A DNA stretch of 64,000 nucleotides from an uncultured bacterium (GCA_963801165.1 CAWDDT010000011.1:460212-524211); one strand, 5' to 3'. Numbered from the stretch's first letter, positions 1 to 64,000 are shown. Translations and numbers: made by a program. The notes: generated by a model from the sequence alone, not told the origin.

Positions 1-7
1 CTCCATT

Positions 8-307
8 TCAGATCTGCATCCTCATGATCTCTTGGTAGGCCTCGATGGCCTTGTTCCGAACCTGTACCAGCAGGTCAACGCTGAGCTGAGCCTTCGTCAT
101 CGACGTCATCAGCTCCTGGACGGAGGCATCGCCGCCGGTTGCGATGTTCTGTGCGATGGAATCGGCGCCGAACTCGGCATCCGAAACCGACTGCAGTGCC
201 GAGGCGATCTTGTCACCGAATCCGTCCGCTGCAGTGGGGGCTGTCGGCTGCTGGGCAGCGGCTACGCCCGGGGTTCCGGCAACGCCGGAGATGGGAGGCA
301 ACATCAT
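8..307 (-). CDS. fliE: Flagellar hook-basal body protein FliE
   Basis: C-terminal KAQLSVDLLVQVRNKAIEAYQEIMRMQI is the FliE signature; follows flgC. Start could be 304, 307 or 319. Confidence 0.95.
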   Translation of the reverse strand: MMLPPISGVAGTPGVAAAQQPTAPTAADGFGDKIASALQSVSDAEFGADSIAQNIATGGDASVQELMTSMTKAQLSVDLLVQVRNKAIEAYQEIMRMQI

Positions 308-308
308 C

Positions 309-713
309 CTATTGTCCAATCCTGAGTGCGGCCTGGTAGGTCTCCTCGTTGGTCTTGATGACCTGGAGATTCATCTGGTAACTCCGCTGGGCGGCGATCA
401 TGTCCGTCATCTCCTTGGAGAGATCCACAACCGGGCGAACCACATAGCCTTCTTCGTTGGCGAGCGGGTTGTCCGGATCGAAAACCACCATCGGGTCGCC
501 GTCTGAATCGAGGATCTCCACAGCGCGGGCACCTTCACCGACGCCATCACCGTCGAGCACCTCCTCAGCGTGGATCAGCTTCGCCCGGAACGGCTCCTCG
601 TCTGCCGAGCGAATCGTGTTGATGTTGGCGATGTTGTGAGCGATCGCCTGGAGCCAGAGCTGAGAAACGTCGGCTCCGCTGCGTGCGATGTCGATTGCGT
701 CGAAGGCACCCAC
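309..713 (-). CDS. flgC: Flagellar basal-body rod protein FlgC
   Basis: 3' part of ORF 309..1187: IAHNIANINT, FDPDNPLA..GYV..P.VD...EM..MI.AQRSYQMN; GTG start overlaps the flgB stop (TAGTG). Confidence 0.95.
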   Translation of the reverse strand: MGAFDAIDIARSGADVSQLWLQAIAHNIANINTIRSADEEPFRAKLIHAEEVLDGDGVGEGARAVEILDSDGDPMVVFDPDNPLANEEGYVVRPVVDLSKEMTDMIAAQRSYQMNLQVIKTNEETYQAALRIGQ

Positions 714-1069
714 TACGAGGTCCTCCCAATCGCCGAGCGCAGCATCCCGGCTTTGAAGTTGAAAGCCTCGACCATTGCCTGTTGGAGCAGATTGGTCTGC
801 ATCATCTCGACGACCTCGTTCTCGAGGCTCACGTTGTTGCCGATGGCATCGCCCGGGGCGCCGGTACCGGCAATGTCGGGATCCTGGATCCGCTCCACCC
901 GGTCGCCGGCGAGAGCCCGCCGCAGCTGGTCCTCGAAGGAGACCCGTGAAGCTTTGAACCCGGGGACTTCGGAGTTGGCAACGTTGTTGGCGGTGACTTC
1001 GGCTCTGGTGTTGAGCGCATCCATGGCGTATTCGATTGCCGCCATCGTCTGGTCGGAGATCGGTACCAT
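713..1069 (-). CDS. flgB: Flagellar basal-body rod protein FlgB
   Basis: TANNVANSEVPGFKA..VSFE and GNNVSLENE motifs; purine-rich RBS (GAAGGAAAGG) before the ATG at 1069. Confidence 0.95.
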   Translation of the reverse strand: MVPISDQTMAAIEYAMDALNTRAEVTANNVANSEVPGFKASRVSFEDQLRRALAGDRVERIQDPDIAGTGAPGDAIGNNVSLENEVVEMMQTNLLQQAMVEAFNFKAGMLRSAIGRTS

Positions 1070-1086
1070 GTCGCCTTTCCTTCTCG

Positions 1087-1152
1087 TAGACGCGAAAGGG
1101 AAGAACGCAGGTGCGTTCTTCCCTGAATGCTTCGCGAGATCCATCTCGTCTA
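1087..1152 (-). promoter_or_regulatory. Structured flgB 5' leader: CsrA-like GGA hairpin plus long GC-rich stem
   Basis: Minus strand CGAGA-TGGA-TCTCG hairpin (1135-1148), AGGGAAGAACGCA/TGCGTTCTTCCCT stem, closing TAGAC/GTCTA. Confidence 0.5.
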
Positions 1153-1169
1153 AGTTGTTGTGCAACCCC

Positions 1170-1195
1170 GTCGGCCGGGTCGCTCACCGCATAAG
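1170..1195 (-). promoter_or_regulatory. Sigma-28-like promoter of the flgB operon
   Basis: CTT-ATGCGGTGAGCGACCCG-GCCGAC (N17), shared with five other sites in the window. Confidence 0.7.
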
Positions 1196-1213
1196 GGCTA
1201 ATACCGCATAAGG
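1186..1213. repeat. 11-bp direct repeat ACCGCATAAGG x2 (17-bp period) overlapping the -35 of the flgB promoter
   Basis: Exact copies at 1186-1196 and 1203-1213. Confidence 0.8.
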
Positions 1214-1248
1214 TCTAGTGAGGAGATAGCCGCCCCTGTCGAGGCTTC

Positions 1249-1518
1249 CTACCCCGTGTGGTGCGGGCTCTTCTCGACGACGGCGATGGCGGCAACGACC
1301 GCAACCGCGACCCTTGCTCTCTCCTTGGCCTTCTCGGCGTCGATTCGTTTCAGGATCCGTCCCATATCTGACGACGAGTAGCCGGGGTGCAGTTTCGACA
1401 AGGTGAGGGCTATCACGTCGTCGCGGCACGGCCCGCAGGTCTGGATATGGTCGTGGCCGGTCAAGAGGCGGTCGACTGTCGCCGGGACTATCTGCTCTAG
1501 ATCGTTGGTTACTGACAT
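1249..1518 (-). CDS. ComFB-family protein (candidate cyclic di-nucleotide receptor)
   Basis: 89 aa: V.N..E..V, CGPCRDDVIALTLSKLHPGY (CxxCxxD..AL.L..L...Y) and C-terminal V...PHH match the ComFB family; GAGG RBS. Confidence 0.8.
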   Translation of the reverse strand: MSVTNDLEQIVPATVDRLLTGHDHIQTCGPCRDDVIALTLSKLHPGYSSSDMGRILKRIDAEKAKERARVAVAVVAAIAVVEKSPHHTG

Positions 1519-1603
1519 TGAAATCACCTCGTGGTGCGATGGTGCCGGCATGACGCCCGGCACCCCGGGTTGTTGCGAGACTGGAGGAAACTCCACACCT
1601 TCT

Positions 1604-2071
1604 CTAGGCCTTTCCCGAATGCGAGCTGAAAGCCCCGTCATCGAACCGAAGCGAGGCACGGCGGGCACTCGTGCCCCCCACGCACGATGCGTCGGGCCGG
1701 AAACCGTGCTTGCGGAGGAGTTGGATCGCGAGATCGGTGTTGCGCTCTCCGATGCCTGCCGACTCGGAGTTGCCGCCGAACGTGAACATCTGGGCACCCC
1801 CTACCACCCATGCCTTGCACCGTATCTTGGCGATTCCGGCTTCTGCCAGCTTATCCAGAAGGAACGGGACGGCCGTCTCCACGTACTTGCCCGGCTGATC
1901 GGGCACCTCCCCGGCCCGTGGCTGAGCGAGCAAGGAGTGGGCGGCGACGGCGAATTTCCCCGGCATGGCGATAAAGATCCCGGCGCAGCTGCCGAGACCG
2001 ATCATCTCGATCACGTCACCGGGATCGGTGGCGACCGCGGTCTGCCCGATGCTCACAACATATCTCGCCAT
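1604..2071 (-). CDS. cheD: Chemoreceptor glutamine deamidase CheD
   Basis: GLGSC catalytic motif, AHSLL, PGKY, GGAQMF, IGERN, VGG..R. Confidence 0.93.
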   Translation of the reverse strand: MARYVVSIGQTAVATDPGDVIEMIGLGSCAGIFIAMPGKFAVAAHSLLAQPRAGEVPDQPGKYVETAVPFLLDKLAEAGIAKIRCKAWVVGGAQMFTFGGNSESAGIGERNTDLAIQLLRKHGFRPDASCVGGTSARRASLRFDDGAFSSHSGKA

Positions 2072-2634
2072 CAGACAAGGGACTCCACATGTCGCAGCGA
2101 CGATGGACCGGGGAAGTAGACGAGCTCGGCAGGAGCACGCCCGTCATTGAGACGGAGCCAGCAGCGCACCAGCGTGTAGGGCTCGGTGTCGGACGCCATC
2201 GCCAGCACGGTCTCCATGATCGCCGCCCGGCTGCCACTTGCGGTCGCCGGGGGCTCGTAGTGGCCCTGTAGTCCGAACATCGAGCCGATAGCCTCGAGGA
2301 AGCGGGCGGCAAAGATGTTGCCGATCTCTCCTATGGCCGCCGCTTCGAGCTCAAGAGGAGCGCCCAGAGCCGCAAGGTAGGGGGCGGGGTCTTCGATGAA
2401 GAGCGTGATCACACCGTCGAGATCCCCGCTGCACGCGAGAAGCACCACAGCTGTGTTCGGGCTCCGACCACTAATCAGCAGCTCGCAGGCAGTAGGTAGG
2501 TCGACCTGGTAGGCGACCGGCGGGTCGAGGGTCACCTGTGAGTGCAGGAACCCGGCAAGCGCGGTGGCGGCGTTCCCGGTCCCGATGTTTGCTATCTCGC
2601 TGTAGGCCTCGAGATACCGATCTTGAGCCACCAT
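2071..2634 (-). CDS. cheC: CheY-P phosphatase CheC
   Basis: Two E-x2-N sites (SEIANIGTGNAATAL; GEIGNI); translationally coupled to cheD. Confidence 0.9.
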   Translation of the reverse strand: MVAQDRYLEAYSEIANIGTGNAATALAGFLHSQVTLDPPVAYQVDLPTACELLISGRSPNTAVVLLACSGDLDGVITLFIEDPAPYLAALGAPLELEAAAIGEIGNIFAARFLEAIGSMFGLQGHYEPPATASGSRAAIMETVLAMASDTEPYTLVRCWLRLNDGRAPAELVYFPGPSSLRHVESLV

Positions 2635-2695
2635 TTGTGATTCTCCTCGATTGAGTCCGGCACGTCGGTCAGGAAATGAGCCGGCTCTGCACCCT

Positions 2696-2721
2696 GTCGG
2701 CCGGTGCCCAAATAGGGAAAG
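2696..2721 (-). promoter_or_regulatory. Sigma-28-like promoter of cheC-cheD-comFB
   Basis: CTT-TCCCTATTTGGGCACCG-GCCGAC (N17). Confidence 0.7.
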
Positions 2722-2804
2722 TGGAATCTTCCGCCACCTCGACGGTCAAGGCAATCCGATCGCAGAGAGCCGCACCATTGCATAGGGGTGCGCGCGTTGG
2801 TCTG

Positions 2805-2830
2805 CTTTAGCGTTCCAACCAACGGCCGAC
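2805..2830 (+). promoter_or_regulatory. Sigma-28-like promoter of the fliM-che operon
   Basis: CTT-TAGCGTTCCAACCAACG-GCCGAC (N17). Confidence 0.7.
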
Positions 2831-2852
2831 TTTGAGCAGGTAGTCGCAACCA

Positions 2853-3797
2853 GTGAAGGCGCCTGTGCCCCAGAAAACCCTCAGTCAGAGTCAAATCGAC
2901 GCACTCATCGCTGCCGCGGGCAGAAAGGTCGAGCCCTACGACTATCACGTCGGCAAGGCGTTCGACAGCGGAACCGTTGCCGAGATCTCGTCGCTTCACA
3001 AAGCGTTCGCCACAGAGCTCGCCGCACGACTCACCGCGCTGCTACAAGTGCCTGTCCTGGTCGAGGATCAGGGAATCGATCAGGCCCGGTTCGAGTCCTA
3101 CGTAAATGCTCTGCCCAGCCCGACCATGGTCGGTGTCATCTCTTTGCGCCCCGGCGACTACATGGCCGTCACCGATATCGCCAACCATCTCGGCTTCGCC
3201 ATGCTCGACGTGCTGCTCGGCGGGACCGGTCGACCGGCAGGCTTCCGCGCCTTCACAGATCTGGAAGCCATCCTCCTCGGCGAGATCATCGAAAAGATCG
3301 GCTGGGCCGTACGTGCGGCCTTCGAGACTCACATCGTGTTCGAGCCGTCGGTCGCAGAGATCCAGTCCCGACCAGCGATAGGCCACGTGTCGGTTGCCTC
3401 CGACTCTGTCCTCATCCAATCGTTTCGGGTACGGCTCGACGCCCCATACGCCAGTGAGGGAATCCTCAGCATCTGCTACCCCCGCAGGCTTCTCGAGGCC
3501 ATCCTCGAGAATCGCCCCGGTAGGGAACGGGCCGAGGACGATGGGACGACCAACGGAGCAACTGCCAACAAGGTCGAGGAAGCACCAGTCCATCTGAGTG
3601 CTCGAATCAACGGAGCCACCCTCACGCTCAGTGAGCTGTCGCTCCTCCAGCCGGGCGACGTAGTCGTGCTCGGGAACCCCGTCGACGAGCCGGCCATGGT
3701 CTCCGCCGGCGGCGTCAAATTGTTCACAGGCGAGGTTGGCCGTCACAACGGCCACGTCGCCCTCCGTATCGGCAAATGGATGCGCAATGACCACTGA
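2853..3797 (+). CDS. fliM: Flagellar motor switch protein FliM
   Basis: N-terminal CheY-binding LSQSQIDALI, YD motif, D.LLGG.G, R.FT.LE, C-terminal SpoA domain (LQPGDVV.L). Confidence 0.92.
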   Translation: MKAPVPQKTLSQSQIDALIAAAGRKVEPYDYHVGKAFDSGTVAEISSLHKAFATELAARLTALLQVPVLVEDQGIDQARFESYVNALPSPTMVGVISLRPGDYMAVTDIANHLGFAMLDVLLGGTGRPAGFRAFTDLEAILLGEIIEKIGWAVRAAFETHIVFEPSVAEIQSRPAIGHVSVASDSVLIQSFRVRLDAPYASEGILSICYPRRLLEAILENRPGRERAEDDGTTNGATANKVEEAPVHLSARINGATLTLSELSLLQPGDVVVLGNPVDEPAMVSAGGVKLFTGEVGRHNGHVALRIGKWMRNDH

Positions 3798-4695
3798 AAT
3801 CAATCAGCAAGCGACGCCCGGTCTCGCAGGCGCGGCGGCAGCCATGATCGGGGGTTCCGCCAAGAACCTCGGCCAGCTGCTCGGAGTGCCTGTTGAGTTC
3901 ACACTGCTCGAGATCGGCGACGCCAAGACTCATGTACCGGAAATCATCGAGGAGGGCGTGCACCTCAGCGTCGACTTCACCGGGGCCCTCTCCGGCGACT
4001 CGTGGCTGGTCGTGTCTTCGGAGGACGCCAAGACCATCGTCAGGATCATGACCAAGGGCATGGGCGTCAACGAGGAGGACCTGTTGGGCGAGCTGGGCAT
4101 GTCGGCCTTGTCGGAGGCGATGAACCAGCTGATGGCCGGAGCCGCCACCGCGCTCAGCGACGGGCTGGGTGAACGTATCGACATCTCCCCGCCGACGATC
4201 TCGACCAACCCGGAACCTACAGAGGACGAGGGCGATGCGATTGTCGTCACCTACCAGGGCGAAATCGGCGGGCAGGCCCGGTCCAAGGTCTACTGGAAGA
4301 TCGACCGCGAGCTCGCCGCGAGCCTCGGCACTCGCTGGCTCGCCTCTACAGCCGAGGAGCCGCCGGCTGCGGTGACCGAACAGCCCGCGACACCGGCGGC
4401 GCCGACTCCGGCCGTCGCTCAGACCGCTCCGACCGCCTCGGTCGCACCGCTGGGTGGGGGCGTCCTCGGCTCTGTCGAGCTGGACATAGCCGTCGAGCTC
4501 GGAAACGTCTCGATGACCATCGGCCAGCTTCTCCGGATGGGAGAAGGCAGCGTCGTGACCCTCAACCAATCTGTCGGAGACAACGTCGTCATGCTCGCCA
4601 ACGGCACCCGCGTGGCGAGTGGGGAAGTCGTCATTGTCGACGGCACTCTTGGGTTCCGCGTCGCGGAGCTCATCACGGAAGCCAAAGGAGCGTAA
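3787..4695 (+). CDS. fliY: Flagellar switch phosphatase FliY (CheC-like domain + FliN/SpoA domain)
   Basis: SALSEAMNQLM CheC-type site and IDISPP; Pro/Ala linker; FliN domain (VELG..., ANG..VASGEVVIVD..LGFRV). Confidence 0.85.
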   Translation: MTTEINQQATPGLAGAAAAMIGGSAKNLGQLLGVPVEFTLLEIGDAKTHVPEIIEEGVHLSVDFTGALSGDSWLVVSSEDAKTIVRIMTKGMGVNEEDLLGELGMSALSEAMNQLMAGAATALSDGLGERIDISPPTISTNPEPTEDEGDAIVVTYQGEIGGQARSKVYWKIDRELAASLGTRWLASTAEEPPAAVTEQPATPAAPTPAVAQTAPTASVAPLGGGVLGSVELDIAVELGNVSMTIGQLLRMGEGSVVTLNQSVGDNVVMLANGTRVASGEVVIVDGTLGFRVAELITEAKGA

Positions 4696-4701
4696 CGGGA
4701 C

Positions 4702-5061
4702 ATGGCAAGGATAATGATCGTCGACGACAACGCATTCATGCGTAGCACGATAAAGGGGGTGTTGACCCAGGCAGGCTTCGATATCGCCGCGGAAGCGACG
4801 GATGGAGCCGAGGCGGTCAGCACCTACGCGACAGCACAGCCTGATCTCGTCACCATGGACATCACAATGCCCAACATGGACGGGGTCGAAGCCCTCAAAG
4901 AGCTGCTCAAGGCAGACCCCGGAGCCAAGGTAGTGATGGTTTCTGCGATGGGCCAGGAGTCGCTGGTTGTCGAAGCAGTCACCGCAGGCGCAGTCGATTT
5001 TGTCATCAAGCCGTTCGAGCCGGATCGTGTCGTCGACGCGATCAACAAAGCCCTGGCTTGA
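4702..5061 (+). CDS. cheY: Chemotaxis response regulator CheY
   Basis: Single REC domain resembling Bacillus/Thermotoga CheY (IVDD.AFMR, DLVTMDITMP.MDG, SAMGQ, DFVIKPF). Confidence 0.93.
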   Translation: MARIMIVDDNAFMRSTIKGVLTQAGFDIAAEATDGAEAVSTYATAQPDLVTMDITMPNMDGVEALKELLKADPGAKVVMVSAMGQESLVVEAVTAGAVDFVIKPFEPDRVVDAINKALA

Positions 5062-5084
5062 GCGTCATTCAAATGGAGGAAACA

Positions 5085-5570
5085 ATGCAAGCGATTGAGA
5101 AGCAGGATCAACTGCAGCTCGTTGCCTTCCGGCTCGGGGCCGAGGAGTACGCGATCCCGATCGAGATGGTGGAGAGCATCATCAAGCTCGGACCGTTGAC
5201 CAGTGTCCCCGGCTCGCCGTCATATGTGCGCGGCGTCATGAACCTGCGGGGACGCATCATGTCTGTCATCGACCTCCGGCACCGTTTCGGAATGCCCTCC
5301 GAAGCGGATCAGCCGGATGGCCGGATCCTCGTTGTCCAGTACGGCGACACGACCATCGGGTTGCTCGTCGACAGTGTCTCGGAGGTGTTCAACCTGGACG
5401 AGATGGAGTTCCAGCCGCCGCCACCGGAACTGGGCAACGGTGCCGTCGGCGGAGTCGACGGGATTGTACATGCCGGCAACCGGCTGATCGTCCTGCTCAA
5501 CGTGGAATCCATTCTCCGCTCCACCGCGGACATCGAGTCCGCGGGTGATATGGCGACCACCACGTCATGA
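5085..5570 (+). CDS. cheW: Chemotaxis coupling protein CheW
   Basis: LVAFRLG.EEYAI, VPGSP.YV.GVMNLRG.I, GLLVDSVSEV; GGAGG RBS before the ATG at 5085. Confidence 0.95.
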   Translation: MQAIEKQDQLQLVAFRLGAEEYAIPIEMVESIIKLGPLTSVPGSPSYVRGVMNLRGRIMSVIDLRHRFGMPSEADQPDGRILVVQYGDTTIGLLVDSVSEVFNLDEMEFQPPPPELGNGAVGGVDGIVHAGNRLIVLLNVESILRSTADIESAGDMATTTS

Positions 5571-6616
5571 ACACGACGAGCCGTGTTGTAGTTGTCGACG
5601 ACTCTGCCATGATGCGGCAGACGGTATCTGACGCCCTCACCGCCATACGCGGTGTTGAGATCGTGGCCGTTGCGGCCAGCGGTCCCGAAGCCGTCAGAGT
5701 CATCGCCGAGTACAAGCCCGATATCGTTTCCCTCGATATCGAGCTTCCCGGACTGAATGGTCTCGGGGTCCTCCAAAAGACGATGCAAGACAATCCGACA
5801 CGGGTCGTTCTGGTGTCTGCTCACACCACGGCAGGTGCGGAAACAACGATCGAGGGGCTCGCCCTCGGTGCGCTCGACTTTGTGCCGAAGCCGAGCGCTA
5901 CGGAAGGCATCGACGTCTTCCGGGTTCGGCTGCGAAGAACGTTCCGGGCGGCTCTTGCCGCCAAGCTCCCTCAGCCGGCCTCGGCGACGCGAGCGCCGAT
6001 CGTCGGCGAAATCGCACCCCTGCGACCTACGTCGCTCGCCGTGATCGCTTCCTCGACAGGAGGACCACAGGCGCTCCATGACTTCTTCTCGGCGTTCACC
6101 AGGACGCCCCCGTTCCCTATCGCTGTTGTCCAGCACATGCCTCCCACGTTCACGGCGAAGATGGCTGAGCGTCTCGATCGAATCGGCGTTGTCGCAGTTG
6201 CCGAGGCGCAAGACGGTGATCGTCTCGAGCGGGGCAGGGCGCTGATCGCTCCCGGTCACGCTCACCTGGAGATCCATGGGGACCGGGTCAGGTTGAGCGA
6301 CAGCCCGCCTGTGGGTGGTCTCCGCCCCCGCGCCGACATCGCCATGACCACGGCCGTTGAGCACTACGGCGAGCACATGATCGCAATGGTGATGACCGGG
6401 ATGGGCACCGACGGGCTGATCGGTTGCCGCGACGTCAAGCGCTCCGGTGGCCAGATCATCGCCCAGGATGGCCCTTCCTCGACCGTGGACGGCATGCCGC
6501 GCGCCATCCGCAACGCCGGTATCGCCGATCGGATCGGCCCACCCCATGTCATGGCCAGGATCCTCGAGGCGACTCCGGCAGAGCCGAGACGCCTCGCCCC
6601 GGCGGAAAGGCTGTGA
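5567..6616 (+). CDS. cheB: Chemotaxis methylesterase CheB (REC + esterase)
   Basis: REC domain plus SSTGGP, QHMP and TGMGTDG catalytic motifs. Confidence 0.95.
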   Translation: MNTTSRVVVVDDSAMMRQTVSDALTAIRGVEIVAVAASGPEAVRVIAEYKPDIVSLDIELPGLNGLGVLQKTMQDNPTRVVLVSAHTTAGAETTIEGLALGALDFVPKPSATEGIDVFRVRLRRTFRAALAAKLPQPASATRAPIVGEIAPLRPTSLAVIASSTGGPQALHDFFSAFTRTPPFPIAVVQHMPPTFTAKMAERLDRIGVVAVAEAQDGDRLERGRALIAPGHAHLEIHGDRVRLSDSPPVGGLRPRADIAMTTAVEHYGEHMIAMVMTGMGTDGLIGCRDVKRSGGQIIAQDGPSSTVDGMPRAIRNAGIADRIGPPHVMARILEATPAEPRRLAPAERL

Positions 6617-6617
6617 T

Positions 6618-7400
6618 GTGAACACCCTAGAGGCAGTGCGCACCATCATGAGCCGGTACGAGTCACTCGAGATCGGGGGGATTCGCGATGCCCAGCTCGA
6701 ACGTCGCATCTCGAGCTTCATGCGTCGGTCGGCTATCGGCGACGAGGCAGAGCTGCTCGCCGGTCTGCGGCGCGACCCCGCGCTACGGGCTCGCATGATC
6801 GACGCACTGACGATCAACGTCACCTCCGTTTACCGGAATGCCTCCGCGTGGGACCTCCTCCGCAAGGAGTTCCTCCCCGGGATGGGACACCGCGTCAAGA
6901 TGTGGAGTGCCGGTGCATCGACGGGTGCCGAGGCGTACTCGATGGCGATCGTCGCCAAGGAGAACGGGCAGACCGCCGACATAACCGCGACCGACATCGA
7001 CCAGCGCAGCCTCGACAAGGCAGTCCTCGGTCGGTACTCGAAACAAGAACTCAACGAGGTGCCCACCGACATACGGGCGAAGTACTTCACCGAGGACGAT
7101 GACGAATGGGTCGTCGACCCTACTCTGCGCCGGTCGATCCGTTTCGCTAAACACGATCTCCTGGCCGAGCCCGCAGTTGGCAGTCGGTTTGACCTGATCG
7201 CTTGCCGGAACGTCGTTATCTACTTCAGCGCCGCCGCCCAGCGCGACCTCCATCGCAAACTGGCGGCTGCACTTCGCCCCGGCGGGGTGCTCTTCATCGG
7301 AGGGGCCGAGCGTGTCGCAGAACCGGAGGCGCTCGGCCTCGAAACAAAGCAACGACCCTTCTACGTGCGTAGGGAAGACATCAAGGCGGTAGCGGTATGA
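6618..7400 (+). CDS. cheR: Chemotaxis methyltransferase CheR
   Basis: LTINVT..YRN, WSAGASTG.EAYSMA, ATDID, FDLI.CRNV.IYF, L.PGG.L.IG; GTG start after the cheB stop. Confidence 0.93.
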   Translation: MNTLEAVRTIMSRYESLEIGGIRDAQLERRISSFMRRSAIGDEAELLAGLRRDPALRARMIDALTINVTSVYRNASAWDLLRKEFLPGMGHRVKMWSAGASTGAEAYSMAIVAKENGQTADITATDIDQRSLDKAVLGRYSKQELNEVPTDIRAKYFTEDDDEWVVDPTLRRSIRFAKHDLLAEPAVGSRFDLIACRNVVIYFSAAAQRDLHRKLAAALRPGGVLFIGGAERVAEPEALGLETKQRPFYVRREDIKAVAV

Positions 7401-9379
7401 ACACGGAATATCTCGATCAATTCGTCGAGGAAGCTCGAGAGAACGCCGAGGAGCTCGTCGCCGGTCTCCTCAGGCTCGAGAATGAGGAGGGCGACGCGGT
7501 CGTCGCCACTATCGCCGAGCTCTTCCGCTATGCCCACAACATCAAAGGTATGGCCGCGACCGTCGGCATCGACGCCATGACCATCGTGTCGCATCGGATG
7601 GAGGATCTACTCGAGCACTACCGGCAAGGCGGTGGGAGCCCGACACCCGAAGAGACAGATCTTCTGCTGTCGGGCTGCGACGTCCTCTCCGCCATGGTCG
7701 ATGAAGCGGCGGCAGGGACGAATCCTGAGATGCCGGTGGCGTTGATCGGCCAGTTCGACGGACACGCCGCAGCCCTCAACGGTGCCGGCACCAAGCCGGA
7801 GAAGGACACACCGGCTCCCGAAGAAGCGGAGAACCCGTCGGCACCGGCGACAGCCGATCCGGCGTCGTCAGGACAGCCGACGCATCGCCTCACAGTGAAG
7901 CTTGCCGACGATTGCCAACTGCCCGGGGCCCGAGCCGCCATGGTCATGCGTACGGCCTCAGCGGCGGGAAAGGTCGAGGCAACAGCCCCGTCTCACGAGG
8001 AGATCATCTCCGGTGGGATCAAAGAGTTCAGCCTGGACATGAGCGGCGTCGCCGACGTCGCTGCCCTCCTGACCCGGATCGCCGGCATTGCCGACGTGTC
8101 CGAAGTGACCGAGCAGCCGCTGGCGCCAAAGCCGCAAAAGGCCGCCGAGACCACATCGGCGCAGCGGGCCACGGTTCGTGTGGAGATCGAACGTCTCGAC
8201 GCGTTGATGGATCTCGTCAGCGAGCTCGTTATCGCTCGTGGACAGCTGGAACAACAGGTCGGGCTGTCCGGTGACCGCCAGATCCACGAATCGGTGGCCG
8301 GTACGGCACGTTTGATCTCGGACCTCCAGGCGCTGGTAGCGAAGGTGCGCATGGTCACTCTCGAGTCGACGTTCCGGCGGATGAACCGTCTCGTACGCGA
8401 CACGGCACGAACGCTGGGCAAGAAGATCAACTTCGAGATGACCGGCGCTGAGACCGAACTCGACAGACGCATGGTCGACGAGCTGAGCGACCCTCTCGTC
8501 CACCTGCTCCGCAATGCCGCCGACCACGGCGTCGAGACATCGAAGGAACAGCGCCTTGCCGCCGGCAAGCCGGAGGCGGGCACAATGCGTCTGGCGGCGT
8601 ATCACGAAGGCAACCAGGTCGTGATCGAGGTCAGCGACGACGGTCCCGGGATCAACACCGAGAGGGTGTGCGCCAAAGCCGTTGAGAAAGGAATCATCGG
8701 AGCAGATGACGTTGGCGCTCTCACCCATGCCCAGAAGCTCGATCTGGTGTTCGCACCGGGTCTGTCAACACGGACCGAAGCGAGCACCATCTCGGGCCGG
8801 GGCGTCGGCATGGATGTTGTCCGCTCATCAGTCAATCGTCTCGGCGGATCGGTAAGCGTCGAATCGAACAACGGTCAAGGAAGCATCTTCCGGCTACGGC
8901 TGCCGATGTCCCTAGCTGTTCTCGAAGCCTTGCTCGTGACGGTGGGCAACGAAACGTGGGCCGTGCCGCTCGCGCACATCGTCGAGACCATCGTCATCGG
9001 CAAGGACGACCTCCGCTGGGTACAGGGAGATCCCGTCATCACTCTGCGAGGAGCGACCATTCCGGTGATCCCGGGAAGCTGCCAGCTCTCCGGTGAATCC
9101 ACGATGCGCACCCCAACACCGGCCATCGTCTACCAGTACCAGGGCAGGCGCTGTGCGCTCACCGTCGACCAGCTCCTCACCCAGACCGAGGTCGTCGTCA
9201 AGCCGTTGCCCGGCTCGCTCGACGCCTCCCACGTCTCAGGGGTAACCATCCTCGGCGACGGAACGGTCGGGCTGATCCTCGATCTGGACAGCATTACCGC
9301 TGCGTACACGGCGCGAGATCGGTCGACGCGCATCAGCGTTGTCGACGAAGAAGAGCTAGTTCTGACCGGCGAGGTGTGA
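7397..9379 (+). CDS. cheA: Chemotaxis histidine kinase CheA
   Basis: HPt FRYAHNIKG, P2, dimerisation TVRV..ERLD.LM, HLLRNAADHG, SGRGVGMDVV, CheW domain. Confidence 0.97.
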   Translation: MNTEYLDQFVEEARENAEELVAGLLRLENEEGDAVVATIAELFRYAHNIKGMAATVGIDAMTIVSHRMEDLLEHYRQGGGSPTPEETDLLLSGCDVLSAMVDEAAAGTNPEMPVALIGQFDGHAAALNGAGTKPEKDTPAPEEAENPSAPATADPASSGQPTHRLTVKLADDCQLPGARAAMVMRTASAAGKVEATAPSHEEIISGGIKEFSLDMSGVADVAALLTRIAGIADVSEVTEQPLAPKPQKAAETTSAQRATVRVEIERLDALMDLVSELVIARGQLEQQVGLSGDRQIHESVAGTARLISDLQALVAKVRMVTLESTFRRMNRLVRDTARTLGKKINFEMTGAETELDRRMVDELSDPLVHLLRNAADHGVETSKEQRLAAGKPEAGTMRLAAYHEGNQVVIEVSDDGPGINTERVCAKAVEKGIIGADDVGALTHAQKLDLVFAPGLSTRTEASTISGRGVGMDVVRSSVNRLGGSVSVESNNGQGSIFRLRLPMSLAVLEALLVTVGNETWAVPLAHIVETIVIGKDDLRWVQGDPVITLRGATIPVIPGSCQLSGESTMRTPTPAIVYQYQGRRCALTVDQLLTQTEVVVKPLPGSLDASHVSGVTILGDGTVGLILDLDSITAAYTARDRSTRISVVDEEELVLTGEV

Positions 9380-9380
9380 T

Positions 9381-10848
9381 GTGACCACGATGACGGAGGC
9401 TCCCCCGGAGAAGGCGGCGGACACGTCCGCGGCGCCGGCGAGCGCGACTACGTCATCGCCGTCACGCAACAACGGGCTCCTGGTGGCTCTCGGTGTCAAC
9501 GAAGCTGCACTACAGCGAGCCCGAGACACCAGCGGGTTCGAAGTGAGTACCGATGCTGCGGAGCTACAAGCCGCCACGCTCGTGGCGATCTCCACACGGA
9601 TGGGACGGGGGAAGGCCCCGCGGATACCGGAGGACATCGACCGCGAGGTTACGCCTGTGGTGGTCATCTGCCATCCCGGTGGTGAGGAGACCGCCGTCGA
9701 GCTGATGCGCCAGGGCTGCTCCGGCGTCATTGCCGAAGGCAACGAGAGAGCCCTCGGCTCATTCGTGGACCCGGACCAACACACCGACGTCCTCATGGAT
9801 GGCTACCTGGAGCAGCTCGAGAAGACACGCGGGAGGCAGCACCCGCCGCCGCGATCCGGTGACCAACCTTCCGGAAGTAGCGTCGTTCGAGATGCGGCTC
9901 GGCGAGTTCATCGAGGCCGGGACTCCGCCCAACGTGATGATGATGCAGATCACCAACCTGGACCACGCCCGAGACCGCACGGACTCGAGGGCGATCAACC
10001 TGCTCCGGCGCCGCCTGGCGAGCTTCTACAACGATGCGGCGCAGCGGTACTCCTGCGAGGTGTTCAGCCTCGGGCAATCGACGTTTGCGGTACTCGACGG
10101 GAAACAGCTACTTGTCAGCCCGGAGCGCTTTGCCCACGAGCTGATCCAGATGACCGAGGCTTTCCGTCCCGCCGGAATCAAGCTGAAGCTTGCGGTTGGC
10201 GCCGTCATCGCCAGCGCCGAGAGCGAAGTGATGGCAATCCGCGACCAGGCGGAACAGGCCGTTGTCGCTGCGGCGCAGGCCGACGGGAGCTCGTATGTAA
10301 CCGCCGACCAGGTGACGGTCCTGCTGGCCGCTATTACCGAATACTCGGTTGCTCAGCTTCTCGTGGGTATCGTCGACAGCCTGGTTCCCGGTCCTCCCGG
10401 ACACAGCAACCGGGTGACCGAGCTCGCCTCCGACCTCGCCAGAGAGCTCGGGTATCAAGGCCGCGAGCTCAACAACCTGCGATTGGCAGCACTCCTACAC
10501 GAGGTGGGGCGGCTCCCGCTCGGCGACGAAGATCCGGTCACCGACGAGACCCACCCGGAACGAGGCGCCCGCTACGTGCTTGCGTCTGCGGGCCCTGAGA
10601 TCGCTGACGCGATCCGGTATCAAGCCGAGCGATGGGATGGGGCCGGCCCGGCCGCGCTCGTCGAAGACGACATCCCGCTTTCGGCCCGGATCATCGCCAT
10701 CGCCGAGGCGACCGACGACCTCCTTTACCCACCGTCCGGTCAGCCCGTGGCGCCAAACGAGCTGATCGAGAAGCTCGAGGCGGAGTCCGGGTCGCGATTC
10801 GACCCCAACCTGGTGAACACGGCGGTGCGTCTGTTCGGCGGGATGTAG
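9381..10848 (+). CDS. Degenerate REC-like/GGDEF/HD-GYP protein, frameshifted near 9831 (ORFs 9381..10598 and 9730..10848)
   Basis: Removing one G at 9831-9833 joins LEKTRG to GSTRRRDPVTNLP (GGDEF entry motif); C-terminal HD-GYP fold GHS.RV, ERWDG, IPLSARII, G..FDP. Confidence 0.75.
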
Positions 10849-10954
10849 CGGCCTCAAACGTCGATGAGGCCGGAGTCCCCTCCGTGAATCTGCACCGGTG
10901 GACTGCGCATCTGGTGTGCGGTCTTGACATCATCTACGCCGACCTGGAGGACTG

Positions 10955-12040
10955 ATGACCACCACCTCATCATCCGATGAGGTCACGGTCGATGCGCTAC
11001 AGCAGAAGATCTTCCTGCTCGAACAGGGGCTGAAGCAGTCGGCGCATCTCAGGGAGCTGTGGACGAACGCGGTCCGCGAGCTGAAGGCCACCAGGGCTGA
11101 GCTGAGGAGATCCCTGGAGCGTTTGACCGAAGCCCACGAGCAGCTGGAGCAGAAGAGTGTCTCCTTGGAGAGGCTCAACCAGCATCTCAGTGAGGAGATG
11201 GAGCTTCGGGAGAGAATGGAGACCGAGCTGCGGCTGGCGCAGAAACTCGAATCGATCGGACAGCTCGCCGCGGGCCTTGCGCACGAGATCAACACGCCCA
11301 TTCAGTACATCGGGGACAACACCAGATACCTCGGCACCGACTTCGACGCGTGTCTGGCACTCTTCGACCAGCTCCGACCGATCCTCGACGAGAATGCCGA
11401 CCCCGCCATCCTCCTCGACAGGGCAAGACAGATCGTGGAGACCGAGGACCTCGCCGGACTGGCCGAAGATGTCCCCGACGCCCTGACCGAGACTCTCGAA
11501 GGCATCGAACAGGTGGCCGAGATCGTCAGCTCCATGAAGGAGTTCTCGCACCACGGGACCCAGGGCAAGACACCCGTTGACATCAACCGCGCCCTGCAGG
11601 TCACCGCCACAGTCGCTCGCAGCGAATGGAAAGACGTCGCGGAGATCGAATGGCAGCTTGCGGAGCTGCCCGACGTCTACGCCGTGGGGGCGGAGCTGAA
11701 CCAGGTGTTCCTCAATCTCCTCGTGAACGCCGCCCAGGCCGTAGCGGAAGCGGCAAAGAAGAGAACCAGCCCGCCGGGTGTCATCAAGATCACCACCGCT
11801 GTTGCCGCAGGCGGAGTCTCCGTCGAGGTGACCGACAACGGCATCGGCGTTCCCGATGACGTCAAGGAGCACATATTCGATCTCTTCTTCTCCACGAAGG
11901 ATGTAGGCGTCGGGACGGGCCAGGGGTTGTCGATTGCACGCTCGATCGTCGTCGACCGCCACAACGGGACGATTGACATGGTCTCCGAGCCCGGCGTCGA
12001 GACGAGCTTCGTGATATGGCTACCGATAGGCTGCGGGTAG
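10955..12040 (+). CDS. Soluble sensor histidine kinase (coiled coil + HisKA + HATPase)
   Basis: QKLESIGQLAAGLAHEINTP H-box, LNQVFLNLLVNA, DNG.G, FFSTK..G.GTGQGL. Confidence 0.92.
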   Translation: MTTTSSSDEVTVDALQQKIFLLEQGLKQSAHLRELWTNAVRELKATRAELRRSLERLTEAHEQLEQKSVSLERLNQHLSEEMELRERMETELRLAQKLESIGQLAAGLAHEINTPIQYIGDNTRYLGTDFDACLALFDQLRPILDENADPAILLDRARQIVETEDLAGLAEDVPDALTETLEGIEQVAEIVSSMKEFSHHGTQGKTPVDINRALQVTATVARSEWKDVAEIEWQLAELPDVYAVGAELNQVFLNLLVNAAQAVAEAAKKRTSPPGVIKITTAVAAGGVSVEVTDNGIGVPDDVKEHIFDLFFSTKDVGVGTGQGLSIARSIVVDRHNGTIDMVSEPGVETSFVIWLPIGCG

Positions 12041-12067
12041 CCACGGGCTACGACCGAACCGACATCC

Positions 12068-12334
12068 TCAGATCGTCGGGTCGAGGAGACAGCGCACATA
12101 GAGCGCCTCGATCGCGTCGAGGTGCATCTCCGCGACACCGTCTGCGCTCAAAGCGTCGCGCAACGCCGTCATGCCGTCCGACCCGGGCACTTCGCCCCGG
12201 ATGGCGGCGTAGGCCGTCTCCATGAGATCGGGAGCGCACGACGAGGACACCAGACGCTGCGAGACTTGATCGTTTATCGAACGCATCCGCTCGGAGATGC
12301 GTCGCAACTGGGCGAGGTTCTCACTGGATCCCAT
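12068..12334 (-). CDS. Small hypothetical protein (88 aa)
   Basis: Strong RBS GGAAGGAGG before MGSSENLAQLRR; directly downstream of murI-macro. Confidence 0.6.
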   Translation of the reverse strand: MGSSENLAQLRRISERMRSINDQVSQRLVSSSCAPDLMETAYAAIRGEVPGSDGMTALRDALSADGVAEMHLDAIEALYVRCLLDPTI

Positions 12335-12359
12335 CGGGTTCCTCCTTCCGGTGGAAACC

Positions 12360-13706
12360 CTATCGCAACGGTCGCGACCACGTTGTGTCGAATGACCAGC
12401 CGTTGGGGGAAATTGCCCCGGCGACTCCGGATCTGAAGAGATCGGCCACCGCGCCATCGAGTGCGACCAGAACCGCTTCGGCGACCGCTCCCGGGTTGGC
12501 ATCGAGCCAGCGCACAACCTCGGAGGCGAGCACGGCGGTGGCCTCCGGCACGGGATAACCGTAGATTCCGGCGGAGATGGCAGGAAAAGCAATCGTCCGC
12601 GCGTCGATGGCCCGGGCCGCGTCGAGCGCACCCGATACTGCTGCCCGCAGCATGCCCTCATTGTCTTGACCCGACCGATATATCGGCCCGGCGACGTGGA
12701 CGACGTGAGCGGCGGGTAATGCGCCTGCCCCGGTGACAGCTGCGCCGCCAACGGATAGCGGCCCGTGCTCACGCACCCATCGCGTCGACTCGGTTTGGAT
12801 CGCCGCACCCCCCGCCCGCACGATCGCACCGGCAACACCACCACCGTGCTGGAGGTGAGTGTTGGCGGCATTGACAATGACGTCGACGTTCTGCCGGGTG
12901 AGGTCCCCAACGATCACCCGGATACTCCCCTGTGCCCCGATCATCACCCAGCCGGGACCCGCCTCGATCCCGACCAGAGTCCCGACCTGATCACGAAACG
13001 ACGTGACATTGCCGGTGGTGAGGAACTCAACCGATGCACCAGTCGCGGGCTCACCAACCATCCGCAACACCTGTCGGGCAACCGCGGGAGCGGGATCGAC
13101 CACCGTTATGTCGGGACCGGCGACTGCGGCAATGGCATCGAGCACAAACGGGTAGTGCGTGCAGCCGAGCACGAGAGTGTCGACGCCTGCTTTGCGCAAT
13201 GGCGTGACGTAGCGGGCAACGAGGGCCCGTGTCTCTTCGGCGTCGCCCCCCAGCTGCTCGATGGCGCCGGCCAATCCCGGACAGGCCTGCTCGATGACTG
13301 TGGCCCCGTTGGCGTGGCGGTCAAGGACCGATGCGTACAGCTCTCCCTGAAAGGTGGCGTCTGTGGCCAACACACCGATGACCCCACGGCGACTCTGCGT
13401 CGCGGCCGGCTTCACGGCCGGCTCCATGCCGACGAAGCGCACAGCGGGAAACACTTCCCGCAGGTGATGAAGCGCCGCGGCGGAGGCGCTGTTACACGCG
13501 ACGACCACCACATCGCAGTCGCGCCCGACCAGATACGAGGATATCGCTACAGCACGGTCTCGGACTTCCGTCAGACTTCGCTCACCATACGGAGCCATGG
13601 CCTGGTCGGCGACGTAGATCAACGGATGCCCGGGAGCGAGCTTCAGGAACTCGTTGAGGACCGACAGACCGCCAACGCCGGAATCGAATACACCTACTCG
13701 TCCCAT
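12360..13706 (-). CDS. murI: Glutamate racemase fused to a C-terminal macro domain
   Basis: FDSGVGGLSV, PYG, VACNSAS, LGCTHYP; then GDLT, VNAAN, GGGVAGAI, HVAGP, AISAGIYGYP, all in one open frame. Confidence 0.9.
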   Translation of the reverse strand: MGRVGVFDSGVGGLSVLNEFLKLAPGHPLIYVADQAMAPYGERSLTEVRDRAVAISSYLVGRDCDVVVVACNSASAAALHHLREVFPAVRFVGMEPAVKPAATQSRRGVIGVLATDATFQGELYASVLDRHANGATVIEQACPGLAGAIEQLGGDAEETRALVARYVTPLRKAGVDTLVLGCTHYPFVLDAIAAVAGPDITVVDPAPAVARQVLRMVGEPATGASVEFLTTGNVTSFRDQVGTLVGIEAGPGWVMIGAQGSIRVIVGDLTRQNVDVIVNAANTHLQHGGGVAGAIVRAGGAAIQTESTRWVREHGPLSVGGAAVTGAGALPAAHVVHVAGPIYRSGQDNEGMLRAAVSGALDAARAIDARTIAFPAISAGIYGYPVPEATAVLASEVVRWLDANPGAVAEAVLVALDGAVADLFRSGVAGAISPNGWSFDTTWSRPLR

Positions 13707-13802
13707 CTCGCAGGTGACGATAGCGCCTGACCCTCCGGGTCAGGTTCGAGTTTGCTACGCAAACTCGGCCTCGTGGCTCGGGTCAGGCGTTATCCTCGCC
13801 GG

Positions 13803-14627
13803 ATGCGTATCGGGTATCAGGGCGAGCCTCATTCGTATAGCCACCGGGCCGTCGGAGAGATCTTTCCCGACAGCGAGCCCGTCGGCTATCCCAGTTTCGT
13901 CGCGGCTTTCGACGCCCTCGACGACGGATCGGCAGACCGGCTGGTGATGCCCGTAGAGAACTCGACCACCGGCAGTGTGTTGCCGGTGCTGGATCGGCTC
14001 GCCGGTGCAGAAGGGCGGGGCCCCGTCTCCATTCGGCGCGAGCATCTCGTCGAGATCAGACACGCCCTGCTCGCGTTGCCGGGAGCCGGGCTCGAAAAGA
14101 TTCGCTATGTGAAGTCGCATCCAGAAGCACTCGCTCAAGCGGAGCGCACTCTGGCCGGTCTTGGCATTCGCCCGGTACCGCGGCACGACACCGCAGGAGC
14201 GGTACGCGAGGTTGCCGGCGACGGCAACCCGGAGGTGGCTGCCCTCGGCCCGCCGGAAGCGGGACCTCCGCATGGTTTGGAGGTTCTCCGCACCGATGTG
14301 ATGGATCGGGACCACAACACGACGAGATTCTTTGTCCTGGCGAAGGGCGCCACCGAAGTAGACCCCGATGATGACAAGACCACGATCATGTTCGTCACCG
14401 CCCACCGGCCCGGGGCCCTCGCCCTGGCGCTCACCGAGCTCGGCCTGCGTGGCGCCAACCTCACGCGCATAGAGTCGCGTCCGAACGATGAGGCATGGAG
14501 CTACAGGTTCTTTGTCGATCTGATCCATCCTGCTGGCCCCGAAGGTCTGCGCCAGGTCATCGAGCCGCAGCCCGCCACGCTCACCCGCCTCCTGGTTCTC
14601 GGGTCATACCAGGCGCGCCAGATCTGA
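13803..14627 (+). CDS. pheA: Prephenate dehydratase (PDT + ACT)
   Basis: YQGEP.SYS, PVENST.GSV, SHPEALAQ, N.TRF, NLTRIESRP, LGSY. Confidence 0.93.
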   Translation: MRIGYQGEPHSYSHRAVGEIFPDSEPVGYPSFVAAFDALDDGSADRLVMPVENSTTGSVLPVLDRLAGAEGRGPVSIRREHLVEIRHALLALPGAGLEKIRYVKSHPEALAQAERTLAGLGIRPVPRHDTAGAVREVAGDGNPEVAALGPPEAGPPHGLEVLRTDVMDRDHNTTRFFVLAKGATEVDPDDDKTTIMFVTAHRPGALALALTELGLRGANLTRIESRPNDEAWSYRFFVDLIHPAGPEGLRQVIEPQPATLTRLLVLGSYQARQI

Positions 14628-14655
14628 ACACGCCGGGTTTTTCGGTGGTTAATCG

Positions 14656-14681
14656 CTTACGCCATGGGGTGTCTGGTCGAC
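14656..14681 (+). promoter_or_regulatory. Sigma-28-like promoter of flagellin
   Basis: CTT-ACGCCATGGGGTGTCTG-GTCGAC (N17). Confidence 0.7.
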
Positions 14682-14696
14682 TGGTCCTTCTGAAAC

Positions 14697-14743
14697 GTTG
14701 ACATGGATGTTGACGAAGTGACGCACCGCCCTACAAGGAGGTA
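14697..14743 (+). promoter_or_regulatory. Two CsrA-binding-like sites in the flagellin leader
   Basis: GTTGACA-TGGA-TGTTGAC hairpin and TACAAGGAGGTA overlapping the SD; both resemble the CsrA consensus RUACARGGAUGU. Confidence 0.7.
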
Positions 14744-14749
14744 CACGAA

Positions 14750-15568
14750 GTGCGTATTAATCAGAACATTGCGGCATACAACGCATACCGCAATCTTTCC
14801 ACGACCAATGCTCAGTTGAGTAAGTCGCTCGAGAAGCTGTCTTCGGGTTTCCGGATCAATCGTGCTGCTGATGATGCGGCCGGGTTGGCGAAGTCTGAGT
14901 CGCTCCGTGCGGAGATCTCGGGTTCCCGTCAGGCGATCCGGAACGCTCAAGATGGTGTGAGTTTTGTCCAGACCGCTGAGGGTGCTCTCAATGAGGTGCA
15001 TTCGATCCTGCAGCGTATGCGTGAGTTGGCTGTTGATGCGGCCAACACTGCAACCACCGACGGTACTGCCCAGCAGGCCGAGGTGACCCAGCTGCTGGCA
15101 GAGATCACCTCGATCGGCACCAACAGCACATTCGCAGGCAACAGTGTCTTCCAGGACTACTCGTCGGGTACCGCGCTGACGTTCCATGTCGGTTCCGGCG
15201 CCGGCCAGACGCTGGAGATCAGCGAGAACCTCGCCTTGTCCTCGAGCGACGTGTTCGGCACCAACCTGTCCACCGTCAGCGTCTCGTCCGATGCCAATGC
15301 GGCGATCACGGCCATCGACAATGCGATCGACGCAGTGTCCTCGACCAGGTCGACTCTTGGTGCTACCCAGAACCGTCTGGAGCACACGGTGGCGAACCTG
15401 AGTGTCGCTGTTGAGAACCTGTCGGCTTCCGAGTCCCGGGTTCGTGACACCGACATGGCTGAAGAGATGGTGTCGTTCACCCGGCATCAGATCATGGTTC
15501 AGGCGGGCACTGCGATGCTTGCCCAGGCCAACCAGGTCCCGGCATCGGTCCTCCAACTCCTCCAGTGA
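14750..15568 (+). CDS. fliC: Flagellin (minimal, 272 aa)
   Basis: RINQN, LEKLSSGFRINRAADDAAGLA, LQRMRELAV, LGATQNRLEH, ASESRVRDTDMAEEM, QANQ.P..VL.LL. Confidence 0.98.
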   Translation: MRINQNIAAYNAYRNLSTTNAQLSKSLEKLSSGFRINRAADDAAGLAKSESLRAEISGSRQAIRNAQDGVSFVQTAEGALNEVHSILQRMRELAVDAANTATTDGTAQQAEVTQLLAEITSIGTNSTFAGNSVFQDYSSGTALTFHVGSGAGQTLEISENLALSSSDVFGTNLSTVSVSSDANAAITAIDNAIDAVSSTRSTLGATQNRLEHTVANLSVAVENLSASESRVRDTDMAEEMVSFTRHQIMVQAGTAMLAQANQVPASVLQLLQ

Positions 15569-15593
15569 GCTAGGACCCCCTCAGGTTGTACGG

Positions 15594-15622
15594 AAAGGGG
15601 GCGGCACCGCCGCCCCCTTTTT
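15594..15622 (+). terminator. Intrinsic terminator of flagellin
   Basis: AAAGGGGGCGGC-ACC-GCCGCCCCCTTT followed by TT. Confidence 0.85.
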
Positions 15623-15648
15623 CTTGATTGAGACGAGGTGGTGCCGAC
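15623..15648 (+). promoter_or_regulatory. Sigma-28-like promoter of the glycosyltransferase
   Basis: CTT-GATTGAGACGAGGTGGT-GCCGAC (N17), immediately after the flagellin terminator. Confidence 0.68.
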
Positions 15649-15681
15649 GGAAAGAGGGCGTAGTCCCGAAGGGAGCCCTCA

Positions 15682-17706
15682 ATGCATGTCGTCATCCTGG
15701 CCTACGGCCCGCACCAGGTGACCAAGCACGCGGTGCGTCGCGCCCGCAAGCTGGCCGGCAGCGGCAGTCAGGTGATTGCCGTCGCCGCATCACCGGTTGG
15801 GTCAGAAGCCGTCGCCTCGCTTCCCGGTGCCACCACCGTGGTCGGTTACGGAGGTTCTGCGCTCCGCACCGCGCTCACCCAACTTCCTCATGAGCCGACG
15901 CTGCTCATCCACGACGACGTCGTCATCACCACCAGGGGTGTCGTCGCTCTGGAACGAGCTCTCGCCGACGGCGGCCGCTACGCCGTTCCCTTCACCAATG
16001 ATCCAGGAATGGACAATTTCATCGGCTCTCTCCCCGCCGACAAAGAGGCGGAGCGGACTCTCGACCGGATGCGCGTTCCCGCCGAGGCCCGGACCGTCAA
16101 CCATGTGCGACCCACCTGCGTCGCCGGAGCCGCCACCGACCTCATCGAGCTCCTCGAACACCCATTGGTCGATCCCTTTGCATCGATCGATACGCCCCAA
16201 CTCGAGTTCACCGTCGCCGGAAACGCGGTCGCCTCGCACGCGACACGTTGTATCCACAGGCTCGTGGCCGATACGGTGACAAGTGGACCGCTGCTGGTAG
16301 CCGCCCTGATCGTACGTGACGAGGAGGAGATGCTCCCGGAGTGCCTGTCGTCACTCGACGCGGTATGCGACCGGGTCGAGATCTGCGACACAGGCAGTAC
16401 CGATCGCACGATCGAGATCGCACGGACGGCAGGCGCTGGCGTCATCGAGCGCCCGTGGGCCAACGACTTCGGTGCCGCTCGCAACGAAGTCCTCGGGCGA
16501 TGCCGCGACGCCGGCTACGTGCTGTGGATCGACGCCGACGAGCGGCTGATCTGCCCCGACCCTGTGCAGACCCGCCGCTACCTGGCAACCTATGCCGCCG
16601 AGCATCGGTCCTTCAATGTCGAGATCACCAACCGCGAGGCCGACGGTACCGAGCTCTACCGGTTCACCGCGGTACGCATCTTCCATGGCTCCGGAACGGA
16701 GTTCCGGGGTGCCCTTCACGAGGCCGTTCATCTAGCGGGCGATTCCCAGCCCCTCAACGGGCATGTCCTCAACCACGTCGGGATAGACCACCTCGGATAC
16801 GCCAAAGCTGTCGTCGCCGAGCGCAACAAAGCGCAAAGAAACCTCGAGATCGCCGAAGCCCAACACGAGGCGGACGGCGACGCACGGTCCGCGGTGCACC
16901 TCGCCCGATCGCTGAGCTACGCAGACGAGTCGCCGGAGAGGGCGATCGCCCTGCTCGAGGAGAGCCTCTCTGACATGCACAACCCGGCTACGGCTGCACA
17001 GATCAAGGCTCTGATCGCCGACCGCCACCTCCAGTTGGGTGACAATCGCAAAGCCTTCGACATGGCACGCGAGGCACTCGCTCTCCTGCCCGGCGACGAT
17101 ACGGCGTTGGGCATGCTCGCCAAGGCGAGCGAGCGGCTGGGCAATCCGGCGGAACTCATCGCGGTCGCCGAGCAGTTCGGCAACCCCGAGACCGACCTCC
17201 ACCTCGTGACCATCGAGCACAACCGGCTGGTCTTCCGCGACCAGCTGGTGAGCGCGTACGCCCGGGTCGGCCGGGCGGAGGAGGCCGTCGCCAACGCATT
17301 CGACCTTCTGGAGCACGATCCGGCAGCGCTCGGCAACTGGCCCGACTTGATCGCATGCCTCAGCACCCAATTCGGCGAAGCCGCACTCGAGTTGATCACC
17401 CCGCTCGCTCTCATGGACACCGTCGGTGGATTCCTCGAGCCCATCATCAAGACCTACGCCTCCGCCGCCGTTGCCGGCTTCTGTGTCGCCTACGCGAGCC
17501 GGGGTGGGGCGATCGCCGACGCAACCCGGGTCGGTCTGCTCGCTGCGGCTATGGCCGGCGACGACTCCTCATTCGAGACGCTGGCAGCCAAGGCAAGCGA
17601 CCTCGACCCGTTCGTGCGGGTTGGTCTCGCCGACAAGATCGCCGCCACCGGCCGCCCCGACCTGGCAGAGAAGCTCCGAGCCCAACCGGTCGTGCTCAAG
17701 CTGTAG
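15682..17706 (+). CDS. GT2 glycosyltransferase with TPR-like repeats (probable flagellin glycosyltransferase)
   Basis: ALIVRDEE..L..CL, DTGSTD.T, W.NDF.AARN, IDADE, HE, HLGY; helical C-terminus; adjacent to flagellin. Confidence 0.85.
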   Translation: MHVVILAYGPHQVTKHAVRRARKLAGSGSQVIAVAASPVGSEAVASLPGATTVVGYGGSALRTALTQLPHEPTLLIHDDVVITTRGVVALERALADGGRYAVPFTNDPGMDNFIGSLPADKEAERTLDRMRVPAEARTVNHVRPTCVAGAATDLIELLEHPLVDPFASIDTPQLEFTVAGNAVASHATRCIHRLVADTVTSGPLLVAALIVRDEEEMLPECLSSLDAVCDRVEICDTGSTDRTIEIARTAGAGVIERPWANDFGAARNEVLGRCRDAGYVLWIDADERLICPDPVQTRRYLATYAAEHRSFNVEITNREADGTELYRFTAVRIFHGSGTEFRGALHEAVHLAGDSQPLNGHVLNHVGIDHLGYAKAVVAERNKAQRNLEIAEAQHEADGDARSAVHLARSLSYADESPERAIALLEESLSDMHNPATAAQIKALIADRHLQLGDNRKAFDMAREALALLPGDDTALGMLAKASERLGNPAELIAVAEQFGNPETDLHLVTIEHNRLVFRDQLVSAYARVGRAEEAVANAFDLLEHDPAALGNWPDLIACLSTQFGEAALELITPLALMDTVGGFLEPIIKTYASAAVAGFCVAYASRGGAIADATRVGLLAAAMAGDDSSFETLAAKASDLDPFVRVGLADKIAATGRPDLAEKLRAQPVVLKL

Positions 17707-17799
17707 CAGCGTCGGGAGCAGCGTATTCGCCTCCAGGGGAGATGACCTCGAGCCAGATCGGCGTACGGACCACTATACATCGAGTGTATAGGTGCCCTC

Positions 17800-18330
17800 A
17801 TGTCCACTTCGTACGCTCTGCTCGGGATCCTGGGCCGCCGGCCCAGTTATGGCTACGACCTGAAGCGCGGCTACGACACGCTTTATGGCAGAGAGAAGCC
17901 CCTTGCCTTCGGGCAGGTTTACGCCACCCTGTCCCGACTGCTCCGGGATCAGAAAATCTCCGAACAGGGCACGAGGCAGGGCGGCGGGCCGGAACGAAAG
18001 CTGTACGCCATCACCGACGTGGGCCGCAACGACGTCGAGGCGTGGCTTGCCACCCCGGAGGACGTCCACCCGAACGCGCAGACGGTGCTGTTCATCAAGG
18101 TCGTCACCGCGATCCTCCTCGACAAGCTGCCCGACGAGTACCTGGACACCCAACGCGCCTCTCACCTGGATCGGATGCGCGAGCTCACCAAGACGCGCCG
18201 CCAGGGTGATCTCGCTCAAGCTTTGCGGGCCGACTACGCCCTCTTCCACCTCGAGGCCGATCTGAGGTGGATCGACTTGACCGTCGCCCGATTGGGGCGC
18301 CTAAAACAGGAGATACGGAATGCCGGTTAG
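17800..18330 (+). CDS. PadR family regulator with Vir_act_alpha_C domain
   Basis: ALLG.L...PSYGYDLK, GQVY.TL.RL, GPERK.Y.IT..G, HLEADLRW. Confidence 0.92.
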   Translation: MSTSYALLGILGRRPSYGYDLKRGYDTLYGREKPLAFGQVYATLSRLLRDQKISEQGTRQGGGPERKLYAITDVGRNDVEAWLATPEDVHPNAQTVLFIKVVTAILLDKLPDEYLDTQRASHLDRMRELTKTRRQGDLAQALRADYALFHLEADLRWIDLTVARLGRLKQEIRNAG

Positions 18331-19015
18331 GGGCAGCATCATCGAAGCCTTGAACGTGGCCAAGGCCTTCGGCGCCACGCCGGCACTGCGGGGGGCCAGC
18401 CTGGATGTGGCCCCGGGCGAGATCCTGGCAATCATGGGGCCGAGCGGCTAGGGCAAGTCGACATTGCTGCACTGCCTGGCCGGCGTATTCACTCCCGACA
18501 GCGGCGAGATCTGGTTTGACGGAAGGCGTCTCGACACTCTCGACGAGGCGGCGCGCACGGTCCTGCGGAGAACGGCTTTCGGCTTCGTCTTCCAATTCGG
18601 CCAGCTGGTTCCTGAGCTGACCGCAGCGGACAATGTGGCCTTGCCCCTTCTCTTCAACAACGCAGGCCGCAAGAAGGCGTACCAGGTTGCGGAGTCGTGG
18701 CTCTACCGGCTCGACCTCGATGGCTTTGAGGAGCACCGGACGGGCGAATTATCCGGCGGTCAGGCGCAAAGGGTCGCCTTAGCCCGAGCCCTCGCCGTAC
18801 GACCGAGGGTCATCTTCGCCGACGAGCCGACCGGCTCGCTCGACTCGCTCGCAGGAGAGAAGGTCATGGATATGCTCGTAGACCTGGTGCGATCCGAGGG
18901 GACGACCGTGGTGCTCGTAACCCACGATCCCCGCGTCGCCGCCTATGCCGATCGCGAGGTCATCGTGCGAGACGGCAGGATCGTCACACACGAGAAGGAA
19001 GGGGTGCCTGAATGA
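18320..19015 (+). pseudogene. ABC transporter ATP-binding protein with an in-frame TAG in Walker A
   Basis: From the ATG at 18320 the frame reads AIMGPSG*GKSTLL (TAG at 18449-18451); LSGGQAQRVALARAL, ADEPTG and VTHD are intact. Confidence 0.8.
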
Positions 19016-21303
19016 TGGTGCGGCTCGGCCTACGCCTGACGCTCCGGAGTGGTCGTGAGGGCCTCGTCCGGCTTGTACTCACCGCCGTCGCGGTGGCCAT
19101 CGGCGTGGCCGTCCTCCTTGCCGCGCTAGCAGAATTTCACGCCTTTCAGGCGACGAGCGGTCGGCCTTGCTGGGAATGCACGGAGGCGGCGAGGGGCACC
19201 TCCGATTCCACCCTGCTGTTGTGGAACTTCAGCGAGAACATATACCAGGGCAAGTTCATCGAAGAGCTCGATCTCGCCGCTTTGGGACCGGATGCGTCGC
19301 TTCCGCCTGGCCTGTCCCGGTTGCCTCGAGCCGGGGAGTACTACGCCTCTCCGGCTCTGGCCGAGCTGCTCGACACGGTGCCGAGCGACCAGCTGGGCGA
19401 TCGCTTCCCCGGCACGCGGGTCGGCCTAATCGGTGATCAAGCGCTGTCGGGCCCGGGCGCCCTGGTGATCATGATCGGGTACACACCGGACGTGCTGACG
19501 GCTCGGCCGAGCACCATCCGGGTAGACCACATCGCTACCGCTCCGCAGACTCAGGGGACAACCAACCTGTACCGGATCGCGTTCGGGCTCGGCGCGATCG
19601 CGATCCTATTTCCCATCCTGATCCTCATCGGGACCGCCACGAGGCTGGCGGCGGCGCGGCGTGAGGAGCGGTACGCGGCAATGCGGCTAGTGGGTGCCAC
19701 GCCCCGGCAGATCAATGTCATAGCCTCGGCGGACGCGGCCGTAAGCGCATTCGCAGGCACGATCCTCGGCATTTCGCTGTTCCAGAGCCTCCGTCCCACG
19801 CTCGCCGACGTCGCTCTTTCCGGGGCCCGGTTCTTCCCGGAGACGGTCACTCCCACCTTCGAGGGATACGTCGCCATCGTCGTATTCGTGCCACTCGCCG
19901 CGGCTGCGGCCGCGATGGTGTCGCTGCGCCGGGTGCGGGTCTCACCGCTCGCAGCCAGGACACGCGTGACACCAGCCGCCCCGGGCTGGTGGCGCGTCTT
20001 GCCGCTTCCGGTGGGCATAGCAGTCTTCGCTGCCGCGCTCATGTCGTGGCCCCGATCCGGGACCTCGGGCGGGCCCAATCCCGGGCTGCTCTTCGCCGGG
20101 ACGCTTCTCATCATGGGCGGCCTGATCAGCGGGGGCACCTGGCTCACCGGGCAGGCGGCCCACTTGATGGCGAGGCACGGACGTGCGGCCTCGTCATTGC
20201 TGGCGGCACGGCGGCTGGCCGACAACCCGCGCGCCGCGTTTCGATCGGTAAGCGGGCTCGTCTTCGCGGTCTTCGTCGGCTCGGGGATCGCCCTGCTGGC
20301 GCCGACGGTGCAGGCGGTACAGAGTGGCGCAGGAGGCGATGTGACCGCCGGGTTCAACACCGTATTGCGCGTCCCGGTGGGCGAGCATCTGTCCGCTCGG
20401 GGAGCCGCGGATCTGATGAGCAGTCTGGGTACATTTCCCGGCGTAGCGCTCCTGCCGCTGTACGCGCTTGAGCAAGGAGGCGGGGTGGAGACGCCGACCG
20501 GGGAGTTTGTTGGGCCGGGCCCTCGAACCGCCGTGGAATGCTCCAGACTCGAGCAGTTCCCGGCTCTGGGCACCTGCCCACCGGGCGCGACGGCGGCCAG
20601 CGTCGATCCCGACGCAATACAGGCGTTGCTGACCGACAACCCGCTCTACTTGTACAAGGCGCTCCCCGTTGTCGACGCGACCAGCCCCCCGGTCGCAACC
20701 GACCTGACCGGCTCGACCCTGGCCATATTGCCAGTGAAGACGAACGATGCCGACATCCTGGAGCGGGTGCGCACCTTCCTGACAACGTACGGCGCCCAGA
20801 CCTCGACTCTCCCCGGGGGAGGACGGGCCCTCAGCGCGTGGCAGATGGGAACGCTCGAACCGGAGACCTTCGGTGAGATCGCCCAGACGAGGAACAACGT
20901 CGTCGACAACGTCGAGGGTGTCGTGATGGCGGTTCTCGGCATCACCCTGCTGATCGCCGGTTGCAGCCTCGCCGTGACGGTAGGCGGTGGCCTGGTGGAA
21001 CGGAAGCGGCCGTTCACGCTGTTGCGGGTGAGCGGCGCCCCGATGTCGACGCTCTTCAAGGTCGTGGTTCAAGAATCGGCGCTACCACTCGCCAGCGCCG
21101 CCGCGTTTGCCGCGACCAGCGGGCTCATCGTCGCCGCCCTCTTGACCCGGGCGCTGATTCCGGCAGGAGCCCATCTGGTGCTCCCGGGCCGGACCTACTA
21201 CCTCAGCATGGGGGCGGGACTAGCGGTCTCGCTCTTGGTGACCTCCGCCACCTTGCCGCTCCTAGCCCGCCTGACCGAGCCCAGCACCGCACGCTTCGAG
21301 TAA
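19012..21303 (+). CDS. FtsX/MacB-like ABC transporter permease
   Basis: Two permease repeats (RREERYAAMRLVGAT; ERKRPF.LLR.SGAP), multiple TM segments; operon with PadR and ATPase. Confidence 0.88.
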   Translation: MMVRLGLRLTLRSGREGLVRLVLTAVAVAIGVAVLLAALAEFHAFQATSGRPCWECTEAARGTSDSTLLLWNFSENIYQGKFIEELDLAALGPDASLPPGLSRLPRAGEYYASPALAELLDTVPSDQLGDRFPGTRVGLIGDQALSGPGALVIMIGYTPDVLTARPSTIRVDHIATAPQTQGTTNLYRIAFGLGAIAILFPILILIGTATRLAAARREERYAAMRLVGATPRQINVIASADAAVSAFAGTILGISLFQSLRPTLADVALSGARFFPETVTPTFEGYVAIVVFVPLAAAAAAMVSLRRVRVSPLAARTRVTPAAPGWWRVLPLPVGIAVFAAALMSWPRSGTSGGPNPGLLFAGTLLIMGGLISGGTWLTGQAAHLMARHGRAASSLLAARRLADNPRAAFRSVSGLVFAVFVGSGIALLAPTVQAVQSGAGGDVTAGFNTVLRVPVGEHLSARGAADLMSSLGTFPGVALLPLYALEQGGGVETPTGEFVGPGPRTAVECSRLEQFPALGTCPPGATAASVDPDAIQALLTDNPLYLYKALPVVDATSPPVATDLTGSTLAILPVKTNDADILERVRTFLTTYGAQTSTLPGGGRALSAWQMGTLEPETFGEIAQTRNNVVDNVEGVVMAVLGITLLIAGCSLAVTVGGGLVERKRPFTLLRVSGAPMSTLFKVVVQESALPLASAAAFAATSGLIVAALLTRALIPAGAHLVLPGRTYYLSMGAGLAVSLLVTSATLPLLARLTEPSTARFE

Positions 21304-21406
21304 GTGCACTAACCGCACGATGGAAGCGCCAACGAGCTTCGACAACTCTGGCGTCACAAAACGGAATATGTTCCGGTTTGTAACGCCAGAGGGAAGGGGG
21401 TGTGCC

Positions 21407-22816
21407 CTACGCCATGGCCGCTGCGGGCTCCGGCTCGTCGTCGTCGACTGCCACGGGTTGTTTCACGCCGAAGCGTCGCAGGAACACGGTCCCGATGATG
21501 CCGGCGAGACCCGATCCAATGAAGATGCCCACCTTCGCCGAGTCGGTCAGTGCTGCCTCTGTGAAGGCCAACTCGGTGACGAACATCGAGACCGTGAAGC
21601 CGATACCGGCGAGCATGGCCAGGCCGATGATCTGCGACCACCCGGTATTACTCGGCAAGCGACCGATCCCCGTTCGAACCGCGATCCACGTGGCCGAGCT
21701 GATGCCAACCAACTTCCCGACCAGCAGGCCGAGTGCCACACCAAGGGTGACCGGGCTGGTGACGGCGGCACCGACGCCGTTCTCGAAGTCGGCAAACCGG
21801 ACACCGGCGTTTGCCAGAGCGAAGATGGGAACCACGAAGAAGCCGGACCAGGGAGCGAGAAACTGCTCGATACGATCGAGCGGTGAGACCGACTCGGCGG
21901 CGACCGCCGCCATCTGCATGGCGTCGTAGTCGAGACGCTCGCGGTGGTTCGCCGCCGCCCGGTTCGTCTCGAAACGGCCCAGGATCCAGCTCGTCTTGCG
22001 GTGGTACTCGTCCTCGGAGTAGAGCGGGTAGACGGGGGTCATCAGCCCGAGGGCCACTCCTGCGAGCGTGGCGTGCACACCCGACTGGAGGATGAAGAAC
22101 CAGATGACGATGCCGACCGGCCAGTAGAAGAACAAGGAACGGATGCCGGCACGCTGCGCCAGATAGACGAACAGGAGACCGGCCAGACCCAACCCGAGCC
22201 ACAGCAGCGACATACCCTGGCTATAGAAGACTGCGATGACGATGATCGCCCCGATGTCGTCTGCGATGGCCAGGGTCAGAAGGAACAGCTTGGCCCCTGT
22301 AGACACCCGCTTACCCAGCAGCGAGATGACACCAACGGAGAAAGCGATGTCGGTGGCCATTGGGATGGCCCAGCCGCCGCTGGCCTCACCACCCTTGCCG
22401 GCGACGAACACCGTGTAGATGAGGGCGGGAACAATCATCCCGCCGAGCGCGGCGATGGCGGGAAGCGCTGCTTTCTTCTTGTCGTTCAGCTCCCCGACCA
22501 CAAGCTCACGTTTGATCTCCAGACCCACGACGAAGAAGAAGATCGCCATCAACGCGTCGTTGACAAACTCCTGAAGAGTCATGTTGAGATCGAAGCTTCC
22601 GGCGGTGATATGCAGATGCGTCTCCCAAAACTCTCTGTAGGTTGCGCCAAAGGGGGCATTCGCCCAGATGAGGGCGACGACGGCAGCGACGAGCAGCACC
22701 GAACCTGATGCTGCCTCGAGTTTTGTGAAGCGGATGATCGGCCGCACGAACCCCTTGGGTATTTTGCGGTCCGAGTGGATCCAAGTGTGATGTACTCGTT
22801 CGGTTTCAGGCGCCAT
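21407..22816 (-). CDS. nhaA: Na+/H+ antiporter NhaA
   Basis: INDALMAIFF..VGLEIKRE-type motif, GWAIPMATDIAF, LAIADD, SGVHATLAGV, GIGFTVSMF. Confidence 0.96.
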   Translation of the reverse strand: MAPETERVHHTWIHSDRKIPKGFVRPIIRFTKLEAASGSVLLVAAVVALIWANAPFGATYREFWETHLHITAGSFDLNMTLQEFVNDALMAIFFFVVGLEIKRELVVGELNDKKKAALPAIAALGGMIVPALIYTVFVAGKGGEASGGWAIPMATDIAFSVGVISLLGKRVSTGAKLFLLTLAIADDIGAIIVIAVFYSQGMSLLWLGLGLAGLLFVYLAQRAGIRSLFFYWPVGIVIWFFILQSGVHATLAGVALGLMTPVYPLYSEDEYHRKTSWILGRFETNRAAANHRERLDYDAMQMAAVAAESVSPLDRIEQFLAPWSGFFVVPIFALANAGVRFADFENGVGAAVTSPVTLGVALGLLVGKLVGISSATWIAVRTGIGRLPSNTGWSQIIGLAMLAGIGFTVSMFVTELAFTEAALTDSAKVGIFIGSGLAGIIGTVFLRRFGVKQPVAVDDDEPEPAAAMA

Positions 22817-23021
22817 GCCTCTACTCCTGTCATTTCAGCTCGGGCACAGCCCATCTGCTCTGTCCTGTCATCGTCGGCAGAACATGGCACAACTAAACCT
22901 CGCCCGTTTCGAGACGGACGACCGGCTGACTCGTCTCGCACGATATCAGCCCGGCGAGGGGACGGCGACAAACCCGGCACCGGGCTCGCTACCATCATCG
23001 CCCACCCCGAAAAGATCACGG

Positions 23022-23948
23022 TTGCTGCTTCCCTCCATCTACGTCGTCATCGGTCTCATCCTGCTTATCGGCGCGTCGGATCGGTTCGTCGAGTCTGCGG
23101 TGCGCCTGGCCCGAGCGTTGGGCGTCTCGGTCGTCCTGATCGGAGCGCTCGTCGTTGGGCTCGGCACCTCACTGCCGGAGCTGCTGGTATCGACCATCGC
23201 CTCCGTCGACGGGAAGATCGACGTTGCCATGGCCAACGTAACCGGTTCCAATGCGGCCAATGTGTCCCTCGTGCTTGGCGCTGCTGCGATCCTGGTGCCA
23301 ATCAGGAGCCGGACCCGGATCCTGCAGCGCGAGGGTCTGCTCATGCTGACATCTGTGGTCGTTCTCGGTGCCGTCCTGTGGGACTTCAAGGTTTCTCGAA
23401 TCGAAGGGGCAGCGCTGGTCGCGGGCATGGTGGTGGCCCTGGTCCTCCTCGTTCGGTGGTCGGCAACCGACATAGACGGGATCGTCGAAATGAGCGAGGA
23501 CGACGTGGCCTATTCCGTGACCGGTGAGGTCCTCATCGGCGGCGCCGCACTGATCATCACAGTCTTTGCAGCCCGCCTGCTGCTCAGCGGTGCCCTCGAT
23601 CTCGGTGAGCATTTCGGGCTCAACCAGGCGTTCCTCGGTGTGCTGCTCGGTGTCGGCACCAGTTTGCCGGAGCTGGCTACGGGCCTGGCGGCGGCGCGGC
23701 GCCATGAGTCCGACCTCGTTCTCGGCAACGTGCTCGGTTCGAATCTCTTCAATTCGCTGGCCGTGGCAGGTACCGCCGGTCTCGTTGGGCCCGGCGCGTT
23801 GCTTTATCTCACCCGGCCGTCGATCGCATTGATGGTCGCGGTAATAGCAATCGCCGGCTGGTTCGCATGGAACGACAAGAAGGTGACCCGTCTCGAGGGC
23901 TTTGTTCTGCTCGTAGTCTTCGTCGCGTTCACCGCTCTCAACTACTGA
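23022..23948 (+). CDS. Calcium/sodium antiporter (YrbG/CaCA family)
   Basis: Two alpha repeats GTSLPEL...N..GSN; start uncertain (TTG at 23022 preferred over ATG at 22884). Confidence 0.9.
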   Translation: MLLPSIYVVIGLILLIGASDRFVESAVRLARALGVSVVLIGALVVGLGTSLPELLVSTIASVDGKIDVAMANVTGSNAANVSLVLGAAAILVPIRSRTRILQREGLLMLTSVVVLGAVLWDFKVSRIEGAALVAGMVVALVLLVRWSATDIDGIVEMSEDDVAYSVTGEVLIGGAALIITVFAARLLLSGALDLGEHFGLNQAFLGVLLGVGTSLPELATGLAAARRHESDLVLGNVLGSNLFNSLAVAGTAGLVGPGALLYLTRPSIALMVAVIAIAGWFAWNDKKVTRLEGFVLLVVFVAFTALNY

Positions 23949-25690
23949 TGCCGACTAATACCGAAATCGCAAGAGTCCTCGAGGAGCTCGTCACGTTGAT
24001 GACGATGGCCGAGGGGAGCAAGCAGGCCTTCCGCGTGCGCGCCTACGAGAAGGCCGTTGCCGCGGTGCAGGCCATGACGCAGCCCGCCCAGGACATGACC
24101 GAGACACAGTTGGTGGCGGTTGCCGGCATCGGCAAGAGCACGGCCTCCAAGATCCGCGAGTATGTGGACACCGGAGGGATCGCCAGGGTGGTCGCCCTGC
24201 GCAAGCAGTACCCGCCGGAGCTGATGGAGTTGACGAGGATCCCGGGGCTCGGTCCGAAGACCGTGGTGTTGCTGCGTGATCGCCTCGGCATCGACTCGGT
24301 AGCGGCGCTGGAACAGGCGATCGCAGACGACGCGCTCGAGGGCGTTCCTGGTCTGGGACGGAAGTCGCAGGAGAAGATCGCCACTGCCATTCAGCGCCTG
24401 GGGCTGCACGGCAAAGACAGAAGGACACCGATCGCGGTGGCGCTCCCCCTCGCCGAGGAGCTCGTGGCGAGACTCGAGGAGCTGCCTGAAGTGTCCCGGG
24501 CCCAGTACTGCGGCTCGCTCCGGCGCTTCAGGGAGACGGTAGCCGACGTCGACATCGTCGCTGCCAGCAACGACGGCCCCGCGGTGATGAGCCACTTCAT
24601 CGAGTTCCCCGTCGTCGCCGAGGTGATCGGGCATGGCGATACCAAGACCTCGGTCCTTACCCCCCAGGGTCTGCAGATAGATCTCCGGGTCGTCAAGCCC
24701 GGTCAGTTCGGTGCCGCCATCTTGTACTTCACCGGATCGAAACAGCACAACATCGAGCTACGACAGGTCGCCATCGACCGTGGGTTGCTACTCAACGAGT
24801 ACGGGCTCGAGGAGACGGATACGGGGAAGGTGGTTGCGTCTCGTACGGAGGCGTCGGTGTACAAGGCCCTCGGTCTCCGCTACATCCCACCCGAAATGCG
24901 TGAGGGGATCGGTGAGGTCAGGCTCGACAAGCTCCCGGACCTGATCGAGGTAGACGACATTCGCGGCGATCTCCACGTCCACTCAACCTGGTCGGGTGAC
25001 GGGCGGAGCGACCTCGACGACATGGTCGCCGCCGCAGCAACGCGGGGGCTCGACTACATCGCCATGACCGAGCACGGGGAGGAGCTGCGGATCAACGGGC
25101 TGACCCGCGACCGGATCGCCGCCGAAAAGGTGGAGATCGAGCGGCTCCGCGAGAAGTATCCCGGGCTGACCATCCTCCGCGGCTCGGAGCTCAACATCGC
25201 CCCCGACGGCGGCGTCGACTACGACCCCGACTTCCTCGCCGGGTTCGACTGGTGCGTCGCCTCGGTGCACACCCATTTCGACCTCAGCGAAGCCGAACAG
25301 ACCAATCGGGTCGTCACCGCGATGCAGAACCCGGCCGTCAGCGCCATCGGTCACCTGACCGGACGCAGGATCGGGCACCGGCCCGGAATCGAGCTGAACG
25401 CACGGGCCGTGTTCGAAGCCGCGGCAGCCACCGGAACTGCGCTGGAGATCAACGGTCACCTGCACCGGCTGGACGTCCCCTCGGAGTTGCTTCTCCAGGC
25501 GAGGGACACCGCGGGCCTCCGGTTCGTCATCTCGACCGACAGCCACCACACCTCTGAGTTCGAGAACATCCGCTGGGGAGTGTCCAACGCGAGAAGGGGG
25601 TGGGTCACCAAGGACAAGGTCGTCAACGCTCTCCCCCGCGGTGAGTTCCTCGCCTTCGTCGCAGCAAAACGTCACCAGAGTGGCGTTTGA
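23948..25690 (+). CDS. polX: DNA polymerase/3'-5' exonuclease PolX (PolX + PHP)
   Basis: FRVRAY, GIGK HhH, GS.RR..ET..DVD, YFTGSK.HN, GDLHVHS.WSGDG, TDSH. Confidence 0.95.
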   Translation: MPTNTEIARVLEELVTLMTMAEGSKQAFRVRAYEKAVAAVQAMTQPAQDMTETQLVAVAGIGKSTASKIREYVDTGGIARVVALRKQYPPELMELTRIPGLGPKTVVLLRDRLGIDSVAALEQAIADDALEGVPGLGRKSQEKIATAIQRLGLHGKDRRTPIAVALPLAEELVARLEELPEVSRAQYCGSLRRFRETVADVDIVAASNDGPAVMSHFIEFPVVAEVIGHGDTKTSVLTPQGLQIDLRVVKPGQFGAAILYFTGSKQHNIELRQVAIDRGLLLNEYGLEETDTGKVVASRTEASVYKALGLRYIPPEMREGIGEVRLDKLPDLIEVDDIRGDLHVHSTWSGDGRSDLDDMVAAAATRGLDYIAMTEHGEELRINGLTRDRIAAEKVEIERLREKYPGLTILRGSELNIAPDGGVDYDPDFLAGFDWCVASVHTHFDLSEAEQTNRVVTAMQNPAVSAIGHLTGRRIGHRPGIELNARAVFEAAAATGTALEINGHLHRLDVPSELLLQARDTAGLRFVISTDSHHTSEFENIRWGVSNARRGWVTKDKVVNALPRGEFLAFVAAKRHQSGV

Positions 25691-25752
25691 GTTAATACAT
25701 TGGTAATCGGCTGTTCACGCCCCGGACAGATGGCGACTCTTATGGTGCAAGC

Positions 25753-27276
25753 ATGATGAAAACGACGTCCACTCGAGCCGGCTTCGCCGGCGTTGTCTCC
25801 GCCGCACTCGCTCTGGGTCTCACGGAACTCATTGCGGGGATCACATCGCTCGTCCCCTCCGCCATCGCTTCGGTTGGCGGAGTCGTCATCGATAGCTCCC
25901 CGCTCTTTGTCAAGGAATTCGCCGTCAGTGTCTTCGGCACCGCCGATAAGGGTGCGCTGGCTATCGGCACCGCGATAATCAGCCTCGTCATCGGCTGGTT
26001 CATCGGCCAGATCGCCGCCCACCGCCCCTGGGTCGGCTGGGCGGCCTTCGGGGTGTTCGCCATCCTGGGCATCGCAGCAGCCAGGGGTGGTGTCGGCGCC
26101 AACTTCCCACTCACCGTAATCGCCATCGCCGCCTCATCCCTGGCAGGCGCCCTGGTGCTTCGCTACATGAACGGCAGGAGTGAGACGCCTACCGACGGTG
26201 TCGCCGAGAACTCGTCGCGCCGCCAGTTCCTCACCCAGGCCGCCGGGGTCGGTGCGGTTGCCGCCCTCGCTGGTCTCGGCGGCCGCCGGTTGATCATCGC
26301 CCGATCGGAACAGGTCAGGGAATCTGTTTCGCTGCCGGCTGCGGATCTCACTGTCCCCGCCCCGGCCCCCGACACCATGTTCGCAACGATCGCAGACCTA
26401 ACCCCGATCGTGGTTCCGAACAACGAGTTCTACCGGATCGACACCGCTCTCGTGGTACCCCGTCCCGACCCTGAGACGTGGCGGCTCAAGATCACCGGCA
26501 TGGTGGACAACGAGATGGAGTATTCGCTCGATGACCTCATGGCCAAGTCGCTCTATGAGGATTACGTGACCATCTCGTGCGTTTCCAACGAGGTTGGAGG
26601 AGACCTGATCGGAAACGCGAAATGGACCGGAGTCCGGCTCGTCGATCTGCTCGATGAAGCAGGAGTCCAGGACGGAGCAGAACAGGTGTTCAGCCGCTCC
26701 GTCGACGGCTGGACCTCCGGTTTCCCGATCGAGCTCGTCTCCGACGGTCGCGAGCCGCTGCTGGCGATCGGCATGAACGGTGAGCCGTTGCCACCCAACC
26801 ACGGTTTCCCAGCGCGTCTCATCGTCCCGGGTCTGTATGGCTATGTCTCGGCAACCAAGTGGATAGAGGAGATCCAGCTGACCAAGTGGGACGGAGTCGA
26901 CGGCTACTGGGTCCCCCGCGGCTGGTCGAAGGAGGGACCGATCAAGACCGAGTCACGGATCGATCATCCCCGTAACGGGAAGACAATCTCCGAGAACCCG
27001 GTGGTTCTCGCCGGAGTTGCCTGGGCACCAACCCGGGGAATCGAGCGGGTCGAGGTGCAGGTCGATGACGGTGAGTGGGTCGACTGCGAGCTGACCACCC
27101 CGCTGTCCGGCAAGGCGTGGGTGCAGTGGCGTGCCGAGGTGGCTACCACGTCGGGCGACCACAAGGCCCGGGTGCGAGCCACCGACGGAACGGGTGAGAC
27201 CCAGACCGCCGACCGAGCCCGCCCTGCCCCCAACGGCGCTACCGGCTACCACGAGATCAGCTTCAAGATCGCCTGA
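25753..27276 (+). CDS. Membrane-anchored molybdopterin-dependent oxidoreductase (sulfite oxidase family)
   Basis: TM N-terminus, SRRQFL Tat-like motif, FYRIDTAL, CVSNEVGG.LIGNA.W.GV, HGFPAR..VPG.YG..SATKW. Confidence 0.9.
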   Translation: MMKTTSTRAGFAGVVSAALALGLTELIAGITSLVPSAIASVGGVVIDSSPLFVKEFAVSVFGTADKGALAIGTAIISLVIGWFIGQIAAHRPWVGWAAFGVFAILGIAAARGGVGANFPLTVIAIAASSLAGALVLRYMNGRSETPTDGVAENSSRRQFLTQAAGVGAVAALAGLGGRRLIIARSEQVRESVSLPAADLTVPAPAPDTMFATIADLTPIVVPNNEFYRIDTALVVPRPDPETWRLKITGMVDNEMEYSLDDLMAKSLYEDYVTISCVSNEVGGDLIGNAKWTGVRLVDLLDEAGVQDGAEQVFSRSVDGWTSGFPIELVSDGREPLLAIGMNGEPLPPNHGFPARLIVPGLYGYVSATKWIEEIQLTKWDGVDGYWVPRGWSKEGPIKTESRIDHPRNGKTISENPVVLAGVAWAPTRGIERVEVQVDDGEWVDCELTTPLSGKAWVQWRAEVATTSGDHKARVRATDGTGETQTADRARPAPNGATGYHEISFKIA

Positions 27277-27294
27277 CGCCGGCGAGACGAGATC

Positions 27295-29847
27295 TCAGCC
27301 GCTGCTGAGCCGGAGCGTCGCTTCGGCGTGACGCTCGACAGAGACCCGATCCCAGCGCATCGGCCAGGATTGCCCGGACGCCCAGTCCTCGATCATGTCC
27401 TGGTAGTGAGCGCTGTAGACGTGACCGGACTGGCCGGTGGTGTGGATCGCCAGCGAGTTCTCCAGGTTGCCGAGATCGACGATCATCCGCATCGACGGCA
27501 ACCAGGTGACGTCGTAACCCTCGTCGGTGTAGTAGCCGACGGCGTCGACGAGGTCGGAGCTACCACCTACCGGGTAGGGACCGCGGTTGAACCTGCCCTC
27601 GATGAGCCCGTTCCCGGACTCGCCGAGCGTCTCGTTGCGGAACGTGGCCTGGTGCAGATCGCCCCACTCCCACTTGGTCGGGTCGTCGCCGAGATGGTCC
27701 CTGGCCTCGTCGACGCCGGCGATGAACGCCTGATGCAGGATCTCCGGGGCGGTCTCGACCTCGGGCGTCGTGGCGTTGTCCCAGAAGGCGAGGTTGGGGA
27801 AAGGCAGCATGTCGGCGACCGCAAGCGACCAGCGGCTACCCCCGGCCGGCCATAGATCCTCGGGTAGATCGTCCTCGAAGGTGAGCCGGAGCAGGTTGCT
27901 CCACACGGTCTCGAAGACGACTGCACCAGCTGAGTCGGCCTCGTCTCTGAGGTCCCATCCGGCGAGGACCTGCTGCGCGTCCCGGTAGATCTCGTCCTCT
28001 CCGCTCAAGTCGACGTTGAGCAGCCACGACAGCAGCCGCGCCGCGTGCGGGTTGTAGGTATCGCGCTGCATGGAGGCGACGTCGGTGACGTCGATCGATG
28101 GATCAGCCTCGATCATGGCGGTGATCCGTGCCGCCCGGTCGCCGTAGTTCCAGTCGGTGGTGATCAGATACGGGTACGAGTCATCGACGACCGGGTTGTT
28201 GGCCGTGACTATGTATCCCTCTTCCGGGTTGTAGATGAAGGGCAGGTCGTCAAACGGGATGTATCCGTCCCATTCGTAGTCGCCGCTCCAGCCGGGCACG
28301 GGCAATCGGCCGTCCCAGTTATCGCGGATGGGGATCTTGCCGGGCGCCTGGTATCCGATGTTGCCGAGGCGGTCTGCGTAGACGACGTTCTGGGCGGGCA
28401 CCTCGAAAAGCCGGAGCGCGTTGCGAAAGTCGTCGAAGTTATGCGCCTCGTCGAGACGCACGGCGGCGTCGATGACCGCGGGGCCGGGATCGAGTGCCGT
28501 CCACCGCAGCGCAATGGCGTAGTTGTTGGGCAGCGGGATACCGGAGTTGTCGGTGAAGTCGTCCAAGATCCCGTAGTCGTCGGAGATGATCGGGCCGTGT
28601 CTGGTCTTGCGTACGGTGACGGTGACCGGGTCGCCCCCTGCCACGTCGATCGTCTCGGTGGAGACGTCCATGTCCACCCACCTGCCCTGGTATTCGTATT
28701 GCAGCGGATTGTCGGGGTTGGTCTTCTCGATGTACAGGTCCATGACATCGGGACCGAGGTTGGTGAAGCCCCAGGCGATCTGGTCGTTGTGGCCGATGAT
28801 GATGCCCGGCATCCCGGCAAACGAGAACCCCGCGACGTCGAGCGGGCACTCATCCGTCTTCGGGACACAATGGAGCGCCACCTGGTACCAGATCGAGGGC
28901 ATCCTGATCCCGAGATGCGGGTCGTTGGCGAGGATCGCCGCCCCGGTGGCGGTGTGCTCCGGCCCGATCACCCAGCTGTTGGATCCGATCCCGATACCGC
29001 TGTTGCCGGTGACGGCATCGACCCGCCCGATGTTGTCCAGCGTCGCCCCAATCGTCTGGAGCGCATTCACAGGTAGAGGCGCCAGGCTGGCACCGCTCAC
29101 CCGATCCAGCGAGTTCCGCACGATGACCGGGTTGTCCTCGGGATAGGACGGGTACAAAAGGGCGACCTGATCAGGGGTGAAGTCGTCGAGAAGCAACGCC
29201 CTTGCGATCTCGTCGTCCATATTGCCCCGCAAGTCCCAGGCCATCACTTTGCCCCACAAGATGGAGTCGGTCGGCGTCCAGGGCTCCGGGGTGTAGTTGT
29301 GGTTGACGAGATCGAGAACGGAGTACTCGAAGCTCAGCTCGGATGGTGACCGATCCGAGATGTAGGCGTTGACCCCTTCGGTGTAGGCGTCGAGGGCCTC
29401 ACGGCCGAGCGGGCTGGCCGCGTCGTATTGCTGTTCCGCCAGGTCGGCCCAACCCATGACCCTCAGAAACGAGTCGGTCTCGACCTGGTCCTTCCCGAAC
29501 ATCTCCGAGATGCGTCCGGCTCCGATGTGCCGCCAGGTGTCCATCTGCCAGAAGCGGTCCTGGGCATGTACATAGCCCTCGGCCAGGAACAGATCGTGCC
29601 GCGACGAGGCATAGATGTGCGGCACGCCCCCATCGTCACGGATGATCTCTACATCGCCGTCGAGACCCGTGATGGTCACCCGCCCGGAAATGTCCGGGAA
29701 GGGGCGTCGTGTGAGCCAGAAAACGAACACGGACCCCACCAACGCCAGCACGACGAGAACAGACAGCAGCCCCTTGAGAATGAGCCGGGTATACCGGAAG
29801 CGTCGCGCCCGCGCGGGCGCCTCGTCGAACCCGTCCTCGAAACGCAT
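27295..29847 (-). CDS. Penicillin acylase family Ntn hydrolase
   Basis: RD..GVPHIYA, GY.HAQDRFWQMD, GSNSW nucleophile, ANDPHL, GQSGH..S.HY.D. Confidence 0.93.
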   Translation of the reverse strand: MRFEDGFDEAPARARRFRYTRLILKGLLSVLVVLALVGSVFVFWLTRRPFPDISGRVTITGLDGDVEIIRDDGGVPHIYASSRHDLFLAEGYVHAQDRFWQMDTWRHIGAGRISEMFGKDQVETDSFLRVMGWADLAEQQYDAASPLGREALDAYTEGVNAYISDRSPSELSFEYSVLDLVNHNYTPEPWTPTDSILWGKVMAWDLRGNMDDEIARALLLDDFTPDQVALLYPSYPEDNPVIVRNSLDRVSGASLAPLPVNALQTIGATLDNIGRVDAVTGNSGIGIGSNSWVIGPEHTATGAAILANDPHLGIRMPSIWYQVALHCVPKTDECPLDVAGFSFAGMPGIIIGHNDQIAWGFTNLGPDVMDLYIEKTNPDNPLQYEYQGRWVDMDVSTETIDVAGGDPVTVTVRKTRHGPIISDDYGILDDFTDNSGIPLPNNYAIALRWTALDPGPAVIDAAVRLDEAHNFDDFRNALRLFEVPAQNVVYADRLGNIGYQAPGKIPIRDNWDGRLPVPGWSGDYEWDGYIPFDDLPFIYNPEEGYIVTANNPVVDDSYPYLITTDWNYGDRAARITAMIEADPSIDVTDVASMQRDTYNPHAARLLSWLLNVDLSGEDEIYRDAQQVLAGWDLRDEADSAGAVVFETVWSNLLRLTFEDDLPEDLWPAGGSRWSLAVADMLPFPNLAFWDNATTPEVETAPEILHQAFIAGVDEARDHLGDDPTKWEWGDLHQATFRNETLGESGNGLIEGRFNRGPYPVGGSSDLVDAVGYYTDEGYDVTWLPSMRMIVDLGNLENSLAIHTTGQSGHVYSAHYQDMIEDWASGQSWPMRWDRVSVERHAEATLRLSSG

Positions 29848-29916
29848 ATCTGACTCACGCGGCACGACATCAGCGTACCGGATAGGCAATGGTGGATTCC
29901 ACCGTAAGATTGGAGT

Positions 29917-30426
29917 ATGACGACATATGAAGACAGCCAGGGCCAGGACCCGCAGCGACCGGAACTCCCGCTTCAGGCGCAAGTGGTGAACGACGATGAG
30001 CCGATCGGGCCGGCAGGAGAGAGCGGCTCCTACATCACCGAGCCTTCCAAGCTGATCAGAATCGCCTCGATGACCCGGGCGATGCTCGAGGAGGTCCGGC
30101 AGGCAGCCGTCGATGAGGCGGGGCGCCGAAGGTTGGCCGAGATCTACGTAAGCTCGCTCAACCAGCTACGCGAGTCTCTGAGCGAAGACCTCCAGGCGGA
30201 GCTGGAGTCCATATTCCAGCCGCTCCACACCGAGGACGCATCCGAGTCCGAGTTGCGGATCCTGCAAGCCCAGCTCGTCGGGTGGCTCGAAGGTCTGTTC
30301 CATGGGATCCAGGCGTCCCTGTTCAGCCAGCAGGCCGCCGCTGCCGCCCAACTCGAGGAGATGCGCCGGCGCCGCGCCCTCGAGGCCGCTGGCGACGAGG
30401 GCGGCAACCCCGGCCAGTACTTGTAG
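29917..30426 (+). CDS. bpa: Bacterial proteasome activator Bpa/PafE
   Basis: ELRI.QAQLVGWLEGLFHGIQ and C-terminal GQYL HbYX motif. Confidence 0.93.
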   Translation: MTTYEDSQGQDPQRPELPLQAQVVNDDEPIGPAGESGSYITEPSKLIRIASMTRAMLEEVRQAAVDEAGRRRLAEIYVSSLNQLRESLSEDLQAELESIFQPLHTEDASESELRILQAQLVGWLEGLFHGIQASLFSQQAAAAAQLEEMRRRRALEAAGDEGGNPGQYL

Positions 30427-30449
30427 CGGTCAACCACTGCGATACAGCG

Positions 30450-33074
<2,625 letters not shown>

Positions 33075-33260
33075 TGCGCTCCTCTGCTGCTCATCCGATC
33101 AGCGGTGTCCATCCGTACTATATGAAAACAACGTGAAAATGCCTTGACCGTTGGCCCCAGGCAGGGTAATCATCGGCACTCAGCTCCCATCTGCTGGGGA
33201 ATAGAGCCGTATCCCCGTTAGTTGGAGAGAATGAGTACGCCCGAGAAGGGGGTGTAAGAG

Positions 33261-33557
33261 ATGGTTACAGCAATGGAAGATCAAGAGCAGGTCTGGGAAC
33301 CAGAGCACGAATGGCGTGATGAGGCTGCGTGCGCCGGTGCCGACACCGAGGTGTTCTTTCCTCCCGGCGAAGACGAAGCTGCCGCCATGGCCGCAAAGAG
33401 GATTTGCGCGCTCTGCCCCGTGCAAGAAGAATGCCTCCAGTATTCGCTCGCCACTAACCAGACCGAAGGGGTCTGGGGTGGCATGAGCTCAGGGGATAGG
33501 CGCAGGCTGCGTCGCCGTCTTCGCGATCGCGCTCGCCGCTCCCGTCGAGCGAGCTGA
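33261..33557 (+). CDS. WhiB family Fe-S transcriptional regulator
   Basis: W...AAC...D...FFP, AK.IC..CPV...CL, GVWGG; basic tail. Confidence 0.95.
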   Translation: MVTAMEDQEQVWEPEHEWRDEAACAGADTEVFFPPGEDEAAAMAAKRICALCPVQEECLQYSLATNQTEGVWGGMSSGDRRRLRRRLRDRARRSRRAS

Positions 33558-33572
33558 ACGTCTAGTCGAACG

Positions 33573-34673
33573 TCATTGCACCGGTTGTGGTTCCGCGCGC
33601 CCGGCTCGAACCGTCTGCGCCTGATGGGCGATCACGAGCACGATCGAGAACAGAATCATGGCGACGCCCTGGTGGGCGATGGCGAACCACTTGGGGACAC
33701 CGAGCAGTACCACCAGAACACCAAGGGTGATCTGTACGCCGACGGCAATCAGTAACCAATTGGCCGCACCGAAAGCCGGACCGCCGGTGCGCTCACGCCG
33801 GAGGCGGACATACAGGGCTACCACCAGGGCGCCGACCACAAAAGCGAACCAGCGGTGGATCCAGTGCGCGGCGAGCGGCTCGTAGAGATTGCGCCACCAC
33901 GGCGAGTACTGAGACAGCAGACCGGTGGGCACGAGGTGGCCGAACATCAAGGGCCAGGTTTTGGACACGTGCCCGGCTTTGAGACCGGCAACCAGACCAC
34001 CGTAGGCGAGCTGGAGAACGAGCGTCCCCATCAGCACCCAGGTCAGCGTCCTGGTCCCGGGTCTCACTGCACGGCCGGTGTCGTACAGGTCGGGCCGTTC
34101 GGCCCGGATGCGGTCGAGCGCCATCCACAAGACGAGGGCGAGGAGCAGCACTGCGGTGAGCAGATGGATGGTCAGACGGAAATGGCTGACCACCGGTCGG
34201 TCACGTAAGCCGCTCGACACCATGATCCATCCGATGATGCCCTGGACACCGAATAGGGCCACCACCACCCAATACCGGATCGACTCTCGCACGGTGAGCC
34301 GCCGCTTCCACATGAACCACATGAGCGGGGCCACGATGAGGAGGCCGGCGAGACGGGCGACGAGCCGGTGCGCCCACTCGTAGTAGAAGATCCGCTTGTA
34401 GTCGCCGAGGCTCATCCCCTCGTTGACCAGCTGATACTCAGGGGTCATCTGGTACTCGGCGAACGACTGCTCCCAGGCCGTCTCTCCGATGGGCGGTACC
34501 ACGCCGGTGACCACGTCCCATTCGACTATGGACAGCCCGGCGCGAGATAGCCGGACAAACCCACCGATGACCACCATCAACACGATGATCACACCGACCA
34601 TGAGCAGCCATCGCGTTATCGGGTCGCGGAACGCGGAGTCGGTTCTGACTTTCGGGGCATGATCGACGGTCAT
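33573..34673 (-). CDS. ctaA: Heme A synthase (COX15/CtaA type 2)
   Basis: GG.VRL..AGLSIVEW, EWAHRL, VSHFRL..H, AGL.AG....WPLM, HR, HQ. Confidence 0.92.
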   Translation of the reverse strand: MTVDHAPKVRTDSAFRDPITRWLLMVGVIIVLMVVIGGFVRLSRAGLSIVEWDVVTGVVPPIGETAWEQSFAEYQMTPEYQLVNEGMSLGDYKRIFYYEWAHRLVARLAGLLIVAPLMWFMWKRRLTVRESIRYWVVVALFGVQGIIGWIMVSSGLRDRPVVSHFRLTIHLLTAVLLLALVLWMALDRIRAERPDLYDTGRAVRPGTRTLTWVLMGTLVLQLAYGGLVAGLKAGHVSKTWPLMFGHLVPTGLLSQYSPWWRNLYEPLAAHWIHRWFAFVVGALVVALYVRLRRERTGGPAFGAANWLLIAVGVQITLGVLVVLLGVPKWFAIAHQGVAMILFSIVLVIAHQAQTVRAGRAEPQPVQ

Positions 34674-34738
34674 CGACGGCGGAGTGTAGAAACCACCGGT
34701 GCGGGAGTCGATTCGGCACCCACCTGCCGCCGCCGGCG

Positions 34739-35032
34739 TTATCCCCCGAACAGCCTCTTCACCGCTCCCAGGTTGGGTGCCCAGCCCACACCCCAGGCCT
34801 TGCCGGAAAGTACCGGGCCCTCCGGGTTCCAATAGGTCTCGCGGAAGCGCTCGAAGGTCAGCTTGCGGAAGTCGTAGGGAACGAAACCGGCGACCTTGCC
34901 GTGCCAGGTGCGCTGCTCGGGCGGCTTGCGCATCTCCTGGACGATGGCCACGACACCGACGATCGCCAGGGCCAGTCTCCAGAGGTTCCTGCCTGTTCGT
35001 CTTTTCTGCTCTTCTGCGGGTTTGTCTGCCAC
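34739..35032 (-). CDS. Small conserved membrane protein (DUF5808-like)
   Basis: RTWHG.V...VPYDFR, WNP, GVGW..N pattern; one TM segment; start uncertain. Confidence 0.65.
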   Translation of the reverse strand: MADKPAEEQKRRTGRNLWRLALAIVGVVAIVQEMRKPPEQRTWHGKVAGFVPYDFRKLTFERFRETYWNPEGPVLSGKAWGVGWAPNLGAVKRLFGG

Positions 35033-35095
35033 CGCGTACAGGCTACCCGGTATCGATGGCCGAGTCATCACGAGGAACGACGCGGGCCGGCCGCG

Positions 35096-35602
35096 TCAGT
35101 TCTCGGTGATCGTGACCGAATTGATCACGCAGTCGTCGTGGGGACGGTCCTGGGGGCCGGTCGGCGTGTTGGCAATGGTGTCGACAACATCGAGCCCGTC
35201 GGTGACCTGCCCGAAGATCGTGTATTTGTGCGGCAGCCCGTAATCGGTGTGCATGATGAAGAACTGCGACCCGTTGGTGTTGGGCCCGGCGTTCGCCATC
35301 GCCACGGTTCCCCGGTTGTAGCTGCCCGGTCGCTCCAACTCGTCACGGAAGCGATACCCGGGGCCACCCGTCCCGGTTCCTGTGGGGTCGCCGCCCTGGA
35401 TCATGAAGCCCTTGATGACCCGGTGGAAAATGACACCGTCGTAGAAGCCGTCGCGGGCGAGGAAGACGAAGTTGTTGACGGTGAGCGGCGACTTCATGGC
35501 GTCGAACTCGATGTCGATGTCGCCATGATTGGTGTGCAACGTGGCCGAGTATGTCTTGTCGAGATCGATGGTCATCTCAGGTTGCGAGTCGTACTGGGCC
35601 AT
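35096..35602 (-). CDS. ppiA: Cyclophilin-type peptidyl-prolyl isomerase
   Basis: FHRVI.GFMIQGGDPTGTG, AMANAGPNTNGSQFFI. Confidence 0.96.
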   Translation of the reverse strand: MAQYDSQPEMTIDLDKTYSATLHTNHGDIDIEFDAMKSPLTVNNFVFLARDGFYDGVIFHRVIKGFMIQGGDPTGTGTGGPGYRFRDELERPGSYNRGTVAMANAGPNTNGSQFFIMHTDYGLPHKYTIFGQVTDGLDVVDTIANTPTGPQDRPHDDCVINSVTITEN

Positions 35603-35653
35603 GGGAGCTCCCGTCTGGTTGTGGCTTGCGGGTTTGCAGGCTAACGCCTGGGC

Positions 35654-36877
35654 TCACCTACGCCGGCGTCTCCGAGCCATCGGGTGGGTGCGCTTGCCAC
35701 GGAACGGGGCAAGATCGGGGTCCGGGTCCCAGGAAGAAAGATCGGCTATCCGATCGTCGTTGGAGAACATCTTGATGATGGGTACGTTGAGACCTGCCCG
35801 CCGCTGGATACCCAGCACCTCGTTGACCTGATCCCACTCGACGAAGGTCACCACCAGACCCGACTCTCCGGCCCGGGCGGTGCGACCGGACCTGTGCAGA
35901 TAGGTTTTCGGGTCATCGGGCGGGTCGTAGTGAAGAACTATGTCGACGTCGTCGATGTGCAGGCCGCGCGCCGCCACGTTGGTCGCGACCAGGACCGGTG
36001 TCGAACCGTCCATAAACCCGGAAAGGGCCTGGTCCCGCTGCCGCTGATGCAGGTCACCGTGAATTGCCAGGGCCCCGACACCGATGTCGCGCAAGCTGCT
36101 GGCTACCCGGTCGCACTCGGCCTTCGTCCTAACGAACATGAGGGTCCGCTCCGCCGAGGCGGCAATGGCCGCGGCCATCTTGACCTTATCCATGTGATGT
36201 ACCTTGAGAAAGCGGTGCTTCATGGTCTCGATGGCTTCGCCGTCCGGCTCGGCGTTGTGACGAACCGGCTGATCCATGTAGGCCGCCACCAGCGTCCCTA
36301 CTTGACCATCCAGCGTCGCGGAGAACAGGAACGTCTGGTGCTCGGTCGAGATGCCACTCATGATGCGTCTGACCTGGGGAAGAAAGCCCATGTCGGCCAT
36401 CTGGTCGGCCTCATCGATCGCCACCATGCAGACATCCTCCAAGAGCACTTCCTTGCGTTCGATGAGGTCGATGAGACGGCCCGGAGTGGCAATCACGATC
36501 TCAACGCCGCGCCGCAACGCCGTCGTCTGGGTCTTCATCGGAGCGCCGCCGTACACCGCAACGGTGGTGAAGCCCCTGATCTCCGCCAGCGGCTCGAGCA
36601 CGGCCGCAACCTGCTGGGCCAGTTCTCTGGTCGGGACGAGCACCAGCGCGAGCGGGCGCTTCACCTGGGCGCGCTCCAGTTGCTGGACGATGGGAAGGCC
36701 GAAAGCAAGTGTCTTCCCCGACCCAGTCTTTGCCTTGCCGCAGACATCCCGGCCCTCGAGAGCGTCCGGAATCGTCAGCTGTTGGATGGGAAAAGGGTCG
36801 GTGATCCCCTGCGCGGCCAGCGCATCTGCGAGATCGGCTTCGATGCCGATTTCTTTGAATGTCGAGGTAGAGGTCAT
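35654..36877 (-). CDS. DEAD-box RNA helicase
   Basis: Q motif, KTGSGKT, PTRELA, TPGR, DEAD, SAT, ARGL, HRSGRTAR. Confidence 0.96.
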   Translation of the reverse strand: MTSTSTFKEIGIEADLADALAAQGITDPFPIQQLTIPDALEGRDVCGKAKTGSGKTLAFGLPIVQQLERAQVKRPLALVLVPTRELAQQVAAVLEPLAEIRGFTTVAVYGGAPMKTQTTALRRGVEIVIATPGRLIDLIERKEVLLEDVCMVAIDEADQMADMGFLPQVRRIMSGISTEHQTFLFSATLDGQVGTLVAAYMDQPVRHNAEPDGEAIETMKHRFLKVHHMDKVKMAAAIAASAERTLMFVRTKAECDRVASSLRDIGVGALAIHGDLHQRQRDQALSGFMDGSTPVLVATNVAARGLHIDDVDIVLHYDPPDDPKTYLHRSGRTARAGESGLVVTFVEWDQVNEVLGIQRRAGLNVPIIKMFSNDDRIADLSSWDPDPDLAPFRGKRTHPMARRRRRR

Positions 36878-36955
36878 CTTCGCTTCTAGTGGCGATGCCC
36901 GGAACCGCCGGTGGGGATACCAAACCTAGTCGCCACAGCCCAAAGCGCCATTCGA

Positions 36956-37939
36956 TCAGCCCGATCCGTTGCCGATTCCGAGGCGCGCCAGGTCCCGCGC
37001 CTCGAGCTCGGCGTTGAGTTCGGCACCCATCAGAACGATCAAACCCGAGATGAAAAACCACAGCATCAGGACAATCACACCGGTCAGGAGACCATAGGTA
37101 GCACCGAGCGAGCCGACCCGGTTGCTGTAGATCGAGAGACCCAAAGTCGCCAGCAGCCAGAAGAACGCAACGACCACGGCACCTACCGAGATCCATGGGG
37201 ACTCCGAAGCGGGACGGTTTGGGGCGATCTTGAAAAGGATGCCCAAACCAACGATCACCATAACGAAGATGATCGGCCACCTGCCGTACTGGACGAATCT
37301 GATCAGCCGGTGCGCTCCAACGGCATCGAGCAGATCGGGCAGAAACGTCGCGGCAGAGGCGGCGACAGTGACAAAGACGATCAGGGCCAGCGTGATCCCG
37401 AGCGCCATGCCACGCTGGATGAGAAACGGTCGATCCTCGGGAGTGTCGTAGGCGATGTCGATACCGGTCATCAGCGCCTTCGTCCCCGCCGAGGCGGACC
37501 ACAGGGCACCGATGATGCTCAACACCGCGGTGAGCCCGAGACCCGACCCGGAGTCGGCGACGATCGTGGTCAGCTCCGGTCGGATGAAATCAGCCGTGGA
37601 TCGCGGCAGAGCCGAAGTGAGGTCGTTGATCTGTCTCGTCAGCTGGGAGGGATCGAGAACGAGCCCGTAGATCGAGATGGCTGCGAGAGCCGCGGGGAAG
37701 ATCGCCAGGAAGGCGTAGTAGGACAGGCTCCCGGCGATGATCGGGATGTGGTGATCCCTCATCCGGACCTGGACTCCGCGCAGCAGCGACATGGTCTTGT
37801 GTAGCCGATCCGCCGGCTCTTCCTCCGGCACGGGCACCGGTGCCGGATCCTCTTGCCGCTCGTCTTTTCTGCGCCAGAGCGCAGCGACCGCCGTGATCGC
37901 GGCGAGACCGCCCAGCACCCAGTTGAGATACCGCTTCAT
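36956..37939 (-). CDS. YihY/virulence factor BrkB family membrane protein
   Basis: A..LSYY.FLAIFP, LWSAS, TYG.L.GVIVLMLW, L.GAELN. Confidence 0.9.
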   Translation of the reverse strand: MKRYLNWVLGGLAAITAVAALWRRKDERQEDPAPVPVPEEEPADRLHKTMSLLRGVQVRMRDHHIPIIAGSLSYYAFLAIFPAALAAISIYGLVLDPSQLTRQINDLTSALPRSTADFIRPELTTIVADSGSGLGLTAVLSIIGALWSASAGTKALMTGIDIAYDTPEDRPFLIQRGMALGITLALIVFVTVAASAATFLPDLLDAVGAHRLIRFVQYGRWPIIFVMVIVGLGILFKIAPNRPASESPWISVGAVVVAFFWLLATLGLSIYSNRVGSLGATYGLLTGVIVLMLWFFISGLIVLMGAELNAELEARDLARLGIGNGSG

Positions 37940-37957
37940 CGCTACTGACGCTAACCC

Positions 37958-39739
37958 TTACTCGAGCAGGTCCCCGGCAATTGCAAACAGCTGGTCCGCA
38001 CCGGCCGACACCGCAGGGCCCGACCCTGCGGCCTGGGGCAGGATCTGACGCGCATAGAAGTCGGCAACCGCGACCTTGGCACGAAGCCACGGGTCGGCGT
38101 CATCGGCCTGCAACGCCTGCGCCGCCAGGGCCAGCCTTCCGAGGTAGTAACCGCCCGCAACCACGCCGAACTGGCGAAGGTACGGGGTGGCACCGGCGAG
38201 GGCGTCGACCGGTGGAGCATCCAGCAACCATTCGGTGGTTTTGCGCAGATCACCGATCGCCCGTTGCAAGGCCTCGCCGATCGGGCCTAGTCCGATCGTG
38301 GCGGCCAGGGCGGCGGCGGTGGACTCCATCTCTTCCAGATACCCGGCGACCACCGATCCGTCGTCCATCGGAAGCTTTCGCATCACCAGATCGATCGCCT
38401 GGATGCCGTTGGTGCCCTCGTAGATAGGTGCGATTCGGGAGTCGCGCCACAGCTGGGCAGCGCCCGTCTCCTCGATGAACCCCATCCCACCATGAATCTG
38501 GATGCCGAGCGAGGTCAGCTCGACACCGAGATCGGTGCCCCACGCCTTGGCAACCGGAGTCAGCAGCGCCATCCGCTTGGCCGCCCCGGCACGATCCATG
38601 TCGGTTGCGCCGTGCTCGGCGCGATCGCCCGCCGCCGCGGTGTCGAGGATCAACGCTCGCATCGCCTCGATGTTGGCCTTCATGGTCAACAGCATGCGGC
38701 GAATGTCGGGGTGGTCGATGATCGGCGACGACTCTCCCCTGGGAGCACCCGGAGCCCGACCCTGTCTCCTCGTCCTGGCGTAGTCGAGGGCCTGCTGGTA
38801 CGCACGCACCGACAGCCCGAGACCCTCGAGACCGACGTGCAACCGGGCGTCGTTCATCATCGTGAACATGCAATGCATGCCCTCGTTCAAATCACCGACG
38901 AGGTAGGCGACCGCGCCCCGCTGCTCCCCGTATGCCATGACACAGGTGGGGCTGGCATGGATACCGATCTTGTGCTCGACGCCGACACACTCGACGTCGT
39001 TCCTGGCCCCGAGCGACCCATCGTCGTTGACGAGATACTTGGGAACCAGGAACAGCGAGATTCCTCTTGTTCCCGCCGGAGCCTCAGGCGCCCGGGCAAG
39101 TACGAAATGGATGATGTTGTCGGTCATCTCGTGCTCGCCCCAGGTGATGAAGATCTTTGTGCCCTTCACCCGCCAGGTCCCGTCCGCTTCCGGCCAGGCC
39201 TTGGTGCGGAGGGCGCCGACGTCCGACCCGGCCTCAGGCTCGGTGAGCGCCATCGTCCCCGCCCATTCGCCCGAAACGAGCTTCTCGAGGTAGACGTCCT
39301 TCAGCTCCCGGGTGCCGTGGCTCTCGAGCGCTGTCACTGCACTCGAGGTGAGCATCGGGCACAACGAGAGTGACAGGTTTGCCGTGGTCAGCATCTCCTG
39401 GAAAGCGGTAGCCATCACTTCGGGAAACCCGTGGCCCCCGTACTCGGGGTCGCCTTTGACGGCGGACCACCCGGCCTCGACGAGCTGCCGGTACGCCGCC
39501 ACCATTGCTTCGGGGACGGTCACCGACCCGTCATGGTTGCGGGTGAGCCCCTCGGTGTCGCCGATGCGGTTGGTAGGGGCAACAACGTCGGCAACGAAGC
39601 GGCCTGCCTCGGCCAGGGCGTCGTACACATCGTCCGCCTCGACATGCTCGAACCCGGGGAGCGCGGACAGCTCCCTCAAATCGACGATGTTCTCCAACAC
39701 GAAGCGGATGTCACGAAGAGGAGGACGGTAATCACTCAT
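37958..39739 (-). CDS. Acyl-CoA dehydrogenase (long, DmdC-like subfamily)
   Basis: GTMALTEP.AGSDVG, GTKIFITWGEH, EHKIGIHASPTC, QIHGGMGFIEETG, IYEGTNGIQA.DL. Confidence 0.93.
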   Translation of the reverse strand: MSDYRPPLRDIRFVLENIVDLRELSALPGFEHVEADDVYDALAEAGRFVADVVAPTNRIGDTEGLTRNHDGSVTVPEAMVAAYRQLVEAGWSAVKGDPEYGGHGFPEVMATAFQEMLTTANLSLSLCPMLTSSAVTALESHGTRELKDVYLEKLVSGEWAGTMALTEPEAGSDVGALRTKAWPEADGTWRVKGTKIFITWGEHEMTDNIIHFVLARAPEAPAGTRGISLFLVPKYLVNDDGSLGARNDVECVGVEHKIGIHASPTCVMAYGEQRGAVAYLVGDLNEGMHCMFTMMNDARLHVGLEGLGLSVRAYQQALDYARTRRQGRAPGAPRGESSPIIDHPDIRRMLLTMKANIEAMRALILDTAAAGDRAEHGATDMDRAGAAKRMALLTPVAKAWGTDLGVELTSLGIQIHGGMGFIEETGAAQLWRDSRIAPIYEGTNGIQAIDLVMRKLPMDDGSVVAGYLEEMESTAAALAATIGLGPIGEALQRAIGDLRKTTEWLLDAPPVDALAGATPYLRQFGVVAGGYYLGRLALAAQALQADDADPWLRAKVAVADFYARQILPQAAGSGPAVSAGADQLFAIAGDLLE

Positions 39740-39779
39740 GATTCAAGGATAGGACGAGTGATTCGAGGATAGGACGAGC
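39740..39779. repeat. 20-bp tandem duplication GATTCRAGGATAGGACGAGY x2
   Basis: Two near-identical copies in the divergent intergenic region. Confidence 0.8.
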
Positions 39780-39846
39780 TGGATGGCCCACAGTGGATCC
39801 CAACCGCGCAATGGACCGCAGGACGGCCGACGGCCAAGATACAGGT

Positions 39847-40785
39847 ATGGATGTCGACATACGCAATGAGCCGCCGCCGCAACTATGGGGCGTAACCATC
39901 TCGCTCGGGGCCATCGAGGCGCTCGCCGGGAAGTGGCGCAACCGCCTGTTTCCGCTGCCCCGGTGGGACTACTCCGGTCTTCCCCGTGGCCTGGACGACC
40001 ACAACTGGTACAACCTGTGCGTGACTGCCTGCTCCGTGCTTGCGTGCATCTGGCCGCCGGCGGGTGAGGAAATGTGGACGACCCACTACGAGGGTGAGGA
40101 TCTCCAAGACGCTCCTGCGGTGTTCTCCTGCTTTGCGCGCCTGATGGAAGCGGGCCGGCTGGACCTGAAGGTCTTCTCCCGGCTCACCGCAGCCGGGTTC
40201 TTTGCCGGGCGAGGCACTCTCCAGCTCATCGATGAGAAGTGGGCACAGCTCAACTCAGTGGCCACTGCGATCGAGGAGCGGTGGGGCGGGGCAATTGCCA
40301 ATCTCGTAGCAACCGGGGAGCAGGACGCCGAGCACATCGTCGACCTCATCGCCGAGACCATACCCGGCTTTCATGACGCCCCCCGATCGCCCATCGGTAG
40401 GCTGCCGTTCTTCAAGTTGCCTCGTCTGGCGACCGCCATGATGTCGGCGGGTGGCTCCACTCCCCTTGCCGGCCTCGAGCGACTCCCCGTGTACCCCGAC
40501 TACATGTTGCCCCGTGTCTTGCGCCACAACGGGGTCATGATCTACGACGATGAGCTGGCCGCCGCAGTCGACAGCCGGACCCTCATCCCCCAGGAGTCGC
40601 TCTGGGAGCTCGGCATCCGCTGGGCAACGGTGTACGCCGGCGACCGGCTCGCCGAGGCGCTCCGGGCGCACGGTACCGACGTCTCCACTCCAGCACTCGA
40701 CTATGCGCTGTGGGAGAGCGCCGTTCTCGGCCCGGAGGCCGGGATGATGGGCGAGCATCACCGCACGCTGACGCTCGCCTACTAG
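39847..40785 (+). CDS. Queuosine salvage family hydrolase (DUF2419/Qng1-like)
   Basis: PGF.D, PFFK..RL, L...PDY.LP.VLR..G...Y...L, E..IR, LD..LW, HHRT.T..Y C-terminus. Confidence 0.72.
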   Translation: MDVDIRNEPPPQLWGVTISLGAIEALAGKWRNRLFPLPRWDYSGLPRGLDDHNWYNLCVTACSVLACIWPPAGEEMWTTHYEGEDLQDAPAVFSCFARLMEAGRLDLKVFSRLTAAGFFAGRGTLQLIDEKWAQLNSVATAIEERWGGAIANLVATGEQDAEHIVDLIAETIPGFHDAPRSPIGRLPFFKLPRLATAMMSAGGSTPLAGLERLPVYPDYMLPRVLRHNGVMIYDDELAAAVDSRTLIPQESLWELGIRWATVYAGDRLAEALRAHGTDVSTPALDYALWESAVLGPEAGMMGEHHRTLTLAY

Positions 40786-40905
40786 GCGGGCGGCCAACCA
40801 GGCGGGCGGCCAACCAGGCGGGCGGCCAACCAGGCGGGCGGCCAACCAGGCGGGCGGCCAACCAGGCGGGCGGCCAACCAGGCGGGCGGATAACCAGGCG
40901 GGCGG
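40784..40905 (+). repeat. 16-bp tandem repeat AGGCGGGCGGCCAACC, 7 copies plus a partial copy
   Basis: Six perfect units, a seventh ending in ATAACC, then a 10-nt partial unit; no spacers. Confidence 0.97.
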
Positions 40906-40909
40906 GTAG

Positions 40910-40939
40910 TGTCGAAAACCGACGAGGCCGATCGTCGTC
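40910..40939 (+). promoter_or_regulatory. ECF42-type promoter (TGTCGA ... CGTC) upstream of the YciI-sigma operon
   Basis: TGTCGA at 40910 with CGTC downstream; matches the described ECF42 -35/-10 elements. Confidence 0.6.
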
Positions 40940-40987
40940 TCGCGGAAAGGGCAGCAAGAGGCGCCCGGTACTCCTTAGGAGGGAGAC

Positions 40988-41350
40988 ATGAAGTACGCGA
41001 TGCTGATCTACACGGATCCGACCCGGGTAGTGAGCGACGAAGACGCCGCCCGGATGCACGAGGCCTACCTCAAGTTCACCGAGCGGATCACCGCACAGGG
41101 GATCAACCTCGGGGGTGAGGCGCTGGCCGGCGTCGAGACCGCGACGACTGTGCGGGTCCGGGACGGCAAGACATTGACGACGGACGGACCGTTCGCCGAG
41201 ACGAAGGAAGTCCTCGGCGGCTTCTACGTCGTCGAGGCGGCCGACCTCGATGCCGCCGTCGCGGTCGCCGCCGACATACCGGGTTCCTGGTCGGGTTCGG
41301 TCGAGGTTCGCCCGTTGTGGGACTGGAAGAACGGTGAGATCGCCGGGTGA
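40988..41350 (+). CDS. YciI/DGPF family protein
   Basis: [29 protein letters not shown]; GGAGG RBS. Confidence 0.93.
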
Positions 41351-42639
41351 GGGACCATACGGCGATAGAGGGCCATACAGCGATAGAGGACCATACGGCG
41401 ATAGAGGACCATACAGCGATAGAGGACCATACAGCGATAGAGAAGGTCTTCCGGCGAGAATACGGCAGGGTAGTTGCCACCCTCATCCGTCACGTCGGCG
41501 ACTTCGCTCTCGCTGAAGATGCGGTACAGGATGCAGTCACCGAAGCGCTGACGAGGTGGCCGGAAGCCGGGGTTCCCCGCAACCCCGGCGCCTGGCTCAC
41601 CACGACTGCGAGACGTAAAGCCATCGACCGGATCCGCCGCCGGGCCAACTACGAGCAGAAGCTCGTCGAGCTCGAGCGGCGGATCCGGGCCGACGATCAG
41701 GGTCGGGGTGACATCGCGGAGACCGGCTTCGACGACGACCAGCTACGGCTCATCTTCACCTGCTGTCATCCGGCTCTCGCCGTCGAGGCGCAGGTTGCTC
41801 TGACGCTCAAGACTCTCGGCGGCTTGTCAACCGAGGAGATCGCACGCGGATTCTTGAGCCGCGAGCCGGCCATGGCACAACGGATCGTCCGCGCCAAGAG
41901 GAAGATCCGCGACGCCGGTATCCCGTACCGGATCCCCCAAGAGCACGAGAGGCCGGAGCGACTTGAAGCGGTGCTCACGGTCGTCTACTTGATCTTCAAT
42001 GAAGGCTATGCCGCGACCGCAGGCGCAGACGTCATACGGTCCACGCTGTGCGACGATGCCATCCGTCTCGGCGGCTCACTCGGCCGATTGCTCCCCGGGG
42101 AGGCGGAGATCGTCGGCCTCAACGCGTTGATGCAACTCATCCATGCTCGCCGCGCCGCACGGACCGGTGGAGTGGTCTTGCTCGCGGATCAGGACCGGTC
42201 ACTGTGGCGCCGGGACGAGATAGACGCGGCGACCGATGCCCTGGAGCGCGCCATCGCCATGGGGAGACCCGGCTCATACCAGCTCCAGGCCGCGATCGCG
42301 GCCCTGCATGCAGACGCCGATGACTTCGCAGACACGGATTGGCAGCAGATCAGGCTTCTCTACGACCGGCTTCTCGCCATACATCCGACTCCGGTGGTCG
42401 CACTCAATCGTGCCGTTGCCCTGGCGATGGCGGACGATGAAGAAGCGGGCCTCAAAGCGATCGATGAGCTCGAGGACGAGCTCAGTGACTACCCCTGGTT
42501 TCACTCCGCCCGCGCCGAACTGCTGCTCAGGCTCCAACGCTACGACAAGGCCTCCGTTGCGTTCCAGCGTGCGATCGATCTGACCAACAACCAGGGGACG
42601 CTCTCGTTTCTGTCGACACGCTTGGCAGAGCTGAGCTGA
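41347..42639 (+). CDS. ECF42-type sigma factor with C-terminal TPR extension
   Basis: [56 protein letters not shown]; downstream of the DGPF gene. Confidence 0.93.
41353..41442 (+). repeat. 18-bp in-frame tandem repeat x5 encoding (D/G)HTAIE
   Basis: GRCCATACRGCGATAGAG units at the sigma factor N-terminus. Confidence 0.95.
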
Positions 42640-42702
42640 CGTGTCGAATCAGGCCGGATTCGGCACTGGTACCGTTATCCGTTCTCTGCACACCAGGCAC
42701 GA

Positions 42703-43947
42703 ATGACTATCACAACCCAACGTCTCGGCAGCCGACACTTCACGGCGCTCATCTCGATGATGATGGCGCTCACGGCGATCGCCATCGACTTGATGCTCCC
42801 GGCTTTCGACGACATCCGGGCGTACTTCGGGCTCCCTCAGGACGCAACGCAGGTCGCCCAGATCGTCACCACGTTCTTTCTCGGCATGGCGCTGGCACAG
42901 TACGTTTACGGCCCACTGGCAGACCGGTTCGGTCGCAAGCCGGTTCTCTACGCCGGGCTTGGCATCTATGCACTCGGCGCCCTCGGCGCAATGCTCGCAC
43001 CCAGCCTCGGCTTGGTCCTGGTATGCCGGTTCATCTGGGGCGTCGGCGCGGCCGGACCACGTGTGGTGACGACCTCCATAGTGCGGGACTATTACAGCGG
43101 CGACCAGATGGCGCGAGCCATGTCATACATCATGGCGGTGTTCATCATGGTGCCTGTCGTCGCCCCGACGATCGGCGCCGGGCTCATCTCGATATTCCCG
43201 TGGCAGTCCGTATTCGCCTTTTGCCTGGTATTCGCCGCCATCGTGGGAACCTGGGCCGCGCTGGTGCTCCCCGAGACGCTTGCCCCGGCCGACCGGCGGT
43301 CGATCGATCGACAGGCCATCTGGGCAACGACTCGAGAGGTATTCACAAACAGGATCACGATCGGCTACACGATCGCTATGACCGCCACCTTCTCGGTATT
43401 CATCTCCTACCTGGCCAGCTCGGAGCTGATCTTTGGGGACTTCTATGGAAAGGCCGAGCAGTTCCCGCTCATCTTCGGTGGAATCGCCGTGGTGATGGGA
43501 ATCGCCATGCTGGCGAACGCCCAGTTGGTCGAACGTGTCGGGACACGGCGGCTCACGCACGTTATTGCGGTCGGCTATGTGGTCGCATCCGGCGTGATCA
43601 CCACGGTGACACTGGCAGCCGGAGGGCGGCTGTCGTTCTGGCCGTTCGTCGCCTGTCTTGCCGTCCTCATCGTCTTCCACGCGTTGCTGATGCCCAACCT
43701 CAACACGATCGCGATGCTCCCGATGGGCCACATCGCGGGAACGGCGTCTGCCGTCATCGGAACCGTGTCGATGTCCGGCGGAGCCCTCTTCGGCTCGATC
43801 ATCAACGGGATGTACACCGATTCGGCCCTTCCGCTGATAGTCGCGTTTCTCGCGTTCGGGGTATTGACTCTCGCTGCGGTGATCTGGGCGGAGCGCGGCC
43901 GGCTCATCGTGGCACCCGCCGCCGGCGCCACTAGCCTGGAGACGTGA
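42703..43947 (+). CDS. Bcr/CflA-family multidrug MFS transporter
   Basis: AIDLMLPA, GPLADRFGRKPVL, VRD.Y.G..MAR, LPETL. Confidence 0.92.
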   Translation: MTITTQRLGSRHFTALISMMMALTAIAIDLMLPAFDDIRAYFGLPQDATQVAQIVTTFFLGMALAQYVYGPLADRFGRKPVLYAGLGIYALGALGAMLAPSLGLVLVCRFIWGVGAAGPRVVTTSIVRDYYSGDQMARAMSYIMAVFIMVPVVAPTIGAGLISIFPWQSVFAFCLVFAAIVGTWAALVLPETLAPADRRSIDRQAIWATTREVFTNRITIGYTIAMTATFSVFISYLASSELIFGDFYGKAEQFPLIFGGIAVVMGIAMLANAQLVERVGTRRLTHVIAVGYVVASGVITTVTLAAGGRLSFWPFVACLAVLIVFHALLMPNLNTIAMLPMGHIAGTASAVIGTVSMSGGALFGSIINGMYTDSALPLIVAFLAFGVLTLAAVIWAERGRLIVAPAAGATSLET

Positions 43948-43990
43948 GACGGCGCATCGGACGCCACACCGCAGCTGAGGAGGAGCACCC

Positions 43991-44716
43991 ATGGCCACGC
44001 CGCACATCAGTGCCGAGCCCGGCGACTTCGCCGAGTCGATCCTCTTGCCGGGCGATCCCCTCCGGGCACAACACATCGCCGAGAACTTCCTGACCGGGGC
44101 GAAGCTGATCACCTCGGTGCGCAACATGCTGGGGTTCACCGGCAGCTACCAGGGTGTCCCGGTATCAGTGATGGGCACTGGTATGGGGATTCCGTCGGCG
44201 AGCATCTACGCCACGGAGTTGGTTCAGTTCTACGGGGCGAAGAACCTGATCAGGATCGGTAGCTGTGGGGCGCTCAGCCACGACGTGGCGATCCGCGACA
44301 TCGTGATCGCCCTGGGCGCCTGCACCGACTCGAATGTGAACCGTACCCGGTTCGGCGGCTACGACTTTGCCGCCACCGCCAACTACGAGCTGCTGCGGGC
44401 ATGCGTCGACGTCGCCGCCCGGTCCGATCACAAGGTTCATGTGGGCAACATCTACACCTCGGACCTCTTCTATCACCCCGACGACGCCGGACGCATGGAA
44501 TTCCTCCAGAGGATGGGTGTGCTCGCCGTCGAGATGGAGGTGGCAGGCCTGTACGGTCTTGCCGCCCAGTACGGGGCCAGGGCGCTGGCGCTGATGACGG
44601 TGAGCGACCATGTCCTGACCCAGGAGGCGACCAGTGCCGAGGAACGGCAGACGACGTTCAATGAAATGGCCCGGATCGCCCTCCACACTGTGATCGCCGT
44701 CAGCCAGAGTATCTGA
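43991..44716 (+). CDS. deoD: Purine nucleoside phosphorylase DeoD
   Basis: MATPHI, PGDPLRA, GMGIPS..IY, RIGSCG, VEME, VSDH. Confidence 0.96.
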
Positions 44717-44772
44717 CCGCCGAAGGCGCAACTGCTTTACAAAATGTCAAAGCGTGGCGCTAGCATTTTGGT

Positions 44773-46053
44773 ATGAGCACTGAACACAGACCAATCGAAC
44801 ACAGGCCCATCGAATGGATCGCCAACACCCGTGCTCGTGAGATCGCCACCAGTGAAGCCGTAGCCCGTGTGTTTCCTGAGGGCGTCTTCGAGCGGACGCG
44901 TCGATTCCACAGACAGATTCCCGGCTACCGGCCCAGCCCGCTGCGAACCCTCGCCCACCTCGCCAACATGCTCGACGTCGGCGGGATATGGGTGAAGGAC
45001 GAGTCGCAACGGCTCGACCTCAACTCGTTCAAGGTCCTCGGCGGCTCGTTTGCCATCTACCAGTTCATCCGCTCCCAACTCGGTCTCGACGGTGAAGACC
45101 TGACCTACGAGGAGTTGGTCGGAGAAGCCACCCGCGCCAGGATCGGCGACATCACCTTCGCAACCGCCACCGACGGCAACCATGGCCGTGGAGTCGCCTG
45201 GGGTGCCGCCAAGCTCAACTGCAAAGCGGTTATCTACGTGCACAAGGACACCTCGATCGCCCGGATCCGCGCCATCGAGGCATACGGCGCCGACGTCCGC
45301 GTCGTCGACGGCAACTACGACGATGCCGTCCACCAGGCGAGCCGCGACGCTGCCGCCAACGGTTGGCAGATCATCTCCGACACCTCGTGGCCGGGCTATA
45401 CCGATATCCCGAGCTGGGTGATGCAGGGCTACACCACCATGCTGACCGAGGCTCAGGAGCAGCTCGCCGGAACGGGGATCGTCAAGCCGACCCATGTGTT
45501 CGTCCAGGCGGGTGTTGGTGCGCTGGCCGCAGCAACCGCCGGCTTCTACAGCAGCCGATTTGGCGAGGAACGCCCGACGACAATAGTCGTCGAGCCGAGC
45601 GAGGCGCGCTGTCTCTATCACTCCGCCAAAATCGGCGACGGGAACCCTCACGATGTCGAGGGGGAACTGCAGACGATCATGGCCGGCCTCGCCTGTGGTG
45701 AGCCGAGCCCGATTGCCTGGGATGTGTTGTGGGACACCATCGACGCGTTCGTCGCCTGCCCGGATTACGTTGCGGCCAAGGGGATGCGGGTGTACGGCGT
45801 CCCGCTGGCCGGCGACCCTTTCATCGTCTCGGGCGAATCCGGGGCTGTGACCCTGGGAGCGCTCACCTTCGTAGCGGACTATGCGGAGTTCGGCGACCTG
45901 AAGGAGTACCTGGGTCTCGACCACAACTCGCAGGTGCTGCTGATCAACTCCGAAGGCAACACCGATCCCCAGTACTTCCGTCGTGTCGTGTGGGAAGGGG
46001 CGAACTCGGTTCCGGGACCGTACCGTTGGTCGCCGCGACTCGAGCAGCACTGA
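44773..46053 (+). CDS. dpaL: Diaminopropionate ammonia-lyase (PLP)
   Basis: KDES.R..LNSFKVLGG, ATDGNHGRGVAW, SDTSW.GY, QAGVG, TIMAGLACGEP, SGESGA. Confidence 0.92.
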   Translation: MSTEHRPIEHRPIEWIANTRAREIATSEAVARVFPEGVFERTRRFHRQIPGYRPSPLRTLAHLANMLDVGGIWVKDESQRLDLNSFKVLGGSFAIYQFIRSQLGLDGEDLTYEELVGEATRARIGDITFATATDGNHGRGVAWGAAKLNCKAVIYVHKDTSIARIRAIEAYGADVRVVDGNYDDAVHQASRDAAANGWQIISDTSWPGYTDIPSWVMQGYTTMLTEAQEQLAGTGIVKPTHVFVQAGVGALAAATAGFYSSRFGEERPTTIVVEPSEARCLYHSAKIGDGNPHDVEGELQTIMAGLACGEPSPIAWDVLWDTIDAFVACPDYVAAKGMRVYGVPLAGDPFIVSGESGAVTLGALTFVADYAEFGDLKEYLGLDHNSQVLLINSEGNTDPQYFRRVVWEGANSVPGPYRWSPRLEQH

Positions 46054-46129
46054 TCGTCTCCCAGCCGGATTCGGTGAGATCGGTGTCCGGGTCGATCAGT
46101 CGGATGGCAATCGGATATCGTTTGGGACA

Positions 46130-47131
46130 ATGACCGACCATCACCACCAACCCGGGCCACGGTGGTCAAAACTCGTCCACTTCTTCAGACATCATCATGA
46201 TCACGGCAGCGGGCAAACGCCGGGCGATCTGGGAGTCGAAGGAATCCGGGCGACCAAGATCTCTCTGGCCGGTCTTGGAGCGACGGCTCTGCTCCAAGCC
46301 GCCCTGGTCGCTGTCACCGGGTCGGTCGCGCTCCTCTCCGACACCATCCACAACTTCACCGATGCTCTCACGGCGGTCCCACTCTGGCTGGCGTTCTCGC
46401 TCGGTCGCAGGCCGCACAACAAGCGGTACACGTACGGCTATCACAGAGCCGAGGATCTCGCCGGCGTCGTCATCGTCATCGCCATCGGGCTCTCGGCGGG
46501 GGGCGTGGCCTGGGAGTCGATCCGTCGTCTCGCCGAGACCCGTCACATCGACCACGCCGGGTGGGTGATCGTTGCCGGGATCGTCGGTGCTATCGGCAAC
46601 GAGCTGGTCGCCCGGTACCGGCGCAGGGTCGGGCTGAGGATTGGCTCAGCCGCGCTCGTCGCCGACGCCGACCATGCCCGGGCCGATGCGCTCACCTCGC
46701 TGACGGTCGTGCTTGCCGGGGTCGGGGCGTACCTTGGCTGGATCTGGGTAGACCCGGTCGCCGGGCTCTTTGTCGCGGCGATGATCCTCCGGCTGCTGTT
46801 GCAGGCGTCACGCACGATGATGGAGCGGCTGATGGACGCCGTCGATCCAGAGATTGTGGACCGGGTCGAGCGGGTCGTGTCCGCACGAGAAGGCGTGCTC
46901 GGCGTCAACGACATTCGAGCCCGTCACCAGGGCTATCTCCTCCTGATCACGCTGTGCATCCTTGTCGACCCCGATATCACCATGGCCCAGGGTCATGCCA
47001 TCGCCCACGAGGTCGAACACGACCTGCTCCACGAGTTTCCCAACGCGGGAGAGGCTGTGATCCACGTCGATCCGCTCGGTGACGAGGATCCACACAACGT
47101 GGCCTCGCATCACACCCATCCCGAGGGGTGA
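46130..47131 (+). CDS. Cation diffusion facilitator (CDF) transporter
   Basis: His-rich N-terminus, SVALLSDTIHN..D, YGY.RAE, S.AL.AD..H...D, IHVDP. Confidence 0.93.
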   Translation: MTDHHHQPGPRWSKLVHFFRHHHDHGSGQTPGDLGVEGIRATKISLAGLGATALLQAALVAVTGSVALLSDTIHNFTDALTAVPLWLAFSLGRRPHNKRYTYGYHRAEDLAGVVIVIAIGLSAGGVAWESIRRLAETRHIDHAGWVIVAGIVGAIGNELVARYRRRVGLRIGSAALVADADHARADALTSLTVVLAGVGAYLGWIWVDPVAGLFVAAMILRLLLQASRTMMERLMDAVDPEIVDRVERVVSAREGVLGVNDIRARHQGYLLLITLCILVDPDITMAQGHAIAHEVEHDLLHEFPNAGEAVIHVDPLGDEDPHNVASHHTHPEG

Positions 47132-47241
47132 GACCGGCGTCTCCGTGACGGCTCGACACCGGGGAAACATCGGGGTCATCCCCGATTTCGTCGGCGTGAC
47201 AGCCGTTGTATCGATGGGTACAGCTTTCACAGGGAGACGCG

Positions 47242-47625
47242 ATGAAGATCGCCTTTGCGGTATTTCTTTTCATACACGGCCTCGCTCACGGTGTCGGGTT
47301 CCTCACCGTGTCCGGCCTCGTCCAGAACTCGGATCAGCCTTCCGAGCCAACGTTCCTGCTCACGGGTTTCGCCAAAGAGCATTGGGTGTTCAAGATCATG
47401 GCGGTTGTGTGGCTGATCGGGCTGGTTGGGTTCATGATCGCCGGTTTCGCCGTACTCGGCGGGACCGATTGGGCATTCACCGCGATCGTGGCTGCCACCA
47501 TCCTGTCGACGGCTCTCAGCCTGCTCTGGGTGAAGTCTGCGCCGTTCGGCATCGTCGCCAACCTGATCGTGGTGGCGGCTCTGCTCATACCCGTGGTGTC
47601 CGATCGGGTCCTACCCCCGGCCTGA
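47242..47625 (+). CDS. Small four-TM membrane protein
   Basis: Hydrophobic ORF with HGLAHG motif and GGAG RBS. Confidence 0.7.
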   Translation: MKIAFAVFLFIHGLAHGVGFLTVSGLVQNSDQPSEPTFLLTGFAKEHWVFKIMAVVWLIGLVGFMIAGFAVLGGTDWAFTAIVAATILSTALSLLWVKSAPFGIVANLIVVAALLIPVVSDRVLPPA

Positions 47626-47687
47626 CCTCGATCCAACCCGTCGGCCGGATGAGCTCCGGTAGCGGCCCGGCTGCCACCGCCCGGCGC

Positions 47688-47713
47688 CTTATCGGCGGGC
47701 GCCTGTTGCCGAC
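47688..47713 (+). promoter_or_regulatory. Sigma-28-like promoter of the hybrid kinase
   Basis: CTT-ATCGGCGGGCGCCTGTT-GCCGAC (N17), 35 bp before the GTG start. Confidence 0.62.
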
Positions 47714-47748
47714 TGTGTACTGTGTAGAGAGACAATTCGGAGCAGCAC

Positions 47749-49716
47749 GTGATTCCACGGCAGATCCTCGACGATCAACCGGTACGAGTGCTGCTGGTCG
47801 CTTCTGATCCAGCGGTGCACGCCTCTGTTGCGCGCCTTTCCGGTGAGTCGCACCATGCCAGCCACGTCGTAGTCTGGGTAGACAGCTACGAGAAGGGTAT
47901 CGCCGCCGTCACCGCCGACAAGCACGACGTGTACCTGATCCAGGGAACCATCGGTACCCGGAGCGGCCTCGATCTCGTGACCGAAGCGGTGGCCACCGGG
48001 TCCGCGGCACCATTCATCGTGCTCACCGGGACTGCCGACCATGATTTCGACATCGAGGCGCTGGCCGCCGGCGCCACCGACAGCCTGGTCGTCGCCAAGC
48101 TCGATGCCGACTCGCTCGAACGAGCCATCCGTCATGGTCTGATTCACGCCCAGACGCGCGCCGAGCTGGTAGCCGCACGCGATGAGGCCGAGGCCGCAAC
48201 TGCGGCCAAGACCAAGTTCCTCGGCAACCTGAGCCACGATCTGCGTACCCCCCTCAATGTCATCATCGGGATGACCGAGATCGTGTTGCGAGACGAGCTC
48301 ACCGCATCCCAGCGCGAGTCCATCGAGACCGTCCGCGTCGCCGGCGAGACGCTGCTGAACATGGCCGACCGCCTCGTCGACATTCCCAGCATCGAGACTG
48401 GAGCCATCGAGCTGGAACCCGCCCCATTCAATTTCCGCGATGCTGTCACCGACGTCGTGCGCATCTTTGGTCTTCAAGCCCGGCAAAAAGACATCTACGT
48501 GGGTGTCGACGTGCCCACTTCATTACCGGAGATCGTCATCGCAGATTCGGCCCGGTTCCAGCAGGTGCTGATCGACCTGGTGAGCAACGCGGTCAAGTTC
48601 ACCGACCGGGGCACCGTCACCATCGCAGTGACCGACCTATACGAACGCGACGGGGCGTCGTATCTACGTCTGAGCGTTGAGGACACCGGGCGCGGGATAC
48701 CGGCCGACCTCCAGTCCTCGCTCTTCGAGCGCTCCGCCCGGGCGACCACGTCGCCGGGGGGTACCGGCCTCGGGGTCGTGCACACGATCATCGCTGCGAT
48801 GGGGGGAACCATCTCCGTCCAGAGCAAGGTGGGCAAAGGCACCCGATTCGACCTCGAGGTGCAGGTTGGGACGATCGATGCAACCTCGGGCGCCGGGAAG
48901 GCATTTGGCCAGTCCGACGGAGTGGTGCTGGTCATGTGCAGTGATCCCGAGGGGCGACGTGCGATCGAGGCCGACCTGGTCGGCGCGGGGATCGAGCCCT
49001 TGATCGTGGGTGATCTCGGCGCAGCCGTCGATACGGTCGCACAGAGCCAGCCGCTCGATGCCATCGTGCTCGACACCGCCTACAAGCCGTTCGACATCGC
49101 CACGACTCTGATGGAGCGGGCGGGAGGAAGAACGCCGGTGATCCTCATCGTCCCGAGTGGGCGTGAAGAAGACGAGCCCCGGTGTCGTGAAGCAGGAGTG
49201 AAGGGCTACGTCACGAAACCGGCGGCTTCCGGTGTGCTCGCAGACGTGGTCAAGGCGACCATCGCAGCCGCCCGGGCCGGCGACACCAACACACTGTTCA
49301 CCCCCGAATCGCTGGTATCGAGCCGGCCCAGCATGGAAATCCTCGTTGTCGACGACGTCGAGACGAACCTCATGCTCACGGTCCGGATGCTCACCGAGCG
49401 CGGGCACCGGGCGACCGCAGTGCGCAGCGGAGTGGAGGCGATCGACGTTTTCGAACAGTCCCGATTCGACGCAGTGCTGATGGATCTGCAGATGCCCGGG
49501 TTGGACGGTTTCGACACGACGGCTGCGATCCGGGCTGAAGAGGTCATGCAAGGCATCATTCGCACCCCGATCGTTGCGCTCACCGGCCACACCACCAAGG
49601 AGGAGCGCGACCGCTGTACCGCCGCGGGCATGGACGGGTTCCTCTCGAAACCGGTGCGACCCGATGCGCTCTTCGCCGCGGTCGAGCAGTTCAGCGCCCC
49701 TGCGCTGGCCGCCTGA
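47749..49716 (+). CDS. Soluble hybrid histidine kinase (REC-HisKA-HATPase-REC-REC)
   Basis: KT.FL.NLSHDLRTPLN, NAVKFT, DTG.GI, GTGLG; last REC intact (VVDD, LMDLQMP, KP); first REC lacks the phosphoacceptor Asp. Confidence 0.92.
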   Translation: MIPRQILDDQPVRVLLVASDPAVHASVARLSGESHHASHVVVWVDSYEKGIAAVTADKHDVYLIQGTIGTRSGLDLVTEAVATGSAAPFIVLTGTADHDFDIEALAAGATDSLVVAKLDADSLERAIRHGLIHAQTRAELVAARDEAEAATAAKTKFLGNLSHDLRTPLNVIIGMTEIVLRDELTASQRESIETVRVAGETLLNMADRLVDIPSIETGAIELEPAPFNFRDAVTDVVRIFGLQARQKDIYVGVDVPTSLPEIVIADSARFQQVLIDLVSNAVKFTDRGTVTIAVTDLYERDGASYLRLSVEDTGRGIPADLQSSLFERSARATTSPGGTGLGVVHTIIAAMGGTISVQSKVGKGTRFDLEVQVGTIDATSGAGKAFGQSDGVVLVMCSDPEGRRAIEADLVGAGIEPLIVGDLGAAVDTVAQSQPLDAIVLDTAYKPFDIATTLMERAGGRTPVILIVPSGREEDEPRCREAGVKGYVTKPAASGVLADVVKATIAAARAGDTNTLFTPESLVSSRPSMEILVVDDVETNLMLTVRMLTERGHRATAVRSGVEAIDVFEQSRFDAVLMDLQMPGLDGFDTTAAIRAEEVMQGIIRTPIVALTGHTTKEERDRCTAAGMDGFLSKPVRPDALFAAVEQFSAPALAA

Positions 49717-49758
49717 CCCGGCCGGGCAAATGTCATTGCCGCGTGGTAGAACGCAGGC

Positions 49759-50241
49759 ATGACTCGTGACCACATCCGGCTGCGCGCCGTCGTTCCTTCT
49801 GACATTCCGGTCTTCTTCGCACACGAGCAGAACGAAGAGGCTCAACGGATGGCCGCGTTCACTCCACCGGACCCGACGGATCGGGCCACATTCGATGCCC
49901 ATTGGGAGCGAATTCTCGGTAACGACACCATCATGCGCACGATTGAGCTAGACGGCCGGGTCGTCGGACACGTCGGCAGCTGGGTCCAGGAGGGAGACCG
50001 TGAGATCACGTACTGGATCGACCACAACCACTGGGGGAAGGGAGTCGCCACCGCGGCCCTGGCGCTGTTCCTGGACGAGGTCACCGAGCGGCCCCTGTAT
50101 GCCAGGGCGGCCCGTGACAACATGGGATCGATCCGTGTCCTGGAGAAGAACGGCTTTGAAGTCATAGATACCGACCGGGGATACGCCAATGCCCGGGGTG
50201 AAGAGATAGACGAGGTCGTGTGCCGGCTCAGCGCACCTTGA
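49759..50241 (+). CDS. GNAT N-acetyltransferase (RimJ/RimL type)
   Basis: YWI...HWGKG.AT.AL, DN.GS.RVLEKNGF. Confidence 0.9.
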   Translation: MTRDHIRLRAVVPSDIPVFFAHEQNEEAQRMAAFTPPDPTDRATFDAHWERILGNDTIMRTIELDGRVVGHVGSWVQEGDREITYWIDHNHWGKGVATAALALFLDEVTERPLYARAARDNMGSIRVLEKNGFEVIDTDRGYANARGEEIDEVVCRLSAP

Positions 50242-51151
50242 AGCCGGAAACGCCACCCCTCATGGTCAGCTCGACCCGGTTGACAGCGGTCGAGTAGTCG
50301 GGGGACTCGTAGCCTCCGCCACTGGGGAGGAAACGGCTGGTATCGACGTCGACTTCTGCCAGCCCGGTGTCGGTGGTGATGCGGCCGGCGACATCCGCCG
50401 GTACCCGAAACTCCACGGAGGCGGCGCCGGCGTCCACCGTGGCCCGGGTGTGCCCACGCTCGGGAACGTAAACGACCGTAGAGCTGGCTCCCGTCTTGAG
50501 CTCGAGTGAGTTGACCAGCAACCGGCTCAGATCGAGACGCGTGTCAGAGGCACCTGTGTGGAGGTCGAGCTCGAGTTCCACGGCCGGGTTGAAGTCAACG
50601 CGAAACTCGCGCCCCCGGGACCGCATCCACGAGGCATGGCGCTGCCGCAGCATGACGTCGACCCGGTCGCCCGACCTGCTCACCTTCTGCTCCACCGCAC
50701 CGACCGACCCGGCACACAAGCTCGCGGAAGCCGCCGCAAGACTGCCGACCCGCAGCGCGCCCCCACCATGGTCGATGCGCACCCGGGCCCGGCGGGCTCC
50801 ATCCAACGGAATGTCGACGGAATCCGTCTCGACGCTGCCCCCGCGAAACGTGCCGAATATCAAGCTCAACCCGACAACGATGAGGATCGCCGGCCAGACG
50901 AAAGCCGACCTGATGATGTCGGCGTCGCGCAGCAACAGGAAAAGACCGAGCCCGATGAGGATGATCGGAGCGGTCCACGATTCACGCTCGCCCTTTGACA
51001 CCCGATCCACGAAGATCGCCACCCCAATAACGATCAACACGCCCGGACCTACCGACGCCCCGTCCGGCCACAAGCCCATTGCCTGGAGTAGGAAGACGAG
51101 ACCAACGCCGAACAGCACCAACCCCAGGAAGACGCTCCCCTGGCGACGCAT
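50228..51151 (-). CDS. LiaF/LiaI-like membrane protein with a beta-rich (toast-rack-like) C-terminal domain
   Basis: Four short TM segments (G..LI..G, WP..LI..G) followed by repeated GAS-type beta motifs. Confidence 0.65.
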   Translation of the reverse strand: MRRQGSVFLGLVLFGVGLVFLLQAMGLWPDGASVGPGVLIVIGVAIFVDRVSKGERESWTAPIILIGLGLFLLLRDADIIRSAFVWPAILIVVGLSLIFGTFRGGSVETDSVDIPLDGARRARVRIDHGGGALRVGSLAAASASLCAGSVGAVEQKVSRSGDRVDVMLRQRHASWMRSRGREFRVDFNPAVELELDLHTGASDTRLDLSRLLVNSLELKTGASSTVVYVPERGHTRATVDAGAASVEFRVPADVAGRITTDTGLAEVDVDTSRFLPSGGGYESPDYSTAVNRVELTMRGGVSGFKVR

Positions 51152-51211
51152 TCGTTTCTCCGATCGACGGTTGCCGCCGCGAGGGTACACCGATGGGGGT
51201 CGGCGCCGACT

Positions 51212-51631
51212 TCAGTCGGACCAGGGCCCGACTCCACCGAACCGATCCGGTGTGATACGCAGCACGTAGCCGGCCGGCGGGTTTGGCATCGGCGGGAACA
51301 CAACGTCGGGTCCCAGATATACATGAGCCAGCCGCTGCAGGAGCTCCGGGGCCCCGCCGTCCGTCACCCTACCTGTGCCGTGAATCACGAGGTACTCGTC
51401 GAGACCGATCTCGGTGCGGGTCCCGGCTTCGAGGGTCAGCACCAGACGGGGATCCCGGCGGATGTTGACCAGCTTGCGGTGTTCCCCCAGATGGCCGGAC
51501 ACGATCTCGTCACCCTCGAGCCCGATCCAGATTGCAGACGCTTGCGGGCTCCCATCGGGGTTGATGGTCACCAGATGGGTGAGCCTGCCGGACTCGATCA
51601 GCGACCTGACTCGAGGGGGTATCGTGCTCAT
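51212..51631 (-). CDS. PPOX-class F420-dependent oxidoreductase
   Basis: LVTINPDGSPQ.S..W, K..NIRRDPR, L..LA..Y.G. Confidence 0.9.
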   Translation of the reverse strand: MSTIPPRVRSLIESGRLTHLVTINPDGSPQASAIWIGLEGDEIVSGHLGEHRKLVNIRRDPRLVLTLEAGTRTEIGLDEYLVIHGTGRVTDGGAPELLQRLAHVYLGPDVVFPPMPNPPAGYVLRITPDRFGGVGPWSD

Positions 51632-51659
51632 GGGCCAACCCTAGACCCGGGGGCAGGCG

Positions 51660-52469
51660 TCAGGCAGCGAAATCCCAGTCGTAGTCGAGCGGATAAAGGT
51701 ACGTGTCCGCAACGTGGTTGAGAACCCGGCGGGCCGCTCGGAACCGGGCCGCCACGTCACTGATTAGTTGCGGCGCCGATCCTTCGGTGACCGCCGTCTC
51801 GTACCAGCGGCTACCCAACGACTCGCGGGCATCGAGACCGGGAGAGAAGCTTGCCGGATCACACAGCTCGAGTAGCTCGGTGCTCGTCATGTCGACAGTC
51901 TTTCCGAGACGCTCAGCGACCATCGGCTCCAATGGCTGCGATCCGATGCGGTCGGGAAAGATGCCGCTCTCGAAGAGTGACAGATCGCCGAGCCGCACCA
52001 GTAGCGACGCCCGCTGCGCCGGGACAGCGTGATCAACCCACGTAGCGATCTCACCGAGATCAAATGGGTTGGCAGGCGCCGCGACCGGGGTGGGCAACGC
52101 AAAGGACTCGAGAAGCTTCGTCAGGAAGAACAGCCGGGCGGGATCCTCGATGAACTCTTGCAGCGGGGCAACGTCGAACACCGGGAGCCGGGACCGCGGT
52201 CCGGTCCAGTCTTTGACATATGTCGCCGACCGCAGGTCACCCGCGGTTGCATGAACGACGACCGCAAACAAAAGGAAGGGCGAGACCACGTTCGCCGGAT
52301 GGCCGTGCCGGCCCATGACGCCCTCCACCACTCCATCGTCCGAGAGGATGTCGTGGATCGCCCACGGGCGGCGGCGCAGGTCGTCTGTCAGCGTGGCGGG
52401 CTCAGTTGCCACGATGCTCGCCAACGTCCTCAGGTCCCTTTCGGAGAATCCGTCGAGGTATGCCGCCAT
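51660..52469 (-). CDS. Conserved hypothetical protein
   Basis: Coding-like ORF with GGAGG RBS; motifs SPFL.FAV, RLPVFD, LGD..LF..G.FPD; no family recognised. Confidence 0.7.
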   Translation of the reverse strand: MAAYLDGFSERDLRTLASIVATEPATLTDDLRRRPWAIHDILSDDGVVEGVMGRHGHPANVVSPFLLFAVVVHATAGDLRSATYVKDWTGPRSRLPVFDVAPLQEFIEDPARLFFLTKLLESFALPTPVAAPANPFDLGEIATWVDHAVPAQRASLLVRLGDLSLFESGIFPDRIGSQPLEPMVAERLGKTVDMTSTELLELCDPASFSPGLDARESLGSRWYETAVTEGSAPQLISDVAARFRAARRVLNHVADTYLYPLDYDWDFAA

Positions 52470-52591
52470 TCTTGCCTCCAGTGGGCTTCGGCCTTCTGTC
52501 GGCGGGTGCTAGCCATAGTTGAGGAAACTAGCCGAAACCGGCCCACGGTGGTCCTCACAGGCACAACTAGAGCCCCGTGCGCCGCAGACGC

Positions 52592-52627
52592 GCTGCACGT
52601 TGTGACATGGCTGCACGTTGTGACATG
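52592..52627. repeat. 18-bp perfect tandem duplication GCTGCACGTTGTGACATG x2
   Basis: Directly upstream of the MFS gene. Confidence 0.9.
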
Positions 52628-52653
52628 ATTGACGTCTCTTCACTCGAGCACCG

Positions 52654-53865
52654 ATGAGCGACCGAACCAAGCCCAACACCTCCGCGACCGGCTTTCATGC
52701 CGAGCAGGTGGCGACGATCGCGGCCGGACACGCCGTGCACGACACCTTTGCTGCGTTTCTCGCTCCGCTGCTGCCACAGTTCGTCGACAAGCTTTCATTG
52801 AGCAACACCGCGGCCGGTGGCCTGTCGGTCTTTCTCCAGCTCCCCTCGCTGTTCCAGGCCTTCATCGGTCACCTGGCACGCGATCGCGCCCTGCGCTGGA
52901 TGGTGGTGCTGGGTCCTGGTGTGACCGCGACTGCGATGAGCTTTCTCGGCTGGGCACCCGGCTACCTCGGCGTGGCCGCCCTCCTGTTCCTCGCAGGCAT
53001 CAGCCTCGCCGCTTTCCACGCCACCGCCCCGGTTGCGATCGGCTCTCTTTCGGGCACCCGCCTCGGAAGGGGCATGGGATTCTTCATGGTCGGCGGAGAG
53101 ACGGGAAGGACGCTGGGCCCCCTGGTCGTGGTCAGCGCCCTCGCCGTGTTGTCGTTGCGGTCGTTGGCATTCCTGGCGCTGGCCGGCATAGCCACGTCGC
53201 TGATCCTGCACTTCCGGCTCAAGGACACGACCCTGCACTACGACACAGGTGCCGAGCCCGTCCCGTGGCGTGATGCGATCAGATCGATGCGCAGCCTCAT
53301 GGCTGTGCTGGCGGGGACCCTGGTCGTCAGGATCATGATGATGATGTCGGTCACGGTGTTTCTTCCCCTGTATCTGACCGAGACCGGAAGAAGCGATTGG
53401 CTGGCGGGCGCCGCGCTCTCCATCCTCGAGGCAGCCGGGATCGCCGGTGCGTTCGCAGGCGGCTGGGTCAGCGACCATGTCGGACGACGTCCGGTGCTCA
53501 TCTTCGGCTTCACCACAGCACCGGTGGCGCTGCTTGCGTTTCTCGCTACCCACGGTGCCGTCCAGATCGCCGTGCTCCCGGTGCTCGGGCTGACGCTCCT
53601 GTCCGTCCCCCCGGTGCTCATGGCTCTGGTCCAGGAGCAAGTACCGGAGAGCCGGGCTCTCGCCAACGGCGTGTACCTGTCCATGAACTTTGCGATCCGC
53701 TCGCTGGGGGCGATCGCGTTCGGCGCCGTCGGCGATGCGTTCGGCTTGCGAACGGCCATGATGATCAGCGCCTTTGCGATGTTCCTCGGTCTGCCGCTGC
53801 TCTGGCTTCTGTTCAGCGAGCGAGTGACACCACGCCAACCAGCGAGGAACGAGGACCGCGGTTAG
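52654..53865 (+). CDS. Fsr-like MFS transporter
   Basis: GH..HD......PLLP, AAFH, G.GMG.F.VGG..G..LGP, GGW.SD..GRR. Confidence 0.88.
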   Translation: MSDRTKPNTSATGFHAEQVATIAAGHAVHDTFAAFLAPLLPQFVDKLSLSNTAAGGLSVFLQLPSLFQAFIGHLARDRALRWMVVLGPGVTATAMSFLGWAPGYLGVAALLFLAGISLAAFHATAPVAIGSLSGTRLGRGMGFFMVGGETGRTLGPLVVVSALAVLSLRSLAFLALAGIATSLILHFRLKDTTLHYDTGAEPVPWRDAIRSMRSLMAVLAGTLVVRIMMMMSVTVFLPLYLTETGRSDWLAGAALSILEAAGIAGAFAGGWVSDHVGRRPVLIFGFTTAPVALLAFLATHGAVQIAVLPVLGLTLLSVPPVLMALVQEQVPESRALANGVYLSMNFAIRSLGAIAFGAVGDAFGLRTAMMISAFAMFLGLPLLWLLFSERVTPRQPARNEDRG

Positions 53866-54087
53866 CGGGGCACACCGTTCTCGAGATAGAGCGTCTCCCC
53901 GATCGATGCCTGCAACGCCGCCGTCACCCGGGTGGCGAGCGGCGCCGCTGCCAACTGGAACAGCTCGTCGGAGTCGACGACCGGGAATCTCCCACGTGTC
54001 CTTGTAGGTCTGTTCAACCAGAAGCACCCTGCTGGACGCGTCGCGAAATAGCGCACCCGCGGCGACCAGAACCCGCGCCCGTACCAT
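53862..54087 (-). pseudogene. NUDIX hydrolase remnant with internal deletion
   Basis: N-terminal VAAGALFRD...RVLLVE.TYK..WEIPG stops just before the Nudix box; C-terminal ..YLENG.. lies in another frame; junction near 53980. Confidence 0.7.
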
Positions 54088-54131
54088 CACACCCCAGACA
54101 ACAGACGACTGCGTGGTGACTCTAGGAGATC

Positions 54132-54182
54132 ACACACAGCGAGGGGCGAGCCGATGCGGCTCGCCCCTCGCCAGCTGTGTGT
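54132..54182. terminator. Long hairpin, probable terminator of the FG-GAP gene
   Basis: GCGAGGGGCGAGCCG-ATG-CGGCTCGCCCCTCGC, extended by ACACACAGC/GCTGTGTGT. Confidence 0.7.
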
Positions 54183-54209
54183 TCGTCGTGGCCAGGATCT
54201 GGCGTCGGT

Positions 54210-55529
54210 TTATGGCGTCAGATCTGTCCCTTTGATCACGTACGCCGTGCCATCCAAGGACGCGTTGTCGGCGGTGACCAGGTAGTCGGTCAGCCCGTCG
54301 CCGTCGACATCTCCGAGCCCGAGCGCGTCGACCCCGAAGTTGTCGCCGGCAATGGTCGACGTAATGGTCCGCAAGGTCGTCCCGTCTGCTCCCGAGATCA
54401 CATATGCCTTCCCGGCTCCCGGGGCGCCTGCAGACGACGTGTAGGCGGCAACAATGAGGTCGCCGTGCCCGTCGCCGTTGACGTCACCGATCCCGCGGCC
54501 CGGACCGAAGCCGTCCCCGGTCTCTTCAGCGTCCAGAACAAGCAAACGCTCACCAGTCGCCCCGGAGAACACATAGGCGGCACCGGTACCGGCCCGCGGG
54601 CCACGTCCGGCGTTGTAGTCACCGACAAACACGTCGTTGACGCCGTCGGCATCGATATCGCCGGCACCGGATGCGAAGAACACCCCGAACACATCAGCGT
54701 CGGCAAGCGGCTTGAGCACATGGATGACCGAGCCGTCGACACCGGACAACACGTAGGCGTTGCCTCTACCGCCGTTGGCACCGTAGGCGCCGACCGAGAC
54801 GTCGGGGACACCATCGCCGTTTACGTCCCCCACCGCACCGGCGGCTGAGCCGAAGAGATCCCCCGAGTGGCCATCGTGGGCGGCATGCTCACCGGTCGCC
54901 GACCAGAGGACGGAGGCGTCGGCACCGGAGTAGGCCGTCAGCCTGCCACGCTGGGCGTCGTCGCCAATGGCACCGACAATGAAGTCGTCGTATCCATCAT
55001 CGTTGAGGTCGCCGGCACCACTGACGGCACCACCGAAGAAGTTCCGGGCCGGGGGCGTCAATTCGTAGATGACACTGTGGTCGGCTCCGGAGTACACAAC
55101 GGCGCGCCCCAGCGGCGGCTCGGGTGCCGATCGCAACCCGGGGGCGCCGACTATGTAGTCGGGCACACCGTCGGCGTTCACGTCACCGGCGGCGGCCGTC
55201 GAGTAGCCGAAGAGTTCGTATTCCGTGCCGTCGTGCACCGCAAGCTGGGCTCCCGTGGCACCTGAGTACACATAAACCCGCCCGGCATAGCTACCGCCGC
55301 TCGGTTCGAAAATCGCGGCGATGGCAACCTCGGTGACACCATCCCCGTCGAGGTCGCCGATATCGGCGCCGACCCAGCCGAAGTAGTCGCCGGCGCTGGC
55401 CCCTGTCAGGGTATAGATCGCCTCGGCATCGCTCTCGACGAACGGCGGGCTGGCGACGGCAGCCGCACCCAACAGCATGAATGCAGATCCGAGCACGACC
55501 GCGCCCCACCACCTATGTCTCCATCGCAT
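54210..55529 (-). CDS. Secreted FG-GAP (integrin-alpha-like beta-propeller) repeat protein
   Basis: Signal peptide; seven FG....GD(V/L)(N/D)xDG..D..(V/I)GA repeats. Confidence 0.92.
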   Translation of the reverse strand: MRWRHRWWGAVVLGSAFMLLGAAAVASPPFVESDAEAIYTLTGASAGDYFGWVGADIGDLDGDGVTEVAIAAIFEPSGGSYAGRVYVYSGATGAQLAVHDGTEYELFGYSTAAAGDVNADGVPDYIVGAPGLRSAPEPPLGRAVVYSGADHSVIYELTPPARNFFGGAVSGAGDLNDDGYDDFIVGAIGDDAQRGRLTAYSGADASVLWSATGEHAAHDGHSGDLFGSAAGAVGDVNGDGVPDVSVGAYGANGGRGNAYVLSGVDGSVIHVLKPLADADVFGVFFASGAGDIDADGVNDVFVGDYNAGRGPRAGTGAAYVFSGATGERLLVLDAEETGDGFGPGRGIGDVNGDGHGDLIVAAYTSSAGAPGAGKAYVISGADGTTLRTITSTIAGDNFGVDALGLGDVDGDGLTDYLVTADNASLDGTAYVIKGTDLTP

Positions 55530-55571
55530 CGCATTGCCTCCTTGTGCGAGTGACCACGCATCGTCGTGGAA

Positions 55572-56438
55572 TCAGGAGGCGATCGCTTGCACAATCGTGC
55601 GTGTTTCGGGCAACTCGGCCCGGTAGTCGCTGGGACTGACGCCAAACGCATACTTGAAAGAGCGGCTGAAGTGACTGTGGCTGGAGAAGCCTAGGTCGAC
55701 GGCCAGCCGGGCCAGATCCTGGTCGCCGTCACGGAGGATCTCGAGAGCTCTCTTCAACCGCAGCTCGAGAAGCCGCCCGTGTATCGACGTCCCGGTCTCC
55801 CTCTGGAAGATCCGGCTCAGATGGTGTGGAGCGCTCCCAACACGACGGGCGATGTCTCGCAGATGGAGGGGCTCTGTGAACGACGCGGCCAGCATCTCGG
55901 CCGTGTTGAGCGCCAGGTCACGGTGCCGGGCGCGGGTTGTCACCCGCTTCGGCTGCGCTGACAGCGACTCTCCCGACGCGGCGAGCACTGCCGCAACCGC
56001 CGCCAGGACACCCTCCTCGATCGCAACCGGGTCGGCTCCTGGCTCGGTCGCCCGCTCAAACAGCCGGCGCTGCGAGAGGTACACCTGCGGCTCCGCCCGC
56101 CCATGGCCCTCCCGAAAACGTCGTGCAACGTCGGCGCCCACAGCGCTCGATAGGTCGTTGGTGATGTCGGCGGCAATGGCGAAGTAGTCACACAGATCAC
56201 CACGGGGGTCGACCACAAATCGGCTGTACCGGGACGGCGGCTCGTACAGCACCGCGACCGTCGGGTCGGCCACAACCGGCGGCGCCTCGGCGCGTTCGAT
56301 ACGAACTGCGGTGCGGGGAAATACGATGAGCCAGTTGTCGACGAAGCCCCCGGAAAACGCCTCGTGATCTGGCGGGCAGCGAAACATGCCGACCGAAACC
56401 AGGGCCGTTGCGAAGACGATTCGCTCCGGGCTGCCCAC
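55572..56438 (-). CDS. AraC family transcriptional regulator
   Basis: L..IA..VG....HLSR.F....G, LA..LGFSSHSHFSR.FK..FGVSPS.YR. Confidence 0.92.
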   Translation of the reverse strand: MGSPERIVFATALVSVGMFRCPPDHEAFSGGFVDNWLIVFPRTAVRIERAEAPPVVADPTVAVLYEPPSRYSRFVVDPRGDLCDYFAIAADITNDLSSAVGADVARRFREGHGRAEPQVYLSQRRLFERATEPGADPVAIEEGVLAAVAAVLAASGESLSAQPKRVTTRARHRDLALNTAEMLAASFTEPLHLRDIARRVGSAPHHLSRIFQRETGTSIHGRLLELRLKRALEILRDGDQDLARLAVDLGFSSHSHFSRSFKYAFGVSPSDYRAELPETRTIVQAIAS

Positions 56439-56520
56439 TCCTGCTCCCTCCCGGCTCAGCCAAAGACTCCGATCCCGACGCTACTCGGGTCGAACGTGTT
56501 GGTGTGACGGAGCCTCGTAC

Positions 56521-58045
56521 CTATGGAGCTACCCGGCCCGAGTTCGGGTCGACCATCAGCGACGATACGTCGACTGCCTCGAAAGCTGAGCCGGGGACGT
56601 CGTCCCACTCGTGGAGCATGTCGTTGTCCCAGCGCTCGTCCGGTGCCCCCGAGATGTACCAGGAGGAGCCGTTGTCGGCGAGGATGAGCCCGTACTGCTT
56701 CATCGCGGTGAGGATCACCTGGATCTCCGGCGAGTAGCCGGAGATGTCGTAGTCGGCGCGCAGCCGGAACCGCTGACCCATCGGCGGGTACTGCGAACCA
56801 GACAGGCTCGACGCCTGGTGACGCGCCGGCCAAACGTACTCGTTGCGGGTCTGCGGCACGGTGAACCTGATGGCGTGATCGATCACACCCGAGGCCACCT
56901 CGTCATAGGTGACGAGACCCGGGTAGATGGGGAGCCCGGCGGCGTCGGCCGAGGTCCAACCGGCGGGGCGCAGCTCGTTCGAGGTCAGGTCATAGGCCGA
57001 CCCCGAGTCGGCGTCCCATGAGCCGTCACCCTGTGGGAACGCCCGGTACAGCTCGTACAGCATGCAATCGTCCCGGTCGAGCACTAGCACGTGCCGGTCG
57101 CCCCCCGCGCTCGGGGCCACCCTCGACCGGCGCATCGGCCGGAACCGGGAACGGTCCGGGGTCGCTTTCATTCCCGTAGGCCGTGTAATGGATGGTCACG
57201 TCCGGCTGGCTGTCACCAACCTCTACGTAAGGAATTCCGATCGGGCTGTTCGATCCCGGCGGCCAGACTCCCGACCCGAAATCGGCGTGCAGGGTCGCTG
57301 TGGCACCGATCGTGTTGATGTACGCACTGGATTGCGAATCGACCGGAAGGTCGTCGACCTTTGCGTTCCAGATGTTGTCGGCGGGGAGGATCGAGCAGCG
57401 CTGCGGGGGAACGATCGGGTCGAGGCCCCCGGCGCGGGCCAGGAACGTGGCCATCTCGTCACGCCGTACCTCCCGATCGGGGCAGAACTTCGTATTGGCG
57501 GGCGGGTTGCAACCAAGAGTGACTCCGGCCGCGGCAAGGCGATTGATGGACGTCTCGAAGACCGACCCGTCGTCATCACTGAACCGATTGCCGCCGCTGT
57601 CGTCACCGTAGCTGTAGGCGCGCACGAGGAATGCGGCCATCTGGCCACGGGTCACGGGATCGTCGGGGCAGAACATGTCGTTGCCGGGGGGGTTGCAGCC
57701 CTTGGTGATGCCGGCGGCGGCCAGGCTGTTGATCTGGGGCTCGAACACGGTCCCGCTGTCGTCGGTGAAGTAGTCGTCACCGACCGCCGCCAGACCGAGG
57801 GCCCTCACCAGGAATGCGGCCATCTGCCCACGCGTCACGGATGCCGACGGGCAGTACATGTCGTTGACCGGCGGGTTACAGCCCCTGGTGATCCCGACCG
57901 CGGCGATCGCCTCGATTGCACCCTCGTGGACATTGCCGTCGTCATCGCGGAAAGTACCTCCCGGTGCCAGCGGGTCGGCGAATGCCGGCACCACCAGCGC
58001 CAGCGACCAGACTACGACCAACACCAGCAACGAACGTCTCCGCAT
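56521..58045 (-). CDS. Secreted protein with three SLH-like repeats and a conserved C-terminal domain, frameshifted near 57101-57116
   Basis: Signal peptide, 3x F.DD....I..LA..GIT.GCNPP...FCP...VTR..MA.FL; removing one homopolymer base joins EGGP to GGDRHV..ADAAGLPI.PGLV..KQYG..LADNGS. Confidence 0.8.
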
Positions 58046-58091
58046 GGTTCCTCCAGCTCGGGCCACCACCAACCTAGGAAAGTTGCGGCGC

Positions 58092-59234
58092 CTAACCGAG
58101 CTCGTACGTTTTCAGTGCGGCCGCATAGGCGAGCAGGAACCGTGACGCCAGTGCCCCATCGATGATCCTGTGGTCGAAGGACAGGGACACCGGGAACACC
58201 TTTGCGATGGCGATGGCTCCGTCCCTCACGATCACGTCATCCTCCGCCCGACCCACCGAGACGATGGCGGTGGTGCCGTAGGGAATGATCGGCGTCCCGA
58301 AACCACCACCGACCGCCCCCACATTCGACACGGTGAAGGTGCCCCCGCTCAGCTCGCCGAGACCAAGGGTGCGCTCCCGCGCCCCCCCGGCGAGCCGCTC
58401 GATCTCGACGGTCAGCTCGCGGAGGTTCATGGTCTCGGCGTTGCGGACCACGGGCACCATCAGCCCGGCGTCGGTAGCCATGGCGACACCGACGTGCGCT
58501 CCCTCTGATTTGTGGAGGTGCACTCCGTCAAAGGTGGCGTTGAACTCGGGGAGCTCGGCGAGCACGGGAACCACCGCCTTGACCAGGATCGCCTCGAGCA
58601 ACAACCCGGTCTCGGCACGAGCGGCCAAAACGCTGGTGGCGTCAACCGACCTCCACACGGTCACGTGCGGGATCTCAGTCCACGACCGGGTGAGGTTGCG
58701 GGCGATGGTCCGCCGCAGCGCCGACAGCGTCTCGCCCTCGAAGGCGCTTGTGGCTGCCGGTTGTGATTCCCCGGCAGAGGGCTCCCGGGCCGCCTTCTCC
58801 ACATCGGTTCGGGTGATCTTGCCGCCCGGTCCGGTGCCTGCCACCGCGGCGAGGTCAACGCCGAGCTCGCGCGCCCGCTTGCGCACTATGGGCATCGCCC
58901 TGGCTGTGGCGGTGCCCGGTGCCGTTGCAGCGGGCACCACGGGCGACGCCTCCGGAGGAGCAGAGGCCGCCGGCTGCTCCGGCTCCCAGCTCTCGTCTTC
59001 GTCTCCGATCACCGCCAGCAGGTCACCCACGTGGAGCGTTGCGCCGGGTTCTCCGCCGATATGCAGCAGCGACCCGGACCGCGGCGAAGGGATCTCGACC
59101 ACTGCCTTGTCGGTCTCGACCTCGACGAGTGGCTGGTTGGCGGCCACGGTGTCCCCGACCCTGGCCATCCAGCTCACCACCTCCGCCTCAGTGAGACCCT
59201 CTCCGATGTCGGGCAGCTTCAGCTCGTACGCCAT
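58092..59234 (-). CDS. Dihydrolipoamide acyltransferase (E2) of a 2-oxoacid dehydrogenase complex
   Basis: LPDIGEGLTEAE, VETDKA lipoyl site, GTGPGGKITR.DV, FDHRIIDG. Confidence 0.95.
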   Translation of the reverse strand: MAYELKLPDIGEGLTEAEVVSWMARVGDTVAANQPLVEVETDKAVVEIPSPRSGSLLHIGGEPGATLHVGDLLAVIGDEDESWEPEQPAASAPPEASPVVPAATAPGTATARAMPIVRKRARELGVDLAAVAGTGPGGKITRTDVEKAAREPSAGESQPAATSAFEGETLSALRRTIARNLTRSWTEIPHVTVWRSVDATSVLAARAETGLLLEAILVKAVVPVLAELPEFNATFDGVHLHKSEGAHVGVAMATDAGLMVPVVRNAETMNLRELTVEIERLAGGARERTLGLGELSGGTFTVSNVGAVGGGFGTPIIPYGTTAIVSVGRAEDDVIVRDGAIAIAKVFPVSLSFDHRIIDGALASRFLLAYAAALKTYELG

Positions 59235-61343
59235 CAGCCGGCCATCATTTCCCGGATCGCGCTGACGATCTGCCTCTCGTTGAGCAGAGCGTGCTTCTCG
59301 ATGTGGAACTGCGGCCACGGTGCGTCGGTAGCGGCGACCCGGCGGACGGGCGTCTCGAGTGAGTACCCGCAGAGTTCCCCGACAGTCGCTGCGATCTCGG
59401 CTCCGATACCGCCGGTGCGCTGTGGCTCCTGCACCACCAGCAACCGGCCGGTCTTCTCCACCGAGGCAACGACGGTCTCGACGTCCCACGGATACAACGT
59501 GCGCAGATCGATCACTTCCGGGTCGATACCCTCGCCTGCGACCTCGTCGGCTGCCCGCAGGGTCACTGGCACCATGCCGCCGTAGGTGACAATCGTCAGC
59601 CCGGAGCCCGGGCGCCGGATGCGCGCTTTGCCGAGCGGGATTGTGTAGTGCCCGGTCGGCACTGCCTCTCGTTCGGAGCGGTACAAAACCTTCGGTTCGA
59701 GAAACACCACAGGATCGGGCGACTCGAGGGCGGCCGCCATGAGACCCTTGGCATCCCACGGTGTCGCGGGCACGACGACGACCAGACCGGGAGCGTGCAC
59801 GAAGTACGCCTCCGGGCTGTCGCAGTGATGCTCGTGGGCGCCGATCCCGGCCCCGTTGGGGAACCGCAACACCACGGGCACCGTGGCGTGGCCCCGGCTC
59901 CTGAAGCGGATCCGGCCGAGATGGCTGGCGATCTGGTCGAACGCCGGGTAGGAAAAACCCTCAAACTGTATCTCGGCGATGGCCCGGCTCCCGCTGACAG
60001 CCATTCCGATGGCGGTGCCGAGAATGCCGGATTCGTTCAGCGGAGTATCGATCACTCGATCGGCCCCGAAAGCCGTCTGCAGCCCGGCGGTTAGCCGGAA
60101 GACACCGCCTGCGACGCCGACGTCCTCACCGAGAACGATGAGGTTGGGGTCGCTCTCCATGGCATCGTGCATGGCGGCGTTGATTGCTTCTGCCATCGTC
60201 CACTGCTCGGCTGACCCCGTCGGCTGGGGATCGTCGCCTACGGTCCACAGTTCGTCGGGCTCGAACGCTGTCGGGGTCTCTCCGGCCAGCCGCTGTAGAT
60301 CGTGAAGTTGATCGACTAGCAAGCGACGGGATCCGGCTGTACGCGTGGCGAACGATGTCGTCGCGACCAACGTCTTGTTGACGTTCCAGCCTGTCTAGCG
60401 AGGCATCGAACTCGGATCCGCTCTCGGTTAGCAGCTCGCTTTCCTGCTCCTCGTCCCACAGACCGCGCCGTTCGAGGAACCGGCGCATCCGCAGCAGCGG
60501 ATCCCGGGGACGCCACAGGTCGACTTCCGCCTCGTCACGGTAGAGCGTCGGGTCATCTGCGGTTGCGTGCGGGCCGTAGCGGTAGCAGATGGCCTCGACC
60601 AGGGTGGGGCCGTCGCCGCTGCGGGCGCGGGCAATGGCGTCCCTGGTCACCTGATAGACGGCGAGCACATCCATACCGTCGACCTGCACTCCCTCGATGC
60701 CGTAGGCGATCGCCTTCTGGGCAATCGACTCTGCGGCGGTCTGCTTGGCGTAGGGCACCGAGATGGCGTACCCGTTGTTGGAGCACACGAAGACCGTCGG
60801 CGTCTTCCATACGCCGGCGAAGTTGAGGCCCGAGTGGAAGTCGTTCTCCGATGTGGCGCCGTCCCCGAAGTAGGTGCCGGTGACCACGTTCTCGCCACGC
60901 AGGCGGGAAGCGTAGGCGTGCCCCACAGCGTGGGGGATCTGGCTGGCGATGGGGACGGTGATGGTCATCATCCGGTACCGGTCGACGTCCCAGTCTGTGT
61001 TGGGGTGACCACGCCAGTAGCTCAGGATCACGTCGTATGGCATGCCAAACGCCAGCTGGACCCCGTGCTCCCGATAGCCGGGGTAGATGAAGTCCGCGGG
61101 CCCGAAAGCAAGAGCCGATCCGATCTGAATCGCCTCATGGCCCTCCAGCATGGCGTAGGTACCGACCCTTCCTTGCCGCTGGGCGGCTACCGCCCGTCTG
61201 TCGAAGTCACGGCTGATCACCATGAGCCGGTACATCTCGACGAGCTCCTTGCTGTCGAGATCCGGGCTCGGTCCCACCAGCTCGCCGTCCGCCGACAGAA
61301 TCCGCAGCGGTTCACCCACCGTGTAGGAAACATTCGAACCCAT
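59234..61343 (-). CDS. 2-oxoacid dehydrogenase E1, alpha-beta fusion, frameshifted near 60321-60330
   Basis: Alpha: GDGATSE.DF...N, NN.YAISVP, YRYGPHATADDP..YR. Beta: GEDVG..GGVFR, DTPLNE, EIQF.GF, EHH. The alpha tail, linker and beta share one frame after the shift. Confidence 0.85.
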
Positions 61344-61460
61344 GTGAGTGCTCCTCCTATACACTTTGTCCGGGAATTAGACCGATCAGATATACAAACT
61401 GACGCAGTATCCGCGATGTAGTCTACAAACTCGCAAGCCAGATGGGCAGAGAGAATACGG

Positions 61461-61952
61461 ATGATCGACGCGCTCGACGGAAAGCTGATCACGGCTCTGA
61501 GTGAGACCCCACGGATCGGGATCCAGGAGCTGTCGAACCGTCTGGGCATCACCAGGGCGACGGTCTACTCCCGACTCGAGAAGCTGGAGGCCTCGGGGCT
61601 GCTGCGCGGGTTCGGGTCGGACATCGACGTGAGCCTCCTAGGCTACGGCGTCACCGCGTTCATCACTATCGAGCTGGAACAGGGTCGCTTCAACGATGTC
61701 GTCCCGGCCCTCGATGCTATGCCCCAGGTGGTCGAGGCGCACGCCATGGCAGGTGAGGGCGACATCATCTGCCGCGTTGCCGCAAGGAGCAACGACCACC
61801 TCATGGAGATCGTGCAAGCGATCCTGAGCACCCCCGGCGTGCGTCGGTCCCGCACTGCCATTTCACTAGAGCAGTTCATCCGGCATCGCACCCTCCCGCT
61901 GGTGCAGCACGTCAGCGGGATGGAACCCGCTCCGGCTCAGCCCGAGGTCTGA
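61461..61952 (+). CDS. Lrp/AsnC family regulator (BkdR-like), divergent from E1-E2
   Basis: ID.LD..L, LG..RATV..RL..LE..G HTH, EAH...GEGD, GV.RS.T.I.L. Confidence 0.92.
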   Translation: MIDALDGKLITALSETPRIGIQELSNRLGITRATVYSRLEKLEASGLLRGFGSDIDVSLLGYGVTAFITIELEQGRFNDVVPALDAMPQVVEAHAMAGEGDIICRVAARSNDHLMEIVQAILSTPGVRRSRTAISLEQFIRHRTLPLVQHVSGMEPAPAQPEV

Positions 61953-63010
61953 TCGAGCGCGGCCAGAAACCGCTCGATCTCGGAAGGCGCGCCGACGGTG
62001 ACCCGCAGGTACTGGCCCATGGGTCGCACGATGACGCCCTGTCGAAGCAGCGCATCCCCCATCGCCGCCGCATCCGTTGCGGGGCGGAGCAGAACGAAGT
62101 TTGTCTGGCTGGGCACATAGTCGAGGCCGCGATCGGCCAGCCCCTTCTCCAACTGCTCACGAGCCAAGGCGTTGTCGGCAACCCGGCGCCGCAACTCGTC
62201 GCGGCTCGACAGCGCAGCAAGGGCTGCCGCCTGGGCCACCGAGTTGACCGAGAACGGGACCTGGGCACGCCTCAGCTTGTTCAAGGTATCCGGCCGACCG
62301 ACTGCATAGCCGACCCGCAGCCCGGCCAGGCCGTAGACCTTGGAGAAGGTCCTGGTGACGACCACGTTGTCGCGCTGCAACGCCAGCGGGATGCAGCTTG
62401 CGTAGTCATCTGCCGTCACCAACTCGAAGTACGCCTCATCGACCACGACCAGGACCCGATCCGGCACGGCCTCGACAAAGGCGGTCACATTCGGGCCGGG
62501 CAGATACGTTGCGGTCGGGTTGTTTGGGTTGCACACGAGGACGAGGGTCGTGTCGGACCGGACCGCCGCCAGCATCGCATCGAGGTCGTGACCGAGTCCG
62601 GATGTCGCAGGCACGACGATCGGGCTCGCCCCACTGATCGCCGCTGCGATGGGGTACATGACAAACGACGGGTCGGCGAATACGAAGCTGGTACCGGGAC
62701 CACCCACCGCCAGCGACAGTGCCAGCAGCAGCTCGGTGCTACCCGCACCCATCCACAGGTGGTCGGCAGGTACGTCGAGATGCCGCGCCAGGGCCTCGAC
62801 CAGGTAGTAGACCGAGTTCTCGGGGTATCGGTTGAGATCGTGAACCACGGCGGCGATCGCCTCGATCACGCTGGGAAACGGGGACAGGGGCCATTCATTG
62901 GAGGCAAGCTTCACAATGTCGGTGATCCCGAGCGCGCGCGACACCTCATCGATCGGCTTGCCGGGCTTGTACACGGGAATCCGGTCCAGGTCTCCACGAA
63001 ACGTTGGCAT
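61937..63010 (-). CDS. hisC: Histidinol-phosphate/aromatic aminotransferase (HisC/Pat family)
   Basis: Y.PGK, KLASNE.P, NRYP, CNPNNPT, DEAY.E, RTFSKVYGLAGLRVGY, RVTVG. Confidence 0.88.
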   Translation of the reverse strand: MPTFRGDLDRIPVYKPGKPIDEVSRALGITDIVKLASNEWPLSPFPSVIEAIAAVVHDLNRYPENSVYYLVEALARHLDVPADHLWMGAGSTELLLALSLAVGGPGTSFVFADPSFVMYPIAAAISGASPIVVPATSGLGHDLDAMLAAVRSDTTLVLVCNPNNPTATYLPGPNVTAFVEAVPDRVLVVVDEAYFELVTADDYASCIPLALQRDNVVVTRTFSKVYGLAGLRVGYAVGRPDTLNKLRRAQVPFSVNSVAQAAALAALSSRDELRRRVADNALAREQLEKGLADRGLDYVPSQTNFVLLRPATDAAAMGDALLRQGVIVRPMGQYLRVTVGAPSEIERFLAALDQTSG

Positions 63011-63092
63011 GTGCACCCCTATCGGTTACATGGGTCAAGCCTACCGATGGATGCGACTCGAGGTTCGATACCGCCCCACGGCGGTCGAGAGG

Positions 63093-63890
63093 TCAGATCA
63101 GCCCGGCCCCATGAAGGACAGCGATGGTGCCGCTGGTGACGGCAGCGAATCCCCAAATGGCCACGAGCGCCCCCCGCCGGCTCCTAACCGCCACGGGCAT
63201 CGCCGGCTCATCAACCTCGGCAATTCCGGCTTCCTCCGGCTCTTCGACATCGCCGGTCACATCCGGTTCCCGGACAGGTTTGGTCACGACGGCTACCGGC
63301 TCGTCGGCCGATCCGAAACGGCTCGCCAGACCGGGCCCTCTCTTCGGCTCCACCGGCGGCACCGAGGCGTCGCGTGCCAGCTCTTCAGCGAGCGCCGAAT
63401 TGAGGTCGTCGAACGAGGTCACCCGGGGACGATGAGAACCGTCCCGGTCCTTGCCGACGGCGATGAGCGAACCATCGAGGGCGACGGGACGCGTCTTGGT
63501 CACCGATGGCGGTGCCGACGGCCGATCTTCGACAGGCCGGGTCACCGGTTTCTGTTTGGGATCGTTTGCGGACACGTCGTTTGCGGACACGTCGTTTGCG
63601 GATAGGTCGTCATCATCGGGAAAGTCGACGACCTCTTCCGGACCTGCGTAGCCTTCGAGCATCTCGCTGTCGACAGCCCCAATCAGATCGCGCACCCGGG
63701 TGCGCTCCGGCGGTGGCACCGATGCCGGCCGGGCCACGACGGTCTGCGACGTTTGCCTCGGCGGGTCGGCGACCAGTGCGGAGTTGGAAGTGGAAGTGCC
63801 GCCATTCATCAGCCGGTCCATGCGAGCCCGGAGATCATCGATCTGACTGGCCAGCTCTTCGTCGTTCGACCCGGATGCGTCATCCGGCAT
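63093..63890 (-). CDS. Hypothetical protein: N-terminal coiled coil, disordered acidic/Pro-rich region, C-terminal TM
   Basis: LASQIDDLRARMDRL; AGGAG RBS; hydrophobic tail; internal SANDV repeat. Confidence 0.7.
   Translation of the reverse strand: MPDDASGSNDEELASQIDDLRARMDRLMNGGTSTSNSALVADPPRQTSQTVVARPASVPPPERTRVRDLIGAVDSEMLEGYAGPEEVVDFPDDDDLSANDVSANDVSANDPKQKPVTRPVEDRPSAPPSVTKTRPVALDGSLIAVGKDRDGSHRPRVTSFDDLNSALAEELARDASVPPVEPKRGPGLASRFGSADEPVAVVTKPVREPDVTGDVEEPEEAGIAEVDEPAMPVAVRSRRGALVAIWGFAAVTSGTIAVLHGAGLI
63562..63602. repeat. 15-bp tandem repeat TCGTTTGCGGACACG, about 2.7 copies (SANDV)
   Basis: Seen directly; in frame in 63093..63890. Confidence 0.85.
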
Positions 63891-63944
63891 GAGGATCTCC
63901 TGCTACTGCACCTGAGGTGTCATCTACACCCAATTCACAGCGTC

Positions 63945-63971
63945 TTCGGCACAATCACCCGCGATCTTGAG
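63945..63971 (-). promoter_or_regulatory. FliA/WhiG-like promoter CTCAAG-N15-GCCGAA
   Basis: Minus strand CTCAAG-ATCGCGGGTGATTGT-GCCGAA, about 55 bp upstream of the 63890 start. Confidence 0.5.
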
Positions 63972-64000
63972 TCCTGAAACTACCCACAGTGTGAATCCCA

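Follow-up and report, generated by a model that had tools for sequence, protein, structure and literature searches.

Promoter-like sites in a motility locus

The window, a stretch of 64,000 nt on one strand from the uncultured bacterium GCA_963801165.1 (CAWDDT010000011.1:460212-524211), begins within a large basal-body operon and continues through chemotaxis and motor-switch genes to a flagellin gene, a GT2 glycosyltransferase gene and a sensor-kinase gene (Table 1). The basal-body genes fliE and flgC were identified by Pfam (FliE, Flg_bbr_C), and flgB by its position and orthologues. The original prediction, that a sigma-28-like motif, CTT-N17-GYCGAC, defines a motility regulon, rested on six sites; all six are present where it had placed them, in noncoding DNA and aimed at the genes it had named, as judged by Pfam. 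In total the window holds seven exact matches, against 1.51 expected (sd 1.2, maximum 5) from 100 dinucleotide shuffles, none of which attains seven. The last of these we read as the expected chance hit, outside the regulon: it lies ~100 nt inside an ORF (63093-63890, minus strand) equipped with a Shine-Dalgarno sequence and ATG of its own, and it scores below 13 bits in a genome-wide position weight matrix (PWM). Among the six listed sites, the flagellin promoter is the only one with GTCGAC, the other five carrying GCCGA; a second flagellin copy is preceded by the same 26-mer, at C11:418665-418690. The glycosyltransferase site lies directly 3' of the flagellin terminator hairpin.

Table 1. 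Genes, predicted promoters and other motif matches in the window (positions counted from its first nucleotide; the exact match is to CTT-N17-GYCGAC).
Feature	Position	Strand	Exact match	Sequence	PWM (bits)	Remarks
Large basal-body operon, first genes: fliE (8-319), flgC (309-710), flgB (713-1070)	8..1070	-
Predicted promoter, flgB-flgC-fliE-fliF... operon	1167..1195	-	1170-1195	CTTATGCGGTGAGCGACCCGGCCGACGGG	21.3	flgB ATG at 1070
cheC (2071-2634), cheD (1604-2071), ComFB-domain gene (1249-1518)	1249..2634	-				Pfam CheC, CheD, ComFB
Predicted promoter, cheC-cheD-ComFB-like unit	2693..2721	-	2696-2721	CTTTCCCTATTTGGGCACCGGCCGACAGG	17.5	cheC ATG at 2634
Predicted promoter, fliM-fliN/Y-cheY-cheW-cheB-cheR-cheA	2805..2833	+	2805-2830	CTTTAGCGTTCCAACCAACGGCCGACTTT	17.7	fliM GTG at 2853
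fliM, fliN/Y, cheY, cheW, cheB, cheR, cheA	2853..9379	+				Pfam
Predicted promoter, flagellin	14656..14684	+	14656-14681	CTTACGCCATGGGGTGTCTGGTCGACTGG	18.5	GTG at 14750
Flagellin gene	14750..15568	+				Pfam Flagellin_N, Flagellin_C
Predicted promoter, GT2 glycosyltransferase gene (15682-17706)	15623..15651	+	15623-15648		16.8	ATG at 15682
Predicted promoter, hybrid HisKA-HATPase-REC-REC sensor kinase (47749-49716)	47688..47716	+	47688-47713	CTTATCGGCGGGCGCCTGTTGCCGACTGT	22.1	GTG at 47749
Weak extra candidate site	52495..52523	-		CTCAACTATGGCTAGCACCCGCCGACAGA	14.1	Noncoding; before family-less ORF 51660-52469
Seventh match, read as chance	63765..63790	-	63765-63790		<13	Inside an ORF

Consensus, register and conservation

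Across the 4.55-Mb genome (G000), in which a crude gene caller leaves ~11% of the sequence noncoding, CTT-N17-GYCGAC occurs 89 times, 38 of them outside the gene calls; 24 matches precede a gene on their own strand by no more than 200 nt, whereas eleven alternative spacings give 2-9. An unbiased dyad scan, with all 4-mers placed at spacers of 12-19 before GCCGA, gave TTAA-N15 and CTTA-N16 the greatest gene-upstream enrichment (14.6- and 13.6-fold), followed by TAAT-N15 (12.7-fold) and CTAA-N16 (11.4-fold), all four describing a single register, C-T-W-A-W. The combined form CTTA-N16-GCCGAC has 16 matches, 14 of them at most 200 nt ahead of a gene on the same strand; at eleven other spacers between N11 and N22 the same half-sites yield 1-4 matches with 0-1 upstream, so that one spacing is enriched. 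The PWM returns 26 hits at 17 bits or more (25 noncoding, 23 no more than 200 nt ahead of a gene) and 49 at 15 bits or more (41 noncoding). Because pattern-chosen sites went into both the PWM and the 26-site alignment, the matrix core is circular, and the independent information in the alignment lies only in the flanks (W at -31, non-C at -9, G at -8); the location statistics are free of this circularity.

Genome-wide, the motif reads C-T-T/A-A-W-N15-GCCGA-C-N-G. In the 26 aligned sites C and T are invariant (26/26 each), the third base is T in 22 and A in 4, the fourth is A in 20 and the fifth A or T in 21; the first three of these positions are partly fixed by selection, and the unbiased dyad scan yields the same box. 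Following GCCGA in 27 noncoding CTWA-N16-GCCGA hits, the next base is C in 18, T in six, G in three and never A. Boxes are co-oriented with the downstream gene throughout, ~10-125 nt ahead of start codons. The motif is concentrated just upstream of genes, as the spacer control and PWM scan both show.

The canonical sigma-28 (FliA/SigD) promoter, TAAA-N15-GCCGATAA, is represented by Pseudomonas aeruginosa fliC, (-36)TCTAAAG(-30)...(-15)GCCGATAA(-8), and the bases reported to have roles in the -10 region of sigma-28 promoters are the extended -10 GC, C-13, G-12 and a flipped A-11 (PMC12784957). Written in the same numbering, the consensus here is (-35)C-T-T/A-A-W(-31), a 15-nt spacer and (-15)G-C-C-G-A-C(-10)-N-G(-8). 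It shares with the canonical form, as that source gives it, the 20 nt from C(-35) to G(-15) found in fliC, the invariant C-35 and T-34, the A at -32 and the GCCGA core with its flipped A-11, and as in canonical systems the targets include flagellin, hook-associated proteins and chemoreceptors. It differs in having T rather than A at -33, C rather than T at -10, any base at -9 and G rather than A at -8; a minority of sites, one flagellin promoter included, are fully canonical (CTAA-N16-GCCGATA). Dyad scan, spacer control and register together uphold the assignment to the sigma-28 family, but with the register exactly canonical and the core (C-T..A / GCCGA) likewise, the epithet 'non-canonical' in the original prediction was overstated.

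The sites are also conserved. Upstream of flgB, CTTA(A/T)-N15-GCCGAC(G/T)G stands at ~120 nt in 10/10 relatives with upstream sequence (13 loci were considered; three lack such sequence, two of them at contig ends), and fliM has a CTT-N17-GCCGAC box 33-84 nt ahead of it in 9/9 loci, including three other genera in which FliM is only 25-28% identical and the upstream neighbour is fliL. The cheC box is kept in all three genomes where cheC diverges from fliM (G000, G014 and G005), the flagellin genes of six relatives carry the box, and a GT2 orthologue in G014 (69% identity) is preceded by the orthologous site CTTGATTAGCGGTGGCAACTGCCGACTGG. Six of seven orthologues of the hybrid kinase (62-73% identity) retain CTTATC-N14-TGCCGACTG; in the seventh, from a genome where no FlhA was found (G007), the spacer is N17, followed by GCCGAT. 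The box recurs at conserved positions before the same operons in six relatives spanning four genera, and spacer sequence varies between orthologues while both boxes stay. Among 41 relatives, CTTA-N16-GCCGAC occurs 7-16 times (median 13) in the 13 FlhA-positive genomes and 0-9 times (median 2) in the 28 FlhA-negative ones; for the reversed pattern, used as a control, the medians are 10 and 7.5.

Two sigma-28 paralogues and a promoter dialect

The organism, an Acidimicrobiia bacterium, encodes two sigma-28 paralogues, recognized with TIGR02479 and by comparison with sequences of known structure, and the expectation that FliA/WhiG paralogues would be found is borne out. One, on contig C10 (160075-160749), scores 264 bits, above the model's cut-off, and 268 bits against Streptomyces venezuelae WhiG (PDB 6PFJ). 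The other is divergent: its hit (C11:422357-423016) scores 187.9 bits against a cut-off of 189.6, and by bit score it is about equidistant from WhiG (114), P. aeruginosa FliA (108) and Escherichia coli FliA (103.5). Its gene (C11:422300-423181), flanked by a flagellin gene and flbD/flgE, is located 38 kb upstream of the window, with the same linkage to the flagellar cluster in G008, G014, G016, G020, G022, G059, G061 and G152. The in-cluster type is found in 11/13 FlhA-positive and 6/28 FlhA-negative genomes.

We consider it very likely that the motif is the promoter of a sigma-28-family (FliA/SigD/WhiG) RNA polymerase, most probably one carrying the in-cluster paralogue, that drives nearly all motility operons in a two-tier cascade. 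Linkage, co-occurrence and co-variation point to the in-cluster sigma as the presumed reader, and transcription from the boxes would be expected to start ~10 nt after the C of GCCGAC. The six genomes that have an in-cluster-type sigma with no FlhA found count against this reading. That the WhiG-like (WhiG2-type) C10 paralogue reads the boxes mainly or as well, which would place motility under c-di-GMP/RsiG-type control as in Streptomyces and Rubrobacter, seems to us doubtful, though it has points in its favour. The C10 sigma is closely homologous to WhiG, retains all canonical DNA-contact residues (segments DELRALDWVPRSV and TESRVCQIH) and could also read GCCGA boxes; WhiG1 and WhiG2 are reported to recognize similar promoters (PMC13595943); and the fully canonical minority of sites would suit it. 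Yet a WhiG-like gene is present in 39/41 relatives regardless of flagella or motif, it is unlinked to the flagellar cluster here, and promoter spelling tracks the residues of the in-cluster sigma rather than its own. A six-frame search of the genome for the RsiG motif E(X)3S(X)2R(X)3[Q/H](X)3D returned seven ORFs with one motif each, none protein-like, a weak negative as regards a credible RsiG c-di-GMP motif.

That the motif is instead the operator of an activator or repressor of motility genes we regard as highly improbable: in principle, any motif conserved upstream of genes might be one, and nothing specific favours it, while the motif is bipartite and non-palindromic with a single strictly preferred spacing, is always co-oriented just before start codons, matches the sigma-28 register base for base (as given in PMC12784957) and keeps both boxes as the spacer drifts. 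Chance or the composition of a 64% G+C genome is refuted by the shuffles, the spacer control, the noncoding location of 25/26 strong hits and positional conservation over four genera, even though one window match is itself a chance hit and the reversed pattern has a similar genome total (14 versus 16), since coding DNA supplies a background to both and the difference is in where matches sit.

Actinoplanes FliA promoters take the form CTCA-N15-17-GCCGAA. Consistent with that form, the search consensus published for WhiG1/WhiG2 has -35 xT(C/A)Ax, a 16-nt spacer and -10 GCCGA, with multiple sites predicted in the flagellar clusters of many Actinomycetota (Denis et al., mSystems 2026, PMC13595943). 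As described there, those systems resemble the present one in using a sigma-28-family sigma in Actinomycetota with several sites inside flagellar clusters, in counting chemotaxis genes and c-di-GMP enzymes among the targets, in showing no FlgM (here, none above the Pfam cut-off), and in having one paralogue linked to the flagellar cluster and another that is WhiG-like; the likeness of our in-cluster sigma to the WhiG1 clade, encoded within or near the cluster, is one of linkage. The third -35 base differs, being T here and C/A in the published consensus, so that it falls outside both the actinobacterial and the canonical TAAA (A) spelling; and the published spacer, taken literally, exceeds by one base the 15 nt that separate CTTAW from GCCGA here, so the published pattern would miss most sites here. 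The main text of that study contains no occurrence of Acidimicrobiia, and the two Acidimicrobiia genomes in its supplement table have 0 WhiG1 homologues each (PMC13595943).

Within Acidimicrobiia, promoter spelling and the in-cluster sigma vary together. The flagellar clusters of two genomes from other orders (G061 and G152) carry CTCA/CTAA..GCCGAT, with 0 and 1 genome-wide matches to CTTA..GCCGAC, and their in-cluster sigmas read GALLDELRG.DWASRSV and VSESR.SQLR; six sigmas of CTTA..GCCGAC lineages read GAIIDSTR.RDWA.RSV and VT(Q/E)ARVSQIR. The in-cluster sigmas of the other orders thus differ at DNA-contact segments, and sigma and promoter dialect co-vary in a sample of few, related genomes (two versus six). 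The S-to-A change falls at the probable equivalent of P. aeruginosa S224 (the numbering offset deduced from Y76/I79/R80), a residue reported to contact the -34/-35 bases (PMC12784957). This lineage spells its promoter slightly differently, and its sigma factor appears to have changed to match. More tentatively, the flagellar paralogue and its promoters may have co-evolved within Acidimicrobiia to a private dialect, partly insulated from the co-resident canonical WhiG-type sigma: the promoters would have acquired T at -33, C at -10 and G at -8, and the sigma the S-to-A substitution at its -35-contacting residue in region 4.2 together with EL-to-ST and L-to-I in region 2.4/3.0. If so, this would be a naturally occurring instance of two sigma-28 paralogues re-tuned in specificity within a single cell, and would answer the question, raised in PMC13595943, of whether coexisting WhiG1- and WhiG2-type regulons overlap.

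Regulon membership and hierarchy

With unit boundaries inferred from strand and gaps, the motif precedes 14 of 17 units of the motility region, 4/4 flagellin genes and 3/3 methyl-accepting chemotaxis protein (MCP) genes (Pfam), always in the sense orientation. Behind it, too, are genes of the CheY-like, RR-HDOD, GAF-kinase and hybrid-kinase types, and this target list, with the location statistics, sustains the idea of a motility, chemotaxis and signalling regulon defined by the motif. The three units with no site of at least 13 bits are those of the sigma gene, of a GGDEF gene and of an EAL-HDOD gene, and none is structural. Early genes (flgB-fliF, flhBA, fliM, fliOPQR) and late genes (flagellins, flgKL, MCPs) share the same box, unlike in enterobacteria, where the early rod, MS-ring, export-gate and switch genes belong to class 2. 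The flat hierarchy originally proposed therefore agrees with the promoter map as far as these operons go, but the in-cluster sigma gene has no box, which implies at least two tiers, and such a layout is not new.

In our preferred reading, with the in-cluster sigma at the boxes, some input would act on the sigma gene in the upper tier and the sigma on everything else in the lower, through one promoter type for almost all flagellar operons, early and late; the sigma would also drive all four flagellins and all three MCP genes, along with various kinases, response regulators and c-di-GMP enzymes. The Bacillus subtilis fla/che operon has both housekeeping- and sigma-28-type promoters upstream. Additional housekeeping promoters may likewise lie upstream of the early operons here, where their absence is something we infer.

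In Actinoplanes missouriensis a flat FliA-type layout is established already; the regulon layout is known from other motile actinobacteria. All flagellar genes of A. missouriensis are described as being under FliA1/FliA2 promoters, with no hook-basal-body checkpoint (PMC13083903; the regulon is from Jang et al. 2016 and Hashiguchi et al. 2020, via PMC13083903 and PMC13689560). Set against those accounts, every flagellar transcription unit there has a FliA-type promoter and 14 of 17 inferred units do here, the exceptions being non-structural; the hook-basal-body/FlgM checkpoint is missing there, and here, as read from sequence, no FlgM (PF04316) exceeds the Pfam cut-off in the genome (best E-value 0.19). 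The two also differ: A. missouriensis is a sporangium-forming actinomycete with three or four paralogues, whereas ours is a unicellular Acidimicrobiia lineage with one in-cluster paralogue, -35 and -10 spellings of its own, and evidence drawn from the genome. The A. missouriensis sigma genes are under TcrA; here some input would act, and the in-cluster sigma gene carries, in place of the box, a different conserved upstream element.

Predicted promoter motif and target genes

The original prediction held that a motif, CTT-N17-GYCGAC, precedes six transcription units of the window and marks a motility regulon. All six sites lie at the coordinates reported for them, all are noncoding, and each is oriented towards its gene, with gene identities by Pfam (see table). 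There are seven exact matches in the window against 1.51 expected from dinucleotide-preserving shuffles, a number reached in 0 of 100 shuffles. The seventh (63765-63790, minus strand), which lies about 100 nt within an ORF having its own ribosome-binding site and ATG and falls below 13 bits by weight matrix, is the expected chance hit. Pfam also identifies WhiB and Bpa genes in the window, which place it among the actinobacteria.

Genome-wide statistics were taken over the 4.55-Mb genome (G000; 64% G+C, 13 contigs), of which the window is C11:460212-524211 and in which crude gene calls by codon-usage score gave 4,166 genes and left about 11% noncoding. A dyad scan for gene-upstream enrichment of 4-mers 12-19 nt upstream of GCCGA, with no -35 box presupposed, placed TTAA-N15, CTTA-N16, TAAT-N15 and CTAA-N16 at the top, enriched 11-15 fold; the four are a single register, C-T-(T/A)-A-(A/T), 15 nt, GCCGA. 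Of the 16 genomic matches to CTTA-N16-GCCGAC, 14 have a same-strand gene starting no more than 200 nt downstream; with any of the eleven other spacer lengths in the range N11-N22 there are one to four matches, none or one of them upstream of a gene. The same control applied to CTT-N17-GYCGAC counts 24 upstream matches with the N17 spacer and 2-9 with other spacers. A weight matrix built from 26 pattern-picked sites is circular in its core and non-circular in its location statistics and flanking preferences: at a threshold of 17 bits it finds 26 matches, of which 25 are noncoding and 23 lie no farther than 200 nt upstream of a gene, lowering the threshold to 15 bits gives 49, of which 41 are noncoding, and in the 26 sites the fifth position is A/T in 21, while GCCGAC is followed by a base other than C in 25 and then by G in 19. 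Spacer control and weight matrix both show the motif concentrated upstream of genes genome-wide.

The remaining flagellar genes lie upstream of the window, at 415-460 kb of contig C11 (Pfam). Across this motility region, with unit boundaries inferred from strand and gaps, a site of at least 13 bits precedes 14 of 17 units: flagellin-fliD-fliS, two further flagellins, flbD, flgE, flgN-flgK-flgL-fliW-csrA, a second flgN-like gene, flhB-flhA-flhF, fliN-fliOPQR, the flgB...fliL operon, cheC-cheD-ComFB, fliM...cheA, the window flagellin and the GT2 gene. Before the remaining three units, namely the sigma gene, a GGDEF gene and an EAL-HDOD gene, no site reaches that threshold. All three MCP genes of the genome, which lie outside the cluster, also have the motif before them, as do a CheY-like regulator, an RR-HDOD/RR-HD/GAF-kinase unit, another two kinases, the window's hybrid kinase and a few genes without assigned function, all likewise outside it. 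This predicted target set is a classical sigma-28 motility, chemotaxis and signalling regulon.

Three regions bear separate remark. The ComFB-domain gene (1249-1518, minus strand; Pfam), between cheD and the flgB promoter, is conserved in the relative G014; ComFB proteins are described as receptors for cyclic dinucleotides. At the start of the flgN-flgK operon (C11:426544-426582) the ATG follows the C of GCCGAC by 10 nt, with the same spacing in G020; were transcription to begin at the position expected from sigma-28 numbering, the operon would have no leader. A fully canonical-looking box, CTAATGACAAT...GCCGAT (G000:C4:390056-390081), precedes the gene of a ClpC/ClpB-type ATPase (390183-392699) and recurs in G006, G008, G011, G012 and G016 with -35 flanks that are nearly identical; it recalls the FliA-family promoter that PMC13689560 reports before clpX in Actinoplanes.

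Is the motif non-canonical, as originally claimed? In the sigma-28 open complex of Pseudomonas aeruginosa, according to the available sections of PMC12784957, the fliC promoter reads (-36)TCTAAAG(-30) and (-15)GCCGATAA(-8), with G-15/C-14 forming an extended -10, C-13 and G-12 contacted and A-11 flipped out. The G000 motif in the same numbering is C(-35) T(-34) T/A(-33) A(-32) W(-31), then G C C G A C(-10) N G(-8). In both, C-35 lies 20 nt from G-15, and all positions that those sections describe as base-specifically read are kept; the differences are T for A at -33 and C-N-G for T-A-A at -10 to -8. The assignment to the sigma-28 type therefore stands, but with register and contacted bases retained, "non-canonical" is too strong and "dialect" is fair.

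Conservation in relatives

Orthologous upstream regions retain the motif, as predicted. The box lies 33-84 nt upstream of fliM in all nine loci examined, including three from other genera, with FliM identities of only 25-28% and with fliL, not cheC, as the neighbouring gene upstream; the spacer sequence varies freely and CTT and GCCGAC are constant. At flgB, CTTA(A/T)-N15-GCCGAC(G/T)G stands about 120 nt upstream in 10 of the 10 loci with upstream sequence (of 13 given, two ended at contig edges and one was not among the tblastn matches). The hybrid kinase site is conserved in six of seven orthologues; the seventh, from a genome in which no FlhA was found, has GCCGAT and a spacer of 17 nt. The cheC site is conserved in 3/3 genomes with that gene arrangement, and the GT2 site is present in the closest relative. 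Throughout the flagellar clusters of six relatives from four genera, the box precedes the same operons.

Among 41 relatives, CTTA-N16-GCCGAC occurs 7-16 times per genome (median 13) in the 13 with an FlhA match and 0-9 times (median 2) in the 28 without, with reversed-pattern medians of 10 versus 7.5; the genomes are non-independent, so these counts are given as a pattern without a test statistic, and totals set against the reversed control are uninformative alone because coding DNA dominates them. The tallies include G027 and G038 (both flagged as unpublished, both without an FlhA match, count 2 each), and no conclusion rests on either. Counts of CTAA-N16-GCCGAT across the 41 separate no groups.

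On contig G005:C8 (loci L037, L041, L044 and L045), fliM and flhA are in several pieces with in-frame stops and their promoters are intact, which could reflect a decaying cluster or an error-prone assembly. In G028 and G039, where FlhA was not found, a sigma gene of the type in the flagellar cluster is retained, and a conserved CTTATCG...GCCGAC box (G028:C91:37544-37569; G039:C28:57367-57392) lies 1-1.7 kb upstream of it; in some lineages, sigma and motif seem to persist as a pair after the flagellum is gone.

Sigma paralogues and promoter spelling

A search for FliA/WhiG paralogues found two sigma-28-family genes: one within the flagellar cluster, 38 kb upstream of the window, and a WhiG-like gene on contig C10, unlinked to it (see table). 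The WhiG-like type occurs in 39 of 41 relatives, the in-cluster type in 11 of 13 FlhA-positive and 6 of 28 FlhA-negative relatives. The in-cluster sigma is about equidistant from WhiG (114 bits) and the FliA proteins of P. aeruginosa (108) and Escherichia coli (103.5); its close homologues, of about 286 residues, come from Acidimicrobiia metagenomes, several being called FliA by their sources, and its nearest named relative, an Acidimicrobiia MAG, is the sole relative confirmed by contig scan to carry that sigma. At class level, FlhA was found in 22 of 151 sampled Acidimicrobiia genomes, and a second sigma-28 paralogue in 16 of 21 FlhA-bearing genomes, in several on the FlhA contig 20-35 kb away. 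The C-terminal ~50 residues of the in-cluster sigma form a conserved tail (...RAWFGTLYEG...KRARAAY...WRSRLDA...), shared by all in-cluster paralogues across the class and absent from WhiG-like paralogues and from PDB FliA/WhiG chains. Given that FlgM was not found, this tail is a candidate for a regulatory role worth considering.

Locations of the window's motility units, the sigma-28 paralogues and the element upstream of the in-cluster sigma gene
Feature	Location	Strand	Basis or remark
fliE, flgC, flgB	window 8-1070	-	Pfam
cheC, cheD, ComFB-domain gene	window 1249-2634	-	Pfam
fliM, fliN/Y, cheY, cheW, cheB, cheR, cheA	window from 2853	+	Pfam
flagellin	window 14750-15568	+	Pfam
GT2 glycosyltransferase	window 15682-17706	+	Pfam
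HisKA-HATPase-REC-REC hybrid kinase	window 47749-49716	+	Pfam
WhiG-like sigma	C10:159994-160773		TIGR02479 264 bits; S. venezuelae WhiG 268 bits
in-cluster sigma	C11:422300-423181		TIGR02479 187.9 bits, just below 189.6 cut-off
AGTGACTATTT-N4-GAATGGTCATCAAGGCTAG element	G000:C11:422214-422246 (L012:4214-4246)		contains near-palindrome TGACTAT-N7-ATGGTCA

Which paralogue reads the motif is best argued from co-variation. In G061 and G152, which belong to other orders, the flagellar clusters carry CTCA or CTAA with GCCGAT(A): CTCA-N16-GCCGAT has 20 and 17 matches genome-wide (reversed controls 3 and 2), five and four of them in the flagellar cluster, and CTTA-N16-GCCGAC has 0 and 1. G059 and G108, from the window's own order, carry CTTA..GCCGAC. 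A comparison of sigma regions 2.4/3 and 4.2 divides the in-cluster sigmas as promoter spelling does. Six from CTTA..GCCGAC lineages read ...RGAIIDSTR(T/S)RDWA(S/T)RSV... (region 2.4/3.0) and ...VT(Q/E)ARVSQIR... (region 4.2), and two from CTCA..GCCGAT lineages read ...RGALLDELRG(L/R)DWASRSV... and ...VSESR(I/V)SQLR..., a small sample of related genomes; WhiG-like paralogues retain DELRALDWVPRSV and TESRV(C/S)QIH. With a +5 offset between PDB chain and paper numbering, inferred from Y76, I79 and R80, the S-to-A change falls at the equivalent of P. aeruginosa S224 and the I-for-L change at that of L86, which the available text of PMC12784957 reports to contact bases -34/-35 and to lie near -12, respectively. 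Between orders, a few sigma residues thus change along with promoter spelling, a small natural experiment in which one co-varying residue is equivalent to a base-contacting serine. Because of this co-variation, the in-cluster sigma is probably the main reader of the motif.

A related reading, that two dialects coexist in G000, with CTTA..GCCGAC belonging to the in-cluster sigma and CTAA..GCCGATA to the WhiG-like one, drew on noncoding matches, among which the base after GCCGA divides C:T as 14:0 with CTTA and as 4:6 with CTAA (Fisher p = 0.0016). We downgraded it, as orthologous promoters switch spelling. Next to the sigma gene, the orthologous flagellin promoter reads GCCGATAG in G000, G014 and G009 and, with T replaced by C, GCCGACAG in G002, G006, G007, G008 and G011 and ACCGACAG in G001; orthologous flhB promoters likewise have CTTA in some genomes and CTAA in others. 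Evidently a single promoter tolerates either letter, and it is rather doubtful that dialect partly insulates the motility regulon from the WhiG-like sigma.

Hierarchy and leaders

The in-cluster sigma gene has no sigma-28 box of at least 13 bits upstream in G000 or the five relatives scanned. About 100 nt before its start codon lies instead a conserved element, AGTGACTATTT-N4-GAATGGTCATCAAGGCTAG, common to 11 genus members and a candidate operator or promoter for the cascade's top tier. In the simplest model, some input would act on the in-cluster sigma gene as tier one, and the sigma, as tier two, would activate every structural, motor and chemotaxis unit simultaneously. No PF04316 (FlgM) match exceeds the cut-off in the G000 genome, and a regex search in six frames for the c-di-GMP motif published for RsiG gave no credible ORF there, a weak negative. 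The flat hierarchy originally proposed fits the promoter map and appears reasonable for this genome, with additional housekeeping promoters possible; the sigma gene without a box would make it two tiers, and it is not new. Actinoplanes missouriensis has the same arrangement: the available portion of PMC13083903 places all 11 flagellar units under FliA1/FliA2 promoters and the sigma genes under TcrA, and reports a fliQ mutation without effect on transcript levels. PMC13595943 predicts multiple WhiG-type sites in flagellar clusters of many Actinomycetota and notes the absence of FlgM.

Acidimicrobiia are largely uncultured and abundant in water and soil. Our literature search on their flagellar sigma factors found nothing on the subject. 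The main text of PMC13595943 has no occurrence of "Acidimicrobi"; its supplement table lists Acidimicrobium ferrooxidans (WhiG1 0, WhiG2 1, RsiG 0, flagellar cluster 1) and Ilumatobacter coccineus (WhiG1 0, WhiG2 1, RsiG 1, flagellar cluster 0). The findings hold no new principle, architecture and flat hierarchy being already published for other actinobacteria; what they appear to add is the extension to Acidimicrobiia of the model of a whole flagellum driven by a single flagellar sigma, with no FlgM, the tailed in-cluster paralogue, and the T/-10C dialect together with the sigma substitutions that match it. They also provide a usable promoter model for annotating Acidimicrobiia motility regulons; the search pattern of PMC13595943 would miss most sites in G000.

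Several leaders have features of their own. An 11-nt direct repeat, CCTTATGCGGT...CCTTATGCGGT, 5 nt apart (window 1186-1216, minus strand), includes the -35 region of the flgB promoter and is found in G000 only, being absent from relatives' flgB upstream regions. The flgB 5' leader itself (window 1071-1166, minus strand; ~90 nt) is highly conserved across four genera (loci L064-L075). It contains a small hairpin, CGAGA-(U/C)GGA-UCUCG, which with GGA in its loop looks like a CsrA site, and then a long hairpin, GGGAAGAGCGC...GCGUUCUUCCC, whose 3' arm might instead pair with the GGAAAGG/GGAGG ribosome-binding site; of the 21 pairs given by RNAalifold, 3 show compensatory changes. This leader may control translation of the basal-body operon. 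An Rfam scan of window 1-16000 at E <=1 returned only a sub-threshold Burkholderia sRNA match and none for the flgB or flagellin leaders, and the flagellin leader folds no better than shuffles (z = -0.07). The flagellin leaders (window 14685-14749, plus strand; C11:418597-418661 and 422112-422175) have GAAACGTTGACATGGATGTTGACGAAGT in common, in which GGA sits between two GTTGAC repeats, as well as an AAGGAGG ribosome-binding site. Bacillus has a FliW-CsrA-flagellin checkpoint, of which these leaders, together with the fliW-csrA pair in the flagellar cluster (C11:429398-430059), are reminiscent.
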